A DNA stretch of 64,000 nucleotides. Source: Polaromonas sp. (GTDB lineage Bacteria; Pseudomonadota; Gammaproteobacteria; Burkholderiales; Burkholderiaceae_C). This document shows positions 1 through 64,000 of the stretch, one piece after another (positions within the stretch are counted from its first letter, which is position 1; each line of letters opens with the position of its first letter). The stretch lies in NCBI GenBank assembly GCA_013823635.1, contig PNML01000005.1:1742-65741 (forward strand), given 5' to 3'. The translations under genes and the position numbers were made by a program. The notes under the pieces are model-generated. The model made no database searches, was not told the origin of the DNA, and saw nothing but the letters and a program-made list of their open reading frames with translations.

Positions 1-1080
1 GGGCCGTCTGGCTTCAACCCCGATCCCAAAAGCGCTGGCATTGGCCTGGGTCTGGTGGGTGTGGTGGCGCTGCTGTTCTGGGCCAGCACAGGCTTTTTCA
101 TCGTTCAGGAAGGCCAGCAAGGCGTCATCACCCAGTTTGGCAAGTACCACTCCACGGTGGGTGCTGGTTTCAACTGGCGTTTGCCTTACCCCATTCAGCG
201 CCACGAACTGGTGTTCGTGACCCAGATCAGGTCGGTCGACGTGGGCCGCGACGCGGTGGTGCGGGCCACTGGCCTGCGCGAATCCGCCATGCTGACGGAA
301 GACGAGAACATCGTCGAAATCAAGTTTGCCGTGCAATACCGGCTGAGTGACGCACGGGCTTACCTGTTCGAGAGCCGGGACCCGGACGCTGCCGTCATCA
401 AAGCCGCTGAAACCGCCGTGCGCGAGGTGGTCGGCAAAATGAAAATGGACGCCGCACTCGCCGAGGAGCGCGACCAGATCGCACCGCGCGTGCGCACGCT
501 GATGCAAAACATCCTCGACCGCTACAAGGTCGGCATCGAGGTCGTGGCCGTCAACATGCAACAAGGCGGGGTGCGCCCGCCCGAGCAGGTTCAGGCGTCG
601 TTTGACGATGTGTTGAAAGCCGGTCAGGAGCGCGAACGCATCAAGAACGAGGCCCAGGCCTATGCCAACGACGTGGTGCCCCGCGCCGAGGGTGCCGCCT
701 CCCGCCTCAGGGAAGAGGCGGAAGGGTACAAGCAGCGCATCGTGGCCCAGGCCAAAGGTGACTCGGAGCGTTTCCGCTCGGTGTTGGCCGAATACCAAAA
801 GGCCCCCCAGGTCACCCGTGAGCGCATGTACGTGGATGCCATGCAGTCCATGTACGGCAACGTGACCAAGGTGCTGATCGACTCCAAGCAGGGCAACAAC
901 CTGTTGTATCTGCCACTGGACAAAATCATGCAAATGACCAACGGGGGCAACGCGACCAGCCCCACGGGAGGCGCAGCGGCCAGTACCGTGCCCAACCCGG
1001 TGCCCGCCAGTTCCAACAGCGGCACCACCACCAGCCGCACCCGTGACGCCGAGCGCACCCGCCAGCGCGATGTCCGTTGA
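1..1080 (+). CDS. hflK: HflK, SPFH/band-7 modulator of FtsH protease (5' end outside window)
   Basis: The frame is open from nt 1; the track ORF begins at an internal GTG at 55. A TM segment (VVALLFWASTGFF) is followed by an SPFH core (VQEGQQGVITQFGKY, FAVQYR). hflC follows 24 nt downstream. Confidence 0.9.
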   Translation, partial: GPSGFNPDPKSAGIGLGLVGVVALLFWASTGFFIVQEGQQGVITQFGKYHSTVGAGFNWRLPYPIQRHELVFVTQIRSVDVGRDAVVRATGLRESAMLTEDENIVEIKFAVQYRLSDARAYLFESRDPDAAVIKAAETAVREVVGKMKMDAALAEERDQIAPRVRTLMQNILDRYKVGIEVVAVNMQQGGVRPPEQVQASFDDVLKAGQERERIKNEAQAYANDVVPRAEGAASRLREEAEGYKQRIVAQAKGDSERFRSVLAEYQKAPQVTRERMYVDAMQSMYGNVTKVLIDSKQGNNLLYLPLDKIMQMTNGGNATSPTGGAAASTVPNPVPASSNSGTTTSRTRDAERTRQRDVR

Positions 1081-1104
1081 AGCCGCATTAAGGAACCAGA
1101 CAAA

Positions 1105-2001
1105 ATGAACAGATTGGGTTTTATCGGTGCTTCGCTGGTGTTGGCTCTGGCCATCCTCAGCTCCACCGTGTTCGTGGTCGACCAGCGCCAGTTTGGTGTG
1201 GTGTACCAGTTGGGGCAAATCCGCAGCGTGATCACCGAGCCGGGGCTGAACTTCAAAATGCCGCCCCCGCTGCAAAACGTGTCCTACATCGACAAGCGCT
1301 TGCTCACGCTGGACAGCACCGATGCCGAGCCCATGCTGACCGCCGAGAAGCAGCGCGTGGTGATTGACTGGTACGTGCGCTGGCGCGTGTCAGAGCCCCA
1401 GGAGTACATCCGCAACGTGGGGTTGGACGAACGGGCGGGGGCATTGCAGCTGACCCGCGTGGTGCGGAACGCGTTTCAGCAAGAGGTGAACAAGCTCACC
1501 GTGAACGAGCTGTTGTCCACCAAGCGCGACGCGCTCATGAACGACGTGCGCACCCAGGTGCTCAGCGCGGTGCGCAGCGCCGAAAAGCCCTGGGGCATGG
1601 ACGTGGTGGACGTGCGCATCAACCGCGTGGATTACTTCGAAACCATCACCGAATCGGTCTACCGCCGCATGGAGGCCGAACGCCAGCAGGTGGCCAACCA
1701 GCTGCGCTCCACCGGCGCTGCCGAGGGGGAGCAGATTCGTGCATCCGCCGACAGGCAGCGTGAGGTGACGCTGGCCAACGCCTACCGCGAGGCCCAGAAA
1801 GTCAAGGGCGATGGCGATGCCGAGGCGGCCCGCACCTACGCCGAGGCGTTTGGCAAAGACGCGTCGTTCGCCCAGTTCTACCGCAGCCTGGAGGCCTACA
1901 AGTCCAGTTTTGCCAACAAGTCAGACGTGGTGGTGGTGGACCCTTCGTCGGAATTTTTCAAAGCCATGCGCAGCAGCAACATCGGCAACACTGGCAAATG
2001 A
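1105..2001 (+). CDS. hflC: HflC, SPFH/band-7 partner of HflK
   Basis: 298-aa protein with an N-terminal TM and an SPFH domain (VDQRQFGVVYQLGQI). It occupies the canonical position after hflK. Confidence 0.9.
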   Translation: MNRLGFIGASLVLALAILSSTVFVVDQRQFGVVYQLGQIRSVITEPGLNFKMPPPLQNVSYIDKRLLTLDSTDAEPMLTAEKQRVVIDWYVRWRVSEPQEYIRNVGLDERAGALQLTRVVRNAFQQEVNKLTVNELLSTKRDALMNDVRTQVLSAVRSAEKPWGMDVVDVRINRVDYFETITESVYRRMEAERQQVANQLRSTGAAEGEQIRASADRQREVTLANAYREAQKVKGDGDAEAARTYAEAFGKDASFAQFYRSLEAYKSSFANKSDVVVVDPSSEFFKAMRSSNIGNTGK

Positions 2002-2016
2002 GCGGGCGCTTCGCCC

Positions 2017-2202
2017 ATGCTTGACAGCCTGTGGTTGGCTTTGGCCCTCGTGTTCATCATCGAGGGCCTTTTTCCTTTTGTGTCGCCATCGGCGTGGCGC
2101 CAAACATTCACGGCCCTGCTGGGTTTGACCGACGGTCAGATCCGCTTCTTCGGTTTGTTCGCCATTTTGCTGGGGCTGGCCGGGCTGGTTTTTCTGGCCT
2201 GA
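2017..2202 (+). CDS. small two-TM membrane protein, DUF2065-like
   Basis: 61-aa hydrophobic ORF (LALALVFIIEGLFPFVSPSAWRQ...). It lies immediately after hflC, the usual position for this family in betaproteobacteria. Confidence 0.65.
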   Translation: MLDSLWLALALVFIIEGLFPFVSPSAWRQTFTALLGLTDGQIRFFGLFAILLGLAGLVFLA

Positions 2203-2246
2203 GTGGACCCGGTAAAATCCCTTTTTTAACAGCTCCCTGAAAACAC

Positions 2247-4828
<2,582 letters not shown>

Positions 4829-4879
4829 TTTTCAATAAAAAGTGCCTCCAGCGCTTTACTGATAACACTTGTCAGCTAT
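4829..4879 (-). repeat. AT-rich 51-nt dispersed repeat, copy A (purA/PRTase spacer)
   Basis: Reverse complement reads ATAGCTGAC aagtgttatcagta AAGCGCTG gaggcac TTTTTATTGAAAA. G+C is 19/51. Confidence 0.85.
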
Positions 4880-4897
4880 ATATTTTTGGAGTAAGCC

Positions 4898-5422
4898 ATG
4901 TTGACTGAAGACGGCAAACACCTGTACGTGTCTTACGACGAGTACCACAACCTGATTGAAAAACTCGCGCTCAAAATTCACCAGTCGGGCTGGGAGTTCG
5001 ACACCATCCTGTGCCTGGCCCGCGGTGGCATGCGTCCCGGCGACATCCTGAGCCGCATTTTCGACAAGCCCCTGGCCATCATGTCCACCAGCTCCTACCG
5101 CGCTGACGCGGGCACCGTGCAAGGGCGGCTGGACATTGCCCGGTTCATCACCACCCCCAAAGGTGAAATTGCGGGCAAGGTGTTGCTGGTGGACGACCTG
5201 GCCGACACCGGCCATACCCTGCAAGCCGTCATCAACACCCTGAAGAACCACTACGCCCCCATCACCGAGCTGCGCAGCGCCGTGATCTGGACCAAGGGTG
5301 TTTCCACCTTCACGCCCGACTACTCGGTGGAATTCCTCCCCACCAACCCCTGGATTCACCAACCTTTCGAGGGCTACGACAGCCTGCGCCCCGCCGCGTT
5401 GCTGGAAAAATGGAAGCTCTGA
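4898..5422 (+). CDS. type-I phosphoribosyltransferase, Gpt/XGPRT-like
   Basis: 174 aa with the PRPP-binding loop VLLVDDLADTGHT. A GGAG lies 7 nt upstream of the ATG. Confidence 0.75.
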   Translation: MLTEDGKHLYVSYDEYHNLIEKLALKIHQSGWEFDTILCLARGGMRPGDILSRIFDKPLAIMSTSSYRADAGTVQGRLDIARFITTPKGEIAGKVLLVDDLADTGHTLQAVINTLKNHYAPITELRSAVIWTKGVSTFTPDYSVEFLPTNPWIHQPFEGYDSLRPAALLEKWKL

Positions 5423-5431
5423 ACGCCCGCC

Positions 5432-6652
5432 ATGCCTGAATCATTGCCCACCCGGCTCATTCACCATTCCTACGTCGCTCCTTCGGGGTTCGACGCCGTG
5501 GCGCCGGGGGTGCACAAGGCATCGACGGTGTTTTTTGGCAACGTGCATGAGCTGCGCCACCGCGAGTGGCGCGACAAGTCCGGCTACACCTATGGCCTGC
5601 ACGGCACGCCCACCACCTTCACGCTCGAAGAGCGCATCGCCACCCTGGAAGGGGGCCAGCACTGCGTGCTGGTGCCCAGCGGTCTGGCCGCCGTGGCGTT
5701 GGTGGACCAGGCTTTTTTGCGGCAGGGCGACGAGTTGCTGGTGCCGGACAACGCCTACGGCCCCAACAAGGCGCTGGCTGAAGGGGAGCTCAAAGGCTGG
5801 GGCATCACCACCCGGTATTACGACCCCATGGACCCGGCGGACCTGGCCCGCCTGATCACCCCGGCCACCCGGCTGGTGTGGTTGGAGGCCCCAGGCTCCA
5901 TCACCCTGGAGTTTCCCGACCTGCGGGCATTGGTGGCCGTCATCACCCAGGCCAATGCCGAGCGCGCAGGGCAGGGGGGTGCCAACACCGCCCGGCCCCT
6001 GTTGAGCGTGCTGGACAACACCTGGGGCGCAGGCATCGCCTTCAACGCGTTTGAGCTGGGTGTGGACATGTCCATGCAGGCCCTCACCAAATACCCCAGC
6101 GGTGGCGCCGATGTGCTCATGGGCTCGGTGGTCACCCGCGACGCCACGCTGCACCACAGCCTGCTCATGACGCACATGCGCCTGGGCCTGGGTGTGGGCG
6201 GCAACGATGCCGAGCTGGTGTTGCGCGGCCTGCCCAGTGTGGCCCTGCGTTACCACGCGCAAGACGCCAGCACCCGCGCCCTGGCCGAGTGGATGCAGCA
6301 GCGCCCCGAAGTGGCTTGCGTGCTGCACCCCGCGTTGCCCAGCTCGCCGGGCCATGCCCATTGGCTGCGCGACGCCAGTGCGGCCGCCTGCCTGTTCAGT
6401 GCGGTGTTCAAACCCGAATACCCACAGGCGCTGGTGGACGCCTTTTGTGACCGGCTCCAGCGGTTCCGGCTGGGCTGGAGCTGGGCTGGGCCCATCAGCC
6501 TGTGCGCACCCTACGACGTGCCCGCCATCCGCCAGCGCCATTGGCCGCATGCGGGCGGGCTGGTCCGCTTCGCCATTGGGCTGGAGGCCGTGGCCGATTT
6601 GCAAGCCGACCTGACCCAGGCGTTGCAGGTGTTCGCCCGCCCCTCCGCCTGA
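5432..6652 (+). CDS. metC: cystathionine beta-lyase (Cys/Met-metabolism PLP enzyme)
   Basis: 406 aa with the PLP-lysine context QALTKYPSGGADV. Length and N-terminus fit MetC. Confidence 0.8.
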   Translation: MPESLPTRLIHHSYVAPSGFDAVAPGVHKASTVFFGNVHELRHREWRDKSGYTYGLHGTPTTFTLEERIATLEGGQHCVLVPSGLAAVALVDQAFLRQGDELLVPDNAYGPNKALAEGELKGWGITTRYYDPMDPADLARLITPATRLVWLEAPGSITLEFPDLRALVAVITQANAERAGQGGANTARPLLSVLDNTWGAGIAFNAFELGVDMSMQALTKYPSGGADVLMGSVVTRDATLHHSLLMTHMRLGLGVGGNDAELVLRGLPSVALRYHAQDASTRALAEWMQQRPEVACVLHPALPSSPGHAHWLRDASAAACLFSAVFKPEYPQALVDAFCDRLQRFRLGWSWAGPISLCAPYDVPAIRQRHWPHAGGLVRFAIGLEAVADLQADLTQALQVFARPSA

Positions 6653-6681
6653 CCATTTTTTTACCCCAACGAAAGCACCTT

Positions 6682-6882
6682 TTGGCCACTCCCAACTACG
6701 GATACGAAAAACGCCAGCGTGAGCTCGCCAAACGCCTGAAAAAAGAAGAAAAACTCAAATCCAAAGCCGACCGCAAACACGGCGAACCGGGTGAGTCCCC
6801 AGACGGTGGCGACATGGCACCGTCCCCCCAGAACTCGGGGGGCGACAGCACCACACCTCAGGCCGGCGGCTCGTCGGCTTGA
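6682..6882 (+). CDS. small Lys/Glu-rich hypothetical protein
   Basis: TTG 6682 is in frame with track ORF 6502..6882. The product begins PNYGYEKRQRELAKRLKKEEK. The RBS is weak, and the ORF overlaps the selU 3' end convergently by 25 nt. Confidence 0.3.
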   Translation: MATPNYGYEKRQRELAKRLKKEEKLKSKADRKHGEPGESPDGGDMAPSPQNSGGDSTTPQAGGSSA

Positions 6883-7928
6883 ATCAGCGCGCTGGCCACC
6901 TGGGCCAGCGATGCCGGGCTGCGGTCAGCCAGCACACACACCTGTGCCTGGTCAAACTGCACAAAGTTGCGCCCGATGGACTGCGCGTACATGGGGTCGT
7001 AGTGCATCGTCAGCAGGGCCTGAACCACCTCGGGCGTGTGTCCGGCCTGCACCTGGGCCACCCATTCCGCCACCTGCGCGTGGCCCCTGCGCTCGGTCAG
7101 GGCCAGCAGCCTCCGGCAGAAGAATGCCGGGTCGGACACGAAAAAATCGTAGTCTTCCAGCAGCAGCGCCACCCGCTCAGGGTCTGCCAGGCGCAGGTCG
7201 ATGCAGGGGCTGGCCCGCATCGCGTCCATGAGGGCGTCGGGCACTCGCAGGTCGCCCACCTTCTTGCTCTCGCTCTCCACGTACACCGGCCGCGCCGGGT
7301 CAAAGCCACGCAGAGCCGACCACACCAGGGTGTCAAAGCGCTTCTGGCTGGGTTGGGGCACACCCGGGATGTGGCCCAGGACTGAACTGCGGTGGTTGGC
7401 CAGGTCTTCCAGGTCCAGCACCTGGGCACCCTGGGCCGCCAGCGCCGTCAGCAGCCGGGTTTTGCCACTGCCGGTGGGACCACAGACCACCCGGTAGCGC
7501 AGCGCCTGCGACAGGGTGGGCAACTCGGCCAACACCGCCTGGCGAAACGCCTTGTACCCCCCCTCCAGCAAGGCCACCTGAAAACCGATGGCGCTCAGGA
7601 TGGTGGCCAGCGCACCGCTGCGGTTGCCACCCCGCCAGCAGTACACCAAGGGTTTCCAGCTTTTGGGGGCATCCAGCAGTTCCCGCTCGATGTGGTTGGC
7701 CACGTTTCGGGCCACCAGCGCCGCCCCGCGCTTTTTGGCTTCGAAGGCATTGACCTGCTTGTACAGTGTGCCAATGATCACCCGCTCTTCGTTGTTCAGG
7801 CTGGGCCAGTTGATGGCGCCTGGCACATGGTCCAGGGCATGCTCCAGCTCGGTGCGGGCGTCGATGATGGCGTCGAACTCGCTCAGTTGGTTCAGCGCCA
7901 GCGGGGCTGCCAGTGTTTTCAGGCTCAT
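6858..7928 (-). CDS. selU: tRNA 2-selenouridine synthase
   Basis: An N-terminal rhodanese domain carries the active-site loop CWRGGNRSG. A Walker A motif GPTGSGKT follows. Length is 356 aa. Confidence 0.85.
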   Translation of the reverse strand: MSLKTLAAPLALNQLSEFDAIIDARTELEHALDHVPGAINWPSLNNEERVIIGTLYKQVNAFEAKKRGAALVARNVANHIERELLDAPKSWKPLVYCWRGGNRSGALATILSAIGFQVALLEGGYKAFRQAVLAELPTLSQALRYRVVCGPTGSGKTRLLTALAAQGAQVLDLEDLANHRSSVLGHIPGVPQPSQKRFDTLVWSALRGFDPARPVYVESESKKVGDLRVPDALMDAMRASPCIDLRLADPERVALLLEDYDFFVSDPAFFCRRLLALTERRGHAQVAEWVAQVQAGHTPEVVQALLTMHYDPMYAQSIGRNFVQFDQAQVCVLADRSPASLAQVASALIQADEPPA

Positions 7929-7937
7929 GGTGGGGGG

Positions 7938-8630
7938 TTACTTCAGTTGGGGCAGCAGCACAGGCCAGACGTTGTCCAGCATCAGCGCCTGGGCGGTTTC
8001 GTTGGGGTGGATGCGGTCGGCCTGAAACAGGCTGGCCGCATCGGCAACATCGGCCACGTTGGCCAGCAAAAAGGGCACCAGCGCCGCCTGGTGCTGCCGG
8101 GAAACGGTCACAAACACCTGGCTGAAGTCGCGGGCGTATGCGCTGCCGTAGTTGGGCGGCACCTGCATGCCCACCACCGTCACCCTGGCCCCCGCCTGGC
8201 GGCTGGCCTGCGCCATGGCCGACAGGTTGGCCTCGGTCATGCGCAGGTCCAGGCCACGCAGGGCGTCGTTGCCCCCCAACTCCAACAGCACGTGGGTGGG
8301 CCGGTGCCGCTTGAGCAGGGCGGGCAAGCGGGAGCGGCCACCGGCGGTGGTGTCGCCACTGATGCTGGCGTTGATGACTTCTGCGGTGGGGAAGCGGGCC
8401 TTCAGCCGGGCTTGCAGCAATGCCACCCAGCCCGCGCCCCGCGCGAGTCCGTACTCGGCACTGAGCGAGTCCCCCAGCACCAGTACCCTGATGCCGGAGG
8501 GTGTTGATTTGCCTTGGGCCAGTGCGGGTGGGCTGCCCATTGTCCCGGCGCACAGGCAGGCCAAGGCAAGCAGGCTACAGTGTGTGATCAGGCGGCGACG
8601 TGTCGCCGACATGGAGTGGTTGTTGCGCAT
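7938..8630 (-). CDS. tesA: SGNH/GDSL arylesterase-thioesterase (TesA-like), secreted
   Basis: SGNH blocks VLGDSLSAEYG, GGNDALRG and DRIHPN are present, with a signal peptide. The start is ATG 8630 (alternative ATG 8612), inside the longer track ORF. Confidence 0.8.
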   Translation of the reverse strand: MRNNHSMSATRRRLITHCSLLALACLCAGTMGSPPALAQGKSTPSGIRVLVLGDSLSAEYGLARGAGWVALLQARLKARFPTAEVINASISGDTTAGGRSRLPALLKRHRPTHVLLELGGNDALRGLDLRMTEANLSAMAQASRQAGARVTVVGMQVPPNYGSAYARDFSQVFVTVSRQHQAALVPFLLANVADVADAASLFQADRIHPNETAQALMLDNVWPVLLPQLK

Positions 8631-9354
8631 GACTGAAGTTTTGAATTCGCGATCGGGCACCGGTGCGCAAACGCCGGCAGGGGTGGCAGAGGCCGCGGTG
8701 GTGCGCGTGGAGCGGCTGGGCAAGTCGGTGACGGACTCGGGCGGCACCCTGGCTATTTTGCGCGATATCGATTTTTCGCTGCGCCGGGGGGAAACGGCCG
8801 CCATTGTGGGGGCATCCGGTTCGGGCAAGAGCACGCTGCTGTCCATCGTGGCGGGCCTGGACACCCCGACCCAGGGCACCGTGTGGCTGGACGGGCAGGA
8901 CCTGTTTGCCCTGAGCGAGGACCAGCGCGCCGCTTTGCGGGCGCAGAAGGTGGGCTTTGTGTTCCAGAGCTTTCAGCTCATGGGCAACCTGACCGCGCTT
9001 GAAAACGTGATGCTCCCACTGGAGCTGGCCGGTCGGCGCGACGCCCGCAGCGCCGCCACCGACATGCTGCAGCGCGTGGGCCTGGGCCAGCGGCTGGGCC
9101 ACTACCCCAAGGTGCTGTCGGGTGGGGAGCAGCAACGGGTGGCGCTGGCCAGGGCCTTTGTGGTGCGGCCTGCCGTGTTGCTGGCCGACGAGCCCACCGG
9201 CAGCCTGGACTTCGCCACGGGCGAAACCATCATGCGGCTGATGTTTGACCTCAACCGCGAGCAGGGCACCACGTTGGTGCTGGTGACCCATGACCGGCAG
9301 ATTGCCGCCCGGTGCGAGCGCCGCATCACCATCGAAGCGGGTGCCATGGCCTGA
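8629..9354 (+). CDS. ybbA: ABC transporter ATP-binding protein, YbbA/LolD-like
   Basis: Walker A GASGSGKST, signature LSGGEQQR and Walker B LLADEPTGSLD are present. It is divergent from tesA, as in E. coli. The start is ATG 8629 (alternative 8611). Confidence 0.8.
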   Translation: MTEVLNSRSGTGAQTPAGVAEAAVVRVERLGKSVTDSGGTLAILRDIDFSLRRGETAAIVGASGSGKSTLLSIVAGLDTPTQGTVWLDGQDLFALSEDQRAALRAQKVGFVFQSFQLMGNLTALENVMLPLELAGRRDARSAATDMLQRVGLGQRLGHYPKVLSGGEQQRVALARAFVVRPAVLLADEPTGSLDFATGETIMRLMFDLNREQGTTLVLVTHDRQIAARCERRITIEAGAMA

Positions 9355-9404
9355 CGGCACCCACCCGCCTGGGTCGACCGGGGTCACGCGGGGATAATCG
9401 GGCC

Positions 9405-10154
9405 ATGTCTTCACACAAAGTTCTGTTCGGCTTTCACGCCGTGGGGGTGCGCCTGAAAACGGCGCCCCAGTCCATCGTCGAGGTGTATTACGAGGCCACC
9501 CGGCGCGATGCCCGCATGCGCCAGTTTCTGGACCGTGCCCGCGAGGCGGGTGTGCGCCTCATTGAGGCCGATGGCCTGCGCCTGTCCAAACTGGCCGGCA
9601 GCCACGGCCACCAGGGCGTGGCTGCACGGGTCGACCCTGTGGCCCAGATCACCTCGCTGGACGAGCTGCTGGAGCAGCTGGAAGCCGACGGCGTGAGCAA
9701 CCCCCTGCTGCTGGTGCTGGACGGCATCACCGATCCGCACAACCTCGGCGCCTGCCTGCGCGTGGCCGACGGGGCAGGGGCCCATGCCGTGATAGCACCC
9801 AAAGACCACGCGGCTGGCATCAACGCCACCGTGGCCAAGGTGGCCAGTGGCGCGGCCGAAACCATGCCGTACTTCATGGTGACCAACCTGGCGCGCACCC
9901 TGGGCGAATTGAAAGAACGCAACATCTGGGTGATTGGCACCAGCGACGATGCGCCCAACACCCTGTACCAGGTGGATTTGAAGGGCCCAGTGGCCCTGGT
10001 GCTGGGGGCCGAAGGTGCGGGCATGCGCCAGCTCACCCGCAAAACCTGCGATGAACTGGTGAGCATCCCCATGAAGGGCGCGGTGGAAAGCCTGAACGTG
10101 TCCGTGGCCAGCGGCGTGTGCCTGTACGAAGCCTTGCGCCAGCGCGGCGGCTGA
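9405..10154 (+). CDS. rlmB: 23S rRNA (guanosine-2'-O)-methyltransferase RlmB (SpoU/TrmH family)
   Basis: ATG 9405 gives MSSHKVLFGFHAV. C-terminal SpoU motifs LVLGAEGAGMR and IPMKGAVESLNVSVA are present. Confidence 0.85.
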   Translation: MSSHKVLFGFHAVGVRLKTAPQSIVEVYYEATRRDARMRQFLDRAREAGVRLIEADGLRLSKLAGSHGHQGVAARVDPVAQITSLDELLEQLEADGVSNPLLLVLDGITDPHNLGACLRVADGAGAHAVIAPKDHAAGINATVAKVASGAAETMPYFMVTNLARTLGELKERNIWVIGTSDDAPNTLYQVDLKGPVALVLGAEGAGMRQLTRKTCDELVSIPMKGAVESLNVSVASGVCLYEALRQRGG

Positions 10155-10195
10155 CCTGGGCCGCTGACCAGCACCGAGCCAACCCTGGCCCTGTA

Positions 10196-12118
10196 TCAGG
10201 CGCTTGTGGCCAGCTCCGGCAGCGGCACCAGGTGCTGGGCGCCGAAGACCTCCGGCGGAACGGGGCGCCCCAGCAGGTAGCCCTGAACGGTGTCACACCC
10301 CTGGGCGCGCAGCCACGCCAGCTGTTGGTCGGTTTCCACCCCTTCGGCCACCACCCGGAACCCCAGCCTGTGGGCCATGGCCAGGGTGGCGTCCACCACG
10401 GCGGTGCTGCGGGCGTGTGGGTCATGGGGGTTGTTCTGCCCCAGACCTGCGACAAACGACTTGTCCACCTTCAGCACGTCCAATTCCAGCACGCGCAGGT
10501 AAGACAGCGACGAGTAGCCGGTGCCAAAGTCGTCCAGCGCCACCTCAAACCCGGCCTGACGCAGCCGCTGCAGCGCCGCAATGGCGGTGCCGTCCGGGTC
10601 GAGCAGCACCGACTCGGTGACCTCCACCGCCAACCAGTGGCTGTCCACCCCCATCCGCTGTGCGGCGGTCAGCCAGTCCAGATCCACCGCCGATGTCCGA
10701 AACTGCTTGGGGGACAGGTTGACACCCAGCCGAAAACCCACTGGTAACCGGTCTTGCCACTTTTTGACCTGTTGCAGCGCCTGGTGCATGACCATCTTGC
10801 CCAGCGCATCGATGAGGCCTGACTCCTCGGCCACCGGGATGAACAGGTCCGGTCTGACCATCTGACCCCCGTCCTGCCAGCGCAGCAGGGCCTCTGCCCC
10901 CACCAGTTGACCGGTACGGGCATCAAACTGGGGTTGGTAGTGCAAGCTCAGGTCAGGGGTGTCGATGGCGGCCCGCAGGCGGTTTTCCAGTTTCACCTGG
11001 TGGCTCATGCGCTCGTCCATGAGTCTGGAGTAGCGCTGCCATTGGCCACCACCGCGGGCTTTGGCCTCGTACATGGCCATGTCGGCGTGGCGCAGCAGGG
11101 TGTCGGCGTCCTGTCCATCCGGTGGGAACAAGGCCATGCCCACGCTGGCCTTGATCTGCAACGTGTGCTCACCGAGCGTCACTGGCTGCGCCACACAGTT
11201 CAACAGCCTGTCTGCCACACCGTTTGCCTCCGATTCATGGGCCAGCACGCTGAGCAACACAATCAACTCGTCACCCCCCTGGCGGGCCAGGAGGTCATAA
11301 GGCCTCAGGGCTGAGGGCAGACGCAAGCTCAGTGCCTTGAGCAACTCGTCACCGGCCCAATGGCCCAGCGTGTCGTTGACGTTTTTGAATCGATCAAGGT
11401 CCACAAACAACAACCCCACCAGGTGCTGCTGGCGGGTGGCTTGTGCCAACGCTGCCGGCAACCGTTCCACCAGGCAGCGCCGGTTGGGCAGGCCCGTCAG
11501 TTGGTCGGTCAGGGCCAGTTCGCGCATGTGCTGTTCGCGCAGCACCCGCTCGGTCACATCGCTCACGGACCCGGCCATGAGTCGGGCGGTTTTGCCTCGG
11601 GTGTTGGCCACCAAGCCGCGCGCCGCCAGCCACCGGTATTCGCCGTTTTGGGCCTTGACCCGGTACTCACAATAAAAGTGGTCGGTCAGGCCTTTGAGGT
11701 GGGCGTTGACGGCTTGGTTGAAACTGGCCCTGTCTTCGGGGTGGACCACGGCCAGCCAGGCATCCGAGGTGGGCAGAAAGTCCTGGGTGTAGCCCAGAAT
11801 TTCCAACAGGCGACGCCCAACAGAGAGCCGCTTGGTCACGGGATCCCACTCGAACATGCCGTCGTGAGACCCTGCCATGGCCAACCTCAGGATTTGCAAT
11901 GACCGCTTGATCCGCGGCAACAAGGCCAGGGCCCCCAGCAAGCCCAAGGCACTGGCGGCCCAGGCTGCGGTGGCCAGTGCATCGCGCCACGGACCTTCAG
12001 GCACCCAGTGCGTGAGGCCCCAGCCCACCACAGACCCAACCACTGCCACCAGCAGGCACACACCCAGCCAGTCAGGCAAACGGTCAAGGGACAGGGGGTG
12101 CAGGTGTCTGCGCAGCAT
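10196..12118 (-). CDS. membrane PAS-GGDEF-EAL c-di-GMP signalling protein
   Basis: Two N-terminal TM segments precede a PAS region. GGDEF domain: RPYD I-site and GGDEL. EAL domain: EALLRW and [10 protein letters not shown]. Confidence 0.85.
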
Positions 12119-12145
12119 GGACCAGCATCCTAATTGGGATTGACG

Positions 12146-12775
12146 TCAAACCCAACCCACCGCGCCCAGCCCAGCACCGATTGCCAGCAACCACAGCAGG
12201 TGAACCCTGGTTTGCCAGACCAGCAGGGCCACCAACACGCTGATGGCCCAGGCGGACCAGGGTTGTTGGGACAACCAAGCGGGCAGGGCGGTCATGGGGT
12301 GGGTGTTCACGGCCGGGGTGGACAGCAGCCACCCTGTGGCCAGCATCAGCGCCACCACCACCGGTGCCAGGCCTTGTTTGAAGGCGCGCACCCACAACAG
12401 CCGCTGGTGGCGGTGTACCCAGCGCGTGGCCCCGTAGGTGAGCAGGGAGGAGGGCAGCAGGATGGCCACCATGGACACCGCCACCCCCGCCAGCGCTAGG
12501 GGCCAGGCCTGCCAGCCCGCCGCCACGCCACCGCCCGCGTTCAGCCCCACCTGCCAGCCCAGCAGGGCCACAAACAGCACGTTGGGTCCGGGCGCAGCCT
12601 GGGCCAGGGCAATGCTGCTGGAAAACTGCAGCTCGCTCAGCCACTGCTGCTCGTCATGCAAAAAGCGGTGCATGTCGGGCACCGTGGCGATGGCCCCACC
12701 AATGGACAGCAGGGAGAGCGTGGCAAAGTGCAAAAACAGCGACAGCCAGTCGCCCCAGGCGAGCGACGTGGTCAT
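12146..12775 (-). CDS. chrA: chromate transporter family protein, half-size (second of pair)
   Basis: MTTSLAWGDWLSLFLHF...IGGAIATVPDM...AQAAPGPN is a CHR-family signature. The ATG at 12775 overlaps the upstream partner's stop by 4 nt. Confidence 0.75.
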   Translation of the reverse strand: MTTSLAWGDWLSLFLHFATLSLLSIGGAIATVPDMHRFLHDEQQWLSELQFSSSIALAQAAPGPNVLFVALLGWQVGLNAGGGVAAGWQAWPLALAGVAVSMVAILLPSSLLTYGATRWVHRHQRLLWVRAFKQGLAPVVVALMLATGWLLSTPAVNTHPMTALPAWLSQQPWSAWAISVLVALLVWQTRVHLLWLLAIGAGLGAVGWV

Positions 12776-13398
12776 GGGGCAGTCAGGTGTTGCGGCGGCG
12801 AGCCGGTTGGCCGCACCTGGCGGCTGATGGCCAGGGCGGCCATGGCCGTGACCACCGGCGCCAGCCCCAGCAGCACCCAGACCAGCGGCCAGCGCAGCAC
12901 GCCCACCATCACAAACGCCACCACCACCAGCGCCGCGCAGCGGACAGTGCCCAGGGGGTTGTGGCGCAGCGGGGCCAGCATTTTCAGGCCGGTGCCCGCG
13001 ATCAGCCCGGCTGCCACGGCACCCAGGCCACGCAGCGCCCCGTGCACCACCGGGGTCTCCACCCAGGCGCTGACCAGCACCACCAGCAGCAGCATGATGC
13101 ACAAGGGCAGGGCCAGCATGCCGGCCAGGGCGGCCAGCGCGCCGCCCGCGCCAAAAAACCGGCCCCCCAACATGAGCGACATGTTGACCACGTTGGGGCC
13201 CGGCATGATTTGCGCCACCGCCCAGTCTTCCAGAAACTGCTCATTGCTGAGCCAACGGCGTTTTTCCACCATCTCGCGCTGCACCAGGGCCACCACCCCC
13301 CCAAAACCTTGCAGGGCCAGCCAGGAAAAGGCCCAGAACAAGGCCGTTTTGGAGGCCGGCCGGGCGAGCTGGGGGTCATCCGTTGTGGGCGACATCAT
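12772..13398 (-). CDS. chrA: chromate transporter family protein, half-size (first of pair)
   Basis: 208 aa with FGGVVALVQREMVEKRRWLS...AQIMPGPN, a CHR-family signature. Confidence 0.75.
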   Translation of the reverse strand: MMSPTTDDPQLARPASKTALFWAFSWLALQGFGGVVALVQREMVEKRRWLSNEQFLEDWAVAQIMPGPNVVNMSLMLGGRFFGAGGALAALAGMLALPLCIMLLLVVLVSAWVETPVVHGALRGLGAVAAGLIAGTGLKMLAPLRHNPLGTVRCAALVVVAFVMVGVLRWPLVWVLLGLAPVVTAMAALAISRQVRPTGSPPQHLTAP

Positions 13399-13409
13399 TG
13401 ATAAAATAA

Positions 13410-13460
13410 ATAGCTAACAAATGAATATATAAAAGCGCTGGACGGTGTTTTTATTGAAAA
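13410..13460 (+). repeat. AT-rich 51-nt dispersed repeat, copy B (SDR/chrA spacer)
   Basis: ATAGCTAAC aaatgaatatataa AAGCGCTG gacggtg TTTTTATTGAAAA. G+C is 15/51. Confidence 0.85.
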
Positions 13461-13464
13461 CTCA

Positions 13465-14208
13465 TCACACCGTCATGCCCCCCGCCACCTCCAGCACCGC
13501 GCCATTGACGTAGCTGGCCTCGTCGCTGGCCAGAAAGGCGTACACGTTGGCGATTTCTTCCGGGCGGCCCAAACGCTTCAGGGGCACGCGGTGCTCCATT
13601 TCGGCAATGACCTTGTCGGGAATGGTGCTGAGAATGGGGGTGGCCACAAAGCCCGGGGCCACGGCATTCACGCGCACGCCCTTGGGGCCCAGCTCGCGGC
13701 TCCAGGTTTTGGTGAAGCCGATGACCCCGAATTTGGTGGCCGCGTAGTTGGTTTGCCCAAAGTTGCCGTAGATGCCCACCACCGAGCTGGCGTTCAGGAT
13801 GACGCCGCTGCCCTGGGCCACCATGGTGTCGGCCACGGCCTGGGTGCAGTGGAAAACGCCACGCAGGTTGACGTCGATGACCTGGTCAAACTGCTCCAGC
13901 GTCATTTTTTGCAAGCGGGCGTCTTGCGTGATGCCCGCGTTGTTCACCAGCACGTCAATGCGGCCAAACCGGTCCTTCACCTGGGCGACCACTGCATCAA
14001 CCCTGTCGCGCTGGGTCACATCCATCACAAAACCAATGGCCTCAGCCCCCAGCGCCTGGCAACTGGCCACCGCGTCGTCCACGGCGGACTGTTTCATGTC
14101 GCACACCACGACCACGGCGCCTTCGGCGGCAAATTTCTGTGCGGTGGCCAAGCCAATGCCCTGGGCGGCGCCGGTGATGATGCTGACCTTGTTGTTCAAA
14201 CGTTTCAT
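13465..14208 (-). CDS. SDR-family 3-oxoacyl reductase (FabG/PhaB-like)
   Basis: Motifs [12 protein letters not shown] and the catalytic NYAATK are present. The start is ATG 14208 (MKRLNNK). Confidence 0.8.
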
Positions 14209-14283
14209 GGGTGGGGAGAAAGCTGGGTTGATCAAACCCCACGGCGTGGGGCGGTGTGCGAGTGGCGTGGTGGAAGCCACCGC

Positions 14284-14922
14284 TCAGCCGACATTGTGCA
14301 CAGCCGGGTGCCACACCAGGCGACCCTGGCCACCATCGTTCAGCCGTTGCTCAAAGGAGGCGGCTTGGTCCTCCGGCAGGCGCAGCGTCAGGGTGACCAC
14401 GCTGGCGTGCACCACATCCAGCAGTTGGGCCTGCTGCTGCTCGATTTCACGGCGCACCCAGCCCTCCAACGCGTAGGGCACGCTGCATTGGCGCTGCACC
14501 TGGCGCTGCAAAGGCACCAACTGGCCCTGCGACTTGGCGGCGAGCAGCGCCTGGGCCACCGCGTCGGTGTAGGCCCGCACCAGGCCACCGGCGCCCAGCT
14601 TCACGCCACCGAAATAGCGCACCACGGTGGCCAGGCAACCCTCCAGCGACTGGTGGCGCATCACGTCCAGCATGGGGCGACCGGCTGTGCCGCCGGGTTC
14701 GCCGTCGTCGTTGGCGGCGGACTGACCGCCCGCCAGCAATGCCCAGCACACGTGCGCTGCGGTCGGGTGCGCCTGCTTGAGCTGTGTCACCCGCGCCAAG
14801 GCCGCCGCTCGGTCGTCCACGGGCTCGACGCAGCCCAGGAAGCGGCTTTTCTTGATGGTGAGTTCGCTGTGCACAGCGCCCGACAATGTCTGACTCATGG
14901 TCATATTGTCGTCAAGGTGCAT
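14284..14922 (-). CDS. yigZ: YigZ/IMPACT-family protein (UPF0029)
   Basis: Motifs KKSRFLG, DDGEPGGTAG and VVRYFGGVKLG are present. The start could instead be the MTMSQ methionines a few codons in. Confidence 0.75.
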   Translation of the reverse strand: MHLDDNMTMSQTLSGAVHSELTIKKSRFLGCVEPVDDRAAALARVTQLKQAHPTAAHVCWALLAGGQSAANDDGEPGGTAGRPMLDVMRHQSLEGCLATVVRYFGGVKLGAGGLVRAYTDAVAQALLAAKSQGQLVPLQRQVQRQCSVPYALEGWVRREIEQQQAQLLDVVHASVVTLTLRLPEDQAASFEQRLNDGGQGRLVWHPAVHNVG

Positions 14923-14993
14923 TGGGGTGAACTGGCGAGTTGGTTAATTTATTCCACGATGTATCTTATGTAAAGTCACATACAAAGCAGTGA

Positions 14994-15038
14994 GCCGCCA
15001 GATGCCCACCTCTGCACCCGCTGACGGTGGGTGGCGGC
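14994..15038 (-). terminator. strong hairpin downstream of the acylase gene (possible terminator, no U-tract)
   Basis: GCCGCCA-gatg-CCCACC ... GGTGGG-TGGCGGC gives 13 bp in total. It lies 50 nt after the stop at 15089. Confidence 0.3.
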
Positions 15039-15088
15039 TGTGGGCGTTGATGACCGCGCCCATGTATCGCTGGGCGCCAGGGTCGTTG

Positions 15089-17722
15089 TCATGGCAACAC
15101 CTGCAAGGACGAGGTCCAACGGCTGGGCTGCAGCTGCAAGGGCCGGTATTGCACCTTGGCCCACGCGGCCGACATGTCGCGGTAACGCGACGACAACACG
15201 TTGCCACTCTGGCCCGTCTGGTAGATGAACACGCTTTTCTCCAGGTCCGCCAGGTCATACACCGCGCGCAAGGATGCGGCGTGGCGGTTGGCATACGGCT
15301 GCGCTGGGTTGTCCAGCTGAAACTGGCCGACGTTGACCGTGAAGGTGTCGCCGCCGGAGGGCACACTGACTTCAAAGGCTGGCGCCAGCAGCTTCACATT
15401 GCTGAAAGGCTGGTGCTTGGACACGGCGGGGTGGGCCTGGCCCCAGCGCCACTGGTCAACCCTAGGGCCATGGCGGGCCTGCAATTCGGTCAGGGCGGTG
15501 GCCAGCGCCCGCGAAGATGCGGCGGCACAACCGCCCTCCCCGCACCAAAAACCGTCGTTGCGGGCCAAGGCGTCTTCCATGGCGGTGCGGAAATGGCGCT
15601 TGCCGTACAAGGCCTTGGTTTTGGTTTCGCCCAGCGTGCGCACCAGCGCTTGCCGGGTGAACACATCTGCCCACGCAGAGAAAATCAGCGGTGCGGCGTG
15701 GTCCGCGCGCATCACACCGTCAAAGTGGGCCAATGCCTGTTGGGCGGCGGCGGCCAGGGGGTGGTCTGATGGGGTGTTTTGCAGCACCGGCAACAGTTTC
15801 AGGGTGGCCAGCGACAGTTCATCGGCCTGCAAGGCCTGCATGGACTCGCGGGTGTGGCGCGGCGTGGCCTGCAGCAGGGTTTCAATGCGCTGCTGGCGAT
15901 ACGGGTAGGTCCAGTCCTGGGTGATGAAATGCGGGTAGTCGGTGCCGTGGATGCGCTGGTTGGCGGTGGCCAGCCAGCCCCGCTGTTGCGCCTGGGCCGA
16001 GGCCGTGTGCCGGGCCGCAGCGGCGGCTGGGGTGGTGTCGGGGTGGAAGGTGGGGCTGGACGGCTCACCCAGGCGTACCTCGGGTGTGTCGGCATAGGGT
16101 ATCCAGCCATGCCAGTCGTAGCGGCGCTCCCATCCGGGTGACGGCGCCACGCCCCGGATGTCGTTGTCCGGGCCTCGCACGGGCACCTTGCCCGCCGCCT
16201 TGTAGGCCACATGCCCCTGCACGTCGGCCACCACCACGTTTTGCATGGGTGAGTGGTAGTGGCGGTAGGCGTGCAGCAGCTCGTCCACGCTGCGGGCGCG
16301 GTTGCCTTCCAGCCCGGCCAGCACCGTGTGGTTGTCGGCGTCCAGCGCGCTCCAGCGCAATGCCAGCACAAACCGGCGGGTGTCCAGCAGTTCGGTGTGG
16401 CTGGCCTGGGCGTCGCTCAGCACCGGGCCGTGGCGCGTGCTGCGCACCGTGTGGCGGACCTCGCCCTGCCCTTTCACCCGGATGATTTCCTCACGCGTGT
16501 CAAAGTCGGCCCAGGCGGCTGGCTGGCCGGGGGGCGCGGGCACGCGGTACTGCGCGGGGTTGTCGGGGTTGATCTCCTCCAGGTACAGGTCCTGCACATC
16601 GGGGGCGGTGTTGGTGAAGCCCCAGGCCAGGTGGGCGTTGCGGCCCAGCACCACAAAGGGCAGACCTGGCAGGGTGGCCCCCGTGACGTCCAGCTCGCCC
16701 TGACCGACTGCTGCGGGTGATTGCAGCCGGGCAAAGTACCAGACGGCCGGGGCGCTCAGGCCCAGGTGGGGGTCGTTGGCCAAGAGCGGACGCCCGCTGT
16801 GGGTGTGCGACCCCGCCACCACCCAGTTGTTGGAGCCCTTGCCATCCACCTCGCCCAGGGTGTGGGCCCAGTCGTTCACCGCTTGGGCCAAGGTGGTGGA
16901 CGCGGCGCGGGTCAACGTTGAATAAAAATTGACTCCATCGCTTTCTGCTGTTGGCTTTGCAGCTGCGTTTTTTGCAAATGGTGTGGCGCTGCTGTCGGCG
17001 TACACCCCCAGTCCCCGGTAGAGCTGGGCCAGGTCGGCGGTGGCGGCCGGCGGCTCTCCGGGGTAGGCTGGGAAGAGCTGCCACAGGCGCTCGGTGTCCA
17101 GCACCTGCAGGCTGGAGAGCCGCGCGAACTCGTTGCCCCAGTTGCCGCCCAGGTCCAGCGCCATCATCAGGGCCCAGCCCATGGCGTCGGTGGGGGTCCA
17201 GAAACGGCCCTCGCGTGCGGCGGCGCGGGGGTCAATGCCCAAGGCCAGAAACTCGGGCGTGAGCGCCTGCTGGCTGTGGGCCATGAAGCTGTTCACACCG
17301 TCGGCGTAAGCCTGCAGTGCGGCCTGGGCTGCGGTGGGCAGGCCCTGCCACTGGCGTTCGGCGGCCTGCCGAATGCCCAGGGTGCGCAGCAGTTTGTCGG
17401 TGGGCAGCGTGGCGGGCCCCAGCACCTCGGACAGTGTGCCGTGCATCACCCGCCGGTTGAACTCCAGCTGCCACGCCCGTTCCTGGGCGTGCACCATGCC
17501 CAGGGCTTTGAAGGCGTCCAGCGGGGTCTGCGCCAGGATGTGGGTCACATCGGCGGCATCGCGTTGGATGTGCACCGCCGCACCCAGGCCATCCAGGTGG
17601 GTGACACCCTGCATTTGGGGCTGGCTGCGCAGCGCATACACGGCGGTGGTGGCGCCCACGGCCAGAGCGGCGGCGCCGAGCAGGCCCAACACGGCCAGGG
17701 AGATTCGGGTCAATGGGGTCAT
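15089..17722 (-). CDS. penicillin-acylase-family Ntn hydrolase (possible acyl-homoserine-lactone acylase)
   Basis: 877 aa with a signal peptide. The beta-subunit N-terminal nucleophile context is GKGSNNWVVAG. Overall length is typical of PvdQ/QuiP/AiiD-type acylases. Confidence 0.85.
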   Translation of the reverse strand: MTPLTRISLAVLGLLGAAALAVGATTAVYALRSQPQMQGVTHLDGLGAAVHIQRDAADVTHILAQTPLDAFKALGMVHAQERAWQLEFNRRVMHGTLSEVLGPATLPTDKLLRTLGIRQAAERQWQGLPTAAQAALQAYADGVNSFMAHSQQALTPEFLALGIDPRAAAREGRFWTPTDAMGWALMMALDLGGNWGNEFARLSSLQVLDTERLWQLFPAYPGEPPAATADLAQLYRGLGVYADSSATPFAKNAAAKPTAESDGVNFYSTLTRAASTTLAQAVNDWAHTLGEVDGKGSNNWVVAGSHTHSGRPLLANDPHLGLSAPAVWYFARLQSPAAVGQGELDVTGATLPGLPFVVLGRNAHLAWGFTNTAPDVQDLYLEEINPDNPAQYRVPAPPGQPAAWADFDTREEIIRVKGQGEVRHTVRSTRHGPVLSDAQASHTELLDTRRFVLALRWSALDADNHTVLAGLEGNRARSVDELLHAYRHYHSPMQNVVVADVQGHVAYKAAGKVPVRGPDNDIRGVAPSPGWERRYDWHGWIPYADTPEVRLGEPSSPTFHPDTTPAAAAARHTASAQAQQRGWLATANQRIHGTDYPHFITQDWTYPYRQQRIETLLQATPRHTRESMQALQADELSLATLKLLPVLQNTPSDHPLAAAAQQALAHFDGVMRADHAAPLIFSAWADVFTRQALVRTLGETKTKALYGKRHFRTAMEDALARNDGFWCGEGGCAAASSRALATALTELQARHGPRVDQWRWGQAHPAVSKHQPFSNVKLLAPAFEVSVPSGGDTFTVNVGQFQLDNPAQPYANRHAASLRAVYDLADLEKSVFIYQTGQSGNVLSSRYRDMSAAWAKVQYRPLQLQPSRWTSSLQVLP
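16916..16966 (-). repeat. AT-rich 51-nt dispersed repeat, diverged copy inside the acylase CDS
   Basis: Reverse complement reads GCAGCTGCA aagccaacagcaga AAGCGATG gagtcaa TTTTTATTCAACG. It matches copy A at 31/51 positions. It shares 13 nt (AGCTGCAAAGCCA) exactly with copy C1. Confidence 0.65.
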
Positions 17723-17758
17723 GGTGCGGTCGGGATGGGGGTGGGTGGTGCTGGGGCT

Positions 17759-18835
17759 TCAGTCCCAGAACATCAGGGCTTCTTTGTCCATGAGGTGCAG
17801 CTCGACGGGTTTGCCCACGGGCAGCAGGACCTTGGTGGGCACGTGGCCGAAGGGCAGATCCCCCAGAACAGGCACCCCTCGCGGACACCAGGCGGTGGGG
17901 GCCGACAGTTGCTGGCGCAACCAGTCGGTGACGCTGTGCAGCTTGAACCCACGGTCATGCGGCACAGGTTTGTATTGGGTGAACTGGCCCATCAGCACGG
18001 CTTGCTGCTGACCCAGAATGCCGGCGTACAGCAGTTGGGTGAGCATGCGTTCCACCCGGTAGGGGTGCTCACCCACGTCTTCCAGAAACAGGATGCCGCC
18101 AGGCACCGACGGCATCCAGGGCGTGCCCACCAGTGAGCACAGCACCGCCAGGTTGCCCCCCCACAGCACGGCGTTGTGGATGCTGACCGCCGGCTCGTCG
18201 CCGGTGGCCACGGGGCGGTCGCGCTTGGGCACCCGCCAACCCGTGCCCTCGCCCAGGCCACAGAGCAGGTCTTCAAAGCAGGACTCCATGATGTCGTCGG
18301 GCAAGGGGGCGTCTTCGGTGCCCTGCGCCGGGTCGGCGCCAAAGTCTTCGCCCAGGGCGGGGCCGGCCCAGGTGACGGCGCCCTGCCCCAGTGCGCCGTG
18401 GGTGCGTTGCTGGTGGGCCATCAGGCCGAGTTGCAGCGCGGTGAAGTCGCTCAGGCCCACCCAGTGCATGCCCGCCTCGATGGACCGGGCCACCGCGTCA
18501 AACGGCAGCTGTGGCAGCAGGCGGGTCAGCCCGTAGCCGCCACGGGAAATGAGGGCCACGTCCGCCTGGCTGGCGGCAGCGCGGGCGATGGCGGCCAGCC
18601 TGACCTCGTCAGGCCCGGCGAAACGCTGGTGGCTGCGCAGCGCGTCGGCGTCCACCTCGACGGTGTGGCCCAGGGCCTTCAGCCGGTTGATGCCCCGGCG
18701 AAAGGCCGCTTTGTCGCGCACGGCGCCGGAAGGGGAATAGACGTAGATGTGTTGGTGGGTCACAGGGAGGAACCTTTGCGTTGTTGGCTGCTGTTGAGCC
18801 GTTGGCGGCGGCGCCAGCGGGTGCGGGCCACCCAC
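17759..18835 (-). CDS. ldcA: LD-carboxypeptidase (peptidase S66, LdcA-like)
   Basis: Motifs ISRGGYG, the nucleophile elbow GLSDFTAL and the C-terminal LPFGHVPTK are present. The ATG at 18835 overlaps the upstream gene by 76 nt; GTG 18763 is an alternative start. Confidence 0.75.
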   Translation of the reverse strand: MGGPHPLAPPPTAQQQPTTQRFLPVTHQHIYVYSPSGAVRDKAAFRRGINRLKALGHTVEVDADALRSHQRFAGPDEVRLAAIARAAASQADVALISRGGYGLTRLLPQLPFDAVARSIEAGMHWVGLSDFTALQLGLMAHQQRTHGALGQGAVTWAGPALGEDFGADPAQGTEDAPLPDDIMESCFEDLLCGLGEGTGWRVPKRDRPVATGDEPAVSIHNAVLWGGNLAVLCSLVGTPWMPSVPGGILFLEDVGEHPYRVERMLTQLLYAGILGQQQAVLMGQFTQYKPVPHDRGFKLHSVTDWLRQQLSAPTAWCPRGVPVLGDLPFGHVPTKVLLPVGKPVELHLMDKEALMFWD

Positions 18836-19350
18836 AGCAGGCTGGTCAGTGCGTAAACCAGAAGCCCGCCGGTCACGGCGAAGATGACCAGCCCCACCAC
18901 CAGCGGCTTGCCCACGCCCGTGAGGTAGGCCCAGAAGCGGGCCAGCTGTTGGCCCAGGCTGCGGGCTTCCTGCTTCACCGGGTCGGGCGCCTGGGCCAGC
19001 ACTTCTTCGGCGTTTTGGGCCACCGTGGGGGGCTCACCCACCAGCTTGACCCCCAGCTTGTAGGCCGCGTAGTACACGGGGCCAAAGGTCACGGGGTTGG
19101 TCACCAGCGTGCTGCCCATGGCCACCGGCAGGTTGGCCCTCAGCAGCACAGCGGTGGCGGCGGAAAAAGGAATTTGCGCCACCGGAATCAGGAAACCAAA
19201 AAAGATGCCAATGGCCAGACCCAGTGCCAGGCCCTTGCGGCTCATGTGCCACAGACGGGGGTGGTACAGGGCCGGCCCCAGCCACTTCAACCAGCGGTTG
19301 TGCTGAACACTCTCCCGCGTGGGCAGTTGCTTTTTCAGCCAGGCGTTCAT
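18760..19350 (-). CDS. DUF2062 membrane protein
   Basis: MNAWLKKQLPTRESV...GIFFGFLIPVAQIPFSAATAVLLRANLPVAM. The ATG at 19350 overlaps the tadA-fusion stop in an ATGA arrangement. Confidence 0.7.
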   Translation of the reverse strand: MNAWLKKQLPTRESVQHNRWLKWLGPALYHPRLWHMSRKGLALGLAIGIFFGFLIPVAQIPFSAATAVLLRANLPVAMGSTLVTNPVTFGPVYYAAYKLGVKLVGEPPTVAQNAEEVLAQAPDPVKQEARSLGQQLARFWAYLTGVGKPLVVGLVIFAVTGGLLVYALTSLLWVARTRWRRRQRLNSSQQRKGSSL

Positions 19351-20630
19351 GCCTGCCAGCCGGCGGATTGCAGCAGCTGCACCACCGCACGGGCCAAGGC
19401 CTGGCCGCCTGTGTCGGTGTCGAGGTCGGCGGACGGGCAATGGGCCATGGTCAGGCCGGGCAGAGCGTTCATGGGTGGTGCGGTGAAATCGACGGGCTCA
19501 AAACGGGCAAAGGCGCGCGGGGCAGCCCGGTGGCCCGAGTCGGGGAACGGCGCATCATAAGCGGGGTGGTGTGATGCCGCGCGCCGCTGGCGTTGGGTGG
19601 GCCTGGCGCCCGTTCGCACGGCGCTGCGTTGGGCCTCTTCCGCCGGGGTGGACCAGGTCAGCACGGCGGCGCAGCCAGGGGCGCAGGTTCGCCACCACGC
19701 CGCTGCCAGGGCCGCCATGCCCCCGCGCGCCGGGGCCAGCAGCAGCACACGTCGCACGCCCAAATGCTGCTGCAGCGCCTGCAACACCTGGGTGTGCCAT
19801 GCCAGGGTGTGTGCCCGTTCTTTTTTGGGCTTGTCGCTGTGGCCAAAACCGATGAGGTCGGGTGCCACCACCCTCAGGCCCTGCCCGGCCAGCGCGGTCC
19901 ACAGATGCCGGTGGTCCCAGCTCCACCCCTCGGCGGTGTGCAGGCACAGCACCGCCATGTCCCGGGGTGGGCCTGGGGGGGCCTGCTCCAGGTAGTGCAG
20001 GCGCAGGCCCGCCAGCACCGGCCAATCGCTCACCCAATGGCGAACGCCCGGCAGCGGGGGCAGGTGGGCAAAGCGGCTTTCGGGGGTGCGCAATGCGTCT
20101 TCCCGCAGGGGCTGGGGGTTGGCACGGCGGGGGGCAAAAAAACCTTTCAGCAGTTGCGCACACGCGGGGGCCAGCACGCCGCCCTGCACCTGGGTCTGGT
20201 GGTTGAGGGCGGGCAGCGCAAACAGGTTGAGCACCGAGCCTGCGGCACCGGTTCGGGCATCGGCGGCGCCAAACACCACGCGTGCCAGGCGCGCATGCAG
20301 CATGGCCCCGCTGCACATGGCGCACGGCTCCAGCGTGACGTACAGGGTGCAGCCCTCCAGCCGGTAGTTGCCCAAGGCGCGTGCGGCTGCGCGCAGGGCC
20401 ACCACTTCGGCATGGCCGGTGGGGTCATGCTGGGCAATGGGCTGGTTGTGCCCGGTGGCCAGCACATGGCCCTGGGCGTCCACCACCACGGCGCCCACGG
20501 GCACTTCGCCCTGGGCGGCGGCCAGCGCCGCCTGCGCCAGGGCCAGTTGCATCCAGTGCTCGTCGTCGGCCCGCGTGTCTCGGGTTGAACCTTGTTGCAG
20601 CCCCACAGTCTCCATCGCTTCCCAGGTCAA
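19347..20630 (-). CDS. tadA: tRNA adenosine(34) deaminase TadA fused to a degenerate alpha/beta-hydrolase (haloalkane-dehalogenase-like) domain
   Basis: The N-terminal ~175 aa carry GHAEVVAL and LEPCAMCSGA zinc motifs. The C-terminal ~245 aa carry APDLIGFGHSDKP, but APARGG stands where the nucleophile elbow should be. Confidence 0.8.
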   Translation of the reverse strand: MTWEAMETVGLQQGSTRDTRADDEHWMQLALAQAALAAAQGEVPVGAVVVDAQGHVLATGHNQPIAQHDPTGHAEVVALRAAARALGNYRLEGCTLYVTLEPCAMCSGAMLHARLARVVFGAADARTGAAGSVLNLFALPALNHQTQVQGGVLAPACAQLLKGFFAPRRANPQPLREDALRTPESRFAHLPPLPGVRHWVSDWPVLAGLRLHYLEQAPPGPPRDMAVLCLHTAEGWSWDHRHLWTALAGQGLRVVAPDLIGFGHSDKPKKERAHTLAWHTQVLQALQQHLGVRRVLLLAPARGGMAALAAAWWRTCAPGCAAVLTWSTPAEEAQRSAVRTGARPTQRQRRAASHHPAYDAPFPDSGHRAAPRAFARFEPVDFTAPPMNALPGLTMAHCPSADLDTDTGGQALARAVVQLLQSAGWQA

Positions 20631-20724
20631 TGCCTTGTTGAGTGGGCCAGGTCCACCACAGGCCGCACAATCTGATGATAGCCACCGGCCCTGCCCCGCC
20701 GCCCCACCACCCTGCCCTCACACC

Positions 20725-21366
20725 ATGTACTGCCCTGCCCACTTTGATGAAACCCGTTTGCCCGTGCTGCACGAGCTGATGCGCCACCACCCCCTGGCCA
20801 CGCTGGTCACGGTGGGTGCCAACGGTCTGTCGGCCGAACATGTGCCTTTGCTGCTGCGCCGTGGTGCGGCGGGCCAGGACCTGCTGGTGGGCCATGTGGC
20901 GCGTGGCAACCCGCTGGCACAGGCCCATTTGGCCGACGTGTTGGTGGTGTTCCAAGGCCCGCAGTGTTACGTGTCACCCAACTGGTACGCCAGCAAGGTT
21001 GATGGTGGACAGGTGGTGCCCACCTGGAACTACGCCGTGGTGCACGCCACCGGCACGCTGCGCACCCTGGACGACCCCACCTGGAAGCGGGCGCTGCTGC
21101 ATGAACTCACCCAGGCGCATGAGCAGGCACAGCCTCACCCCTGGGCTGTGGACGATGCACCCGCGCCCTACATCGAGCGCCTGCTGGGGGCCATTGTGGG
21201 CATTGAAATTGAGGTGACGGCGTTGAGTGGGAAATGGAAGGTCAGCCAGAACCAGCCCGCCGCCAACCAGGCCTCGGTGGTGGCCGGTTTGCGCCACGCG
21301 GGCAGCGAGCAGCACCACGCCATGGCGGACCTGGTTCAGGCATTTGGCAAGCCCCCAGCCCCGTGA
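20725..21366 (+). CDS. paiB: PaiB-family FMN-binding putative transcriptional regulator
   Basis: MYCPAHFDETRLPVLHELMRHHPLATLV...YVSPNWY...WKVSQNQ is characteristic of PaiB. The start is ATG 20725, inside the longer track ORF. Confidence 0.75.
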   Translation: MYCPAHFDETRLPVLHELMRHHPLATLVTVGANGLSAEHVPLLLRRGAAGQDLLVGHVARGNPLAQAHLADVLVVFQGPQCYVSPNWYASKVDGGQVVPTWNYAVVHATGTLRTLDDPTWKRALLHELTQAHEQAQPHPWAVDDAPAPYIERLLGAIVGIEIEVTALSGKWKVSQNQPAANQASVVAGLRHAGSEQHHAMADLVQAFGKPPAP

Positions 21367-21373
21367 GCGCCCG

Positions 21374-22123
21374 TTGAACACCGACCCGTTTTTTTACCTG
21401 GTGGCCATCCCGGCGGTGCTGCTGCTGGGCCTGAGCAAAAGCGGCTTTGGCGCGGGCTTTGGCTCGCTGGCCGTGCCACTGATGGCCTTGGCCATACCCG
21501 TGCCGCAGGCCGCGGCCATCTTCATGCCGCTGCTGTTCGTCATGGACGTGCTCACGCTCAAGGCCTTTCGCAAAGAACTGGACTGGGCGCTGTTCCGCTT
21601 TCTGCTGCCCTGGGGCTTGCTGGGCATTGCCGTGGGGGCTGCGCTGTTCAAAACACTGGACAGCCACACGGTGGCCGGTCTGGTGGGCCTGTTCGCCTGG
21701 GGGTTTCTGGCGCAGCGCAAGCTGTTTCCGCCCAAGGCCGACGCACCGCCACCGGGCAAGTTCTGGGGGGCGGTCATGAGCACCACCTCGGGCTTCACCA
21801 GCTTTGTGTCGCACTCGGGCGGGCCGCCCATCAACGCCTACGTCATCCCGCTGAAGCTGGCGCCCACGGTGTTCACCGGGACGCTGGCGGCGTTTTTCTT
21901 CGTCATCAACCTGAGCAAATGGCTGCCGTACGCCTGGCTGGGGCTGTTCGATGCCAGCAACCTGGCCACCTCAGCCGCCCTGCTGCCGTTTGCGCCCCTG
22001 GGTGTGTGGGCGGGGGTGAAGGTGGCGCGGCGCATCAGCATGGTGTGGTTTTACCGGCTGGTGGACTGGGGCATGTTCCTCACCGGCGCCAAGCTGGTGT
22101 GGGATGGTTTTGTGGCACGCTGA
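21374..22123 (+). CDS. TauE/SafE (DUF81) family anion exporter
   Basis: Polytopic membrane protein (LLLGLSKSGFGAGFGSLAVPLMAL). TTG 21374 lies 8 nt after the paiB stop. Confidence 0.7.
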   Translation: MNTDPFFYLVAIPAVLLLGLSKSGFGAGFGSLAVPLMALAIPVPQAAAIFMPLLFVMDVLTLKAFRKELDWALFRFLLPWGLLGIAVGAALFKTLDSHTVAGLVGLFAWGFLAQRKLFPPKADAPPPGKFWGAVMSTTSGFTSFVSHSGGPPINAYVIPLKLAPTVFTGTLAAFFFVINLSKWLPYAWLGLFDASNLATSAALLPFAPLGVWAGVKVARRISMVWFYRLVDWGMFLTGAKLVWDGFVAR

Positions 22124-22129
22124 TCAACA

Positions 22130-22180
22130 ATGTGAACCAAATAGCCACCAAGCGCTTGATGGATATGGCTTTGCAGCTAT
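22130..22180 (-). repeat. AT-rich 51-nt dispersed repeat, copy C1 (left arm of head-to-head pair)
   Basis: Reverse complement reads ATAGCTGCA aagccatatccatc AAGCGCTT ggtggct ATTTGGTTCACAT. Confidence 0.7.
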
Positions 22181-22192
22181 AAAATTAATTGT

Positions 22193-22243
22193 ATAGCTGA
22201 CCATTCAATGACCACAAGCGTCAGAGGCTGATTTTTCGTATTT
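22193..22243 (+). repeat. AT-rich 51-nt dispersed repeat, copy C2 (right arm of head-to-head pair)
   Basis: ATAGCTGAC cattcaatgaccac AAGCGTCA gaggctg ATTTTTCGTATTT. Confidence 0.85.
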
Positions 22244-22255
22244 TTTGACGGGACA

Positions 22256-23353
22256 TCACACCTGCGCGGCCAGCGGCAAATTGAGCAGCAGGTTCTGAGG
22301 CTTGACGCGCACCAGCCCTTGGGCGTCGGTGGCCAGGCCCAGGTACACGGGTTTGCCCGCCACATCGGCCCGCATGTCGGCGGGGTCGGCAAAGCGCAGG
22401 GTGAACAGGCTCACCAGCTGGCGCAGGCGCTCGGGCTCCACCTCGTTGTGCTGGTACAGGTCGTTGAGCAAGGCGGTGGATGCCACGTCCAGACCCACAT
22501 GCCAGCGCCAGGCCGGGTCGTTGATGGCCTGCACCGGTTCAATCTGCACCTGCACGCCCATGAAATGCCGCACCCACAGGGCCAGCACCTGCGCCAGGGC
22601 CTTGAGGCCGGAATGCGCCAGGGTCAGGTTCAGCACCAGGCCGTGGCTCAAATCCTGGGTCAGCGCATGCGTCAGGTCCAGCAAAAACCGGTGCCGATGG
22701 CCTTCGCGCCAGAAGCGTTCGGTGTTGTCGGGGCCGAGCACCGGCATGTCGGGCCGGGGTTGGACGCTGCCGCTTTGCAGCAACAAGCGCCCCACCTGGC
22801 CCAGCCCGGCGGTTTCGTTCAGCAGGTCGAGCGTGTCGCGGTCACCGGCCAGCATGCGCCCCTCGTGCAGGGCCACCCGCTGGGTCCTGAACAGCATTTC
22901 AGCGGCCCTGACCTGAAACGCGTCACCCCTGTCGGTCAGCAACTGGCGCAGCACGGCCTGCGCCAGGGCGTCGATGAACACCGGCGGAATGCCGTTCACA
23001 CCGCCGCGCATGAGTTGCAGGTAGCAGGCCTCCAGCGTGCCAGCCGCCAGCAGCGTGTCGCGAAAGCGCAGAAACACCGCAAAGTTCTCGCGGGCATCGG
23101 CGTCGGCCACCGCGGCCAGTTCGGCAGCCGGCACCGCGCGCAAGGGTTGGGCCTGCAAGGCCTGGTGCAGCGCCACCTCGGCCCCGCACGACTCGGGCAC
23201 CAGCGCCAGTTCGGGCCGGGCCAGCAGCCAGCGCACGTAGTCCGCCGTGGGCACCAGCCAGCCGCAGGCGTCCTGCGTCAGGGTGTCAAAGCCGCAGTCG
23301 GGCCAGAAACCGGGCGGGTGGTCCATGGGGGTCACGGTGTCAGGCCCGGGCAA
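22256..23353 (-). CDS. conserved hypothetical protein downstream of guaA
   Basis: 365-aa ORF with GC-rich codon usage and no motif I recognise. It begins 6 nt after the guaA stop, on the same strand. Confidence 0.6.
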   Translation of the reverse strand: MPGPDTVTPMDHPPGFWPDCGFDTLTQDACGWLVPTADYVRWLLARPELALVPESCGAEVALHQALQAQPLRAVPAAELAAVADADARENFAVFLRFRDTLLAAGTLEACYLQLMRGGVNGIPPVFIDALAQAVLRQLLTDRGDAFQVRAAEMLFRTQRVALHEGRMLAGDRDTLDLLNETAGLGQVGRLLLQSGSVQPRPDMPVLGPDNTERFWREGHRHRFLLDLTHALTQDLSHGLVLNLTLAHSGLKALAQVLALWVRHFMGVQVQIEPVQAINDPAWRWHVGLDVASTALLNDLYQHNEVEPERLRQLVSLFTLRFADPADMRADVAGKPVYLGLATDAQGLVRVKPQNLLLNLPLAAQV

Positions 23354-23359
23354 AGGGAG

Positions 23360-24976
23360 TCACTCCCACTCGATGGTGGCTGGTGGTTTGCTGCTGACGT
23401 CGTAGGTCACGCGGTTGATGCCGCGCACCTCGTTGATGATGCGCCCGCTCACCTTTTTCAACAGGCTGTAGGGCAGCTCGGCCCAGTCGGCGGTCATGAA
23501 ATCGGAGGTTTGCACGGCACGCAGGGCCACCACGTAGTCGTAGGTGCGGCCATCGCCCATCACGCCCACGCTTTTCACCGGCAAAAACACCGTGAAGGCC
23601 TGGCTGGTCAGGTCGTACCAGCTCTTGCCGCTGTGGGGGTCGATGGTGGAGCGCAGTTCTTCGATGAAGATGGCATCGGCCCGGCGCAGCAGGTCGGCGT
23701 ATTCTTTTTTGACTTCGCCCAGGATGCGCACACCCAGGCCAGGGCCAGGGAAGGGGTGTCGGTAGACCATGTCGTGCGGCAGGCCCAGGGCCACGCCCAA
23801 CTCGCGCACCTCGTCCTTGAACAGGTCGCGCAGCGGCTCCAGCAGCTTCAGGCCCAGCTGCTCGGGCAAGCCACCCACGTTGTGGTGGCTTTTGATGGTG
23901 ACGGCCTTCTTGCTCTTGGCGCCACCGGACTCGATCACGTCGGGGTAGATGGTGCCCTGGGCCAGGAAGGTGGCGCCCTTGCGCGACTCATCCCCCGCCT
24001 TGAGCGACAGCGCCTGCGCCTTGAACACCTCCACAAATTCGCGGCCAATGATCTTGCGCTTGGCTTCGGGGTCGGCCACGCCGGTCAAATGACCCAGGAA
24101 CTGCTCGCTGGCGTCCACGCGGATGACCTTGGCGTGCAGCTTGCCCACGAACATGTCCATGACCATGTCGCCCTCGTTCAGGCGCAGCAGGCCGTGGTCC
24201 ACGAACACACAGGTGAGCTGGTCGCCAATGGCGCGGTGGATCAGCGCGGCGGCCACCGACGAATCGACGCCACCGGACAGGCCCAGGATGACCTCTTCGT
24301 CGCCCACCTGCTCGCGGATGGCTTGCACGGCCTCTTCGATGTGGTCGCGCATCACCCAGTCGGGCTTGGTGCCGCAAATGTCCAGCACAAAGCGCTCCAG
24401 CATGGCCTTGCCCTGCACGGTGTGGGTCACTTCGGGGTGGAACTGCACCGCGTAGAAATGGCGCGCTTCGTCGGCCATGCCCGCGATGGGGCAGCTGGGG
24501 GTGCTGGCCATGAGCTTGAAGCCCGGCGGCAGCTCGGTGACCTTGTCGCCGTGGCTCATCCACACCTTGAGCATGCCGTGGCCCTCGGGTGTGGTGAAGT
24601 CGTTGATGCCCTTGAGCAGCGCCGTGTGGCCACGGGCACGCACCTCGGCATAGCCGAATTCGCGGTTGTGACCGGCTTCCACCTTGCCGCCCAGCTGCTG
24701 GGCCATGGTCTGCATGCCGTAGCAAATGCCCAGCACGGGCACGCCCAGCTCAAACACGGCGTCGGGGGCCTTGTCGTCCACCTCGTACACGCTGGCGTGG
24801 CTGCCCGACAGGATCACGCCCTTGAGTTGGCCATCGGCGGCGTACTCGCGCACCCAGTCACTGGTTACGTCACAGGGGTGCACCTCGCAGTACACATGGG
24901 CTTCGCGCACGCGGCGGGCGATGAGCTGGGTGACCTGGGAGCCGAAATCGAGGATGAGGATTTTCTGGTGTTGCAT
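23360..24976 (-). CDS. guaA: GMP synthase (glutamine-hydrolysing)
   Basis: GATase motif GICYGMQ and ATP-PPase P-loop SGGVDSS are present, with the C-terminus ending PATIEWE. The start is ATG 24976 ([14 protein letters not shown]). Confidence 0.95.
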
Positions 24977-25072
24977 GGCGGAAACCGGCGTGGGGTGAGT
25001 GGGGGCCTGAAAAGACAACAGGCCGCCGCTTGTTGCAAGGGGCTGGCCTGGGGTCGTTGGAGGCGGAAAAAA

Positions 25073-27158
<2,086 letters not shown>

Positions 27159-27161
27159 CGG

Positions 27162-27494
27162 TCAATAGCCCGGCTTGGCCCCTGCGCGTCGGCGCGCAAA
27201 CAGCCCAGCGGTTTTTTTGCCACCTTGTTGGTTGAACCGTTCGCGCCTGGCCCGTTTGGGGTCCACCCGCAGGGCGCGGTACACCTCCACCCTGTCGCGG
27301 TCCTTGAGCACGGTGCGCAAGGTGGCCGGGTGGTTCCAGACACCAAAACCGATGTCGGGTGTGGTGTCCAGTGCAAACCGCTCGCGCCAACCGGCGGCCA
27401 GCAGCGCGTCCACCACGGTGCTGCCCTCGGGTAAGCTCACCTCCGCTTGCACCACTTCCCGTGGACTGGGGGCGTACGCCAGGGAAATCTGCAT
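27162..27494 (-). CDS. rnfH: RnfH-family ubiquitin-fold protein (UPF0125)
   Basis: 110 aa. It starts 1 nt inside the ratA stop (TGATG) and belongs to the conserved ratA-rnfH/smpB neighbourhood. Confidence 0.8.
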   Translation of the reverse strand: MQISLAYAPSPREVVQAEVSLPEGSTVVDALLAAGWRERFALDTTPDIGFGVWNHPATLRTVLKDRDRVEVYRALRVDPKRARRERFNQQGGKKTAGLFARRRAGAKPGY

Positions 27495-27946
27495 CAGGGC
27501 CCCCCGGTGCCGTGCACCTGGTCCGCGCGCTTGACAAAGGCATCCACCAGGCTGGCGGCGATTTTGTCGAACACCGGCCCCACCAGGGTGGCCAACGCCT
27601 TGCTGGAAAAACCGTAGTTCAAGCGAAATTCCACCTTGCAGGCCCGCTGCTGGCCGTCACCCAGGGGGGTGAATTCCCAGGTGCCGTCGAGCTGGGAAAA
27701 CGGGCCGTCGACCAAACGCATGGTGACTTTGCGGTCGGCTTCGTGGGTGTTGCGGGTGGTGAAGCTCTGCTTGAGTCCGCTCAGGGCCATGCCCACGCGG
27801 GCGGTCATTTCGGTGTCGGTCTGGCTGAGTACCGTGGCTTGGTCACACCAGGGCAGAAACTGGGGGTAGTTGGCCACGTCGGTGACCAGCGCAAACATTT
27901 CGTGGGCGCTGTGCCAGAGCAGGACAGATTTGTGAATGCTTTTCAT
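27494..27946 (-). CDS. ratA: RatA/CoQ10-like SRPBCC (START-fold) protein
   Basis: MKSIHKSVLLWHSAHEMFALVTDVANYPQFLPWC. It is divergent from smpB. Confidence 0.8.
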   Translation of the reverse strand: MKSIHKSVLLWHSAHEMFALVTDVANYPQFLPWCDQATVLSQTDTEMTARVGMALSGLKQSFTTRNTHEADRKVTMRLVDGPFSQLDGTWEFTPLGDGQQRACKVEFRLNYGFSSKALATLVGPVFDKIAASLVDAFVKRADQVHGTGGP

Positions 27947-27997
27947 ACAATCCAAGAGCGCCGCGATTGTAGTCGCGGGGCACATTGGCCATTTTGA

Positions 27998-28540
27998 ATG
28001 ACATCCAGCATACCCACCACCCCCGCAGGCAACCACGCCTCCCGTTTTGATCGAAAAGCCGCTGCCAAGGCCGCCAGCAACACGCCCCCCGTGCGCATTG
28101 CCGACAACAAAAAGGCCCTGTTCAACTACCACATCGAGGACCGCTACGAAGCGGGCATGGTGCTGCAGGGCTGGGAGGTCAAAGCCATTCGCTTGGGCAA
28201 GGTGCAGCTGACCGATGGCTATGTGGTCATCCGCGAGGGTGAGCTGTTTCTCATCGGCTGTCAGATCAACCCCATACGCACCACGTCCACCCACGTCACG
28301 GCGGAAGCGGCACGCACCAAAAAGCTGCTGCTCAACCGCGATGAAATCCGGCGGCTGATTGGCAAGGTCGAGCAAAAGGGTTTTACGCTGGTGCCACTGA
28401 ACCTGCACTGGAAGAACGGGCGCGTGAAGTGCGAAATTGCGCTGGCCAAGGGCAAGGCCGAGCACGACAAGCGCGACACCGTGAAGGAACGCGAAGGCAA
28501 ACGCGAGGTGGAGCGCACGCTGAAAATCCACCGGCGCTGA
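27998..28540 (+). CDS. smpB: SsrA-binding protein SmpB
   Basis: [32 protein letters not shown]...[18 protein letters not shown]. Confidence 0.9.
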
Positions 28541-28589
28541 TCGGCCTGTTCCGGCGCGGTGCCCGGCTGGGCGCCCGCAGCGGGGCGTG

Positions 28590-29678
28590 TCAGCTCAGGT
28601 CGGCCAAGGGGTGGGCGTGTGCCGGCCAGGGGCTCTGGAAAAACGGGGCCACCATGTCGGGGGTGACGTCCTCGGCGCGGGCGGGGTGCCAGCGGGGGGC
28701 ATGGTCCTTGTCCACCGCCAGGGCACGGATGCCCTCCACCGTTTCGCTGCTGGCGCCGCTGCGCCCCAAGTGAACGGCGTGGAAGCAGTGGCGCACCATG
28801 TCGCGCTCCATGCGCAAATCGTCTGCCAGGCCCATTTTTCGCGCTCGCCTCACCTGTTCCAGCACCACATGCAACATCAGCGGTGAACGCTGGCGCAACA
28901 CCGCCGCGGTTTCCGTGGCAAACGTGGAGGTGCCGCGCTCCAGTGCCGCGAGTATCTCAGGCACTGTGCCCAGAGAAAAATACTCATCAATTTGCGACCT
29001 GGCGCTTTTGTATATTGGTGTGGGTGCTATCAACTTGGTGGACACCAGGTGTTCCACGGCATTGGCCGACTGGAACGGCGTTGCCCCCAATTCTGCCCAC
29101 AGCACGTTCAAGCGCCCGGAGTCGATGCAACCATCGGCCAGGCCCCAGGCGACGGCATCACCGGCCTCCAGGCTCTGGCCGGTCAGGGCCAGCCACTCAC
29201 CGACCCGACCCGGGCAGCGGCTGAGGAAAAAGCCCCCACCCACATCAGGAAACAGGCCGATGCCGGTTTCCGGCATGGCCATGCGGGTGCGCTGGGTGAC
29301 CACACGCAGGCTGCCTCCCTGGCTGATGCCCATGCCGCCGCCCATGACCACACCGTCCATGAACGCGATGTAAGGCTTGGGGTAGGTGTGGATGAGGTGG
29401 TTGAGCCGGTACTCTTCGGTGAAAAAGTCCTCCAGCCGGGGGTCGCCCGCGAGAGCAGCCTGGTGGAAAAACCGGATGTCGCCTCCCGCGCAAAAGTGGC
29501 CAAACGGTGCCTCCTTGCCCGTGCCGCGGATGGCGACGGCCAGCACCTCGGGGTCATCGCGCCAGCGCAGCAGCGTGGCGGTGAGGTCGCGCACCATGTC
29601 CAAGGTGAGCGCGTTGAGTGCGCGTGGTCGGTTGAGGCTGATGAAACCCACACTGCCCTGCTGCTGGACCATCACCAT
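28590..29678 (-). CDS. enoyl-CoA hydratase/isomerase family, 3-hydroxyisobutyryl-CoA-hydrolase type
   Basis: Motifs FISLNRPRALNAL, FCAGGDIR and MDGVVMGGGMGIS are present. The ORF is open to 29819, but third-position GC is lower upstream, so I preferred ATG 29678. The start is uncertain. Confidence 0.7.
   Translation of the reverse strand: MVMVQQQGSVGFISLNRPRALNALTLDMVRDLTATLLRWRDDPEVLAVAIRGTGKEAPFGHFCAGGDIRFFHQAALAGDPRLEDFFTEEYRLNHLIHTYPKPYIAFMDGVVMGGGMGISQGGSLRVVTQRTRMAMPETGIGLFPDVGGGFFLSRCPGRVGEWLALTGQSLEAGDAVAWGLADGCIDSGRLNVLWAELGATPFQSANAVEHLVSTKLIAPTPIYKSARSQIDEYFSLGTVPEILAALERGTSTFATETAAVLRQRSPLMLHVVLEQVRRARKMGLADDLRMERDMVRHCFHAVHLGRSGASSETVEGIRALAVDKDHAPRWHPARAEDVTPDMVAPFFQSPWPAHAHPLADLS
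28980..29030 (-). repeat. AT-rich 51-nt dispersed repeat, diverged copy inside the HIBCH-type hydrolase CDS
   Basis: Reverse complement reads ATAGCACCC acaccaatatacaa AAGCGCCA ggtcgca AATTGATGAGTAT. It matches copy B at 29/51 positions, including 10/14 in the N14 block. Confidence 0.5.
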
Positions 29679-29822
29679 GGGGGCTGTGTCCGCTGACGGG
29701 CTGGTGGGTTCAGCCGCACCTGTGGTGAGTGGGTCCGAACGCGTGGGGGAGGAAGAGGACTGGGGCAACATGGTGGGAATGCGTTGAACCTTGTTGTGGT
29801 CGAAAAGAGGGTCAGCCAACCA

Positions 29823-30737
29823 TCATGCCACGGGCAGCGCAGGCTGTGCGGATTTGGCATGACTTCGTTCACGCCACGCCAGCCATTCGTTGCCCGCCAG
29901 CGCGCCCACCACCAGCAGGCCACCCCAGATGACATGGGGACTGGGCACTTCGTTGGCGCCCCACCAGGCCAGCAGGGTGCCAAACAACACCTCCAGCAAA
30001 CCCAGCAGCGACACCTCGGGCGCGCTGAGCACCCTTGCACAGACCACGGACAGGGCACAGGGAATGGCCAGCTGCCCCACCCCCAGACCCGCCAACAGCC
30101 ACAGGTCGTGGCCACTGGCGGCCAGTGGCCAGGCCAGCGGCAAGGTCACCAACGCCGACAGCAGTGCGCCCACCCACACGGCGGGCACCAAGTCGATGTG
30201 GCGCCCAGTGCGGGTGTTGCGCTGCACCAGCGTCCAGTTGACGGCGGCCGCCACGGGCACGCACATGGCCACCACGGTGCCAGCCACCTGTCCAGCCACG
30301 AGCTTGCTGCCAAAAATCCAGGCGATGCCCAACCCCGCCAGCGCGATGGCCACCCAGGTGCGACGAGGCAGGCGATGGCCGATGGTGAAACGGGACACCA
30401 GTGCCGTCAACAACGGGGCCACGGCCATGGTGACCAGCACATTGGCCACCGAGGTCAGGGTCAGCGCCACCATGAAGGCGGTGAACATGACGGACCAGCA
30501 CAAGCCGGACGCCCACAACACGGGGCCGGATTTCGCCACCTGAGCCCAGACACCGCGACCCTGCCACAGGGGCAGCAGCACCAGCAAGGCCACGAACGTG
30601 AAAAAAGCCCGCCAGAACGTGATTTCAAACGCCTGTGCGGACTCCAGATGCCGGGTCACCACCCCCGCGGTCGACCACAGGAACGTGGCCAACACCATGA
30701 GCAGAACGGCGCGTCCGTGGCTCAGCGTCTTGCCCAT
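29823..30737 (-). CDS. EamA/DMT-family transporter
   Basis: Ten predicted TM segments. The start is ATG 30737 (MGKTLSHGRAVLLMVLATFLWSTAG), 25 nt after the typA stop. Confidence 0.75.
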   Translation of the reverse strand: MGKTLSHGRAVLLMVLATFLWSTAGVVTRHLESAQAFEITFWRAFFTFVALLVLLPLWQGRGVWAQVAKSGPVLWASGLCWSVMFTAFMVALTLTSVANVLVTMAVAPLLTALVSRFTIGHRLPRRTWVAIALAGLGIAWIFGSKLVAGQVAGTVVAMCVPVAAAVNWTLVQRNTRTGRHIDLVPAVWVGALLSALVTLPLAWPLAASGHDLWLLAGLGVGQLAIPCALSVVCARVLSAPEVSLLGLLEVLFGTLLAWWGANEVPSPHVIWGGLLVVGALAGNEWLAWRERSHAKSAQPALPVA

Positions 30738-30762
30738 GTTGTCTGGATGTACCTGAAACCCA

Positions 30763-32589
<1,827 letters not shown>

Positions 32590-32601
32590 GGCGCTTCCTG
32601 G

Positions 32602-33591
32602 TCAATGTTTCAAGTCTTCAAAAATGGGGGCACTGGCGCGGTTGGCCTGTGCCTGTATCTGCTGGATTTCCAAGGGGTTGAGCAGGCGGTTGGGCACCAG
32701 CTCCCCGCCCGCAATGTGTGCCGTCCCCAGCAAGCTGTTGGGCGTGGGCCCAAACACCGCCACCTCGGCGGTGTCTGGCAAGGTGGTGCGGCGGCGCAAT
32801 CCGCTCAGGAAGCGGCCTGCATCTTCGTCGCACAAGGTGACAGGGTGGTGATGGGACAACAGCGCGGTGACCGGCATCAGGGCCGCCACGCGCAGGTCTT
32901 CGTCCATTGCTTCCAGGTCGGCCAGGCTGACGCAGTCGTGGGCCAGGTAGTCGCCCGTCTGGGTGCGCCGCAACGCCCGCAGGTGGCCCACGGTGCCCAA
33001 TGCCTTGGCCACGTCTTCACCCAGGGTGCGGATGTAGGTGCCTTTGCTGCAATATGCCTCAATTTCAATAGCTACAAAGTCTTTCACATCAAGCGATAGA
33101 CTCAATTTTAATTCATAAATTTCGATGTGGCGGGGTTCGCGGACAACCTCCACCCCTGCCCTGGCGTACTCGTACAAGGCCTTGCCGTCTTTTTTGAGGG
33201 CCGAGTACATGGGGGGCACCTGGGTCTGGGGACCGGTCATGGCCGCCGCCACACGGGCCAACAGGGCGGGTGTCACTTCGGGCACGGCGCAGGTCTGCAC
33301 CACATCGCCTTCCGCATCGCCGGTGGCGGTCGCTTGGCCGAGGCACAGCAGGGCCCGGTAACGCTTGCGGGCGTCCAGGTGTTGCTGGCTGAACTTGGTG
33401 GCTGCGCCAAAGCACAGCGGCAACACGCCGGTGGCCAGCGGGTCCAGCGTACCGGTGTGCCCGGCTTTGTCGGCGCGCAGCAACCACTTGGCCTTTTGCA
33501 AGGCCTGGTTGCTGGAAAGACCCAGCGGTTTGTCGAGCAACAACACCCCATGCACAGGGCGCCGCTGCACCCTGGTGCGTGGCGCGTTCAT
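32602..33591 (-). CDS. truB: tRNA pseudouridine(55) synthase
   Basis: [12 protein letters not shown] (catalytic Asp) and [10 protein letters not shown] motifs. It lies downstream of rbfA. Confidence 0.9.
33068..33118 (+). repeat. AT-rich 51-nt dispersed repeat, diverged copy inside the truB CDS (antisense)
   Basis: ATAGCTACA aagtctttcacatc AAGCGATA gactcaa TTTTAATTCATAA. It matches copy E at 31/51 positions and the acylase copy at 22/25 over the 8-mer-to-tail part. Confidence 0.6.
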
Positions 33592-33593
33592 GC

Positions 33594-33965
33594 TCAGTCG
33601 TCCTTGGCGCGGGAGGACACGGCTTTGGCGATCAGCGCATTCATGTCGGCCGCGCGCTCAGTGGTGCGGTCGAAATGGAAGTGCAGTGTCGGCACGGTGT
33701 GGATGTGCAGGCGCTTGAACAGGCCGCTGCGCAAAAATCCAGCGGCCTGGTTGAGCGCTGCCTCGGTGGATTGCGGGTCGCCCACCAACAGGCTGAAATA
33801 CACCTGCGCATGGGCGTAGTCCGGCGTGACCTCCACCGACTGGATGGTCACCATGCCCACACGCGGGTCCTTGAGCTCGCGGGCGATCAGTTCAGTCAGG
33901 TCGCGCTGAATCTGATCGGCCACGCGGTAGCCGCGATGGGGGGTGGAGGACTTCTTGGCTGCCAT
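33594..33965 (-). CDS. rbfA: ribosome-binding factor A
   Basis: 123 aa ([14 protein letters not shown]...DPRVGMVTI). It lies between infB and truB. Confidence 0.9.
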
Positions 33966-33973
33966 AAAACCGA

Positions 33974-36904
33974 TCAGAGCGTGCGAGCCACTTCCTTGAT
34001 TTCGAAGAACTCGAGTTGATCACCCTCTTTGATGTCGTTGTAGTTCTTGAGTTTGATACCGCACTCAAAACCTTCCTTGACTTCGCGCACATCGTCTTTC
34101 ATGCGCTTGAGGGAATCCAGCTCACCGGTGTAGATGACCGTGTTGTCACGCAGCAAGCGGAAGTGCGCGCCACGGTTGACCGAGCCGGCGGTGATCATGC
34201 AACCCGCCACCGTGCCGATCTTGGACGCCACAAACACCGTGCGGATCTCGGCCATGCCGATGACTTCCTCGCGGCGGTCTGGCGTCAGCATGCCGGACAT
34301 GGCCACCTTGAGTTCGTCCACCGCGTCGTAAATGATGCTGTAGTAGCGCAGGTCGATGCCGTTGCTGTCGGCCAGCTTGCGGGCTCCCGCGTCGGCACGG
34401 GTGTTGAAACCGATCACCACGGCCTTGGAGGCGATGGCCAGGTTCACGTCCGATTCGCTGATGCCACCCACGCCGGCGTACACCAGCTGGACCTTGATTT
34501 CGTCGGTGGACAGCTTGAGCAGCGACGTCGCCAACGCTTCCTGGGAGCCTTGCACATCGGCCTTGATGATGATGGGCAGAGTCTTGACCTCGCCGCCGGA
34601 CATGTCGCTGAACATGTTCTCCAGCTTGGACGCCTGTTGCTTGGCCAACTTGGTGTTGCGGAATTTGCCGGCGCGGTAGGTGGCGATTTCGCGTGCCCGA
34701 CGCTCGTCGGTCATGACCATGAAGTCATCCCCGGCCTGGGGCACTTCCGTCAAACCCTGGATTTCCACCGGAATGGACGGGCCGGCGGTTTTCGCGGGCT
34801 TGCCGTTTTCGTCCAGCATGGCGCGAACGCGACCATAGGTTTGACCCGCCAGCACCACGTCACCGGCCTTCAGGGTGCCGGACTGGACCAGTACGGTGGC
34901 CACGGGGCCACGGCCCTTGTCCAGACGGGCTTCGATGACCAGGCCTTTGGCCATGGCATCGACGGGCGCCTTCAGCTCCAGCACCTCGGCCTGCAGCAGC
35001 ACCTGCTCCAGCAGGTCGTCAATGCCCTGGCCGGTTTTCGCCGACACGGACACGAAGGGCGAATCGCCACCGAATTCTTCGGGCACCACCTCTTCCACCA
35101 CCAGCTCGTTCTTCACACGCTCGGGGTTGGCATCGGGTTTGTCAATCTTGTTGACCGCCACCACGATGGGCACACCGGCCGCTTTGGCGTGTTTGATGGC
35201 TTCTTTGGTTTGGGGCATCACGCCGTCGTCGGCCGCCACCACCAGGATGACGATGTCGGTGGCCTTGGCGCCGCGTGCACGCATGGCCGTGAAGGCCTCG
35301 TGACCGGGGGTGTCCAGGAAGGACACCATGCCGCGCGGCGTTTCCACGTGGTAGGCGCCGATGTGCTGCGTGATGCCGCCGGCTTCACCCGACGCCACTT
35401 TGGCGCGGCGGATGTGGTCCAGCAGCGAGGTTTTGCCGTGGTCAACGTGGCCCATGACCGTGACCACAGGGGCACGGGGCAGGGACTCACCCACCTGGGA
35501 TTGCACCTCTTCGTCGGTGAAGGCTTCCGGATCGTCGAGTGCGGCCACCACCGCTTTGTGACCCAGTTCTTCGACCACGATCATCGCGGTGTCCTGGTCC
35601 AACGGCTGGTTGATGGTGACCATCTGGCCCAGTTTCATCAACTGCTTGATGACCTCTGACGACTTCAGGCTCATTTTGTGCGCCAGTTCCGCCACCGTGA
35701 TGGTTTCGGGCACGTGCACCTCAATCACCTTCACCTCGGCGGAGGCCATGAAGTTGCTGTTGGCGCCGCTGTCGCGGTTGTCGCGGTCACCGCGACGCCC
35801 ACGGGGGCCGCTGCGCCAGTTGCCACCACGCCCGTTGGACGAGGTGTCCCCACGGGTTTTGATTTCTTTCTTCTTGGCCGCGTCGTCTTTCCAGGTGGAA
35901 GACAGGTTGGCCGATTTCACTTCCTTCTTGCCACCGCCCGCTGGCGATGTGCTGGCGGCCGGCCGCGCTGCCCCCGGCGCAGGCGTGCCTGCCGGCTTGT
36001 GGAGCGTGCCTTTGATGCCGGCGGCGGGAGCGGCCACAGGTTCTGGCTTCTTGGCCACCAACACCTTTTTGGGTGCAGACATCATTTCTCGGATGGCGGC
36101 GGCTTCTGCTTCGGCCTTGCGTCGGCGGTCCTGCAGGTCTTTGGCTTTGGCGGCTTCAGCTGCCTTGGCCTCTGCCGCTTTGGCCAACTGGGCTTTGCGG
36201 ATGTCCTCGGCGGAGGGGGCTGCGGGGGGGGTGGGGGCTGCTGCGGGAACCGGTTTGGCAGCTTCGGCCGGTGCAGTGCTGGCTGGTGCCACGGCATCCG
36301 CCTTGTCGGCGGGTTTGGCAGGCGCAGGAGCGTGCCGGGCCGCTGACAGCATGGCCACTTCGGCTTCGGCGGCGGCGCGGGAAGCTTCGCGGCTGCGCTC
36401 ACGGTCGGCTTCGGCGGCCTCTTGTGCCTCCTTGGCCTCCTGGGCTTCGCGGGCCTGACGGGCCTGGTTCAACTCTTCCTCTTGTTGGCGCAGCTGTTCG
36501 GCTTGTCGGCGCGCCTCTTCCTCGCGACGGATCAGCTCAGCGGGATCCACCGCGGGTGCCTCCACCGGTGCCGGCGCAGGCGCCTCGACCACAGGCAGGT
36601 CTTCGTCACGCTGGATGAAGGTGCGTTTCTTGCGCACTTCCACCTGAATGGTGCGTGCGCGGCCAGTGGCGTCCGCCTGCTTGATCTCGGAGGTGGATTT
36701 CTTCACCAGGGTGATCTTCTTGCGCTCGCCGGTGGCCGTGCCATGGCTGGTTTGCAGGAAAGACAGGAGTTTGTGCTTGTCCGCCTCGGAGACCGAATCG
36801 GCCCCGGACGTCTTGGGCACGCCCGCGCTGGCCAGTTGCTCCAGCAGGGTGTGGGGTGTTTTGTGCAGCTCGGCTGCCAGTTCTGCGACGGTGATGCTGG
36901 TCAT
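33974..36904 (-). CDS. infB: translation initiation factor IF-2
   Basis: G-domain motif [16 protein letters not shown], a long Ala/Glu/Lys-rich N-terminal region, 976 aa. Confidence 0.95.
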
Positions 36905-36931
36905 GGGTGGTGTACTCCGTTGCCTCCGTGA

Positions 36932-38431
36932 TCAAGTGTTGGGCTGAGTGTCTTCACTGGTGAACCAGTGCGCACGGGCCAACATGATCAGGGCAGTCGC
37001 TTCTTCGGGTGATTGGCCCGTGATGTCTGACAATTCGTCGGTGGCCAGGTCGGCCAGGTCGTCACGGCTGTGAATACCCGCTTCGGCCAGCTTGGCAATG
37101 AGTTCGGTGGAAAGGCCTTCCAAGGCCCGCAGGTCCTGAGACACCTCTTCCACGCTTTCCTCGCGCGCCAGCTCCAAGGTCAGCAGTGCGTCCTTGGCAC
37201 GGCTGCGCAGTTCGTTGACGGTTTCTTCGTCGAAGGCCTCGATGTCCAGCATCTCCTGCAGCGGCACATAGGCCACCTCTTCCAGGCTGGTGAAACCTTC
37301 TTCGATGAGGATGTCGGCCATTTCCTGGTCCACATCGAGTTTGGACATGAACAGCTTGCGCACGGTGTCCGACTCTTCAGCCTGCTTCTGCGCGGACTCG
37401 TCGGCGGTCATGATGTTGATGCGCCATCCGGTCAACTCAGAGGCCAGACGGACGTTTTGGCCACCGCGGCCAATGGCAATGGCCAGGTTCTCCTCATCCA
37501 CCACCACATCCATGGCATGGCGTTCCTCGTCCACCACAATGGACTGGACGTTGGCGGGCGCCAGGGCGCCGATCACGAACTGGGCGGGATCTTCGCTCCA
37601 CAGCACGATGTCCACGCGCTCGCCGGCCAACTCGTTGGTCACGCCTGTCACACGGGAGCCTCGCACGCCCACGCAGGTACCGATGGGGTCCACACGCTTG
37701 TCGTGGGACAGCACCGCAATTTTGGCGCGTGAGCCCGCGTCGCGAGCGCAGGATTTGATTTCCAGCAAACCCTGCTCGATCTCGGGCACTTCCTGGCGAA
37801 ACAACTCCACCATGAAGGACGGCGACGAGCGTGACAGCAAAATGGGCGCACCACGCAGGGTGAGGTCGACCTCGGTGATGATGGCGCGCACACGGTCACC
37901 CGTGCGGAAGTTTTCCTTCGGGATCATCTCGGTGCGCTTCAGGCGCCCCTCGACCCGACCGCTTTCCACAATCAGGTCGCCTTTGTCCATGCGCTTGACG
38001 GTGCCCACAAAAATTTTCTCGCCGCGCGACATGAAGTCGTTCAGCAGCATCTCGCGCTCAGCGTCGCGGATTTTTTGCAGGATGACCTGCTTGGCCGCCA
38101 TGGCGCCGATGCGACCGATGGGCATGCTCTCGATGGGCTTCTCGATGTAGTCGCCCACCTCGATGTCTGCAATGTCGTCCTGGGCATCGGACAACATTTC
38201 CTCTGCCTCGGGGTTTTGCAAGCCGGCTTCATCGGGCACCACCAGCCAGCGGCGGAAGGTTTCGTAGTTGCCGCTGTCGCGGTCGATCACCACGCGAATG
38301 TCCACTTCGCCCTGGTACAACTTTTTGGTGGCGGAGGCCAGGGCCAGTTCAACTGCCCCGAACACGACGTCCCGCTCCACGTTTTTCTCACGAGAGATAG
38401 CGTCGACCAACATCAGGAGTTCGCGATTCAT
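36932..38431 (-). CDS. nusA: transcription termination/antitermination factor NusA
   Basis: [18 protein letters not shown] at the N-terminus, with S1, two KH domains and C-terminal acidic repeats. 499 aa. Confidence 0.95.
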
Positions 38432-38479
38432 TTCACTGGCCTGCCTTTCTTTTTTCTGCCGTCAAATTCATAAAAAACA

Positions 38480-39094
38480 TCATTCGGTTGCGCCAGGCGC
38501 CTCAGTGGCACCGACGCTGTCTTGTTCTGTGGGTGCCAGGGCCTTGCGCCCTTTGCCTTTGAAGTCCACGATGGGCGCGAGGCGCGCGTCGCGTATTTCA
38601 TCCAGCGTGAACTGCATCGCCTGCAGCGGCACGGGCGGGCGCTTTTTGCTGACGCGGGCGCCGGGCTTCACGGGGGGTGCATCCGACCAGACAATTTGCC
38701 AATGCCCTGGCTGGGTGCCCGCTTCCAGCGTGCCACGAAATTTCTTGCGGTTGACCGCGATGTCCGTCCCCGTGACGCCAATGGCCTCTTTCAGGGTCAG
38801 GTCCACTTCGGCCCCCACAAAGCGGGCGAAGTCGGCCTCGTGGCGCAAGGGGCGGTCAATGCCTGGCGAGCCAACTTCCAACCGCTTGTAATCCACCTGC
38901 TCCACCTCCAGCAGGAATTGCAGCTGCCGAGTGACGGTTTCGCAGTCTTCCACCGTGACAAACTGTTCGGGTTGTCCCGCCACAAAGGGCATGTCGATGG
39001 TGATGCGCAGCAAACCGGCAGCCGAGCGCTCGATTTCAACGAGGTCGTACCCCAAACCGGTCACGGTTTGCTCGACAGATGTTTGCCACGTCAT
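38480..39094 (-). CDS. rimP: ribosome maturation factor RimP
   Basis: TGLGYDLVEIERSAAGLLRITID. First gene of the nusA operon. I took the start as ATG 39094; the track ORF opens at TTG 39130. Confidence 0.8.
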   Translation of the reverse strand: MTWQTSVEQTVTGLGYDLVEIERSAAGLLRITIDMPFVAGQPEQFVTVEDCETVTRQLQFLLEVEQVDYKRLEVGSPGIDRPLRHEADFARFVGAEVDLTLKEAIGVTGTDIAVNRKKFRGTLEAGTQPGHWQIVWSDAPPVKPGARVSKKRPPVPLQAMQFTLDEIRDARLAPIVDFKGKGRKALAPTEQDSVGATEAPGATE

Positions 39095-39134
39095 GGGTGC
39101 TGCGTTGTGGGTGTGAGGTGAGTGGTTCAATGTT

Positions 39135-39178
39135 CAAAAAATCACGCCCAAAAAAAATGGGCGGTGATTACCCGCCCA
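39135..39178 (-). terminator. two overlapping, mutually exclusive terminator hairpins in the rimP-nusA-infB leader
   Basis: The minus strand reads GGGCGG-gtaatca-CCGCCC + T8. The alternative is AATCACCGCCCA-T7-TGGGCGTGATT + T4. The two hairpins share the CCGCCCA arm. Confidence 0.6.
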
Positions 39179-39196
39179 TTTGGTCGTGAAGCTCGC

Positions 39197-39225
39197 ATTC
39201 TAACCGGACAAAACGCCCCCAGCAA
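39197..39225 (-). promoter_or_regulatory. putative sigma70 promoter of the rimP operon
   Basis: The minus strand reads TTGCTG-N17-TAGAAT. The predicted transcript start lies about 15 nt before the leader hairpins. Confidence 0.35.
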
Positions 39226-39335
39226 GCCCGACCTTGGTGCCAACACCCTTTCCGTGGGTCTTGGTGCCGATGTCTGGCCCGAAGGCAGGCAGATGGGGGG
39301 GTGCGGCACCTACGACCGCATCGGCAGAGCACCGA

Positions 39336-39557
39336 TTACATGCCCAATGCCCACTGAATGATGGATTTGGCGATGAAGCCCAACATGCCAAACGACAGCA
39401 CCAAAAACAAAATGAAGGTGCCGAATTTGCCAGCCTTGGATTCGCGTGCCAGGTTCAACACGATGAACAGCATGTACAAAATGAAGGCGGTGACGCCAAC
39501 GCTGAGTCCGAACTGTGCGACTTGTCCTTCGGTGTAACCGAACAGTGTGTTTTCCAT
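39336..39557 (-). CDS. small two-TM membrane protein (DUF2788-like)
   Basis: 73-aa hydrophobic ORF (GKFGTFILFLVLSFGMLGFIAKSIIQ). The family assignment is from memory of similar small proteins. Confidence 0.5.
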   Translation of the reverse strand: MENTLFGYTEGQVAQFGLSVGVTAFILYMLFIVLNLARESKAGKFGTFILFLVLSFGMLGFIAKSIIQWALGM

Positions 39558-39613
39558 GGTTTGCGATGCGTGGTGCGCTCAGGCACGGTGGGCAGGGTTT
39601 GCCCGAGTATCGC

Positions 39614-40375
39614 TCATGGCGCGTCTGTCAGTTCCCGGTAAGCGTGCCAGCTGGCGTGGGCCAGCACGGGAATGGTGACCACCAGACCCAGCAATGCAGT
39701 GGCCATGCCCAGGCCGGCCAGCAGCATGATCACCAGTGCCCAGATGCCCAGGGGGATGGGGTTGGTGGCCACAGCCCGCCAGCTGGCATGAACCGCCTGC
39801 AGCACCGTGACCTTGGTGTCCACCAGCATGGGGATGGCCACCACACTGGATGCAAACACCGGCGCGGCCAGCAAACCACCCAGCAGCACCCACAACTCAA
39901 ACAACCAGGAGGAAGGAGACAGCACCACGTGGTGCAAAAAATCGGTTGGGTTGTGCACGGGCGCGGTGGACAGCACCGTGATGAGCCCCGCCGACGTCAC
40001 GACCCAGCCCGTGCCCGCCAGGCTGAGCAGCAGACCGAAGCGCACCAGTCGGCCATCGCCGGACTTCCACAGGGCCAACACCTCGCCCATGCCCACACAG
40101 TGGCCAGTGTTGCAGCTCTTGCTGACCTGGTAGAGGCCAGTGGTGAGGATGGGGGCCACGATCAAAAAACCGGAAAAAGCCCCCGCCAGCAACCAAAAAT
40201 GGTTGCCTGCGGCCAGCAGCAGCACCCACCCAAACAGGGCGAGCAGCACCCCGTGGACCAGACCCGGCACCGGGTTGCGGCGGAAGTCCGCCCAACCCAG
40301 ACGCAGCCAGCGCAGGGGAGCGCCAAGGTCAACGGTGGCAGGGGCATTCAGTGGGGTCGAAATGTGCAAATTCAT
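39614..40375 (-). CDS. polytopic membrane protein (DUF2189-like)
   Basis: ATG 40375 gives MNLHISTPLNAPATVDLGAPLRWLRLGWADFRRNP, followed by several TM segments. Confidence 0.55.
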   Translation of the reverse strand: MNLHISTPLNAPATVDLGAPLRWLRLGWADFRRNPVPGLVHGVLLALFGWVLLLAAGNHFWLLAGAFSGFLIVAPILTTGLYQVSKSCNTGHCVGMGEVLALWKSGDGRLVRFGLLLSLAGTGWVVTSAGLITVLSTAPVHNPTDFLHHVVLSPSSWLFELWVLLGGLLAAPVFASSVVAIPMLVDTKVTVLQAVHASWRAVATNPIPLGIWALVIMLLAGLGMATALLGLVVTIPVLAHASWHAYRELTDAP

Positions 40376-40449
40376 GGCGAAAACAGTGTAACGGGCATCT
40401 CTCGCCAGCGTGCAGCGGGTAAACACGAGGACGTTGCGGTTGGGGTTGT

Positions 40450-42063
40450 TCAGCCGGAGGACGCCGCCACCAACGCCTGTGTGTAAGGGTTTTCGGGCTT
40501 GTCCAGCACCGCCTGCCAAGGACCGGCTTCCACCACCCGCCCCGCTTGCAACACCATCACATGGTGGGCCATGGCGCGGATGACGCCCATGTCGTGGGTG
40601 ATGAGCAGGTAGCTCAAGCCGCGCTCCCGTTGCAGGCGCTGCAGCAGTTGCAGCACCTGCTTTTGCACCGTCACGTCCAGCGCGCTGGTGGGTTCGTCCA
40701 GCACCAGCACATCCGGCTGCACCACCAGGGCCCTGGCAATGGCCAGTCGCTGGCGCTGCCCACCGGAAAACTCGTGGGGGTAGCGCGACAGCCATTGGCG
40801 CGTGAGGCCGTCGGCGGGTGTCGCGTCGGCCGTCAACAACCCCACTTCCTTCAATGCCTCGACGACCTGGGCCTGGCGCGCCTCTGCGCCGAGGTGCGGT
40901 GCGTGGACCAGCAGACCTTCAGACACGATCTGCTCCACCGTCATCCGGGGGGAGAGTGACGAAAACGGGTCTTGAAACACCACTTGTACCTGTCGGCGCT
41001 GCGCACGTTTGGCGGCGATTGGCTTGGCCCAGGGCTGGCCACCCACGCGAAGGTCGCCCTCGAACGGCAACAGGTCCAGCGCGGCCAGCGCCAGGGTGGA
41101 TTTGCCGGAGCCCGATTCGCCCACCACCCCCAGGGTGCACCCGCGGGGCAACACAAAGTCGGCACCATGCAGCGCCACCGCCGCGCCCCGGCGAAACCAG
41201 CCGCGCCAGCCCGGCAAGGGCACGGGGTAGGCAACACGCACGGCCTGACCGGCCAGGGGCGGCTCACCCGTGGCGGGCGTTTGCGCCACCGCCAAGGGAT
41301 CCCGCTCGGGTCGGCTGTCCAGCAACTGCCGGGTGTAGGGGTGCTGGGGATGGGCAAACACGTCGGCCACCCTGCCCTGCTCCACCACGACGCCGCGTTC
41401 CATCACGGCCACGCGGTCGGCGAAGCGTTTGACCATTTGCAGGTCGTGGGTGATGAGCAGCACCGCCATGCCGTGTTGGCGTTGCAGCTCAGCCACCAAG
41501 CCCAAAATCTGGCCGCGCAGCGAGACGTCGAGCGCGGTGGTGGGCTCGTCGGCCAGCAGCAACTTGGGCCGGCTGGCCAGCGCCATGGCAATGACGACGC
41601 GCTGGCGCTGCCCACCACTGAGCTGGTGCGGGTAGGACCTGGCTTTTTGCGCGGGGTCGGGTAGGCCCACTGAGTTCAATAAATCAATAGCATGAACAAT
41701 AGATTCATCATGCGTTAGAAGTCTTTTTTGATTAAAAACCTCGGCCACTTGGTCGCCCACGGTCATCAGGGGGTTCAGAGCCGTCATGGGCTCTTGGAAG
41801 ACCATGGCCACCTCGCCCCCGCGCACCTGACGCAGTTCGGGCTCGGTCATGCCGAGGAGGTCGCGGCCCTCCAGCAACGCCTTGCCGCTGGTGCGCGCCT
41901 GGGGCACCAGCCCCAGCAAGCTGAGCGCGGTGATGGTTTTGCCCGAGCCTGACTCCCCCACCAGGGCCAGCTTTTCACCCGGGTGCATCTGGAGGCTCAC
42001 CCCTTTGACCACCTCGTGTCCGCCAAAGGACACCCGCAAATCCTGTAGGTCCAGCAGGCTCAT
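40450..42063 (-). CDS. yejF: ABC transporter ATPase with two fused cassettes (YejF-type peptide/microcin C importer)
   Basis: Two Walker A motifs (GESGSGKT, GESGSGKS) and two signature motifs (LSGGQRQR, FSGGQRQR) are present. The ATG overlaps the yejE stop. Confidence 0.85.
   Translation of the reverse strand: MSLLDLQDLRVSFGGHEVVKGVSLQMHPGEKLALVGESGSGKTITALSLLGLVPQARTSGKALLEGRDLLGMTEPELRQVRGGEVAMVFQEPMTALNPLMTVGDQVAEVFNQKRLLTHDESIVHAIDLLNSVGLPDPAQKARSYPHQLSGGQRQRVVIAMALASRPKLLLADEPTTALDVSLRGQILGLVAELQRQHGMAVLLITHDLQMVKRFADRVAVMERGVVVEQGRVADVFAHPQHPYTRQLLDSRPERDPLAVAQTPATGEPPLAGQAVRVAYPVPLPGWRGWFRRGAAVALHGADFVLPRGCTLGVVGESGSGKSTLALAALDLLPFEGDLRVGGQPWAKPIAAKRAQRRQVQVVFQDPFSSLSPRMTVEQIVSEGLLVHAPHLGAEARQAQVVEALKEVGLLTADATPADGLTRQWLSRYPHEFSGGQRQRLAIARALVVQPDVLVLDEPTSALDVTVQKQVLQLLQRLQRERGLSYLLITHDMGVIRAMAHHVMVLQAGRVVEAGPWQAVLDKPENPYTQALVAASSG
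41687..41737 (+). repeat. AT-rich 51-nt dispersed repeat, most diverged candidate copy inside the yejF CDS (antisense)
   Basis: ATAGCATGA acaatagattcatc ATGCGTTA gaagtct TTTTTGATTAAAA. It matches copy A at 27/51 positions. The block spacing and GC anchors are conserved. Confidence 0.4.
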
Positions 42064-43184
42064 GGCTGCTCCTGTGCCTGATCGGCTTTGCGGGGGTCGA
42101 GCGCGTCGCGCAGCGCATCACCCATGAAGGTGAGCAGCATCAGCGTGAGCACCAGCACCCCGAAGGTGGACAGTGAGATCCACCACGCATCGATGCTGTT
42201 TTTGCCTTGGGACAACAGTTCGCCCAGCGAAGGGGTGCCGGGTGGCACACCCAGGCCCAGAAAGTCCAGGCTGGTGAGGGCCAGAATGGCCGCGCTCATG
42301 CGAAACGGAAGGAAAGTGACCACCGGGGTGAGGCTGTTGGGCAGTATGTGGCGGGTGATGATGTGCCAGTGCCCCACACCCATGGCCCGTGCGGCCCGCA
42401 CGTAGTCGAGCTGGCGGTTGCGCAGGAACTCGGCGCGCACGTAGTCGGACAGGCCCATCCAGCCAAACAGGCTGAGCAGCACCAACAACAGGCCCACGCT
42501 GGGCGCAAACACCGCCGAAAAAATGATGAGCAGGTACAGCTCGGGCATGGAACCCCAGATTTCAATGAAGCGCTGAAAGGCCAGATCGGTCTTGCCGCCA
42601 AAGTAGCCCTGAATGGCACCTGTGAGCACCCCCAGCAGCACACCCGTCACGGTGAGGGCCAGCGCGAACAGCACACTCACCCGAAAGCCATAAATGAGCT
42701 GGGCCAGCAGGTCGCGGCCCCTGTCGTCGGTGCCCAGCCAGTTGTCGGCGCTGGGCGCCGAGGGGTTGGGGTGCAGGGCAAAGTAGTTCAGGGTTTTGGG
42801 ACCATAGGGGTTGGGCGGGTAGATGGCCCAGTTGCCGCCGCTGGTGATGCGTTCGCGGATGAACGGGTCCAGGTAGTCGGTGGGTGTGGGAAAGTCACCG
42901 CCGAAGGTGGTTTCTGCGTAGTCGTGCAGCACCGGCACATACCACTGGCCCTGGTAGCGCACCACCAGTGGCCGGTCGTTGGAAATGACCTCGGCCATCA
43001 GGCTCAGCGCCACCATCAACCCAAACACCCACAGGCTGAAATATCCCATCCGGTTGCGCCGAAACCGCCACCACGCCCTGCGGCTGGGGGACACGGACGG
43101 TTGCCACGCGCCGGCAGACAGCGCAGGCGGCGGCGAGGCGGTGGCAGCGGATGGATCTGGGTGGGACGGAAGGGACGGGGTCAT
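42060..43184 (-). CDS. yejE: ABC transporter permease YejE-type
   Basis: BPD-transport permease with an N-terminal extension. The start is ATG 43184 (the ORF is open to 43241). The stop overlaps the yejF start. Confidence 0.8.
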   Translation of the reverse strand: MTPSLPSHPDPSAATASPPPALSAGAWQPSVSPSRRAWWRFRRNRMGYFSLWVFGLMVALSLMAEVISNDRPLVVRYQGQWYVPVLHDYAETTFGGDFPTPTDYLDPFIRERITSGGNWAIYPPNPYGPKTLNYFALHPNPSAPSADNWLGTDDRGRDLLAQLIYGFRVSVLFALALTVTGVLLGVLTGAIQGYFGGKTDLAFQRFIEIWGSMPELYLLIIFSAVFAPSVGLLLVLLSLFGWMGLSDYVRAEFLRNRQLDYVRAARAMGVGHWHIITRHILPNSLTPVVTFLPFRMSAAILALTSLDFLGLGVPPGTPSLGELLSQGKNSIDAWWISLSTFGVLVLTLMLLTFMGDALRDALDPRKADQAQEQP

Positions 43185-43201
43185 GGGCAGGGGCAAGGGC
43201 G

Positions 43202-44239
43202 TCAATCGAACTTCACACGCGGGTCCACCCACACGTAGCACAGGTCACTGATGAGTTTGGTGAACAACCCCAGCAGCGTGAACAGGTAGAGCGTGCCCAG
43301 CACCACGGGGTAGTCGCGGCGGATCACGCTCTCAAAACTCAGCAAACCCAGGCCGTCCAGCGAAAACAGGGTTTCAATGAGCAGCGAGCCGGTGAAGAAT
43401 GCCCCGATGAACGCCGCCGGAAAGCCCGTCACAATGGGCAGCAGCGCGTTGCGAAACACATGGCCATACAGCACCTGCTGCTCGCTCAGGCCCTTGGCGC
43501 GGGCCGTGAGCACGTATTGCTTGCGGATTTCTTCGAGGAACGCGTTTTTGGTGAGCATGGTGGTCACGGCAAAACTGCCCAGCACCATGGCCGTGACGGG
43601 CATGGCGATGTGCCACAGGTAGTCCACCACGCGGGCGCCCCAGCCCAGCTCGTCCCAGTTGGCCGACGTGAGCCCGCGCAGGGGAAACCACTGCAACTGC
43701 CCCCCGAACACCACCAGCAGCGCCACCCCCAACACAAACCCGGGTATGGCGTAACCGGCCAGCACCAGCAGGGTGGTCACCAGGTCAAACCGGGTGCCGG
43801 CCCGCACCGCCTTGGCCACACCCAGCGGCACTGCCACGCCATAGCTGATGAAAAATGTCCACAACCCCAGGCTGACGGACACGGGGAGCTTCTCGACCAC
43901 CAGGTCCCACACGTCCTTGTTCTGGAAGAAGCTGCGCCCCAGGTCGAAGCGGGCAAACTGGCCCAGCATCTGCACAAAGCGCTCGTGCGCAGGTTTGTCA
44001 AACCCGTACAGCGCCTTGATCTGCTCCAGCCGTTTGGGGTCCACGCCCTGCCCGCCCCGGTAGCTCAGCCCGCCGCCCTCGGCGCCACCGCCACCGGCCA
44101 CGCTGCCGGCCTTGGCCTCGGCCAGGTACTGCTCCACCGGCCCGCCAGGGACAAACTGGATGACGACGAAGGTCAGCAACAGCACGCCCAGCAGCGTGGG
44201 CACCATCAGCAACAGGCGTTTGAGTATGTAGGACAGCAT
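43202..44239 (-). CDS. yejB: ABC transporter permease YejB-type
   Basis: ATG 44239 gives MLSYILKRLLLMVPTLLGVLLLTFVVIQFVPGGP, a typical DppB/YejB N-terminus. Confidence 0.85.
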   Translation of the reverse strand: MLSYILKRLLLMVPTLLGVLLLTFVVIQFVPGGPVEQYLAEAKAGSVAGGGGAEGGGLSYRGGQGVDPKRLEQIKALYGFDKPAHERFVQMLGQFARFDLGRSFFQNKDVWDLVVEKLPVSVSLGLWTFFISYGVAVPLGVAKAVRAGTRFDLVTTLLVLAGYAIPGFVLGVALLVVFGGQLQWFPLRGLTSANWDELGWGARVVDYLWHIAMPVTAMVLGSFAVTTMLTKNAFLEEIRKQYVLTARAKGLSEQQVLYGHVFRNALLPIVTGFPAAFIGAFFTGSLLIETLFSLDGLGLLSFESVIRRDYPVVLGTLYLFTLLGLFTKLISDLCYVWVDPRVKFD

Positions 44240-44276
44240 GGGTTCAGGGGCGGCGGTGCGGAGCGGCGGATGGCGG

Positions 44277-46082
44277 TCAGCGGGCGGGCTGTGCCCACCA
44301 CGTGTCCAGGGCCCAGACCTCGGGATTCTGGGTGTACGGTGGCACGGCAGCGGGACGCGCGAGGCGCCACGCGTTGTAGGCCATGCGGTGCGTGCCCGCC
44401 GACCACTGGGGGATGAGGTAGTGGCTGTGGACGATGACGCGTTCCAGCGCACGGCACGCGGGCAGCAGTTGCTGCTGGGTGCGCGCTGCGGTCATGGCCG
44501 CGATGAGCGCGTCCACCGCCGGGCTGCGCACGCCGGCAAAATTGCCGGAGTCTTCGGTGTCGGCGGCCTGGCTGCCAAACAGGTCGGCGTACTCCTGCCC
44601 GGGGTTGTGTGTGCCGCCGTAGGCCATGCTGGTGAGGTCAAAGTCGAACTTTTGCAGCCGCTGCTGGTACAGCGCAAAGTCCACCGGCCGAAACCGCAGG
44701 GTGATGCCCAGCTTTTCCAGGTTGCGCATCCAGGGCGTGACCGTGCGGGCGCCCGCTTCGTTGCTGTCCAGGTATTCCAGCACCATGGCCACCCCGTCGG
44801 CGTTGCGCAGGGCGCCGTCGCGGTACGCCCAGCCTGCCTCGTTGAGCAGGCGTTTGGCGGCCAGCAGGTTGCCCCGCAGGCTGTGTTCACCGTCGGTGCG
44901 GGGCGGTTGGCCCATGGGGCCAAACACCGCCTCGGGGAGCTGGGCGCGCCAGGGCTCGAGCAGGGCCAGCTCTTCAGGTGAGGGCTTGCCGCTGGCCGCG
45001 CAGTCGGTGTGGCCGAACAGACCGTTCACGCGCTGGTAGGCGTTGTAGAACATCTGCCGGTTCATCCACTCGTAGTCCAGCGCCAGGCCCAGGGCCTGAC
45101 GCACCCGCACGTCCTGCAACGGTGGGCGTCGGGTGTTGAGCACGTAGCTTTGAAAGCCTGTGGGCAAGCGGTGACTCAGCTCGACCTTGACGAGTTCGCC
45201 GGTGTTGAACTTCTTGCCGGTGACGCGCCGCGCCCAGTCACCGGCCGAGAAAAACCGCATCAGGTCAAATTCCCCGGCCTTGAGCGCCTCCAGCCTGGCG
45301 GTGTTGTCGCGGTAGATTTTGACCGTCACGGTGTCGAAGTTGGCCGTGCCCACGCGCACGTTCAGGTGGCGGGCCCAGTAGGCGGGGTCACGCACGTAGG
45401 TGATGTCCTTGCCAAACCGCACCGGGCCGATGCGGTAGGGGCCGCTGCCGATGGGCTGGTCCATCACCACCTCGTTGAAGGGTTTGCCCTCCCCCCATTG
45501 GTGGCTGAACACGGGCAAGCCGCCCACCGTCAGGGGCAGTTCCCGGTTGGGTTTTTTGAAACGAAAACGCACCACCCGTTCACCCAGCACGTCCACGCCC
45601 GCCACGTCGGCCAACAGCGTTTTGTACGACGGCGAGGTGTGCGGGCCCACCAAGGTGTCGTGGCTGTGCTTCACATCCTTGGCCAGCACCGGTGCGCCGT
45701 TGTGAAAGCGCGCCTCGGGCCGCAGGACAAAGGTGGCACTCAGGCCATCGGGCGCCACCGTCACGTCCTGCGCCAGCAGGCCATAGCCTGCCGCTGTTTC
45801 GTCCAGGGAGCCGGTGAGCAGCGAGTCGAACATCAGGCCAGACAGGTAGGCAGGAGCCGAGCCTTTGATGGTGAAGGGGTTGTACTTGTCAAACGTGGAC
45901 AGGCGCAAATTGCTCACCAGGCGGATGTCGCCTCCCTTGGGGGCCTGCGGATTGACGTAATCAAAGTGGCTGAAGCCGGGCGGGTACTTCAACTGCCCCC
46001 AGAGGGCGTAGCCGTGGGCGGCCCATGCCGGGGTGCCCAGCAGCAACCCGCAGCAAAACATGAAAACGGTTGAAAAACGCAT
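44277..46082 (-). CDS. yejA: extracellular solute-binding protein family 5 (YejA-type)
   Basis: Signal peptide [21 protein letters not shown]; about 600 aa. First gene of the yejABEF cluster. Confidence 0.8.
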
Positions 46083-46162
46083 GCGACAATTCTGCCCACT
46101 TTCGGATCGGCCTCCCGGCCAACCAGCCTTCATCCTCACTTTCACGCAGAACGAGACACCCC

Positions 46163-46957
46163 ATGGGATTTCTTACCGGTAAAAAACTGCTCATCACGGG
46201 CCTGATTTCCAACCGTTCCATCGCCTATGGCGTGGCCAAAGCCTGCCACGAACAGGGGGCTGAGCTGGCATTCAGCTACGTGGGCGAGCGCTTCAAGGAC
46301 CGGATCACCGAATTCGCGGCCGAGTTCAACTCCTCGCTGATTTTTGATTGCGACGTCGGCAGCGACGAGCAAATCGAGCGCCTGTTTGCCGACCTGGCCA
46401 CCCACTGGCCGCAATTCGACGGGTTTGTGCACAGCATTGGTTTTGCGCCCCGCGAAGCCATTGCCGGCGATTTTCTCGACGGCCTGACCCGCGAAAATTT
46501 CCGCATCGCCCACGACATCAGCGCCTACAGCTTCCCCGCCATGGCCAAGGCCGCCCTGCCCCTGCTCAGCCCCAAGGCCGCGCTGCTGACCATGACCTAC
46601 CTGGGCGCCAACCGCACCATTCCCCACTACAACACCATGGGCCTGGCCAAGGCCAGCCTGGAGGCCTCGGTGCGCTACCTGGCCGAAAACCTGGGCCCAC
46701 GCGGCGTGCGGGTCAACGCCATCAGCGCCGGTCCCATCAAAACACTGGCCGCCAGCGGCATCAAGGACTTCGGCAAGCTGCTCTCCATGGGCGCTGCGGC
46801 TGCTCCGCTGCGCCGCAACGTGACCATTGAAGAGGTGGGCAACGTGGCCGCCTTCCTGCTGAGCGATCTGGCCGCAGGCATGACCGCCGAAATCACCTAC
46901 GTGGACGGCGGTTTCAACGCCTCGGCCGGGGTCAGCAAAGACAGCGCTGGCGTCTGA
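46163..46957 (+). CDS. fabI: enoyl-ACP reductase (NADH) FabI
   Basis: [13 protein letters not shown] at the N-terminus and the catalytic Tyr/Lys context [13 protein letters not shown]. Confidence 0.9.
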
Positions 46958-46958
46958 T

Positions 46959-47009
46959 TTATCGGTATTTTTGACATCTAGCGCCTGCGTTTATTGAATA
47001 GTCAGCTAT
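46959..47009 (-). repeat. AT-rich 51-nt dispersed repeat, copy D (fabI/ligase spacer)
   Basis: Reverse complement reads ATAGCTGAC tattcaataaacgc AGGCGCTA gatgtca AAAATACCGATAA. It ends 9 nt before the ligase ATG. Confidence 0.8.
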
Positions 47010-47018
47010 TCATTTTTT

Positions 47019-47855
47019 ATGCAAGCGTTGCCCAGGCGCCTGTGGTTGATGTGGGCCAGTGTGGCCTGTGCATCGGCATGGGCCGGGCCACCCGCCCTGA
47101 TGCTGGCCAACGTGTACCGGCCGTCGCTGGACTTGGACGCCTATTGGGTCAGCGAGAAATACGACGGGGTGCGTGGCTACTGGGACGGTGAGCGCCTGTT
47201 CACCCGGGGCGGCGAGGCCATTGGCGCGCCCGCCTGGTTCACCCAGGGCTGGCCCACCACGCCGCTGGATGGTGAACTCTGGGGCGGTCGGGGCCAGTTC
47301 GCCCGAACGGTGTCCACCGTGAAGTCCCAACGCTCCGACGACGGTGCCTGGCGGCAGCTGCGTTTCATGGTGTTTGACCTGCCGGCCCACGAAGGCAGCT
47401 TCACCGAGCGGCTGCAAGCCCTGGCGCCGCTGGTGTCGGCCCTGGGGCAACCGTGGGTCCAGCCGGTCAGGCAGTGGCGTGTGTCACACCACGCTGAACT
47501 CAACGCCCAGCTCCAGCGCCTGGTCAAAGCCGGTGCCGAAGGCCTGATGCTGCACCGGGGAGACTCCCTCTACCGCGCCGTGCGCAGCGACGACCTGGTC
47601 AAGCTCAAAACCCACGACGATGCCGAGGCCACGGTGCTGGCCCACCTGCCAGGCCAGGGCAAACACGCGGGCCGACTGGGGGCCCTGTGGGTGGAAACGC
47701 CGCACGGCGTCCGATTCAAACTGGGCACGGGGTTCACCGACGCACAGCGCGAACACCCGCCCGCCGTGGGCAGCGTGGTCACCTACCGCTACCGGGGGCT
47801 GAACGACAGCGGTGTGCCGCGGTTTGCCAGCTTCCTGCGGGTGCGCCCGGATTGA
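47019..47855 (+). CDS. minimal ATP-dependent DNA ligase with signal peptide (Lig E type)
   Basis: Signal peptide MQALPRRLWLMWASVACASAWA and adenylation motif I EKYDGVRG. Nucleotidyltransferase plus OB domains only; 278 aa. Confidence 0.8.
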   Translation: MQALPRRLWLMWASVACASAWAGPPALMLANVYRPSLDLDAYWVSEKYDGVRGYWDGERLFTRGGEAIGAPAWFTQGWPTTPLDGELWGGRGQFARTVSTVKSQRSDDGAWRQLRFMVFDLPAHEGSFTERLQALAPLVSALGQPWVQPVRQWRVSHHAELNAQLQRLVKAGAEGLMLHRGDSLYRAVRSDDLVKLKTHDDAEATVLAHLPGQGKHAGRLGALWVETPHGVRFKLGTGFTDAQREHPPAVGSVVTYRYRGLNDSGVPRFASFLRVRPD

Positions 47856-47875
47856 TGCACACCCCCGGCGGGGGG

Positions 47876-50167
47876 TCAACCTTGCTTCACGCAGTCGGCG
47901 AAGTAGCTCTTCTTGCCGTCGGCATCCACCACCTCCACCAGGCCATGGATGTCGGTCTCAAAGCCCGGGCACTGGCCGTTGAACTCGCGCGAGAACTTGA
48001 GGTAGTCCACGATCTTGCGGTTGAACACCTCACCCGGAATCAGCAGGGGAATGCCCGGTGGGTAAGGCGTGACCAGGCTGGTGGTGATGCGGCCTTCCAG
48101 GTCGTCCACGGGCACCCGCTCGGTGGTGCGGTGTGCGATGTGCGAAAACGCGTCGCTGGGCTTCATGGCCGGGGTCAGGTCGCTCAGGTACATCTCCGTG
48201 GTCAGGCGGGCGATGTCGTACTTGGCATACAGGGTGTGGACATGCTGGCACAGGTCGCGCAACCCCATCTTTTCGTAGCGGGGGTGCTTCTGGCAAAACT
48301 CCGGCAGGATGCGCCACAGCGGCTGGTTGCGGTCGTAATCGTCCTTGAACTGCTGCAGCGCGGTCAGCAGCGTGTTCCACCGGCCCTTGGTGATGCCGAT
48401 GGTGAACAGGATGAAAAAGCTGTACAGCCCTGTTTTCTCCACCACCACCCCGTGTTCGGCCAAAAACTTGGTCACGATGCTGGCGGGAATGCCGGTGTCG
48501 GCAAAGCTGCCGTCAATGTCCAGCCCTGGGGTGACGATGGTGGCCTTGATGGGGTCCAGCATGTTGAAGCCAGGGGCCATGTCGCCAAAGCCGTGCCAGG
48601 TTTTGACCGCGGCGGCCTCTTCGCTCATGCCTTCGGTGCGTTTGAGCACCCAGTCGCTGGCCAGGCCAATGCCCTCTTCGGCCAGCTCCTGCGGCCCCCA
48701 GACCTTGAACCACCATTCGTCATCACCGAACTCTTCGTCCACCTTGCGCATGGCGCGGCGGAAGTCCAGTGCTTCCAGGATGCTCTCTTCCACCAAGGCC
48801 CGGCCACCCGGGGGCTCCATCATGGCGGCGGCCACGTCGCAGCTGGCGATGATGGCGTACTGCGGGCTGGTGCTGGTGTGCATCAGGTAGGACTCGTTGA
48901 ACAGGTGGCGGTCGAGCGGCGTGCTTTGCGAGTCTTGCACCAGCACATGGCTGGCCTGGCTGATGCCCGCCAGCAGCTTGTGGATGGATTGGGTGGCGTA
49001 CACCACCGACTCTTTTGGCCGCGCACGCTTTTTCCCCATGGCATGGTAGCTCCCATAAAAGGAGTGAAAAGCGGCGTGTGGAATCCAGGCCTCGTCAAAG
49101 TGCAGGTTGGCCACGTAGCCATCCAGCATGCCCTTGATGGTCTCGGTGTTGTAGAGCACACCGTCGTAGGTGGACTGGGTGAGCGTCAGGATGCGCGGCT
49201 TGACCTGCTCGGCGTCCACACCCGCGAGCAAGGGGTTGGCCCGGATCTTGGCCTGTATGGCCTCTATCTCGAATTCGCTCTGCGGAATGGGGCCAATGAT
49301 GCCGTAGTGGTTGCGTGTGGGCTTCAGGAACACCGGCACGGCACCGGTCATGATGATGCTGTGCAGGATGGACTTGTGGCAGTTGCGGTCCACCACCACC
49401 ACATCGCCCGGCGCCACGGTGTGGTGCCACACCATTTTGTTGCTGGTGCTGGTGCCGTTGGTGACAAAAAAGCAGTGGTCGGCGTTGAAGATGCGCGCCG
49501 CGTTGCGCTCAGACGCACCAATGGCACCGTTGTGGTCCAGCAGTTGCCCCAGTTCTTCCACCGCGTTGCACACGTCGGCACGCAGCATGTTTTCGCCGTA
49601 AAACTGGTGGTACATCTGGCCCACGGGGCTCTTCAGAAACGCGACGCCACCCGAATGGCCCGGGCAGTGCCAGCTGTAGGAGCCGTCTTCGGCGTAGTCC
49701 AGCAGTGCCTTGAAAAACGGCGGCTGAATGCCCTCCAGGTAGCTCTTGGCCTCGCGGATGATGTGGCGGGCCACAAACTCCGGCGTGTCCTCGAACATGT
49801 GGATGAAGCCGTGCAGCTCCCGCAGGATGTCGTTGGGCAGGTGACGGCTGGTTTTGGTTTCGCCGTAGATGTAGATGGGCACGTCGGCGTTTTTCCAGCG
49901 CACCTCTTCAATGAAGGTCCGCAGGCTCACCACCACGGGGTCCACATCGGGACCAGCGGTGAATTCTTCATCGTCAATCGACAGAATGAACGCGCTGGCC
50001 CGCGACTGCTGCTGGGCAAATTGGGACAGGTCGCCGTAGGTCGTCACGCCCAGCACCTCGAAGCCTTCGGACTCAATGGCTTGCGCCAACGCACGGATGC
50101 CCAGGCCAGACGTGTTTTCGGAGCGGTAGTCTTCGTCGATGATGACGATGGGGAAGCGAAATTTCAT
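47876..50167 (-). CDS. Orn/Lys/Arg decarboxylase, fold-type I (LdcC/AdiA/SpeC family)
   Basis: 763 aa with an N-terminal wing domain (MKFRFPIVIIDEDY) and the PLP-lysine motif YATQSIHKLL. Confidence 0.85.
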   Translation of the reverse strand: MKFRFPIVIIDEDYRSENTSGLGIRALAQAIESEGFEVLGVTTYGDLSQFAQQQSRASAFILSIDDEEFTAGPDVDPVVVSLRTFIEEVRWKNADVPIYIYGETKTSRHLPNDILRELHGFIHMFEDTPEFVARHIIREAKSYLEGIQPPFFKALLDYAEDGSYSWHCPGHSGGVAFLKSPVGQMYHQFYGENMLRADVCNAVEELGQLLDHNGAIGASERNAARIFNADHCFFVTNGTSTSNKMVWHHTVAPGDVVVVDRNCHKSILHSIIMTGAVPVFLKPTRNHYGIIGPIPQSEFEIEAIQAKIRANPLLAGVDAEQVKPRILTLTQSTYDGVLYNTETIKGMLDGYVANLHFDEAWIPHAAFHSFYGSYHAMGKKRARPKESVVYATQSIHKLLAGISQASHVLVQDSQSTPLDRHLFNESYLMHTSTSPQYAIIASCDVAAAMMEPPGGRALVEESILEALDFRRAMRKVDEEFGDDEWWFKVWGPQELAEEGIGLASDWVLKRTEGMSEEAAAVKTWHGFGDMAPGFNMLDPIKATIVTPGLDIDGSFADTGIPASIVTKFLAEHGVVVEKTGLYSFFILFTIGITKGRWNTLLTALQQFKDDYDRNQPLWRILPEFCQKHPRYEKMGLRDLCQHVHTLYAKYDIARLTTEMYLSDLTPAMKPSDAFSHIAHRTTERVPVDDLEGRITTSLVTPYPPGIPLLIPGEVFNRKIVDYLKFSREFNGQCPGFETDIHGLVEVVDADGKKSYFADCVKQG

Positions 50168-50304
50168 GGCATGGCCCAGGTGGCGAGGTCAGACGGACAA
50201 CAAGGTGCGGAAAAAGAAAGCGCGAAGTGTACGGAAATAATGTGGCCATGGTTCCCCGGCAGCGGAGTGGCCCACAATCAAGCCCATGCTAAATCACGCG
50301 GAGG

Positions 50305-50745
50305 GTGCACATGTCTGATTCAACCATCTGGTGGATGCTGGCCGGGCTGGCCATCACGGCCGAGCTGCTCACGGGCACCTTCCACCTGCTGATGCTGGCG
50401 CTGGGCTTGGCCGCTGGGGCGCTGGCGGCCCACTTGGGGCTGCCGGTCACCGGCCAGCTGGTGTGTGGGGCCGTGGTGGGGGGCGGCGCGGTGGCGATGT
50501 TGCAGCGGGTTCGCCCCCGGCCGCAGAGCAGCTTGCCCCACCAGGCGAATGCCGATGTCAACCTCGACATCGGACAAACGCTGCACGTTGCCCGTTGGGA
50601 ATCCGGCGGCACGACCCAAGCCCAGTACCGTGGGGCACTCTGGACCATAGAGCTGATGCCCGGCGACGCCCAGCAGCCCCCGTCCGCCGGGCTCTACCGC
50701 ATCCGCGAGGTCGAAGGCAACCGCTTGCGCGTCAGCCCGGTCTGA
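50305..50745 (+). CDS. NfeD-family membrane protein
   Basis: N-terminal TM helices plus a C-terminal OB-like domain (ALWTIELMPGD...YRIREVEGNRLRV). It lies immediately upstream of an SPFH gene. Confidence 0.7.
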   Translation: MHMSDSTIWWMLAGLAITAELLTGTFHLLMLALGLAAGALAAHLGLPVTGQLVCGAVVGGGAVAMLQRVRPRPQSSLPHQANADVNLDIGQTLHVARWESGGTTQAQYRGALWTIELMPGDAQQPPSAGLYRIREVEGNRLRVSPV

Positions 50746-50799
50746 AGCCGCTTCACCCCCTCACCCAATCCTTTCACCACGTTTCACGGGAGCCCCGCC

Positions 50800-51726
50800 A
50801 TGGAAGTCGCCATTTTTCTGTTCGTCATTGCCCTGATCTTCATCATCAAGTCCATCAAGATCGTTCCCCAGCAAAACGCCTGGGTCCGGGAACGGCTGGG
50901 CAAATACGCCGGCACACTCACGCCGGGTCTCAACTTTCTGGTGCCGTTCATTGACGTCGTGGCCTACAAACACTCACTGAAAGAAATACCGCTGGATGTG
51001 CCCAGCCAGGTGTGCATCACCAAAGACAACACCCAGCTGCAGGTGGACGGCATTCTGTATTTCCAGGTGACCGATCCCATGCGGGCCAGCTATGGCTCAT
51101 CCAACTATGTGCACGCCATCACACAACTGGCCCAGACCACGCTGCGCTCGGTCATCGGCAAGCTGGAGTTGGACCGCACGTTTGAGGAGCGTGACATCCT
51201 CAATGCCCAGGTGGTGGCGGCCATTGACGAAGCGGCGTTGAACTGGGGGGTGAAGGTGCTGCGCTACGAGATCAAGGACCTGACGCCGCCCAAGGAAATC
51301 CTGCACGCCATGCAGCAGCAAATCACCGCTGAGCGCGAAAAACGGGCCCTCATTGCCGCCTCAGAGGGCAGGAAGCAAGAGCAAATCAACATCGCCACGG
51401 GTGAGCGGGAGGCCTTCATTGCCCGCTCCGAGGGTGAAAAGCAGGCAGCCATCAACAACGCAGAAGGCGAGGCAGCGGCCATTTTGTCGGTGGCCGAAGC
51501 GTCGGCCCAGGCCATCGAGCGCATCGCCCTGGCCATTCGTCAGCCCGGCGGGCAAGAAGCCGTGCAGCTGAAGGTGGCTGAAAAAGCCGTCGAAGCCTAC
51601 GGCCAGGTGGCGGCCGATGCCACCACCACCCTCATCGTCCCGGGGAACATGGCGGAAGTCTCGGGGCTGATCGCGTCGGCCATGAAAATGCTCCAGGGCA
51701 CCGGTGGCATTTCGGGCAAACCCTGA
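50800..51726 (+). CDS. SPFH/band-7 stomatin-like protein (QmcA/YbbK type)
   Basis: An N-terminal TM is followed by VPQQNAWVRERLGKY...LRYEIKDLTPP. Confidence 0.85.
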   Translation: MEVAIFLFVIALIFIIKSIKIVPQQNAWVRERLGKYAGTLTPGLNFLVPFIDVVAYKHSLKEIPLDVPSQVCITKDNTQLQVDGILYFQVTDPMRASYGSSNYVHAITQLAQTTLRSVIGKLELDRTFEERDILNAQVVAAIDEAALNWGVKVLRYEIKDLTPPKEILHAMQQQITAEREKRALIAASEGRKQEQINIATGEREAFIARSEGEKQAAINNAEGEAAAILSVAEASAQAIERIALAIRQPGGQEAVQLKVAEKAVEAYGQVAADATTTLIVPGNMAEVSGLIASAMKMLQGTGGISGKP

Positions 51727-51738
51727 ACTTTGTGCCCA

Positions 51739-51774
51739 TTGACATCAGAGAATGGGCTCGCGCACTGCTATAAT
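51739..51774 (+). promoter_or_regulatory. putative promoter of tRNA-Ser (extended -10 TGcTATAAT)
   Basis: TGC-TATAAT lies at 51766-51774, 12 nt before the tRNA 5' end. A TTGACA at 51739-51744 is 24 nt upstream, too far for a canonical -35. Confidence 0.45.
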
Positions 51775-51786
51775 CACAGGCTTCGC

Positions 51787-51876
<90 letters not shown>

Positions 51877-51883
51877 CGAATGT

Positions 51884-51915
51884 AGCCCAAGTGAGTGATT
51901 CACTTGGGCTTTTTC
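51884..51915 (+). terminator. Rho-independent terminator after tRNA-Ser
   Basis: An 11-bp stem AGCCCAAGTGA/TCACTTGGGCT with loop gtgat is followed by TTTT. Confidence 0.7.
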
Positions 51916-51946
51916 ATTTCTGAGCCAACCTGCCAACAGCAGGGCG

Positions 51947-51974
51947 AAAAAAAGCCACCCGAAGGTGGCTTTTT
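51947..51974. terminator. bidirectional Rho-independent terminator
   Basis: Hairpin AGCCACC-cgaa-GGTGGCT is flanked by A7 and T5. It sits between the tRNA (+) and the livJ-like gene (-). Confidence 0.75.
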
Positions 51975-51995
51975 GCTTGCGGTGAGAAACGAATC

Positions 51996-53192
51996 TCAGC
52001 GGATCACGGCCAAGGTGGTGCGGGCACCGCCCTTGTAGGTCATGAGGGTCAGGGCACCGTTCTTGATGTCGCCTTTTTCGTCAAAAGACACGGTGCCGGT
52101 CACGCCTTTGTAGCCGTTGGTGGCGGCCAGTGCTGGCAGGTACACGGCGGGGTCGGACGAGCCGGCGCGCACCATGGCGTCGGCCATGACCTTCACAGCG
52201 TCGTACACGTAGGGGGCGTACACCTGGACGTCAGAGCCGAACTTGGCTTTGAAGTCGGCGCGGAATTTCTCCATGCCCACTTTTTCTTCGCCTTCCACGC
52301 CACCGGCTTCCGCGCAGTAGACCTGGTCGTCGGACATGCCGTCACCGGCCAGCTTGGGCAGTTCGCTGGAGCAAATGCCGTCGCCGCCCATGAACTTGGC
52401 GGTGATGCCCAGTTGCTTCATCTGCTTGAGCATGGGGCCTGCAACCGCGTCCATGCCGCCAAAGAACACCACATCAGGCTTCTTGCCCTTCAGGGTGGTC
52501 AGGATGGCATTGAAGTCGGTGGCTTTGTCGTTGGTGAACTCGCGGCCCACGATCTTGCCGCCAGCGGCAGCCACGGCTTTTTCGAACTCGTCGGCTACGC
52601 CCTGGCCGTAGGCGGTGCGGTCGTCGATCACAGCCACGTTCTTGGCCTTGAGGGTGTCCACCGCGTATTTGCCCAGGGTGGAACCCAGGTGCACATCGTC
52701 AGCCACCATGCGGAAGGTGGTTTTGTAACCCTGGCGGGTGTACTTGGGGTTGGTGGCGGAAGGCGACACCTGGGGCAGACCAGCCTGGCTGTACAGCGAG
52801 GATGCTGGGATGGTGGTGCCGGAGTTCAGGTGACCGACCACGCCGTTGACTTTGGCGTCGATCAGTTTCTGTGCAGCGGCGGTACCCTGCTTGGGATCAG
52901 CTGCATCGTCTTCAGCCAACAACTCGAACTTGGCCAATTTGCCACCGATCTTCACGCCAGCGGCGTTCAGCTCGTCAATGGCCATCTTGGCGCCGTTTTC
53001 GTTGTCTTTGCCCAGGTGGGCAATGGCACCGCTGGTGGGGCCGACGTGGCCAATTTTCACCACCAAGGAGTCGGCAGCAGGGGCAGCAGCAGGAGCGGGC
53101 GCAGCGGCAGGCGCTGGAGCCTCTTCTTTCTTGCCGCAAGCGGCCAGAATGACTGCGGCAGAAATGACAGCCAGTTTCATTTTCATTTGCAT
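51996..53192 (-). CDS. branched-chain amino acid ABC transporter substrate-binding lipoprotein (LivJ/LivK-like)
   Basis: Lipobox VILAAC, an Ala/Pro linker and a type-I periplasmic binding fold (GHVGPTSGAIAHLG...). The start is among ATG 53192/53186/53180. Confidence 0.8.
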   Translation of the reverse strand: MQMKMKLAVISAAVILAACGKKEEAPAPAAAPAPAAAPAADSLVVKIGHVGPTSGAIAHLGKDNENGAKMAIDELNAAGVKIGGKLAKFELLAEDDAADPKQGTAAAQKLIDAKVNGVVGHLNSGTTIPASSLYSQAGLPQVSPSATNPKYTRQGYKTTFRMVADDVHLGSTLGKYAVDTLKAKNVAVIDDRTAYGQGVADEFEKAVAAAGGKIVGREFTNDKATDFNAILTTLKGKKPDVVFFGGMDAVAGPMLKQMKQLGITAKFMGGDGICSSELPKLAGDGMSDDQVYCAEAGGVEGEEKVGMEKFRADFKAKFGSDVQVYAPYVYDAVKVMADAMVRAGSSDPAVYLPALAATNGYKGVTGTVSFDEKGDIKNGALTLMTYKGGARTTLAVIR

Positions 53193-53268
53193 ATGTTTCC
53201 TTGAAGGAGGGTAAAGCGGGGTTAATTGAGCGGAGATGAAAAAGTCCTCCACAACGCACACGATAACC

Positions 53269-53293
53269 TAAAAATGGCGCAACTTGGTGCGCC
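53269..53293 (-). terminator. putative terminator downstream of the holC operon
   Basis: The minus strand reads GGCGCA-ccaagt-TGCGCC followed by ATTTTTA, 77 nt after the stop at 53370. Confidence 0.45.
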
Positions 53294-53369
53294 CAGACAG
53301 ACCTCCTGCAACAGCCTAGGGTAACTACCGAAGGCCATTCATGAAATCACTGTTTCATTAGCTGTCCTG

Positions 53370-53753
53370 CTATTCGGGTGTCGGTGAGCGTTGTTGAAGC
53401 GCTGCTTGCACCGCCTCCTGGACCATGGGTTGCACCAATGGCAGGAGTTCGGCGCGCAGACTTTGTATCAACAGCAACTGTTGTGCCTGGACTTGCTGCA
53501 TCACCATGGTGCGCAAATGGTCGTCCAGCGTCTGGTGCACCGTTTCACACACTTTGGCCACCCATGCAGCGGTGTCGTGCGGCGATGGCGGGGGCTCGGC
53601 GCCGACAGGCGCCCCCGACCAAACGCGATCTTCATCCAACACCGGGGTTGGAGCTGGTGACGAAGGAGGCTGCGTCACGACGGAGTGAGCCATCAGCTCT
53701 TCCGGACGCACCACATCGGTGAGCGTGGGCACAAAACGCCGCGTGGGGTTCAT
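53370..53753 (-). CDS. hypothetical protein coupled to holC
   Basis: 127-aa ORF with a Pro/Ser-rich N-half and a Gln/Leu-rich C-half. Its ATG overlaps the holC stop (ATGA). Confidence 0.5.
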   Translation of the reverse strand: MNPTRRFVPTLTDVVRPEELMAHSVVTQPPSSPAPTPVLDEDRVWSGAPVGAEPPPSPHDTAAWVAKVCETVHQTLDDHLRTMVMQQVQAQQLLLIQSLRAELLPLVQPMVQEAVQAALQQRSPTPE

Positions 53754-54178
53754 GCGGCGTGCGCTCCCACGTCGAAGCGGTTGGGCGTTTCACCGCTGGC
53801 CGCGTGCTGGCGCCAACGTTGCCGGGCATTGACCCGATCGTTTTCCTCGGTGGACACCACCTCGATCACACGCTCGAAGCGCTCGTGGCCCGAGGGCGTT
53901 TGACTCAGCAGGTTCACCAGCACCTGGTTGGGTTCATCGCCCTCCAGGTGGGTGCAGAGCCAAACGGGTGAACGCTGGCGCACCTGTGGTTTGGCCCCCA
54001 CGCCGGCGTGCGGGATGAAGGACAGCGCCCCCAATGTCCAGAGCTGGCGGTCGATGTGATTCAACTGCTCAGCCTCGGCGCACACGACGAGGCGCGCGCC
54101 CTTGCCCAAGGCTTTGCGGACGAGCCGACATGTGTACCCCAGTGGGTCCGCGACGTTGAAATGAAAGTCCACCTGCAC
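53750..54178 (-). CDS. holC: DNA polymerase III chi subunit
   Basis: GTG 54178, 10 nt after the pepA stop, gives VQVDFHFNVADPLGYTCRLVRKA. 142 aa. The conserved pepA-holC arrangement supports the call. Confidence 0.75.
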   Translation of the reverse strand: MQVDFHFNVADPLGYTCRLVRKALGKGARLVVCAEAEQLNHIDRQLWTLGALSFIPHAGVGAKPQVRQRSPVWLCTHLEGDEPNQVLVNLLSQTPSGHERFERVIEVVSTEENDRVNARQRWRQHAASGETPNRFDVGAHAA

Positions 54179-54188
54179 GCGGGTGCCC

Positions 54189-55706
54189 TCAAGCTTTGGC
54201 GCGGCGCGACTTGCCACGGGTGGGTTTGACCGTGGGCGCGTTGGCGGCAGCAGCGGCCTGCCCCAGGATGAAATCGACCAACAGGCCCACGGGTCGACCG
54301 GTGGCACCTTTGGCCGTGCCGCTCTTCCAGGCGGTGCCGGCAATGTCCAGGTGCGCCCAACGCATCTCGGCAGAGAATTTCTGCAAAAACTTGGCGGCGG
54401 AAATGGCGCCACCCGCACGGCCGGCGACGTTGGCCATGTCGGCAAAGCTGGACTTGAGGCCTTCCGCGTACTCATCGTCCAGGGGCATGCGCCAGCACAG
54501 GTCAAGCGCAGACTCGCCCGCCTGGATCAGGTCGGTCGCCAGATCGTCGTGGGCCGAGAACAGGCCGCTGCGCACGCTGCCCAGGGAAATGACACACGCC
54601 CCCGTGAGCGTGGCCACGTCGATGGTGCAGGCGGGTTTGAATCGGGTCGCGTAGGTGAGCGCATCACACAAAATGAGGCGCCCCTCGGCGTCGGTGTTCA
54701 GAATTTCGATGGTCTGCCCACTCATGCTGGTGACGACGTCACCGGGCTTGATGGCCCGGCCATCGGGCATGTTTTCGCACGAGGGGATGATGCCCACCAC
54801 GTTCACCGCGGGCTGCAGCTCGGCAATGGCGCGCAGGGTGCCGAGCACACTGGCTGCGCCACCCATGTCGTACTTCATTTCGTCCATTTCGGGTGCAGGC
54901 TTGATGGAGATGCCACCCGTGTCGAAGGTGATGCCTTTGCCCACCAGCACCACCGGCGCCTGTGATTTGGCCGCGCCGTTGTAGCGGATGACGATGAACC
55001 GCAGGGGTTCGGCAGAGCCTTGCGCCACCGCCATGAAGGCGCCCATGCCCAGCTTGGCCACCTCTTTGGGGCCCAGCACGTCCACGGCCACGTGGTCAAG
55101 CTTGCCCAGTTTTTCGGCAGCCTCGGCCAGCAGCGTGGGCGTGGCGTGGTTGCCGGGGCGGTTGGCCCACTCTTTGGCCAATTCAATGCCTTTGACCACG
55201 GCACAGGCCTGCGCAAACTGCTGCCGGGCATCGCCTGAGTCCGTGGCGGCCAGGGTGAGCTTGGACAGCGCACGGGGCTTGGGTTTGGACAGCGTGGTGG
55301 TGTAGGCGTATGTGGCCTCGGCAGCCGCCACCAGTGCGGCCCGCAACGCACCCGGACAGGGTGTCACCCAGCCGGTGAACATCGCCACCTTGTGCACGCT
55401 GGCCTGACGCAGTGTGGCAAACGCGGCCAGCATGGCCTTGCGCATGGCCGATGCGGATCCGTCACCCACACGCACCAGCACCAGTCGGGTGGCCACACAC
55501 TGCGCCCCCATGTGGGTGGTGATCAACTTGCCCACACCCGCCTCCAAATCGCCCGAGGCCGACACCTTTTGCACCCACTGAAGCAGGTGAGCGCCTGCAG
55601 ATCCGGCGGGCAAGGTCAGCATCTCGTCGGGGAGGGCCAGCACCAGCGCGTCTGTCTTGAGGGAAGCGGCCTGGTCGAGGGTGAGGGTTTTGAATTCAAA
55701 GTCCAT
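54189..55706 (-). CDS. pepA: leucyl aminopeptidase (M17)
   Basis: M17 signature NTDAEGRLILCDAL. The start is ATG 55706 (MDFEFKTLTLDQ). Confidence 0.9.
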   Translation of the reverse strand: MDFEFKTLTLDQAASLKTDALVLALPDEMLTLPAGSAGAHLLQWVQKVSASGDLEAGVGKLITTHMGAQCVATRLVLVRVGDGSASAMRKAMLAAFATLRQASVHKVAMFTGWVTPCPGALRAALVAAAEATYAYTTTLSKPKPRALSKLTLAATDSGDARQQFAQACAVVKGIELAKEWANRPGNHATPTLLAEAAEKLGKLDHVAVDVLGPKEVAKLGMGAFMAVAQGSAEPLRFIVIRYNGAAKSQAPVVLVGKGITFDTGGISIKPAPEMDEMKYDMGGAASVLGTLRAIAELQPAVNVVGIIPSCENMPDGRAIKPGDVVTSMSGQTIEILNTDAEGRLILCDALTYATRFKPACTIDVATLTGACVISLGSVRSGLFSAHDDLATDLIQAGESALDLCWRMPLDDEYAEGLKSSFADMANVAGRAGGAISAAKFLQKFSAEMRWAHLDIAGTAWKSGTAKGATGRPVGLLVDFILGQAAAAANAPTVKPTRGKSRRAKA

Positions 55707-55728
55707 AATTGCGGTTTCCTGTGCTGCC

Positions 55729-56832
55729 ATGTTATTCCATTCTTCCATTCGTCGAGAGCTGGCCCGCAGCTTTGGTGGCACCTTGCTGGTGCTGTTCACC
55801 ATCGTGGTCACCATCATGCTCATCCGCACCCTCAGCCTGGCCACATCGGGCAGCGTGGACCCCAAAGAAGTCATGCTGGTGCTCGGCTACACCGTGCTGG
55901 GGCGCTTGCACATCATCCTGACCATGGCCTTGTTCATTGCCGTGGTGTCGGTGCTGTCGCGCATGCACAGCGACAGCGAAATGGTCATCTGGATGGGCGC
56001 CGGACGTGGCCTGGCGGGCATGACCGGCCCGGTGCTCCGCTTTGCGTGGCCGGTGCTGCTGGCCATGGCGCTGCTGGTGCTGCTGGCGTGGCCATGGGCC
56101 AACCGCCAGACCGCCGAGTTGCGTGACCGTTTTGCCCAGCGGGGTGACCTGCAACGCGTGCAGCCGGGCCAATTCCAGGCCGATGCACAGGGACGGCGCG
56201 TGTTTTTCATCGACAAAGACACCGCAGAGGGCACCCAGGGACGCAATGTGTTCATCTCCAGCCGCGATGAGCGCGGCGAAAGCACCATTTCCGCCCGGGC
56301 GGCCACCGTGCAGGCAGGGAGCAACGGCCAGTTCCTGCGACTGGAAACCGGTCAGCGGCTGGAGGTGTCGGCAGACCTGCAAAGCCTGCGGGTGAGTGAA
56401 TTTGAAGAGCATCTGGTGCGCATCAGTGAAAAAACCTTCATTTTGGGGGACGACCTGGGCATGAAGACCCGCAGCACCTGGCGACTGTGGACCGACGGCA
56501 GCCCACAGGCCAAGGGTGAGCTCGCCTGGCGTGTGGGCCTGTTGCTGAGTGCGTTCAACCTGCTGCTGTTGGGGCTGGCCATTGCATCGGCCAACCCACG
56601 GGCCGGCCGCAGTGGCAACGTGGCGTTTGCGCTGTTTGCGTTCCTGCTGTACTACAACCTGCTCAACATGGGCGAAAGCTGGGTGTCTCGCGGACGGGTA
56701 TCGGCCGTGGCCTGGACGCTCATGCTGCACGGCACCGTGTTCCTGGGTGCGCTGGCCTGGCTGTACAAGCGCCATGAAAACATCAGCTTCGCCTCCTGGT
56801 GGCGCGGCTGGACCAGGCGGGCCGCCACATGA
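55729..56832 (+). CDS. lptF: LPS export ABC permease LptF
   Basis: YjgP/YjgQ family (MLFHSSIRRELARSFGGTLLVLFTIV). It is divergent from pepA, as in E. coli. Confidence 0.85.
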   Translation: MLFHSSIRRELARSFGGTLLVLFTIVVTIMLIRTLSLATSGSVDPKEVMLVLGYTVLGRLHIILTMALFIAVVSVLSRMHSDSEMVIWMGAGRGLAGMTGPVLRFAWPVLLAMALLVLLAWPWANRQTAELRDRFAQRGDLQRVQPGQFQADAQGRRVFFIDKDTAEGTQGRNVFISSRDERGESTISARAATVQAGSNGQFLRLETGQRLEVSADLQSLRVSEFEEHLVRISEKTFILGDDLGMKTRSTWRLWTDGSPQAKGELAWRVGLLLSAFNLLLLGLAIASANPRAGRSGNVAFALFAFLLYYNLLNMGESWVSRGRVSAVAWTLMLHGTVFLGALAWLYKRHENISFASWWRGWTRRAAT

Positions 56833-57947
56833 AGGTCTTGCGCCGATTTGTCTACCAGGAGATGCTGCTGGCCGTGTCCACGGTCACGGTGGCGTTTCTG
56901 GGCCTGTTTTTCTTCTTCGACTTCATCGATGAGCTGGGCGCCATTGGCCGCCCCTCACCCGCCGACCCCAAGTTGTTGTACGAGCTGAGGCACGCCCTGC
57001 TGTACGTGGCTTTGCAAGTGCCCAACCATGTGTACGAGGTATTGCCCATTGCGGTGCTCATTGGCGCGGTGTTTGTGTTTGCCCGGTTGGCACAGGGGTC
57101 CGAGTACACCATTTTGCGCACCAGTGGCCTGGGGCCCTGGCGCGCCCTGCGCCTGTTGATGGGGCTGGGCGTGGCGCTGGTGGCCCTGACGCTGGTGGCG
57201 GGTGACTACGTGGCCCCCGCCGCGGGCAAGGCCGCCCAGTTGCTCAAGGCCAGGTTTGACGGGCGCGTCAGCATGGGGCCCACGGGGGCCTGGTTGAAAG
57301 AACGCCCGCAGGGGCGCGAGGTGTCGGTCAACGTGGCCGCCTTGTCGGGCAGCGGAGAGTTGCGGGGTGTCCGCATTTTTGAATACGACCACCTCGGTCG
57401 CTTGGTCGCGCGCACCCAGGCCGACCTGGGCAACATCGAAAGCGACGGCAACTGGCAACTGCAACAGGTGGTGCGCACCGAGTTCCACGCCCAGGGCACC
57501 CAGGCACCCCGGGTGAACACCCAGCACCTCGACACACTGAGCTGGCCCAGCAGCCTGACGGCGGAAATGGTGTCGGTGGCGCTGTTGCGTCCTGACCGCA
57601 TGTCCACCCTGGCGCTGTACGGCTACATCGAACACCTGCAGGCCACCGGGCAAAACTCGCAACTTTACGAGCTGGAGTTCTGGCGCAAGGTGTTTTACCC
57701 ACTGAGCTGCCTGGTCATGCTGGTGCTGGCCCTGCCGTTCGCTTACCTGCACTTCCGTTCGGGCAGCATCACGGCTTATGTGTTTGGCGGCGTCATGGTG
57801 GGCATCAGCTTTTTCTTGCTCAACAACGTGTTTGGCTACATTGGTCGGCTCAACGACTGGCTGCCCTGGGCCGCCGCTGCGGCCCCGTCGCTCATTTACT
57901 CGGTGGTGTCGCTCACCGCTTTTGGCTGGCTGGTGCTGCGCCGATGA
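56829..57947 (+). CDS. lptG: LPS export ABC permease LptG
   Basis: MKVLRRFVYQEMLLAV. Its start overlaps the lptF stop by 4 nt. Confidence 0.85.
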   Translation: MKVLRRFVYQEMLLAVSTVTVAFLGLFFFFDFIDELGAIGRPSPADPKLLYELRHALLYVALQVPNHVYEVLPIAVLIGAVFVFARLAQGSEYTILRTSGLGPWRALRLLMGLGVALVALTLVAGDYVAPAAGKAAQLLKARFDGRVSMGPTGAWLKERPQGREVSVNVAALSGSGELRGVRIFEYDHLGRLVARTQADLGNIESDGNWQLQQVVRTEFHAQGTQAPRVNTQHLDTLSWPSSLTAEMVSVALLRPDRMSTLALYGYIEHLQATGQNSQLYELEFWRKVFYPLSCLVMLVLALPFAYLHFRSGSITAYVFGGVMVGISFFLLNNVFGYIGRLNDWLPWAAAAAPSLIYSVVSLTAFGWLVLRR

Positions 57948-58348
57948 GCGCCCTCCACACTCGCCCTACCCTCCCCATCAGGACCAACGCCATGCAAGGT
58001 GTGATTTTGTTTGCCCATGGCTCGCGCGACCCGTTGTGGCGTGGCCCCATCGAGGCCGTGGCCCAGCAGGTGCTGGCGCTGTCGCCCCACACCCCCGTGG
58101 CCTGCGCCTACCTGGAGCTGTGCGCCCCCGACCTGCCCACCGCCGTGCAAACCCTGGTGGACCAGGGGGTCAGCCGCATCAACGTGTTGCCCGTGTTCTT
58201 TGGCATGGGCAAACATGCCCGTGAAGATTTGCCCGCCCTGTTGCAAAACCTCCAACAGCAGCACCCGGAAGTCCAGTTCAAGGCCCTGGCCGCGGCGGGG
58301 GAAAGCCCCGCCATCACCACCCTGCTGGCACAACTGGCGCTGGCCTGA
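57944..58348 (+). CDS. cbiX: CbiX/SirB-type sirohydrochlorin chelatase (small form)
   Basis: ILFAHGSRDPLWRGPIE...VLPVFFGMGKHAREDLP. The ATG at 57944 overlaps the lptG stop; ATG 57992 is an alternative start. Confidence 0.65.
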   Translation: MSALHTRPTLPIRTNAMQGVILFAHGSRDPLWRGPIEAVAQQVLALSPHTPVACAYLELCAPDLPTAVQTLVDQGVSRINVLPVFFGMGKHAREDLPALLQNLQQQHPEVQFKALAAAGESPAITTLLAQLALA

Positions 58349-58387
58349 GCACCACACCCAGCCCCACACCCTCAGCGCACCCCCACC

Positions 58388-59332
58388 ATGAACCTGCACC
58401 AGTTCCGCTTTGTTCAAGAGGCCGTGCGCCGCAACCTCAACCTGACCGAAGCCGCCAAGGCCTTGCACACCTCGCAGCCGGGGGTGTCCAAATCCATCAT
58501 TGAGTTGGAAGACGAGTTGGGCATCCAGATTTTTGCCCGCCACGGCAAGCGCATCCGCCGCGTGACCGAACCGGGTCAGCATGTGCTGAAAAGCATCGAC
58601 ATCATCCTGCGCGAGGTCAACAACCTGCGCCGCATCGGCCAGCAGTTTTCGGCCCAGGACAGCGGCACCCTGTCCATCGCCACCACCCACACCCAGGCGC
58701 GCTACGTGTTGCCCGTTCCGGTGGCCAAGCTGCGCCAGACCTACCCCAAGGTGGCCATCAGCCTTCACCAGGGCTCGCCCGACCAGGTGGCGCAGATGTT
58801 GCTGACCGATGTGGCCGACATCGGCATGGCCACCGAGTCGCTGTCGCAGTACGACGAGCTCATCACCCTGCCCTGCTACGAATGGCAACACGTGCTGGTG
58901 TTGCCGGTGAGCCATGCGCTGGTGGACAAGGAGCGCATTGGCCTGGAGGACCTGGCTGACCTGCCGCTGGTCACCTACCACCCCTCGTTCACCGGGCGCA
59001 CCCGCATCGACAACGCGTTTGCCGCACGCGAACTCCAGCCCAACATCGTGCTCGAAGCCATCGACTCGGATGTCATCAAAACCTACGTGAAGCTGGGCAT
59101 GGGCGTGGGCATCGTGGCCGAAATGGCGCTGCAAAACGACAGCCGTGACCCCGACCTGGTGGCCCGCCCGCTGGGCCACCTGCTGGGCACGAATGTGGCC
59201 CGCGTGGCCTTCAAGCGCGGCGCCTATTTGCGCAACTACGTGTTGAAATTTGCTGAACTGCTGAGTGACCGCCTCAGCAAAGACCTGATCCTGAAGGCCA
59301 TGGAAGGCCACGGCAACAGCTACCAACTGTGA
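58388..59332 (+). CDS. cysB: LysR-family regulator CysB/Cbl
   Basis: MNLHQFRFVQEAVRRNLNLTEAAKALHTSQPGVSKSIIELEDELG is nearly the canonical CysB HTH. 314 aa. Confidence 0.85.
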   Translation: MNLHQFRFVQEAVRRNLNLTEAAKALHTSQPGVSKSIIELEDELGIQIFARHGKRIRRVTEPGQHVLKSIDIILREVNNLRRIGQQFSAQDSGTLSIATTHTQARYVLPVPVAKLRQTYPKVAISLHQGSPDQVAQMLLTDVADIGMATESLSQYDELITLPCYEWQHVLVLPVSHALVDKERIGLEDLADLPLVTYHPSFTGRTRIDNAFAARELQPNIVLEAIDSDVIKTYVKLGMGVGIVAEMALQNDSRDPDLVARPLGHLLGTNVARVAFKRGAYLRNYVLKFAELLSDRLSKDLILKAMEGHGNSYQL

Positions 59333-59392
59333 CAGCCAACGCCCGGTGCCAACCGGTGGCGGGAACACCCGCTGGTCGAAAACTCAAATTAG

Positions 59393-59443
59393 ATAGCTGA
59401 CTGTTGTTTAAAATAAAGCGCTGCAAGCGTTTTTTATTCATTT
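59393..59443 (+). repeat. AT-rich 51-nt dispersed repeat, copy E (cysB/ybdL spacer)
   Basis: ATAGCTGAC tgttgtttaaaata AAGCGCTG caagcgt TTTTTATTCATTT. Confidence 0.85.
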
Positions 59444-59459
59444 TTTCATTGAAGCCACG

Positions 59460-60632
59460 ATGAACCCGCCCGCCACCCCCGCCCTGACCAGCCGCCTGCC
59501 CCAGGTCGGCACCACCATCTTCAGCGTGATGTCGGCGCTGGCCGTGCAGCACCAGGCCGTCAACCTGGGTCAGGGCTTCCCCGACTTTGACTGTGACCCC
59601 CGGCTGGTCGATGCCGTGACCGCCGCCATGCGCGCCGGGCACAACCAGTACCCGCCCATGCCCGGCGTGCCCGCGCTGCGCCAGGCCGTGGCCGACAAAA
59701 TCGAGCGCCTGTATGGTCACCGCTACAACCCCGACACCGACATCACCGTCACCGCCGGGGCCACCCAGGCCATCCTGACGGCCATCCTCGCCATCGTCCA
59801 CCCGGGCGACGAGGTCATCGTGCTGGAGCCGTGCTACGACAGCTACGTGCCCAACATTGAACTGGCCGGTGGTGTGGCCGTGCGCGTGCCCCTCACCCCC
59901 GGCACCTTCCGGCCCGACTTTGACCTGATTGCCGCGGCCATCACCCCGCGCACCCGCGCCATCATCACCAACAGCCCGCACAACCCCAGCGCCACCATCT
60001 GGCGCCACGCCGACATGCTGCGCCTGCAAGAGCTGCTGGCCCCCACCAACGTGCTGCTCATTTCGGACGAGGTGTACGAGCACATGGTGTACGCGCCCAA
60101 CCGCCACCTGAGCGCGTCCAGCTACCCCGGCCTGGCGGCACGGGCGTTCGTGGTCAGCAGCTTTGGCAAAACCTTCCACGTCACCGGCTGGAAAGTGGGC
60201 ACCGTGGCCGCCCCCGCGCCGCTGATGGCCGAGTTCCGCAAGGTGCACCAGTTCAATGTGTTCACCGTCAACACACCCATGCAGCACGGCCTGGCCCGCC
60301 ACCTGGCCGACCCCGCGCCCTACCTGGACCTGCCCGCCTTCTACGCCGCCAAGCGCGACCTGTTCCGCCAGGGGCTGGCGCCAACCCGCTTTCAGTTGCT
60401 GCCCAGCGAAGGCAGCTACTTCCAATGCGTGGGCATTGCCGACCTGTCCGTGCCCGAGCGCGACCTGCCAGAAGCCGAGTTTTGCCAGTGGCTGACGCGC
60501 GAAGTGGGCGTGGCCGCCATTCCCCTGTCGGCCTTTTACGGCAACGGGTTTGACCAGAAAGTGGTTCGCTTTTGCTTTGCCAAGCAAGACGACACGCTGC
60601 GCGCGGCGCTGGGGCGGCTGGCGCGGTTGTGA
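59460..60632 (+). CDS. ybdL: PLP-dependent aminotransferase, YbdL (methionine aminotransferase) type
   Basis: LPQVGTTIFSVMSALAVQHQAVNLGQGFPDFD closely parallels the E. coli YbdL N-terminus. The SFGKTF context holds the PLP lysine. Confidence 0.8.
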   Translation: MNPPATPALTSRLPQVGTTIFSVMSALAVQHQAVNLGQGFPDFDCDPRLVDAVTAAMRAGHNQYPPMPGVPALRQAVADKIERLYGHRYNPDTDITVTAGATQAILTAILAIVHPGDEVIVLEPCYDSYVPNIELAGGVAVRVPLTPGTFRPDFDLIAAAITPRTRAIITNSPHNPSATIWRHADMLRLQELLAPTNVLLISDEVYEHMVYAPNRHLSASSYPGLAARAFVVSSFGKTFHVTGWKVGTVAAPAPLMAEFRKVHQFNVFTVNTPMQHGLARHLADPAPYLDLPAFYAAKRDLFRQGLAPTRFQLLPSEGSYFQCVGIADLSVPERDLPEAEFCQWLTREVGVAAIPLSAFYGNGFDQKVVRFCFAKQDDTLRAALGRLARL

Positions 60633-60641
60633 ACCAACCCC

Positions 60642-61334
60642 TCACCAGGGAATGGGTTGGCCCGCGTGGTCCACAAACTGCGCCCGCCCGGTGGGCTCCA
60701 GACCGTCCAGCGCGGCGAGCAGGCCCGTGACCGCATCGGCGGCTGAGGCAGCGGCATCGCCCACAAAGGGGCGGCTCAAGGCCGAGGCAACGGTGCCGGG
60801 TTGCAGCGCCGCCACGACCATTTCGGGTCTTTGCCGCGCCCACTCGATGGCGGCGGTCTGCAGCCCTTGGTTCAGGGCCGCCTTGGCCATGCGGTAGCCG
60901 TACCAGCCGCCCTTGCGGTTGTCCTCGATGCTGCCAACACGGGCGGACAGCTTGGCCCACACCACCCGTTCCCCTCGGGGGAGCAAAGGGCTGAGGTGAC
61001 GCATCAACAGCAAAGGCCCCACGGCATTGACCTGCAGGCAGCTGGCGAGCGCATCACCGTCCAAATCGGCCAGGCGCTTTTCCGGGCCGCGTCCGTCGAT
61101 GGTCAGCGCACCGGTGGCATCCACCACCAGTTGGAACGGCCCTTGCAGCGCCCCACCCAGTGCGGCCATGCGCGCTGGCGAACGCAGGTCCCAAGGCAAC
61201 GGGTGGTGGCGCGACACGGCCACCACCTCGGCGCAACGGGGGTCGCTTTGCAAGGCCTGGACAAAGGCCAGGCCGATGGCACCGGTGGACCCGATGACCA
61301 GGGCACGGTAACCGTGGCGCAGGCGTTGGGTCAT
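60642..61334 (-). CDS. SDR-family oxidoreductase (C-factor-like)
   Basis: ALVIGSTGAIGLAF Rossmann motif and the YRMAKAAL catalytic Y/K. The start is ATG 61334 (alternative GTG 61343). Confidence 0.7.
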   Translation of the reverse strand: MTQRLRHGYRALVIGSTGAIGLAFVQALQSDPRCAEVVAVSRHHPLPWDLRSPARMAALGGALQGPFQLVVDATGALTIDGRGPEKRLADLDGDALASCLQVNAVGPLLLMRHLSPLLPRGERVVWAKLSARVGSIEDNRKGGWYGYRMAKAALNQGLQTAAIEWARQRPEMVVAALQPGTVASALSRPFVGDAAASAADAVTGLLAALDGLEPTGRAQFVDHAGQPIPW

Positions 61335-61569
61335 CGCTGGCACGCTGCTGTTGGTCCCTTGGGGCTGTTGCCGGTGGCGGCGGGCAACGTCGGGGTGGAT
61401 TGCTCGACCTGGCAGCGGCTCGCGCCGCCATCACCGCACAGGTTCAGATTGGGTGGGCTGCTGGGCATGTGGCCGATGGTGCCCTGCCGCGGCCGCCGCG
61501 GTCACGCCAACCGACCAATCCCCTGCGCTTGGGCTGGAATTGGACCCGTCGGTGGTCGCCCACCCCCGT

Positions 61570-64000
61570 TCACTGGTTCAACTGTGCCCAGGCCTTGTCC
61601 AGCCGCTTGGTGCTCACGGGCTGGGGCGTGCGCAGCTCCTGCGCGAAGAAGCTGATGCGCAGTTCTTCCAGCAGCCAGCGGAACTCGGCCATGCGGTCGT
61701 CCACCTGGCCCTTGCGTTCGGCCACCAGCCGCCAGTAGCGCTGTTCCTGGGGCTTGAGGTCGGCCAGCCGGGCGGCATCGCGGGCGGGGTCGGCCTTGTA
61801 TTTGTCCAGCCGGGCCTGCACGCCTTTGAGGTAGCGCGGCAGGTGCTGCAACTGGGCCCAGGGCGTGTCGATCAAAAACCGCTTGCCCACCAACCGGGCG
61901 AGTTGCTGCTGCACGTCGGTGGCCACATCGGCGGGCGGTCTGCTGTCCTTGAGCTTGCGCTGGGCGGCCGTGTGCTCGGTCAGGATGGTGCCGCACAGGC
62001 GGGCCACTTCGTTGGCAATGAGGGTGAGTCGACCCCGCCCTTCGGCCAGGCGGGTGTGGAAGGCGGTGGCATCGGTGGGCAGGGGGTCGAGCAGGAAGGC
62101 GCGGTCCATGGCCACATCGAGCAGCAGGGTTTTGAGCTCTTCAGCGGTGCCAAGTGACATGTAGGCCACACCCATGGCCTGCAGGCCGGGGATGTTTTTT
62201 TCCAGGTACTTGAGCGCGTCTTTGACTTGCAGCGCAAACAGGCGGCGCAGGCCCGCGCGGTGTTTGGCGCTGGCGGTCTCGGGCTCGTCAAACACCTCGA
62301 TGCTGACACCGTCGCCCTGGTCGATGAGGGCCGGAAAGCCAATCAGCGTTTGCCCGCCTTTTCTGATTTCCATCAGCTCGGGCAGCTCACCAAAGGCCCA
62401 GGTGGTGTGTTTGACGCCCGTCACATCGGTGGTTTTTGGTGGCTTTTCAGGTGATTTTTCGGATGATTTGGTATGTTTTTCAGTAGCGTTCATCGCTTTA
62501 TTGGAAAGCGATGAGGCGCTGCCAGAGGCTGATTTTTCAATCCTGTTTTTATCTATCGTTTCAGGAGCATTCAATTTCAACGCAGCCAGCGCCTGAAACG
62601 CCCCGCGCGCCTTGCCGCCCAGCTCGGCCTTGAGGGCGGCCAGGCTGCGGCCTGCGCCCAACTGGCGGCCATGCTCGTCCACCACGCGCAGGTGCATGAG
62701 GTGGTGGGGTTGCAGCATGTCGGCCTTGATGTCGCCGCGTTTGATGTCCAGCTGCGTGGCCTCGCGCACCAGCTTCAGCAACGCATCCATCAAGTTGCCG
62801 TGGCCAAAAGCCTCGGGCTGGGTGAGCGCGGCGGTGAAGCGGTTGGCCGTTTCGGGCAGCGGCACCAGGCGCGAGCGGGGGCGCTGGTGCAGGGTTTTGA
62901 GCAGGGCCAGCACCTTGTCTTTCAGCATGCCGGGCACCAGCCATTCGCAGCGGTCTTCGCTGACCTGGTTCAGCACAAACAGCGGCACGGTCACGGTCAG
63001 TCCGTCTTTGGCATCGCCGGGTTCGTGCAGGTAGGTGGCGGCGCAATCCACCCCGCCCAGCCGCACCACTTTGGGGAAGGATTCGGTGGTGATGCCAGCG
63101 GCCTCATGGCGCATCAGCTCTTCTTTGGTGAGCATCAGCAGGCGGGGCTGTTTTTTCAGCTCGGCGCTGTACCAGCGCTCAAAGCTGGCGCCGGTGCACA
63201 CGTCATCGGGCACTTGGGCAGCGTAAAAGGCGTAAATCAGCTCGTCGTCCACCAGCACGTCCTGGCGGCGGGCTTTGTGCTCCAGCTCGGCCACCTGGCG
63301 GATAAGCTTTTGGTTGGCGGGCAAAAACGGCAGGCGGCGCGGCCAGTCGTCGGGCACCAGGCCTTCGACCAGCGCCTGACGGATGAAGATGTCGCGCGCG
63401 GCGTGCGGGTCGAGTTTGCTGAAGTTGACGCGCCGCCCCTGGTACACCGGCAGGCCGTACAGGCTGGCGCGCTCGTGGGCCGTCACCTGGGCCGTGCGCT
63501 TGTCCCAACTGGGGTCGGACGTTTGGCGCTTGAGCAAATGGCCGCCCACCTCCTCCAGCCACTGCGGCTCGATGGCGGCAATGCCCCGGCCAAACAGGCG
63601 GGTGGTTTCCACCAGCTCGGCCACCACGATCCAGCGGCCCGGCTTTTTGCTCAGGTTGGCACCGGGGTGGCGGTGAAACTTGATGCCGCGTGCCCCCAGG
63701 TACCACTCTTCCGTCTCGCTTTTGCAGCCCACGTTGCCCAGCAGCCCGGCCAGCATGCTTTTGTGCAGCGCGTCGTACCCGGCGGGCGTGGTGTTGAGGG
63801 GCCAGTTGTGCTCGGCCACCACGGTGTGCAGCTGGGTGTGGATGTCGCGCCACTCGCGCACGCGGCGCACGTTGATGAACTGCTCGCGCAGCTGGTTTTC
63901 CTGCTGGCGGTGGCTGAGTTTGTGGGTGGGCTTGGTGGTGTCGTCACCTTCGACGGTGGGCACCATGCCCGCGCGGTGGCCGCGCAAGCCCTCCAGCCAG
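61570..64000 (-). CDS. hrpA: ATP-dependent RNA helicase HrpA, C-terminal part (N-terminus outside window)
   Basis: YLGARGIKFHRHPGANLSKKPGRWIVVAELVETTRLFGR, then a long DUF3418-type C-terminal region. The frame is open to the window edge. Confidence 0.85.
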   Translation of the reverse strand, partial: WLEGLRGHRAGMVPTVEGDDTTKPTHKLSHRQQENQLREQFINVRRVREWRDIHTQLHTVVAEHNWPLNTTPAGYDALHKSMLAGLLGNVGCKSETEEWYLGARGIKFHRHPGANLSKKPGRWIVVAELVETTRLFGRGIAAIEPQWLEEVGGHLLKRQTSDPSWDKRTAQVTAHERASLYGLPVYQGRRVNFSKLDPHAARDIFIRQALVEGLVPDDWPRRLPFLPANQKLIRQVAELEHKARRQDVLVDDELIYAFYAAQVPDDVCTGASFERWYSAELKKQPRLLMLTKEELMRHEAAGITTESFPKVVRLGGVDCAATYLHEPGDAKDGLTVTVPLFVLNQVSEDRCEWLVPGMLKDKVLALLKTLHQRPRSRLVPLPETANRFTAALTQPEAFGHGNLMDALLKLVREATQLDIKRGDIKADMLQPHHLMHLRVVDEHGRQLGAGRSLAALKAELGGKARGAFQALAALKLNAPETIDKNRIEKSASGSASSLSNKAMNATEKHTKSSEKSPEKPPKTTDVTGVKHTTWAFGELPELMEIRKGGQTLIGFPALIDQGDGVSIEVFDEPETASAKHRAGLRRLFALQVKDALKYLEKNIPGLQAMGVAYMSLGTAEELKTLLLDVAMDRAFLLDPLPTDATAFHTRLAEGRGRLTLIANEVARLCGTILTEHTAAQRKLKDSRPPADVATDVQQQLARLVGKRFLIDTPWAQLQHLPRYLKGVQARLDKYKADPARDAARLADLKPQEQRYWRLVAERKGQVDDRMAEFRWLLEELRISFFAQELRTPQPVSTKRLDKAWAQLNQ
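62431..62580 (+). repeat. composite AT-rich tract related to the 51-nt repeat family, inside the hrpA CDS
   Basis: 62523-62538 CAGAGGCTGATTTTTC is identical to 22222-22237 of copy C2. GTAGCGTTC-N14-AAGCGATG at 62483-62513 keeps the 9-14-8 spacing. A tail-like TTTTTCGGATGATTTGGTATGTTTTT lies at 62455-62480. Confidence 0.6.

Follow-up and report, generated by a model that had tools for sequence, protein, structure and literature searches.

A dispersed, AT-rich two-box repeat family in Polaromonas sp. and its relatives in the Comamonadaceae

A genuine repeat family in the window

Short AT-rich sequences fill several gene spacers in the stretch of DNA analysed here (the window), 64,000 nt of Polaromonas sp. 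contig PNML01000005.1 with an overall G+C content of 0.647. Do they belong to one family, and if so, what kind of element is it? A first-pass annotation had described a dispersed 51-nt family whose copies align without gaps, and we reproduced its block sequences letter for letter, with their coordinates and strands. The 9-mer ATAGCTGAC occurs exactly four times in the window (4871-4879 and 47001-47009 on the - strand, 22193-22201 and 59393-59401 on the + strand), whereas dinucleotide-preserving shuffles contain it 0.07 times on average and never more than once, which makes the 0.5 occurrences expected by the annotation a conservative figure. When ATAGCTGAC-N14-ARGCG was searched with up to two mismatches, six matches were found where 0.39 are expected, and these are the six listed copies A, B, C1, C2, D and E. 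Their nhmmer E-values range from 1e-10 to 5e-14, and their 51-nt alignment is gap-free. The annotated G+C contents of copies A and B (37% and 29%) were recovered on recomputation (0.37 and 0.29).

The conservation of the unit is uneven. Mean pairwise identity among the six copies is 0.89 in the 9-mer, 0.78 in the 8-mer and 0.52 in the 13-mer, while the two spacers within the unit reach only 0.39 and 0.43, compared with 0.30-0.31 expected from composition. The closeness of the two spacers and the 13-mer to compositional expectation is what one would see if the copies were unrelated AT-rich spacers that look alike by chance. This explanation, to which we give practically no credence, is contradicted by the E-values and by the shuffle controls for both ATAGCTGAC and the two-box pattern, and the shuffle controls together with the genome scan, in which related copies turned up by the dozen in genomes of other Comamonadaceae, refute it. 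The six 51-nt copies are genuine members of a dispersed repeat family, far beyond chance, as had been claimed.

A larger family with three palindromes

The annotation had proposed profiling the family and scanning other genomes, and related copies were indeed found in many Comamonadaceae. In a scan with one genome per species that gave at least 117 loci, the two-box pattern was concentrated in this family (Acidovorax, Comamonas, Hydrogenophaga, Giesbergeria, Polaromonas and Ottowia), which accounts for about half of the matches listed; the rest appear to be sporadic chance hits scattered over unrelated taxa. The canonical unit in the other genera is about 65-70 nt long and contains three short palindromes, which are also displayed by the consensus of 67 copies: tGCTAtcAAAtt-GATAGCTGaC-AGCGCTTg(loop)cAAGCGCT-gGAGGCc-(A- or T-run). 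The core is flanked by an A-rich 5' side and a T-rich 3' side. The annotated 9-mer corresponds to the conserved 5' box, and the 8-mer forms the 3' arm of the central hairpin, a structure that other genera have preserved intact. The 14-nt spacer between them appears to be what decay has left of its 5' arm and loop. In C1 this spacer reads aagccatATCCATC and can still be matched to the canonical AGCGCTTATCCATC; AAGCGCTxGAGGCACTTTTTATT is common to window copy A and copies in loci L014, L042 and L062. The window copies, enriched in AT, belong to a far larger family.

Within a single genome the copies vary widely in loop and tail and thus give no sign of recent bursts, and the motif takes different lineage "dialects" across the bacterial family. 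Only two matches were found in plasmid records, both on large Comamonadaceae replicons, and one of them fills a cobN/TonB-receptor spacer as chromosomal copies do. No Rfam family matches, the GTAG/CGTC tag that defines REPs is absent from the 67-copy consensus, and neither the canonical strings nor a published description was matched in the literature searched. The family is characteristic of the Comamonadaceae, and we found no description of it.

Copies adjoin stop codons

The annotation had copies A and B filling the spacers between genes, and the measured spacers are 69 and 66 nt. Copy A (4829-4879, - strand) lies between purA and a phosphoribosyltransferase gene, with its T-rich end immediately after the purA stop codon and its AGCTAT end 18 nt upstream of the next ATG; orthologous copies are present in loci L208 and L209 and in the same-species contigs L118-L123. 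Copy B (13410-13460, + strand) separates an SDR gene from chrA, both on the - strand. C1 (22130-22180, - strand) and C2 (22193-22243, + strand) are the left and right members of a head-to-head inverted pair, with their 9-mers 12 nt apart, which fills the 132-nt convergent spacer between the TauE and DUF6352 genes. Copy D (46959-47009, - strand) fills the spacer of about 61 nt between FabI and an ATP-dependent DNA ligase, where the ATG follows the AGCTAT end by 9 nt and lacks a Shine-Dalgarno sequence. Copy E (59393-59443, + strand), in the 127-nt LysR/aminotransferase spacer, is the only copy that runs 9-mer-first along the direction of its flanking genes, and it carries a terminator-like hairpin with a T-run at 59415-59433. 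The A, B and D spacers lie between co-directional genes; overall, the window copies adjoin stop codons in co-directional or convergent spacers, and none of the seven divergent spacers of the window carries a copy.

The same preference was seen among 73 copies in other genomes, for which crude gene calls were used. The intergenic copies lay in stop/start (20), stop/stop (15), start/stop (13) and start/start (3) spacers, and three further copies lacked a flanking gene because the locus ended there. If a quarter (25%) of 51 copies were expected in divergent spacers, finding three or fewer there would have P = 4e-4; co-directional spacers hold both orientations (20 vs 13). Copies are found beside stop codons in both orientations, and they avoid divergent promoter regions.

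These positions bear on the proposal that the copies are a shared regulatory cassette, that is, an outward promoter, a bidirectional intrinsic terminator or both. The promoter would be composed of an UP-like A/T block, a -35 element within GCGCTTGA and a -10 element after AGCTA. Of the four sigma-70-like matches in 4000-23500, two coincide with copies, namely A (TTTACT-18-TATATT) and C1 (TTGATG-18-TAAAAT), the AGCTAT end lies 9-18 nt upstream of the next start codon in A, B and D, and the A-rich and T-rich flanks and the terminator-like hairpins with T-runs (at E and, weaker, at C1) would fit. However, B, D and E have no promoter-like match, the -10-like hexamers change between orthologs (CTTATT or TTTTTT in place of TATATT), and promoters at C1, C2 and E would point into gene 3' ends or in the antisense direction. 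The use of both orientations in co-directional spacers also counts against the cassette, hairpins in the window copies are weak and inconsistent, and many copies adjoin a stop and a start codon in probable operons and so cannot be strong terminators. The regulatory module suggested in the annotation receives weak support, since promoter-like and terminator-like matches are confined to some copies and are not conserved, and we consider both the cassette and its promoter architecture distinctly improbable.

Old copies inherited at orthologous junctions

Comparison with homologous loci indicates that some copies arose by insertion. Copy B is absent from nine more distant relatives, in which the SDR gene and chrA either overlap (ATGA) or have between them a short spacer that lacks the element. 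Of 80 relatives, about 13 have an element-like insert in the purA/phosphoribosyltransferase spacer; in most others this spacer is short, and in one lineage it carries a half-element in the opposite orientation. At least copy B and copies G and J, described below, are insertions relative to homologous sequences.

In loci L208-L211, each of the six sites holds a copy with its orientation unchanged. Since these are orthologous junctions in Hydrogenophaga-like relatives, the six copies were inherited rather than recently transposed. Copy identities of 0.79, 0.71 and 0.65 compare with four-fold-site identities of 0.75, 0.62 and 0.62, so that the copies change about as quickly as four-fold degenerate sites; GCTA(T/C) hardly varies over all orthologous pairs, and AGCGCTT is mostly kept, although it has decayed in several orthologs. 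No excess of target-site duplications was detected (the longest flank repeat averages 4.58 nt vs 4.55 in the null), inspection by eye showed no terminal inverted repeat, and no transposase, RAYT in particular, was found in a search limited to 1.9 Mb of fragments with one query. The window copies showed no consistent folding gain over shuffles (z from -2.3 to +1.1).

Copies inside genes

Five more diverged copies had been reported inside open reading frames, and all five were located. Two of them are insertions in linker regions. Copy G (16916-16966, - strand) lies in frame in a penicillin-amidase-family gene (15089-17722, - strand), in the unaligned linker between the alpha-chain and beta-chain matches, where it precedes the Ser aligned with residue 1 of PDB beta chains; its ortholog in L208 is near the family consensus. 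Copy J (62481-62543, + strand), inside hrpA (- strand), lies within an AT-rich stretch of about 160 nt that forms an insertion of about 50 aa relative to E. coli HrpA, and it retains an intact palindrome, ATCGCTTT..AAAGCGAT.

The other three overlay conserved coding sequence with no change in length. Copy F (33068-33118, + strand) sits on the only low-GC3 patch of truB (32602-33591, - strand) and is not an insertion. Three relatives (TruB identity 83-91% and 78%) preserve its motif, CGCTTGAT-N13-TAGCTAT, at synonymous sites, and at 72% identity it is still recognisable, with substitutions. Copy H (41687-41737, + strand), a weaker match, lies in a double ABC ATPase gene (40450-42063, - strand), where it brings no length change against the M. 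tuberculosis homologue, in a patch with a GC3 of 0.10; the L205 ortholog carries CGCTTGAT-N13-TAGCTAT. Copy I (28977-29033, - strand), inside an enoyl-CoA hydratase / 3-hydroxyisobutyryl-CoA hydrolase gene, likewise brings no length change and retains the 9-14-8 spacing; its L205 ortholog agrees with the canonical unit in 20 of 21 positions of the 3' half. All low-GC3 patches in confident window genes are copies, bar one near an uncertain gene start. The pattern of F, H and I, with no length change and with the motif kept at synonymous sites in relatives, cannot be produced by insertion.

A signal of the protein-binding or uptake type would easily explain this pattern, and among the readings considered it is the sole one to do so. 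A pair of boxes with their centres about 23 bp apart, followed by an A/T tract, could be the recognition site of a host DNA-binding system, for example a nucleoid-organising, topological or recombination-related protein, with copies kept, and in genes also created, by selection or biased gene conversion and mobility secondary or absent. The conserved boxes at fixed spacing without indels, the near-random spacers, the near-invariance of GCTA(T/C), the occurrence of both orientations and the rare AT-ending codons that F, H and I keep in relatives with as little as 72% protein identity are consistent with such a site, as is the spacing of nine sites, which is more even than random in a post hoc test (CV 0.41, P about 0.01). 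Against it stand the real insertions B, G and J, an overall rate about equal to that of four-fold sites, the decay of the AGCGCTT box in several orthologs, the lack of a known candidate binding protein, and two copies only 1.4 kb apart in L106, which means that even spacing is not general. We regard the recognition site, and equally the host system sketched for it, as unlikely but deserving some weight.

The annotation had joined this idea with that of an uptake-type signal, which insertions such as B and J oppose. In this case the motif would have accrued by uptake-biased recombination, as with the DUS of Neisseria or the USS of Pasteurellaceae, which it resembles in having a conserved core followed by an A/T tract, equal use of both strands, an inverted pair (C1/C2) downstream of convergent genes, in-gene copies without indels (F, H and I) and dialects of a motif common to a bacterial family. 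It differs in its much lower density (about 1 per 6 kb vs about 1 per kb), its much longer motif (50-70 nt with two cores) and its strong intergenic enrichment, with 6 of 11 window copies in the small non-coding fraction. To our knowledge, no sequence-specific uptake has been reported in the Comamonadaceae. An uptake signal is thus very unlikely.

A proposed REP-like origin

Of the origins suggested in the annotation, a miniature non-autonomous mobile element is the best supported, by the insertions B, G and J and the polymorphic purA spacer, with the qualification that the copies here are old, vertically inherited and decayed, that they show no terminal inverted repeat or target-site-duplication signal, and that the fragments searched yielded no transposase. 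With modest confidence, we favour an undescribed REP-like non-autonomous repeat family that is now immobile and decayed in the window lineage. The family may have spread as a hairpin-bearing element mobilised in trans, possibly, like REPs, by a single-strand (HUH-type) transposase, which would explain hairpins without duplications. Movement would since have ceased in the window lineage, and the 5' hairpin arm would have been lost by G:C-to-A:T decay. The copies may persist as spacer DNA between cistrons or at 3' ends, with read-through transcription inside operons; A, B and D could supply the A/U-rich leader of the next gene, and E, perhaps also C1/C2, could act as a weak terminator.

Several observations count against a REP-like reading: fixed boxes with nearly random spacers have the look of a protein-binding site, F, H and I show no length change, no transposase was found in the fragments searched, the consensus lacks the GTAG/CGTC tag, copies within one genome give no sign of recent bursts, and the window copies fold inconsistently.

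Comparison with known repeats

The annotation did not recognise the family as REP/BIME, ERIC, Correia, RPE or a described uptake sequence, and our comparison agrees. The betaproteobacterial repeat element (BRE) of Bordetella and Comamonadaceae is about 90 bp long, 69% G+C and often tandem, with 1-29 copies per genome, mostly intergenic and sometimes in coding sequences (Hot et al. 2011, PMC3110155). The present family is likewise an undercharacterised Comamonadaceae repeat with mostly intergenic and some coding copies, but it was rejected as BRE, as the supplementary BRE sequences of PMC3110155 contain no ATAGCTG, AAGCGCT or CAGCTAT. Correia elements, the MITEs of Neisseria, are also small, lie near gene ends, may carry promoter-like hexamers and influence neighbouring transcripts; they differ in their 26-bp terminal inverted repeats, TA duplication and IHF site, whereas here neither a terminal inverted repeat nor a consistent IHF core was seen on inspection, and there was no duplication signal.

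ERIC/IRU of Enterobacteriaceae share with our family the imperfect palindromes, the intergenic location, often in transcribed units, the lack of a known transposase, and family-wide conservation with largely vertical inheritance and presence/absence differences. They are about 127 bp long, are unrelated in sequence and have not been reported inside conserved coding sequence. The Rickettsia palindromic elements (RPE) offer a parallel for in-frame insertion at permissive linkers (the amidase linker of G, HrpA of J) and for the use of only one reading frame per orientation; they are 100-150 bp long and restricted to Rickettsia, and RPE insertion does not account for F, H and I, which add no length.

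REP/REPIN sequences of Gammaproteobacteria, which are mobilised by RAYT, differ in that their tag is GTAG or CGTC at the foot of the stem, whereas here ATAGCTG(A/C)C lies a few bases off it. Our unit combines three palindromes with an A/T tail, the hairpin is lost from the copies in the window, some copies lie inside genes, and no RAYT was found in the fragments searched. The two families are alike in being short, high in copy number and family-specific in sequence, with no target-site duplication, in having conserved stems, variable loops (in the canonical copies) and a conserved box 5' of the hairpin, and in their location after stop codons in co-directional or convergent spacers, where both form inverted doublets such as C1/C2.

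Structure and placement of the window copies

The window is unremarkable chromosomal DNA from a betaproteobacterium with 65% G+C, and its gene content includes hflC, purA, nusA-infB-rbfA-truB-typA, smpB, fabI, and hrpA. The first-pass annotation had listed six 51-nt copies (A, B, C1, C2, D, and E) with fixed block spacing, and we reproduced the sequences, strands, and block boundaries of all six, which align without gaps as stated there. The exact 9-mer ATAGCTGAC, reported to occur four times, is indeed present four times and no more, whereas shuffles that preserve dinucleotides predict 0.07 occurrences. A search for ATAGCTGAC-N14-ARGCG that tolerates up to two mismatches recovers the same six copies and no others, where 0.39 would be expected. 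In pairwise comparison the copies have a mean identity of 0.89 over the 9-mer and 0.78 over the 8-mer, compared with 0.39–0.43 in the two spacers, which is near the compositional expectation of 0.30. The G+C contents reported for copies A and B (0.37 and 0.29) were also borne out, the window as a whole being 0.647.

Copies A and B were said to fill the spacers between adjacent genes, and the same holds for D: the three constitute nearly the entire spacer (69, 66, and ~61 nt, respectively) between co-directional genes. Their T-rich end lies 0–4 nt from the upstream stop codon and their AGCTAT end 9–18 nt ahead of the next start codon. C1 and C2 form a head-to-head inverted doublet that fills a convergent spacer, with the T-rich end of each adjoining a stop codon, and copy E runs the other way from A, B, and D with respect to the genes beside it. 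The window has seven divergent spacers, all of them free of copies. The gaps between successive copies range from 3.5 to 12.4 kb with a CV of 0.41 (nine sites, window 4854-59418, C1/C2 counted once). A CV this low arises in ~1% of random placements, but this nominally significant test is post hoc, and two copies only 1.4 kb apart in another genome (locus L106) contradict even spacing as a general rule.

A wider family in Comamonadaceae

A scan with ATAGCTGAC-N14-AAGCGCT over one genome per species (~185,000 species) returned at least 117 loci. About half of the loci listed belong to Comamonadaceae (Acidovorax, Paracidovorax, Comamonas, Hydrogenophaga, Giesbergeria, Polaromonas, Rhodoferax, Ottowia, and Aalborgicola), and the remainder are isolated matches in unrelated taxa, such as chance would produce for a pattern that specifies 16 bases. 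The N14 "spacer" of the Comamonadaceae loci has a non-random sequence, AGCGCTTg plus a loop, the complement of the cAAGCGCT that comes after it. The consensus of 67 copies reads tgCTAc.aAATtg ATAGCTGAC aGCGCTtgt...aCAAGCGCT GGAGGC..ATTT..Ct..aAat, a unit of ~65–70 nt that contains three short palindromes and has an A-run or T-run after them. The 3' arm of the hairpin is fixed by the search in these pattern-selected copies, and the 5' arm was recovered in the consensus.

In the six window copies, the 5' hairpin arm is replaced by AT-rich sequence, and they do not fold consistently better than shuffled sequences (z from -2.3 to +1.1). Copy A has 23–25 consecutive positions (AAGCGCTxGAGGCACTTTTTATT) in common with copies in Acidovorax and in a further Burkholderiaceae MAG, and the 3' end of the C1 spacer is still the canonical ATCCATC. 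These matches, together with the canonical hairpin within the N14, indicate that the window copies belong to this family, the 5' arm of their middle hairpin having turned AT-rich. Similar AT-rich-spacer variants were found in Hydrogenophaga and Rhodoferax MAGs (loci L055, L064, L106, L107, and L117). One nhmmer profile, built from canonical copies selected by pattern, recovers copy A alone in the window; the subfamilies are too diverged to share a profile. Orthologous spacers that have diverged do not fall into a single alignment register.

Gene context was assigned with crude codon-usage-based gene calls for 73 copies in other genomes. The classified intergenic copies lie between a 5' stop and a 3' start (20), two stops (15), a 5' start and a 3' stop (13), or two starts (3), and for three more a flanking gene is missing at the edge of the locus. 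Thus 48 of the 51 classified copies face at least one stop codon, a depletion from divergent spacers with P = 4e-4 against the 25% expectation. Orientation is not fixed in co-directional spacers (20 versus 13). Many copies have both a stop and a start codon within ~20 nt, which places them inside probable operons. Twenty-two matches (~30%) fall inside the crude gene calls, where those on the coding strand use a single reading frame, ATA GCT GAC AGC GC = IADSA...SAGGQ, as in an SDR gene copy common to Acidovorax and Polaromonas. Only two plasmid records carry a copy. On Diaphorobacter sp. HDW4A plasmid NZ_CP049911.1, the copy (107811-107875) is near-canonical, with 89% identity to the consensus; it overlaps the last 31 nt of annotated cobN and takes up the whole 35-nt spacer that separates cobN from a TonB-dependent receptor gene. 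This is the same arrangement as in copies A, B, and D, and the element probably supplies the cobN stop codon.

Inheritance of the copies

The source organism is uncultured. An exact-protein look-up of two flanking genes gave no record, and the phosphoribosyltransferase (PRT) protein downstream of purA is found exactly in several metagenome contigs, where copy A differs by 1–2 bases. The nearest named relatives are Hydrogenophaga. In syntenic relatives whose flanking proteins are 92–97% identical, all six copies are present at the same junctions in the same orientation. Identity of the copies to those in the window is 0.79, 0.71, and 0.65 in L208 (a Hydrogenophaga MAG), L209, and L210, respectively, and the corresponding values at four-fold degenerate sites in the flanking genes are 0.75, 0.62, and 0.62. 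GCTA(T/C) is kept in every orthologous comparison and AGCGCTT in most. The occupancy of the same junctions and an identity resembling that of four-fold sites indicate vertical inheritance and roughly neutral evolution of the copies.

At the SDR|chrA junction, which holds copy B, nine more distant relatives have no element, and the two genes either share an ATGA overlap or have a short spacer between them. Copy B is thus an insertion older than the Hydrogenophaga-like clade. The pentamer TGATG stands on both sides of this copy (window 13399-13464, GTGTGATGAG...CAATGATGTCG), perhaps because the overlapping stop/start of the ancestor was duplicated over 5 bp, perhaps by coincidence. The purA|PRT spacer, which holds copy A, has an insert resembling the element in ~13 of 80 relatives; in most others it is short. 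One lineage (L173 and L172) has a half-element there in the orientation opposite to copy A. The 3' end of purA in these two loci, ~60–100 nt upstream of the match start, reads TTC AGC GCT TGA AGCGCTGCAGGCTGAATTTTCAAAC, so that the purA stop codon is the loop of an AGCGCT..AGCGCT hairpin and the last two codons are part of the half-element. In L209, the region orthologous to the C1/C2 spacer (L209 ~1761-1968; window 22124-22255) contains a tandem (CCTGA)n run of ~7 units, CCTGACCTGACCTGACC..., beside the inverted pair; CTGAC, also found in this run, is the end of the element 9-mer.

Candidate functions

We compared the copies with known transcriptional and DNA-level signals. Sigma-70 promoter matches (-35/-10 with 16–18 nt) occur at A and C1 alone and are not conserved in L208 or L209; D and E have none, and C1, C2, and E face no gene in the promoter direction. 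A hairpin followed by a T-run, as in an intrinsic terminator, is found in E alone (59415-59433, + strand), with weak forms in C1 and G, and A, B, and D point in the wrong direction for a terminator relative to their genes. Strong termination is also unlikely because many copies sit between a stop and a start inside probable operons. The genome uses ordinary terminators quite unlike the repeat, as seen at window 51787-51910, where tRNA-Ser(GGA) is followed by a textbook 12-bp stem at 51884-51910 and TTTTT. By eye, no consistent match was found to a sigma-32-like CTTG-N17-CTAT, sigma-54, the IHF core, the DnaA box, integron attC, dif/Xer, or LysR T-N11-A.

At B and D, no Shine-Dalgarno precedes the downstream gene, which starts 9–14 nt past AGCTAT; from this we infer that the element may supply an A/U-rich leader to that gene. 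At the gathering score, Rfam 15 returned only tRNA-Ser in the window and, in 15 loci with canonical copies, only a tRNA and an unrelated toxic small RNA; an E-value search of a canonical copy (L014 560-800) gave noise only. The small RNA is the Betaproteobacteria toxic small RNA (RF02278, 65.5 bits) at 1634-1696 of L010, an Acidovorax MAG locus, ~1.7 kb from a cluster of four element matches and without overlap.

Copies inside genes

The first-pass annotation had placed five more diverged copies within ORFs. The six-copy profile finds four of them, F (truB), G (a penicillin-amidase family gene), H (an ABC ATPase gene), and I (an enoyl-CoA hydratase gene), and J lies in an AT-rich stretch of hrpA. 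We also scanned confident window genes for 16-codon stretches with GC3 ≤0.38, which gave seven patches: one each at 16907-16996 (copy G), 28974-29021 (copy I), 33037-33138 (copy F), and 41656-41757 (copy H), those at 62419-62586 (copy J), and one at 55707-55757, near an uncertain gene start, without a copy. As six of the seven coincide with copies, GC3 dips are a practical detector of copies.

The in-gene copies are of two kinds. Copy J corresponds to ~50 extra residues relative to E. coli HrpA, and copy G lies in a linker of the amidase gene that does not align with solved homologues, its L208 ortholog being nearly canonical; G and J are insertions in linker regions relative to solved homologues. 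The proteins encoded across F, H, and I align with PDB homologues through the patch without extra residues, and the TruB patch adds none relative to 13 Comamonadaceae TruB sequences either. Insertion cannot produce copies of this kind. The motif and the rare AT-ending codons of F, H, and I are kept in relatives: truB retains CGCTTGAT-N13-TAGCTAT in L204-L206 and, with substitutions, recognizably in L207 (72% TruB identity), the ABC ATPase gene of L205 has the same form, and in the L205 hydratase gene 20 of 21 positions agree with the canonical 3' half. The Variovorax truB patch (67% identity) is largely GC-rich and still contains TTT GCT ATC.

Candidate origins of F, H, and I are short-patch gene conversion onto sequence that was similar by chance, or selection for a DNA-level site. 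It is conceivable, albeit improbable, that a host system recognizes the ATAGCTG and AAGCGCT boxes with the A/T tract. This system, whether architectural or topological or working through recombination or uptake, would actively maintain the motif and even write it over conserved coding sequence in the truB, ABC ATPase, and enoyl-CoA hydratase genes by biased short-patch gene conversion or selection. Such a site would explain why nearly every in-gene low-GC3 patch of the window is a copy, why the in-gene copies persist at synonymous sites across genera, and why sites are 3–12 kb apart. Box conservation at fixed spacing and the three length-neutral in-gene copies keep this explanation alive.

Relation to known repeat families

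These data best support a family of REP-like, non-autonomous repeats that bear hairpins and are specific to Comamonadaceae. The family would have spread by insertion beside stop codons without duplications, and in the lineage of the window it would now be immobile and decayed, persisting as intercistronic or 3'-end spacer DNA. Across 66 copies, the longest word common to both flanks averages 4.58 nt against 4.55 nt for mismatched pairs, giving no sign of target-site duplication. Two canonical copies are flanked by direct repeats at similar offsets, of 9 bp in L113 (~440-545, AAAATACGC) and of 7 bp in L010 (~4040-4125, ACACCAT), which may be due to chance or to rare events. The consensus ends, tGCTAtcAAAt and AtttGGCt, have by eye only a faint inverted-repeat likeness. 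A tblastn search for RAYT with an approximate E. coli query, of low power, returned nothing below E = 1 in 1.9 Mb of genome fragments.

The searchable literature (taxon and repeat terms, canonical strings) yielded no description of the repeat; the only relevant item was the BRE repeat (Hot et al., PMC3110155), which is a different element. If the repeat is as widespread as the scan suggests, Comamonadaceae, a group with plant pathogens as well as wastewater and freshwater organisms among its members, carry a repeat on the scale of REPs that has no Rfam entry and for which we found no description. In annotation it gives rise to spurious gene fusions, wrong start codons, and local GC3 anomalies, and it could serve as a typing or phylogenetic marker. 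No standard repeat mechanism explains the length-neutral copies over conserved coding sequence, nor the long-kept AT-ending codons in 65% G+C genomes, and the in-gene copies make the copying or selection of a dispersed motif into genes directly testable.

Among known systems, the repeat resembles REP/REPIN elements in its position near gene 3' ends and in the C1/C2 inverted doublet, although ~30% of copies elsewhere lie within crude gene calls. REPs form hairpins from imperfect palindromes of ~20–40 nt; canonical copies in other genera have the hairpin AGCGCTTg..cAAGCGCT, which the six window copies lack. The GTAG/CGTC tag at the foot of the REP stem is absent, the 5' box here being (G/A)ATAGCTG(A/C)C, with ATAG several bases from the stem. 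MITEs that depend on a DDE transposase leave target-site duplications, of which this repeat gave no overall signal. In-frame coding insertion of the RPE kind is seen in J and G, whereas F, H, and I add no residues. DNA uptake sequences (DUS/USS) are short cores that occur at ~1 per kb, in coding DNA in proportion, and arise by substitution; the window has 11 copies in 64 kb, six of them intergenic, with B, G, and J as insertions, and only F, H, and I resemble uptake sequences. With no GTAG tag or RAYT detected, no duplication signal, and this density and these insertions, the repeat does not qualify as a REP, a MITE, or an uptake sequence. Identifying a mobilizing enzyme, or establishing its absence, would extend the REP/RAYT picture past Gammaproteobacteria. 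We file the repeat with the small dispersed repeats.

Follow-up and report, generated by a model that had tools for sequence, protein, structure and literature searches.

The truB locus

The window (the whole stretch of DNA that was analysed, 64 kb long) has the gene order infB, rbfA, truB, typA, with rbfA upstream and typA/bipA downstream of truB, as judged from open reading frames and Pfam; there is almost no gap between truB and the typA gene that follows. An AT-rich segment of truB, hereafter the patch, is the subject of this report. The features of the locus are as follows.

32602..33591, minus strand: truB coding sequence, 329 aa, with TruB_N and TruB_C_2 (ORF list, Pfam, E. coli TruB structures 1r3f/1k8w, E=2e-59)
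33052..33126, plus strand: embedded element, 25 truB codons (75 bases), AT-rich and with rare codons, read in truB antisense to the family orientation (GC3, profile matches)
33068..33073, plus strand: family tag ATAG(CT), an exact match to the skeleton; the truB reading is (GT)A GCT AT(T), i.e., Val-Ala-Ile
33091..33099, plus strand: block AAGCGATAG (family consensus AAGCGCTGG), 17 nt past the tag
33104..33120, plus strand: T-rich 3' block ATTTTAATTCATAAAT (family consensus TTTTTATTGA/TTTTTATTCA)

The first-pass annotation had described a repeat copy at 33068-33118 that lies antisense and in frame in truB and consists of codons atypical for the genome. The plus-strand sequence that it quoted is reproduced exactly; the strand and the frame are confirmed by the ORF list and the alignment, and the codon usage by the local GC3 computed here, which is 0.24 in the 25 codons of the patch vs 0.83 in the rest of truB. 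GC content is 0.39 in a 100-nt window around the patch, the genome GC being 0.65. The element ends one codon before the CSKGTYIR motif. Since the truB reading frame is intact, the Pfam domains are complete and the orthologs are conserved, the patch is translated in frame within a functional gene.

The repeat family in the window

Six strong intergenic copies of the family are found in the 64 kb, four of them between co-directional genes and the other two forming a head-to-head dimer between convergent genes; further copies lie within genes. Neighbouring genes were identified from Pfam, as GC3-based gene calling proved unreliable on this DNA, which is GC-rich.

4822..4889, minus strand: intergenic copy filling the gap between purA and a phosphoribosyltransferase gene (nhmmer E=1.7e-14; neighbours by Pfam)
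13400..13468, plus strand: intergenic copy filling the gap between SDR and chromate-transporter genes (nhmmer E=1.8e-12)
22121..22252: head-to-head dimer between convergent genes, 22121-22190 (minus strand) and 22183-22252 (plus strand) (nhmmer E=3e-12 and 1.5e-13)
46951..47018, minus strand: intergenic copy filling the gap between fabI-like and DNA ligase genes (nhmmer E=2.9e-11)
59383..59449, plus strand: intergenic copy between LysR and aminotransferase genes (nhmmer E=1.4e-12)
16913..16964, minus strand: intragenic copy, sense, in a penicillin-amidase (acylase) gene (nhmmer E=1.1e-3; Pfam)
28978..29036, minus strand: intragenic copy, sense, in a HIBCH-like enoyl-CoA hydratase/hydrolase gene (nhmmer E=0.02; codon alignment of 49 orthologs)
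41678..41737, plus strand: intragenic copy, antisense, in a yejF-like ABC ATPase gene (nhmmer E=0.014; ortholog alignment)

The family unit is ~70 nt long. Its parts are, in order, a weak CTAT and an AT-rich spacer of 7 nt; the tag, ATAG or GTAG, with CTGC after it; a variable stretch, which in some copies forms a hairpin; GCGCTnGAGGCC or GGCTAnAGCC; and a T-rich tail. ATAG is the invariant form of the tag among the window copies and in truB, and GTAG variants were seen in the relatives' loci L036, L037, L060, L075 and L040. The density of the family is about 1 per 6-35 kb. The hydrolase copy has the full family architecture, in the sense orientation, and is found at one position in many genera (e.g., GCTACACATTTGATAGCTGCTCACGCTCGT...AAGCGCCGGAGGCCCATTTGATCAATATTTC in L134); the ABC copy is antisense in L085, L088, L151, L153 and L155.

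Two observations are weak hints of a positional need. The ten sites of the window are spaced more evenly than random (CV 0.47, P about 0.01-0.02, for a test that was chosen post hoc and included the weak sites). Besides, four genomes that have no intragenic hydrolase copy have a canonical copy directly past the hydrolase stop codon.

The first-pass annotation had also drawn attention to a codon phase common to the antisense copies and another common to the sense copies. The phases are correct as stated for truB, ABC, acylase and hydrolase. The argument built on them is too thin, because only two antisense and two sense cases are secure; and the bias is partly automatic, because TAG in ATAG and TGA in ATAGCTGA close one or two frames of the sense copies. 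The "hrpA" copy near 62.5 kb, the remaining antisense case, scores below the profile threshold.

The truB patch as a member of the family

Whether the patch truly belongs to the repeat family was examined with the skeleton, with profiles and with shuffled sequences, and the claim stood. The skeleton ATAGCT-N17-AAGCG occurs nine times in the window at <=1 mismatch (0.28 expected); six of these occurrences are exact, the truB site among them. When an nhmmer profile is built from the six intergenic copies alone, with truB left out, the truB patch is the top non-seed match (33064-33120, 17.6 bits, E=1.9e-4), and the acylase, ABC and hydrolase copies rank next. The real patch scores 25.7 bits, whereas 5000 dinucleotide-preserving shuffles of it score 11.6 at most, so AT-richness alone cannot explain the match.

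Ungapped identity of the truB patch to the intergenic copies is 26-33/51, with 31/51 to the copy at 59393, and 34/51 to the acylase copy, with which it has the variant AAGCGATnGAnTCAATTTTnATTCA in common. The figures given earlier, 31/51 to a copy labelled E and 22/25 over a quoted block of the acylase copy, were obtained again. The search also works in the reverse direction: a profile of truB patches from 27 relatives, with the window excluded, aligns window positions 33049-33128 at E=2.5e-10 and recovers non-truB copies of the family, with E-values between 7e-6 and 1e-3. Copies of a single genome may be nearly identical, as for truB of L043 (ACTATGATTTTAATAGCTGCTTGCGCGCGTTTATCAACGGCTAGAGCCATATTT) and the copy at L043 11020; an intergenic copy of L043 reads GCTATGAAATAAATAGCTGCTTGCGCGCTACTTATCACGGCTAGAGCTGTTTTT. 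The truB patch is a genuine and old member of a dispersed repeat family found across the Comamonadaceae.

Distribution among relatives

Of 161 related truB genes (genome and metagenome loci), 54 have an ATAGC-bearing patch at the same codons; at least seven named genera are represented among them. It was found in Polaromonas, Rhodoferax, Hylemonella, Ottowia, Giesbergeria, Extensimonas, Acidovorax and many MAGs; the carriers in Ottowia and Extensimonas include isolates. The codon alignment of the relatives shows an AT-rich patch with GCAGCTAT(T/C)AAAAT, and some of these patches (e.g., in L043) look even more family-like than the window copy. The earlier implication that the patch is specific to one lineage has thus to be abandoned, as the ortholog alignment shows it to be common to many genera of the Comamonadaceae. 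The first-pass annotation regarded the same AT-rich codons in unrelated truB genes, in genomes devoid of the family, as fatal to its reading; this situation was not encountered, because the genomes with the same patch also carry the repeat family.

No truB closer than 78% at the amino acid level was found in the genome or metagenome collections, apart from the identical protein in one MAG and two sequencing runs. The patch is as old as the family of genera examined. A foreign mosaic segment was considered and rejected: the patch is common to the genera and matches a resident family. We also rejected the proposal that the truB patch is the master copy of the family, as the intergenic copies are not consistently closest to the truB of their own genome.

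Absence of an insertion and probable recoding

In the protein alignment of 81 orthologs, 80 of them relatives from the genome collection, the truB segment is free of gaps, with the exception of a 3-4 aa deletion in a part of Variovorax, and its length is the same in relatives that do not have the AT-rich state. Compared with E. coli TruB (PDB 1r3f, 1k8w) it is 4 residues longer, and the flanking strands can be aligned (IEIYEL/ITVYEL and AIEIEAY/LELEIH); this alignment confirms the comparison that the first-pass annotation had made. The other genes behave similarly. The segment with the hydrolase copy has no indel relative to human HIBCH, and the segment with the ABC copy has none relative to ABC proteins of M. 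tuberculosis; the ABC peptide is homologous residue by residue between carriers and GC-rich non-carriers (EVLQLKKALTPAESAQAAIKLLADT vs EVLELHEGLSARAAQAAAVQLLADT).

The truB patch was made in place and was not inserted. The earlier statement that it is no simple insertion therefore holds, given the equal length in relatives and a difference of 4 aa from E. coli. The accompanying proposal of native sequence that the repeat has overwritten, or that has converged on the repeat, is compatible with, though not proven by, the lack of indels relative to relatives and distant homologs.

Maintenance of the patch

The comparison comprised 30 patch-bearing relatives, which were chosen for ATAGC at this truB position. 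Rare codons are fixed in them or nearly so: Ile ATA in 16/16, Asn AAT in 19/20 and Ile ATT in 27/29 cases. Ala GCT is found in 30/30, but this Ala sits inside the ATAGC tag that was used for the selection. Identity of synonymous codons at conserved residues is 0.60 in the patch vs 0.50 elsewhere in truB, and amino acid identity is 0.47 vs 0.72. In 18 independent close pairs amino acid differences amount to 19.6% in the patch vs 7.7% elsewhere (p=3e-14), i.e., the protein changes 2.5 times faster there; synonymous differences in the 18 pairs (24.5% vs 29.0%, p=0.07) are only slightly lower over such short distances.

Third-position changes polarised with an outgroup are balanced in the patch (26 W>S and 22 S>W), and W>S changes per A/T site are 0.077 vs 0.158 elsewhere (odds ratio 0.45, p=6e-5). 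A patch at an AT-rich equilibrium that loses A/T at half the rate is not a decaying relic. It is kept AT-rich and motif-bearing against the bias of the genome.

Dependence on the family and dialects

In Variovorax, not a single non-truB match to the family was found in 32 loci (399 kb), and GC3 of the patch is 0.76-1.0, with a few remnants of the patch surviving, e.g., CTACTATTTTGATAGTGG. Patch-bearing genomes other than Variovorax gave 10 other family matches in 35 loci (364 kb). Patch and family are lost jointly.

The truB and hydrolase copies are more alike within genomes than between them (12.2 vs 9.8, permutation p=5e-4, 17 de-duplicated genomes). In Polaromonas L069, for instance, each of the two has AGCTGCTTGCGCCCGT...GCTACAGCC; in Giesbergeria L044 each has AAGCGCTnGAG. 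The truB copy drifts in step with another intragenic copy. The homogenisation within genomes is not uniform, since the patch of the window is not closest to its own intergenic profile: it scores no better against the profile of the window than the patches of L001, L044 and L002.

Structure, promoter and terminator

Strong hairpins were found in L040, L016 and L075 (z=-6.5), and some intergenic copies of relatives are perfect hairpins of 14-17 bp after ATAG (e.g., L040 5542-5591, fold z=-6.5); the window copies have z from 0 to -1 and the truB patch has z about 0. Neither a consensus structure nor covariation was detected in 31 truB copies with RNAalifold and a named two-helix structure. These copies show only a weak mean bias to fold (z -0.5/-0.9), and the patch of the window folds no better than its shuffles. 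A conserved hairpin in truB thus finds no support in these results.

No sigma-70-like promoter was found at the patch (regions 32500-33700 and 28000-47999 were scanned), nor was an intrinsic terminator found at the truB patch. Some intergenic relatives resemble bidirectional terminators. The search against Rfam gave only a tRNA in the window at the gathering score and nothing at E<=1 in L043, L040 and L075.

Discussion

The truB observation is real and unusual, and its mechanism is testable. Our preferred explanation, to which we give an even chance of being right, is that recoding in place turned native truB sequence into a site of a REP-like family, and that a force at the DNA level, most plausibly recognition by a trans-acting factor combined with weak selection, keeps it so. 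Synonymous and conservative substitutions would have altered the original codons of a tolerant beta-hairpin, which directly precedes the catalytic CSKGTYIR, until the antisense strand read as a family copy. The maintaining force would act on the DNA sequence, not on the protein, and would be tied to the presence of the family in the genome; one trans-acting factor would recognise the DNA of the truB site and of the intergenic copies alike, and weak selection would keep the site. All copies of the family may then follow lineage-specific "dialects" together, and the same recoding would have happened in the neighbouring hydrolase and ABC genes. Such a factor is putative, as is selection, rather than recombinational drive, as the force; candidate roles of the site are REP-like, e.g., binding of a nucleoid protein, gyrase or a Y1-nuclease.

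Several other explanations have to be considered. A chance or purely compositional likeness of an AT-rich coding patch to AT-rich intergenic DNA is hardly credible: the patch and the intergenic copies are indeed both AT-rich islands in a GC-rich genome, and the E-values of single copies are modest (1.9e-4); yet the shuffles, the success of the reverse profile, the exact skeleton and the motif kept in 54 orthologs refute it at the level tested. Almost as improbable is a cluster of conserved rare codons at which the ribosome would slow down ahead of the catalytic motif, to the benefit of co-translational folding, the likeness to the repeat being incidental. It would agree with rare codons fixed across genera immediately before CSKGTYIR, but it does not account for why the patch matches intergenic DNA block by block, why two other genes show this architecture on either strand, or why the patch is lost together with the family in Variovorax. 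We also consider improbable an ancient in-frame insertion of a palindromic repeat, in the style of Rickettsia RPE or intragenic REP, with later loss of the original hairpin and restoration of length. Intragenic REPs and RPEs, the closest precedents, are documented as insertions (PMC3733652), and the truB segment exceeds that of E. coli by 4 aa; however, the element-bearing segments of three genes match non-bearing orthologs and distant homologs in length, and the residue-by-residue homology of the ABC peptide had already told against an insertion. An internal promoter seems no more probable. According to it, a truB-sense TTGATG-N16/18-TAT... drives typA/bipA, or antisense RNAs elsewhere, and the intergenic copies are promoter/UP-element cassettes. 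It is tempting in that 2 of 6 intergenic copies score as sigma-70-like in this orientation and register (TTTACT-18-TATATT and TTGATG-18-TAAAAT), three copies end 4-13 nt ahead of a start codon, and typA follows truB so closely. Against it, the truB patch contains no promoter-like site, the -10 position is TTGAAA or TCAACA in most truB copies, the hairpin-type copies have no hexamers, and 2 of 4 intragenic copies would fire antisense. Moreover, truB and typA overlap (-4/-7 nt) in the lineages that lack the patch, which leaves no space for a compensating promoter; compensation for a typA promoter was rejected, as the junctions are even tighter without the patch.

Recombinational drive without function is a serious rival, which we nevertheless consider unlikely. 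It supposes that repeat-like coding segments (Ala-rich "AQAA", i.e., GCGCAGGCAGC, the stem of the element) were repeatedly overwritten by ectopic gene conversion, with the numerous dispersed copies as donors; the patch would be selfish or neutral and tolerated because the hairpin is not critical. The covariation of the truB and hydrolase copies fits this supposition as well as it fits a selected site, and the derived variant common to the truB and acylase copies of the window (22/25), the fast protein evolution in the patch and its loss where the family is absent all speak for it. On the other hand, copies within a genome are only about 55-65% identical, and among those inspected the longest exact runs do not exceed about 16 nt; RecA-type conversion normally needs longer identity than that. 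The positions are orthologous and stable across genera, and the patch of the window is no closer to the window copies than the patches of relatives are. Considering this long positional stability, and that the copies seem too dissimilar for efficient ectopic conversion, we favour a selected DNA site. A bolder version, slightly less probable to us than drive, is that the family is a chromosomal "punctuation" site for a lineage-specific protein, needed every few kb and, where long operons such as rimP-nusA-infB-rbfA-truB-typA lack intergenic room, written into coding sequence through the recoding of tolerant protein segments. Genes would in that case bear a further, conserved level of information, co-evolving in dialect among all copies.

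Intragenic repeats of bacteria are known as insertions that add residues; here copies without added length are found in three conserved genes. It follows that, over very long times and in the core of a housekeeping enzyme, codon usage and to some extent the amino acid sequence can give way to a force at the DNA level. Selection for a DNA site, if that is the force, would make this a tractable case of overlapping codes and a route to the reader of REP-like elements in Betaproteobacteria; drive would make it a novel instance of genes recoded by a repeat. A practical consequence is that patches of this kind may pass for horizontal transfer or assembly errors.

Comparison with known systems

A literature search for the core strings of the family found no paper containing them. 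The BRE repeat (Hot et al. 2011, PMC3110155) is known from Bordetella and Comamonadaceae, with 29 copies in Polaromonas JS666, and sometimes lies wholly within a coding sequence. Its published units (TTTTTTTTTGGCCGCGGGCCGCCCAAGGCAAAAAAGCCCCC...) are about 90 bp long, about 69% GC and arranged in tandem (PMC3110155). These units have no block in common with the family of the truB patch; BRE is thus a different element, and identity with it was rejected.

The family does not behave like an uptake sequence, because there is no excess of its short core: both strands of 0.97 Mb together contain ATAGCTG 68 times, the estimate from base composition being roughly 60, and the truB site itself accounts for about half of the AT-flanked cases. 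Copies of the DUS of Neisseria and the USS of Pasteurellaceae arise in place by substitution in tolerant protein segments; orthologous sites are shared, lineages have "dialects", intergenic pairs are inverted and terminator-like, and copies are lost jointly. In all these aspects of evolutionary behaviour the present family is alike. It differs in density, which is about 1 per 6-35 kb and not 1 per kb, and in its conserved unit of ~70 nt.

Rickettsia palindromic elements ("selfish DNA in protein-coding genes") are clear insertions of 30-50 residues. What they have in common with the present family is that the repeats lie in frame within conserved genes and are translated, at places where the protein tolerates change. 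The difference is that there is no net insertion here: carriers and non-carriers are equal in length for truB, hydrolase and ABC, and the peptide can be aligned with E. coli, human and mycobacterial homologs.

Between genes, the copies of the family behave like REP elements. The GTAG-tagged, RAYT-associated REP/BIME superfamily (Di Nocera et al. 2013, PMC3733652) is similar in having a tetranucleotide tag at the foot of a variable GC-rich hairpin, as in the clean copies (L040 5542-5591), tens of copies per Mb, positions past a stop codon where the neighbouring genes are co-directional or convergent, pairs joined into head-to-head dimers, and occasional intragenic units; a GTAG-type tag and many dispersed post-gene copies, with a dimer, are what we find here. 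Unlike REP, the present family has a unit of ~70 nt with AT-rich flanks and a conserved 3' block, and most window copies and all truB copies have no stable hairpin. It further differs in that about 4 of 10 window sites are intragenic, and these are not insertions but occupy orthologous codons across genera.

Placement of the copies in the window

Sites of the element in the window lie at about 4.9, 13.4, 16.9, 22.2, 29.0, 33.1, 41.7, 47.0, 59.4 and 62.5 kb. The gaps between them have a CV of 0.47, and the spacing is more even than random in a post hoc test with the weak sites included (P=0.012; fixing the intergenic sites gives P = 0.022). The long stretches free of intergenic copies are where the intragenic copies sit.

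Gaps filled by the element in the window
4822-4898, gap between co-directional genes, occupied from end to end by one element
13398-13468, gap between co-directional genes, occupied from end to end by one element
46951-47021, gap between co-directional genes, occupied from end to end by one element
22121-22252, head-to-head dimer of the element, exact fit to the 132-nt gap between convergent genes

In the three co-directional gaps, AGCTAT and the T-rich tail leave only 4-13 nt before the next start codon, and a Shine-Dalgarno sequence is absent in two of these three cases. If the reverse orientation of the element acted as a promoter, these copies would give rise to leaderless or near-leaderless mRNAs. 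The dimer is flanked by the end of a TauE-like gene (22123) and that of a minus-strand ORF (22256).

Other features of the window

The 1406-aa open frame at 22319-26539 (+) is without a Pfam match and probably represents a shadow of ORFs 22256-23353, 23360-25018 and 25073-27004 on the minus strand. Within the minus-strand ORF 61570-63987, an AT-rich stretch (62425-62589) that scores under the profile threshold contains the palindrome TTCATCGCTTTATTGGAAAGCGATGA, together with AGGCGCTGCCAGAGGCTGATTTTTCAATCC, which resembles the 3' half of the family element. A tRNA gene (51787-51873, 55 bits) is followed by a strong terminator-like hairpin (51884-51910).

Variants and copies in related genomes

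The acylase copy (16913-16964, sense) and the truB copy (33091-33115, antisense) have in common the derived variant AAGCGATnGAnTCAATTTTnATTCA, which departs from the intergenic consensus.

Copies in loci (L numbers) of related genomes
L036 5491-5546, canonical, just 3' of the hydrolase stop codon
L037 11116-11170, same position
L060 6176-6231, same position
L074 11049-11101, same position
L040 5542-5591, perfect hairpin (14-17 bp, ATAG tag), infB/rbfA gap
L016 5551-5608, same type and gap
L075 5536-5598, same type and gap

The four genomes with a post-stop copy lack the intragenic hydrolase copy, for which the post-stop copy may be a positional substitute. The hairpin copies belong to Extensimonas and Ottowia; the infB-rbfA gap in the window is only 8 nt.

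Follow-up and report, generated by a model that had tools for sequence, protein, structure and literature searches.

The window analysed here, a 64,000-nucleotide stretch of DNA from Polaromonas sp., ends within hrpA, whose minus-strand open reading frame (61570-64000) and translation give the C-terminal 809 codons of a DEAH-box ATP-dependent RNA helicase, the gene continuing past the window end. Homologues sharing 68-100% identity are annotated as HrpA and carry PF07717, PF21010 and PF11898, and the Pfam domains of P0001, a protein 100% identical to it, and of its homologues are the OB_NTP_bind, HA2_C and DUF3418 C-terminal region of an HrpA (DEAH/RHA) helicase. E. coli HrpA is an orthologue with identical domain order; its structures 9ggr and 9gft match the window protein with E=4e-136, and 9ggr covers both halves. 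The C-terminal region of E. coli HrpA has been studied by cryo-EM on collided disomes (PMC11419001; PDB 9ggr/9gft), where the alpha+beta-2 domain (residues 997-1077) touches h39 and uS10 of the stalled ribosome (PMC11419001). The insertion point described below corresponds to E. coli residues ~1008-1019, within this domain.

Near this point, base composition bears out the AT-rich tract that a sequence-only reading had placed at 62431-62580, with 42-46% GC over 62400-62599 versus 64.7% for the window and 60-76% for flanking hrpA. The minus-strand frame is open and reads ...LKLNAPETIDKNRIEKSASGSASSLSNKAMNATEKHTKSSEKSPEKPPKTTDVTGVKHTTWAFGELPE..., a Ser/Lys/Glu-rich peptide lying, as that reading had it, just before TTWAFGELPE. 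The tract is part of an expansion loop (62410-62580, minus strand; fragment residues 474-530), hypervariable and hydrophilic, which lies between the conserved anchors GAFQALAA and HTTWAFGELPE. Between these anchors the loop has 57 aa in the window versus a median of 7 aa in 119 diverse HrpAs, and ~60 residues of the window protein stand against ~10 of E. coli HrpA at the site in their alignment. Every Comamonadaceae orthologue examined has a loop of 40-110 aa. The ~40-50 extra residues that had been anticipated are therefore present (~50 more than in E. coli and most HrpAs), but they cannot be attributed to this one element, since in Hydrogenophaga, the sister group, the loop is about as long and the repeat is not recognisable; for the same reason the loop may be older than the repeat copy. 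Orthologues have, at the same place, a segment of similar length and different sequence, rather than one matching in both. The reading frame is intact in 78 of 84 sequences (83 fetched loci and the window) despite the varying loop length. Nucleotide identity is 0.51-0.72 in the loop versus 0.82-0.94 in the flanks, and pN/pS is 0.45-0.74 versus 0.05-0.28, indicating relaxed constraint and a loop that appears to evolve almost neutrally. An AlphaFold2 (AF2) model gave residues 476-539 its lowest pLDDT (25-31) and no secondary structure; as only 40 sequences went into its alignment and the mean pLDDT of the whole model is 55.6, too weak for a fold search, it serves only as a hint that the loop peptide is disordered.

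The core of the tract is a degenerate copy of a dispersed repeat (62477-62540, plus strand, antisense to hrpA; nhmmer and alignments) with a GTAGCG head, a spacer, AAAGCGATGAGGC and a T-run tail. The repeat has the order TAGCTGCTTGCGC…AAGCGCTGGAGGC…T-run, and the copy aligns collinearly with the linkers of relatives and with the repeat consensus. The proposal that the tract was built from repeat-family sequence holds for this core (0/1000 shuffles, see below) and not for all 150 nt, of which only ~60 nt (62477-62540) are demonstrably repeat-derived. Several finer observations were confirmed, including the 9-14-8 spacing of GTAGCGTTC (62483-62491), N14 and AAGCGATG (62506-62513), the identical AAGCGATG in the penicillin-amidase (acylase) copy, and the 16-mer CAGAGGCTGATTTTTC common to 62523-62538 and 22222-22237, which occurs exactly twice in the window and still at two sites with up to 2 mismatches (0.03 matches expected). 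An additional 10-mer, TGATTTTTCG (62452-62461 = 22229-22238), fits the suggested resemblance to the tail of the intergenic copy at the second of these places. To the left of the core, short tandem duplications at 62428-62469 (plus strand), consisting of a 10-nt unit GGTGGCTTTT (x2) and a 12-nt unit TTTTCAGATGAT (x2.2), encode the EK/PEK-rich part of the loop and score low in Tandem Repeats Finder (33 and 38).

The family itself appears to be a 60-70 nt repeat dispersed across Comamonadaceae, with a consensus of roughly (A/G)TAGCTGCTTGCGCTT, a short spacer, AAGCGCTGGAGGC, and then one or two T-runs. Leave-one-out nhmmer searches of the window support intergenic copies at 4829-4886 (minus strand, E=1.6e-8), 13403-13460 (plus strand, E=4.8e-9) and 46972-47020 (minus strand, E=1.3e-4), a copy directly upstream of the ORF starting at 59460 (59381-59446, plus strand, E=1.3e-6), and two adjacent intergenic copies in opposite orientations with no ORF over them (22133-22251, E ~2e-6 each), the right-hand one holding the 16-mer. 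The head is GTAG in the window hrpA copy and in L032, L003, L006d, L079, L073 and L082b, and ATAG in the four clear intergenic window copies, L006 and L084. Neither terminal inverted repeats nor target-site duplications were seen in alignments or in the repeat search. A further candidate within an enoyl-CoA hydratase ORF (c28960) is probably no family member, having failed the leave-one-out search (E=2). Among PLSDB plasmids, a near-consensus copy had no BLAST match, and literature searches returned no account of the repeat in Comamonadaceae or of repeats in HrpA, an absence that is no proof in itself.

A profile of eight copies outside hrpA matches 62477-62520 (plus strand) at 11.4 bits, with E=0.015 in an nhmmer search of the whole window and E=0.004 when 78 linkers are searched, and none of 1000 dinucleotide shuffles reaches the 11.4-bit score of the tract with this profile. 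It also matches the linkers of relatives L082 (7e-12), L006 (6e-8) and L004 (6e-4), and further those of L077, L073, L079, L007, L060, L038, L056 and L030, every match with E<0.05 being on one strand; a profile of the window's intergenic copies matches the L032, L006 and L003 linkers with E ~1e-3 to 6e-3. In the reciprocal direction, a profile of the copies embedded in relatives' hrpA (window excluded) finds known intergenic family copies as its top four window matches, led by 59381-59446. These results bear on the reading that the tract is not repeat-derived at all, and is instead an AT-rich low-complexity linker arising from slippage and compositional drift whose likeness to the repeats is due to chance. 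Such an origin would agree with the short tandem units in the left part (Tandem Repeats Finder), with the low identity to the consensus in collinear register, where only the short head, AAAGCG and a T-run match clearly, and with nhmmer profiles drawn from the window alone (of 9 copies or, more strictly, of 4 intergenic ones), for which the tract is not significant (E=2-18, wrong strand); likewise, a window intergenic-copy profile scores 2.1 bits on the tract, on the wrong strand, a value reached by 17/1000 shuffles. It is nevertheless very unlikely, and largely refuted, given the composition-matched shuffles with an independent profile, the positional orthologues down to E=7e-12 on a single strand, the reciprocal matches, and an exact 16-mer at an expectation of 0.03. 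As window-only profiles are not significant on the tract, its link to the family is made through relatives: membership of the window tract taken alone is only borderline significant, the match exceeds chance at the superfamily level, and the tract is closer to a cross-genus 'TAGCTGCTTGCGC' subfamily than to the window's own AT-rich intergenic copies.

Collinear copies are found at the identical site, strand and frame in at least 10 related genomes, and relatives have far better-preserved copies there, with E values down to 7e-12. The linker DNAs of the window and 8 relatives, nine members of one clade, are collinear, L085 and L086 of the same monophyletic clade have a copy at the same site, and L006 and L084 hold near-consensus copies of the form TAGCT-N14-AAGCGCTGGAG. 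The family-invariant TAGC and AAAGCG are kept in most of the nine clade copies, and the rest of the loop diverges. Because the copies are collinear in at least 10 related genomes, the hrpA copy is inherited within the clade and has decayed; it is neither recent nor an insertion peculiar to this genome. The idea of a genuine in-frame insertion into a linker thus survives in that the copy is in frame and repeat-derived, and fails in that it is not genome-specific. None of the close relatives has an empty site, so neither an act of insertion nor its limits or a target-site duplication can be demonstrated. The copies range from near-consensus to almost erased.

One part of the copy is window-specific: a replaced patch at 62513-62530 (plus strand), recognised from the clade linker alignment, the tree and the 16-mer search, reads GAGGCGCTGCCAGAGGCT where relatives have AAAGCACTTTTTGAATCA. 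On the tree a T-run is the ancestral state here, and the patch creates the exact 16-mer at 62523-62538. An 11-12 nt duplication model was rejected because the clade members align collinearly and do not differ in length here; the apparent doubling of the 8-mer block falls with it, as the second block (62513-62530) stands in place of the repeat's first T-run and adds no length. A competing account, possible but clearly less probable than inheritance with decay, is that new insertions or gene conversion re-seed or overwrite the site time and again, so that each hrpA copy tracks the repeats of its own genome. This would explain why an 18-nt patch produces a 16-mer identical to part of the dispersed copy at 22222, and it is consistent with the CCAGAG that L005 independently has at the patch site, the 86% identity (56 nt, E=2e-12) between the L082 embedded copy and dispersed copies at the same locus, the near-consensus copy of Acidovorax L084 where other Acidovorax (L035, L062) have none, and the unrelated repeat families that fill the same loop in Limnohabitans. 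Within the window's clade, however, copies and flanks are collinear and match the gene tree, and neither target-site duplications nor empty sites were seen; the one strand and frame of every recognisable hrpA copy also argues for inheritance, although selection for an open frame explains it equally well.

The copy overlaps a near-perfect 16-bp hairpin (62484-62520; repeat search) with perfect 10-bp arms (62490-62499 and 62505-62514) and an ATTGG loop. The plus strand folds with a dG of -20.4 kcal/mol and the mRNA sense with -17.2 kcal/mol (z ~-5.5 on both strands); the 64 kb contain only 6 perfect hairpins with 10 bp or more, this one included, and the others are terminator-like. Stems are present in the window (10-16 bp), L004, L006 and L085, absent in L032, L003 and L001, and weak in the intergenic window copies. 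So stable a structure as the window hairpin, and likewise invariant TAGC/AAAGCG in a fast-evolving loop, is not predicted by pure neutral decay. Both features would be accommodated if the copy were kept in hrpA as a nucleic-acid element (for instance by binding a protein, extruding as a DNA cruciform, or forming an mRNA hairpin that affects hrpA translation or mRNA stability) with the peptide as a by-product, and L004, L006 and L085 have palindromes of their own. We regard such a role as improbable: L032 and L003, the closest relatives, have no hairpin (z ~0); the hairpin position varies between lineages; the apparent motif conservation is inflated, as the alignment is anchored on TAGC/AAAGCG; and the element is missing from Hydrogenophaga and Variovorax. 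Nor do regulatory searches favour it, as a promoter/terminator scan of 61400-63400 found no promoter-like sites and no more terminator-like sites than chance would give (two weak ones, of which 62418-62432 borders the tract on the left), and Rfam at gathering thresholds found one tRNA only in the whole window and no family at the tract.

We therefore favour, with a probability of roughly 0.75, the reading that the tract core is an old, decayed copy of a dispersed repeat, translated as near-neutral filler of an HrpA loop. A copy of the 60-70 nt Comamonadaceae repeat would have entered, by insertion, a loop of the alpha+beta-2 domain in the ribosome-binding C-terminal region of HrpA, a site with ~7-10 residues in most bacteria. 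It lies antisense to hrpA, and its frame is that of every recognisable hrpA and Tex copy found and is open through several copies. The loop presumably tolerates almost any hydrophilic filler, which would be why the copy was kept, translated within a probably disordered spacer that may have no specific function, and left to near-neutral drift. Local events would have added further change, namely short tandem duplications and clustered multi-nucleotide replacements, the latter resembling template switching or micro gene conversion. An unlikely alternative makes the loop a selected protein feature, in which a flexible, charged alpha+beta-2 extension aids binding to collided ribosomes and the repeats serve as raw material for exaptation. 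A loop of 40-110 aa retained in every Comamonadaceae orthologue examined, pN/pS below 1, a composition that is always hydrophilic or Ala/Pro-rich, and the h39 and uS10 contacts of the E. coli domain (PMC11419001) are what selection would lead one to expect; the same loop, however, varies from 40 to 110 aa, from 0.46 to 0.80 in GC and from Lys/Ser/Glu-rich to Ala/Pro-rich, and most bacteria have none. For annotation, a decayed repeat copy would account for a conserved gene containing so unusual an island of AT-rich, low-complexity sequence, which is neither assembly error nor pseudogene.

HrpA is not the only protein to hold the family in frame. Copies occur in Tex of L082, L079 and L073, where they split the Tex_YqgF domain, in a methyltransferase ORF of L006 and in the window penicillin amidase, and a peptide module, xLSxxAQAA(I/T) or IRAQAAPE, recurs in HrpA, Tex and the methyltransferase. 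Other, unrelated repeat families lie in the same HrpA loop and in a second HrpA loop of Limnohabitans. The GC-rich linker hairpins of Hydrogenophaga, which we take to be repeats from their palindromic DNA and their peptide pattern, have no further copies among the fetched loci. Comamonadaceae might, speculatively, harbour an undescribed system like that of the Rickettsia palindromic elements (RPEs), in which one family, always in one strand and frame, has spread into loops of RNA-handling proteins (HrpA and Tex, possibly also TruB). In such a system two loops in the part of HrpA that senses ribosomes would, in different genera, have received repeats again and again, from three or more unrelated families, and embedded copies would be reshaped by hairpin-templated mutation or gene conversion; the 16-bp hairpin of the window hints that they are perhaps kept for a role at the nucleic-acid level.

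The tract appears to be an RPE-like or intragenic REP-like in-frame dispersed repeat, a kind already known: the family is dispersed and multi-copy, the ORF is intact, shorter orthologues exist and other proteins carry copies. The resemblance to RPEs that had been proposed is upheld by a repeat-family core translated in frame within an HrpA linker, as in RPEs and intragenic REPs. RPEs, as the original description (Ogata et al., 2000) is relayed in PMC10969869 and PMC3733652, are small dispersed repeats found between genes and inside unrelated, apparently functional genes, always in frame and adding a peptide segment at permissive sites. The hrpA family is likewise intergenic and in unrelated genes, in frame and adding a peptide module, but it differs in its host (a free-living, GC-rich betaproteobacterium versus reduced intracellular genomes), in its length (~60 nt versus ~100-150 nt) and in the strong decay of the window copy, and a sequence relationship to RPE families is not expected. 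GTAG/CGTC-tagged intragenic REPs, surveyed by Di Nocera et al. (2013, PMC3733652) in a main text that does not mention Comamonadaceae, are short palindromic elements in known protein-coding genes; they encode ~20-30 aa, in many cases of proteins that process nucleic acids. Many family copies similarly start with GTAG or ATAG followed by the quasi-palindrome GCGCTT...AAGCGC, but the element is longer, has AT-rich flanks with T-runs and a short, poorly conserved stem, and has GTAG in some copies only. Enterobacterial ERIC/RU-type MITEs are small mobile intergenic repeats with open frames and occasional in-frame gene fusions (Delihas, PMC2759123, PMC3184786), and the present repeat is also small, intergenic and sometimes in frame within genes; theirs, however, are 100-170 bp with clear terminal inverted repeats, and here neither these nor target-site duplications were seen. 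Rickettsia and the intragenic REP survey supply the best-known examples of repeats inserted in frame, and the tract would add a clear case from free-living, GC-rich freshwater and soil betaproteobacteria, in which one loop of a ribosome-rescue helicase holds several repeat families across genera. With the structure of the host protein solved on collided ribosomes and copies graded from near-consensus to almost erased, these loops may offer a natural series for how selfish DNA turns into protein sequence and for what a ribosome-contacting domain tolerates.

The gene hrpA was identified from its ORF and translation on the minus strand, from 61570 to beyond the end of the window, and a homologue search returned Comamonadaceae HrpA proteins of 68-100% identity, the best-matching being from uncultured Hydrogenophaga relatives. 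The AT-rich, repeat-like tract at 62431-62580 is confirmed: G+C content at 62400-62599 is 42-46% vs 64.7% across the window, and the hrpA frame is unbroken, encoding the peptide quoted in a sequence-only reading of this DNA. Other details of that reading also held, as the 16-mer CAGAGGCTGATTTTTC occurs in the window only at 22222 and 62523 (0.03 matches expected), the 9-14-8 spacing is present, and AAGCGATG is common to the tract and a repeat copy in a penicillin-amidase ORF. A promoter scan found no promoter-like site in or around the tract, and a terminator scan gave one weak terminator-like site at the tract's left end, no more than expected by chance.

In the window, the repeat family consists of AT-rich units of ~60 nt with consensus ...ATAGCTGACAA...AAAGCGCTAGAGGCAATTTTTATTCA..., which matched no Rfam family. 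Copies passing leave-one-out nhmmer (E = 5e-9 to 1e-4) are found at 4829-4886, 13403-13460, 46972-47020 and 59381-59446, and as two head-to-head units in opposite orientation within one intergenic region (22133-22251), an arrangement typical of REP dimers. Candidate 28968-29043 failed this analysis. The penicillin-amidase copy (16910-16964, leave-one-out E=2e-5; minus-strand ORF 15089-17722) is in frame and in sense orientation, and encodes ...AKNAAAKPTAESDGVNFYST.... A family-like segment at 33055-33125 (leave-one-out E=7e-6) is likewise in frame in truB (32602-33591, minus strand), with E=0.0034 using a profile free of truB sequence; compared with E. coli TruB this segment is presumably normal core with only ~4 extra residues, and so looks like replacement or convergence, not insertion.

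The proposal that the hrpA tract is built from repeat-family sequence stands for its core, at the superfamily level, but not for the window's own copies, whose profiles gave no significant match to the tract (nhmmer E=2-18, wrong strand). The link was therefore made via DNA loci fetched from relatives (L numbers). Window-derived profiles match the closest relatives' hrpA linkers, the variable stretch between anchors GAFQALAA and HTTWAFGELPE, at the same position and always antisense to hrpA, with two profiles yielding E ~1e-3 to 6e-3 for L032, L006 and L003 (HrpA identity to the window 90%, 81% and 86%, respectively) and 0.03-0.3 for L004 and L002. The embedded sequence is TTGATAGCTGCTTGCGCTTCATTTGAAAGCGCTGGAGGCTCTTTTTT in L006 and TTTTGATAGCTATTTGCGCAATACCATCAAGCGCTGGAGCCTGTTTTTGCTCATTTTTTTC in L084, an Acidovorax-type locus. 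Linker DNA from nine clade members aligns collinearly with one another and with the repeat consensus, and the top four matches of a profile of the relatives' embedded copies only, in the linker-masked window, are four known family copies. An independent profile was built from only eight dispersed copies, none of them in hrpA and seven of them belonging to other genomes; it matches the tract at 62477-62520 in the correct orientation (E=0.015 over the whole window; 11.4 bits, reached by 0/1000 dinucleotide shuffles of the tract). Its matches to other linkers are far stronger (L082 7e-12, L077 4e-9, L006 6e-8, plus others), with all linker matches at E<0.05 on one strand. The profile, shuffle and collinearity results thus make the tract core a decayed member of the repeat superfamily, nearer to its 'TAGCTGCTTGCGC' subfamily than to the window's own AT-rich copies.

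A neighbor-joining tree places the window sister to (L002/L004, L003/L032), followed outward by L001, L005/L006/L007/L085 and L086, with Hydrogenophaga outside. All members of the window's clade share the hrpA copy, which is therefore inherited and did not arise recently here. Hydrogenophaga HrpA loops contain no recognisable family copy, and copies are also found in hrpA of more distant Simplicispira, Comamonas granuli, Curvibacter, Polaromonas-like MAGs and some Acidovorax, a distribution that fits either one ancient insertion with losses or recurrent insertion or conversion. Between the window and relatives, nucleotide identity is 0.51-0.72 in the loop vs 0.82-0.94 in flanking hrpA, and pN/pS is 0.45-0.74 vs 0.05-0.28. 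Low-scoring tandem duplications of 10 and 12 nt are present towards the left of the tract. Relative to L032 and L003, the window tract has two change clusters: CTGAAACACTAT -> CGTTCATCGCTT in the left arm, and an 18-nt patch (62513-62530) in place of the first T-run, which gives rise to the exact 16-mer in common with the 22222 copy. The L086 embedded copy contains GCGTCAGAGGCTTATTTTTATTTGA, which identifies CAGAGGCT-ATTTTT as a tail motif of the family. The clusters also generate a 16-bp hairpin at 62484-62520 (dG -20.4/-17.2 kcal/mol, z ~-5.5) that is absent from the window's nearest relatives. The clustered changes could reasonably have arisen by template switching within a quasi-palindrome or by micro gene conversion.

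An in-frame insertion into a linker had also been suggested. Alignment to E. coli HrpA shows ~10 residues (1008-1019) between two aligned blocks vs ~60 in the window protein, and the anchor-to-anchor distance, 57 residues here, has a median of 7 (interquartile range 7-10) among 119 HrpA representatives of 50%-identity clusters. All Comamonadaceae orthologues examined have a loop of 40-110 aa. The tract thus appears to be both insertion and linker, the extra ~50 residues agreeing with the suggestion but being inherited across the clade, not recent here. In E. coli HrpA the site falls within the alpha+beta-2 domain (residues 997-1077), part of the C-terminal region with which the protein binds collided ribosomes (PMC11419001). 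In an AF2 model, poor overall (mean pLDDT 55.6), confidence is lowest at residues 476-539, which show no secondary structure.

HrpA loops of Limnohabitans hold other repeats. The first loops encode VIPANAGIH, VIASEARQS and GSDPNF-type peptides, and their DNA matches other sites (E 1e-8 to 1e-23), mostly in the second HrpA loop with a few outside hrpA. This second hypervariable loop lies between LKLWKW..RGG and HKLSxRQ; in Limnohabitans its repeats (L075 9901-9975, L080 9935-9966, L074 3277-3313) translate to SVIPANAGIHAPHGHPVKPGVTKG, SVIASEARQSSGIQ and IGVRSQLNSP and match first-loop repeats at the DNA level, and in the window (~63925-63981, HrpA fragment residues 7-25) it has no obvious repeat. 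In Hydrogenophaga, GC-rich perfect hairpins such as CCCGCTCCC-TCC-GGGAGCGGG are translated within the first loop as SPSPSGRGQGEG...PHPNPLPEGEG (L040 ~11340-11440; also L020 and L025; proteins P0019, P0047 and P0121). A search of the 22-kb loci found no further copies, and the loop seems here to hold a REP-type element of a different kind. Repeat copies across HrpA loops form a hotspot pattern.

Family copies are also found inside the gene for Tex, a transcription accessory protein, in three Polaromonas-like genomes (L082 1946-2001, L079 4675-4726, L073 4127-4175), in frame and with strand and frame as in hrpA. These interrupt the Pfam Tex_YqgF domain and encode SDQSIRAQAAPE-type peptides, like those in the same genomes' HrpA loops. 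Another copy (L006 1902-1939) falls within an MTS-type methyltransferase ORF (1190-2209, minus strand), in its N-terminal portion, and encodes AVSLSEKAQAAT in a frame identical to that in HrpA. We found no description in the literature of this Comamonadaceae repeat family or of repeats in HrpA. Overall, the earlier interpretation of the tract is partly supported, and its likeness to Rickettsia palindromic elements (RPEs) is borne out by analogy: in-frame intragenic repeats are established for RPEs, intragenic GTAG/CGTC REPs and intragenic ERIC/RU elements (PMC10969869, PMC3733652, PMC2759123), and the hrpA repeat behaves like these.
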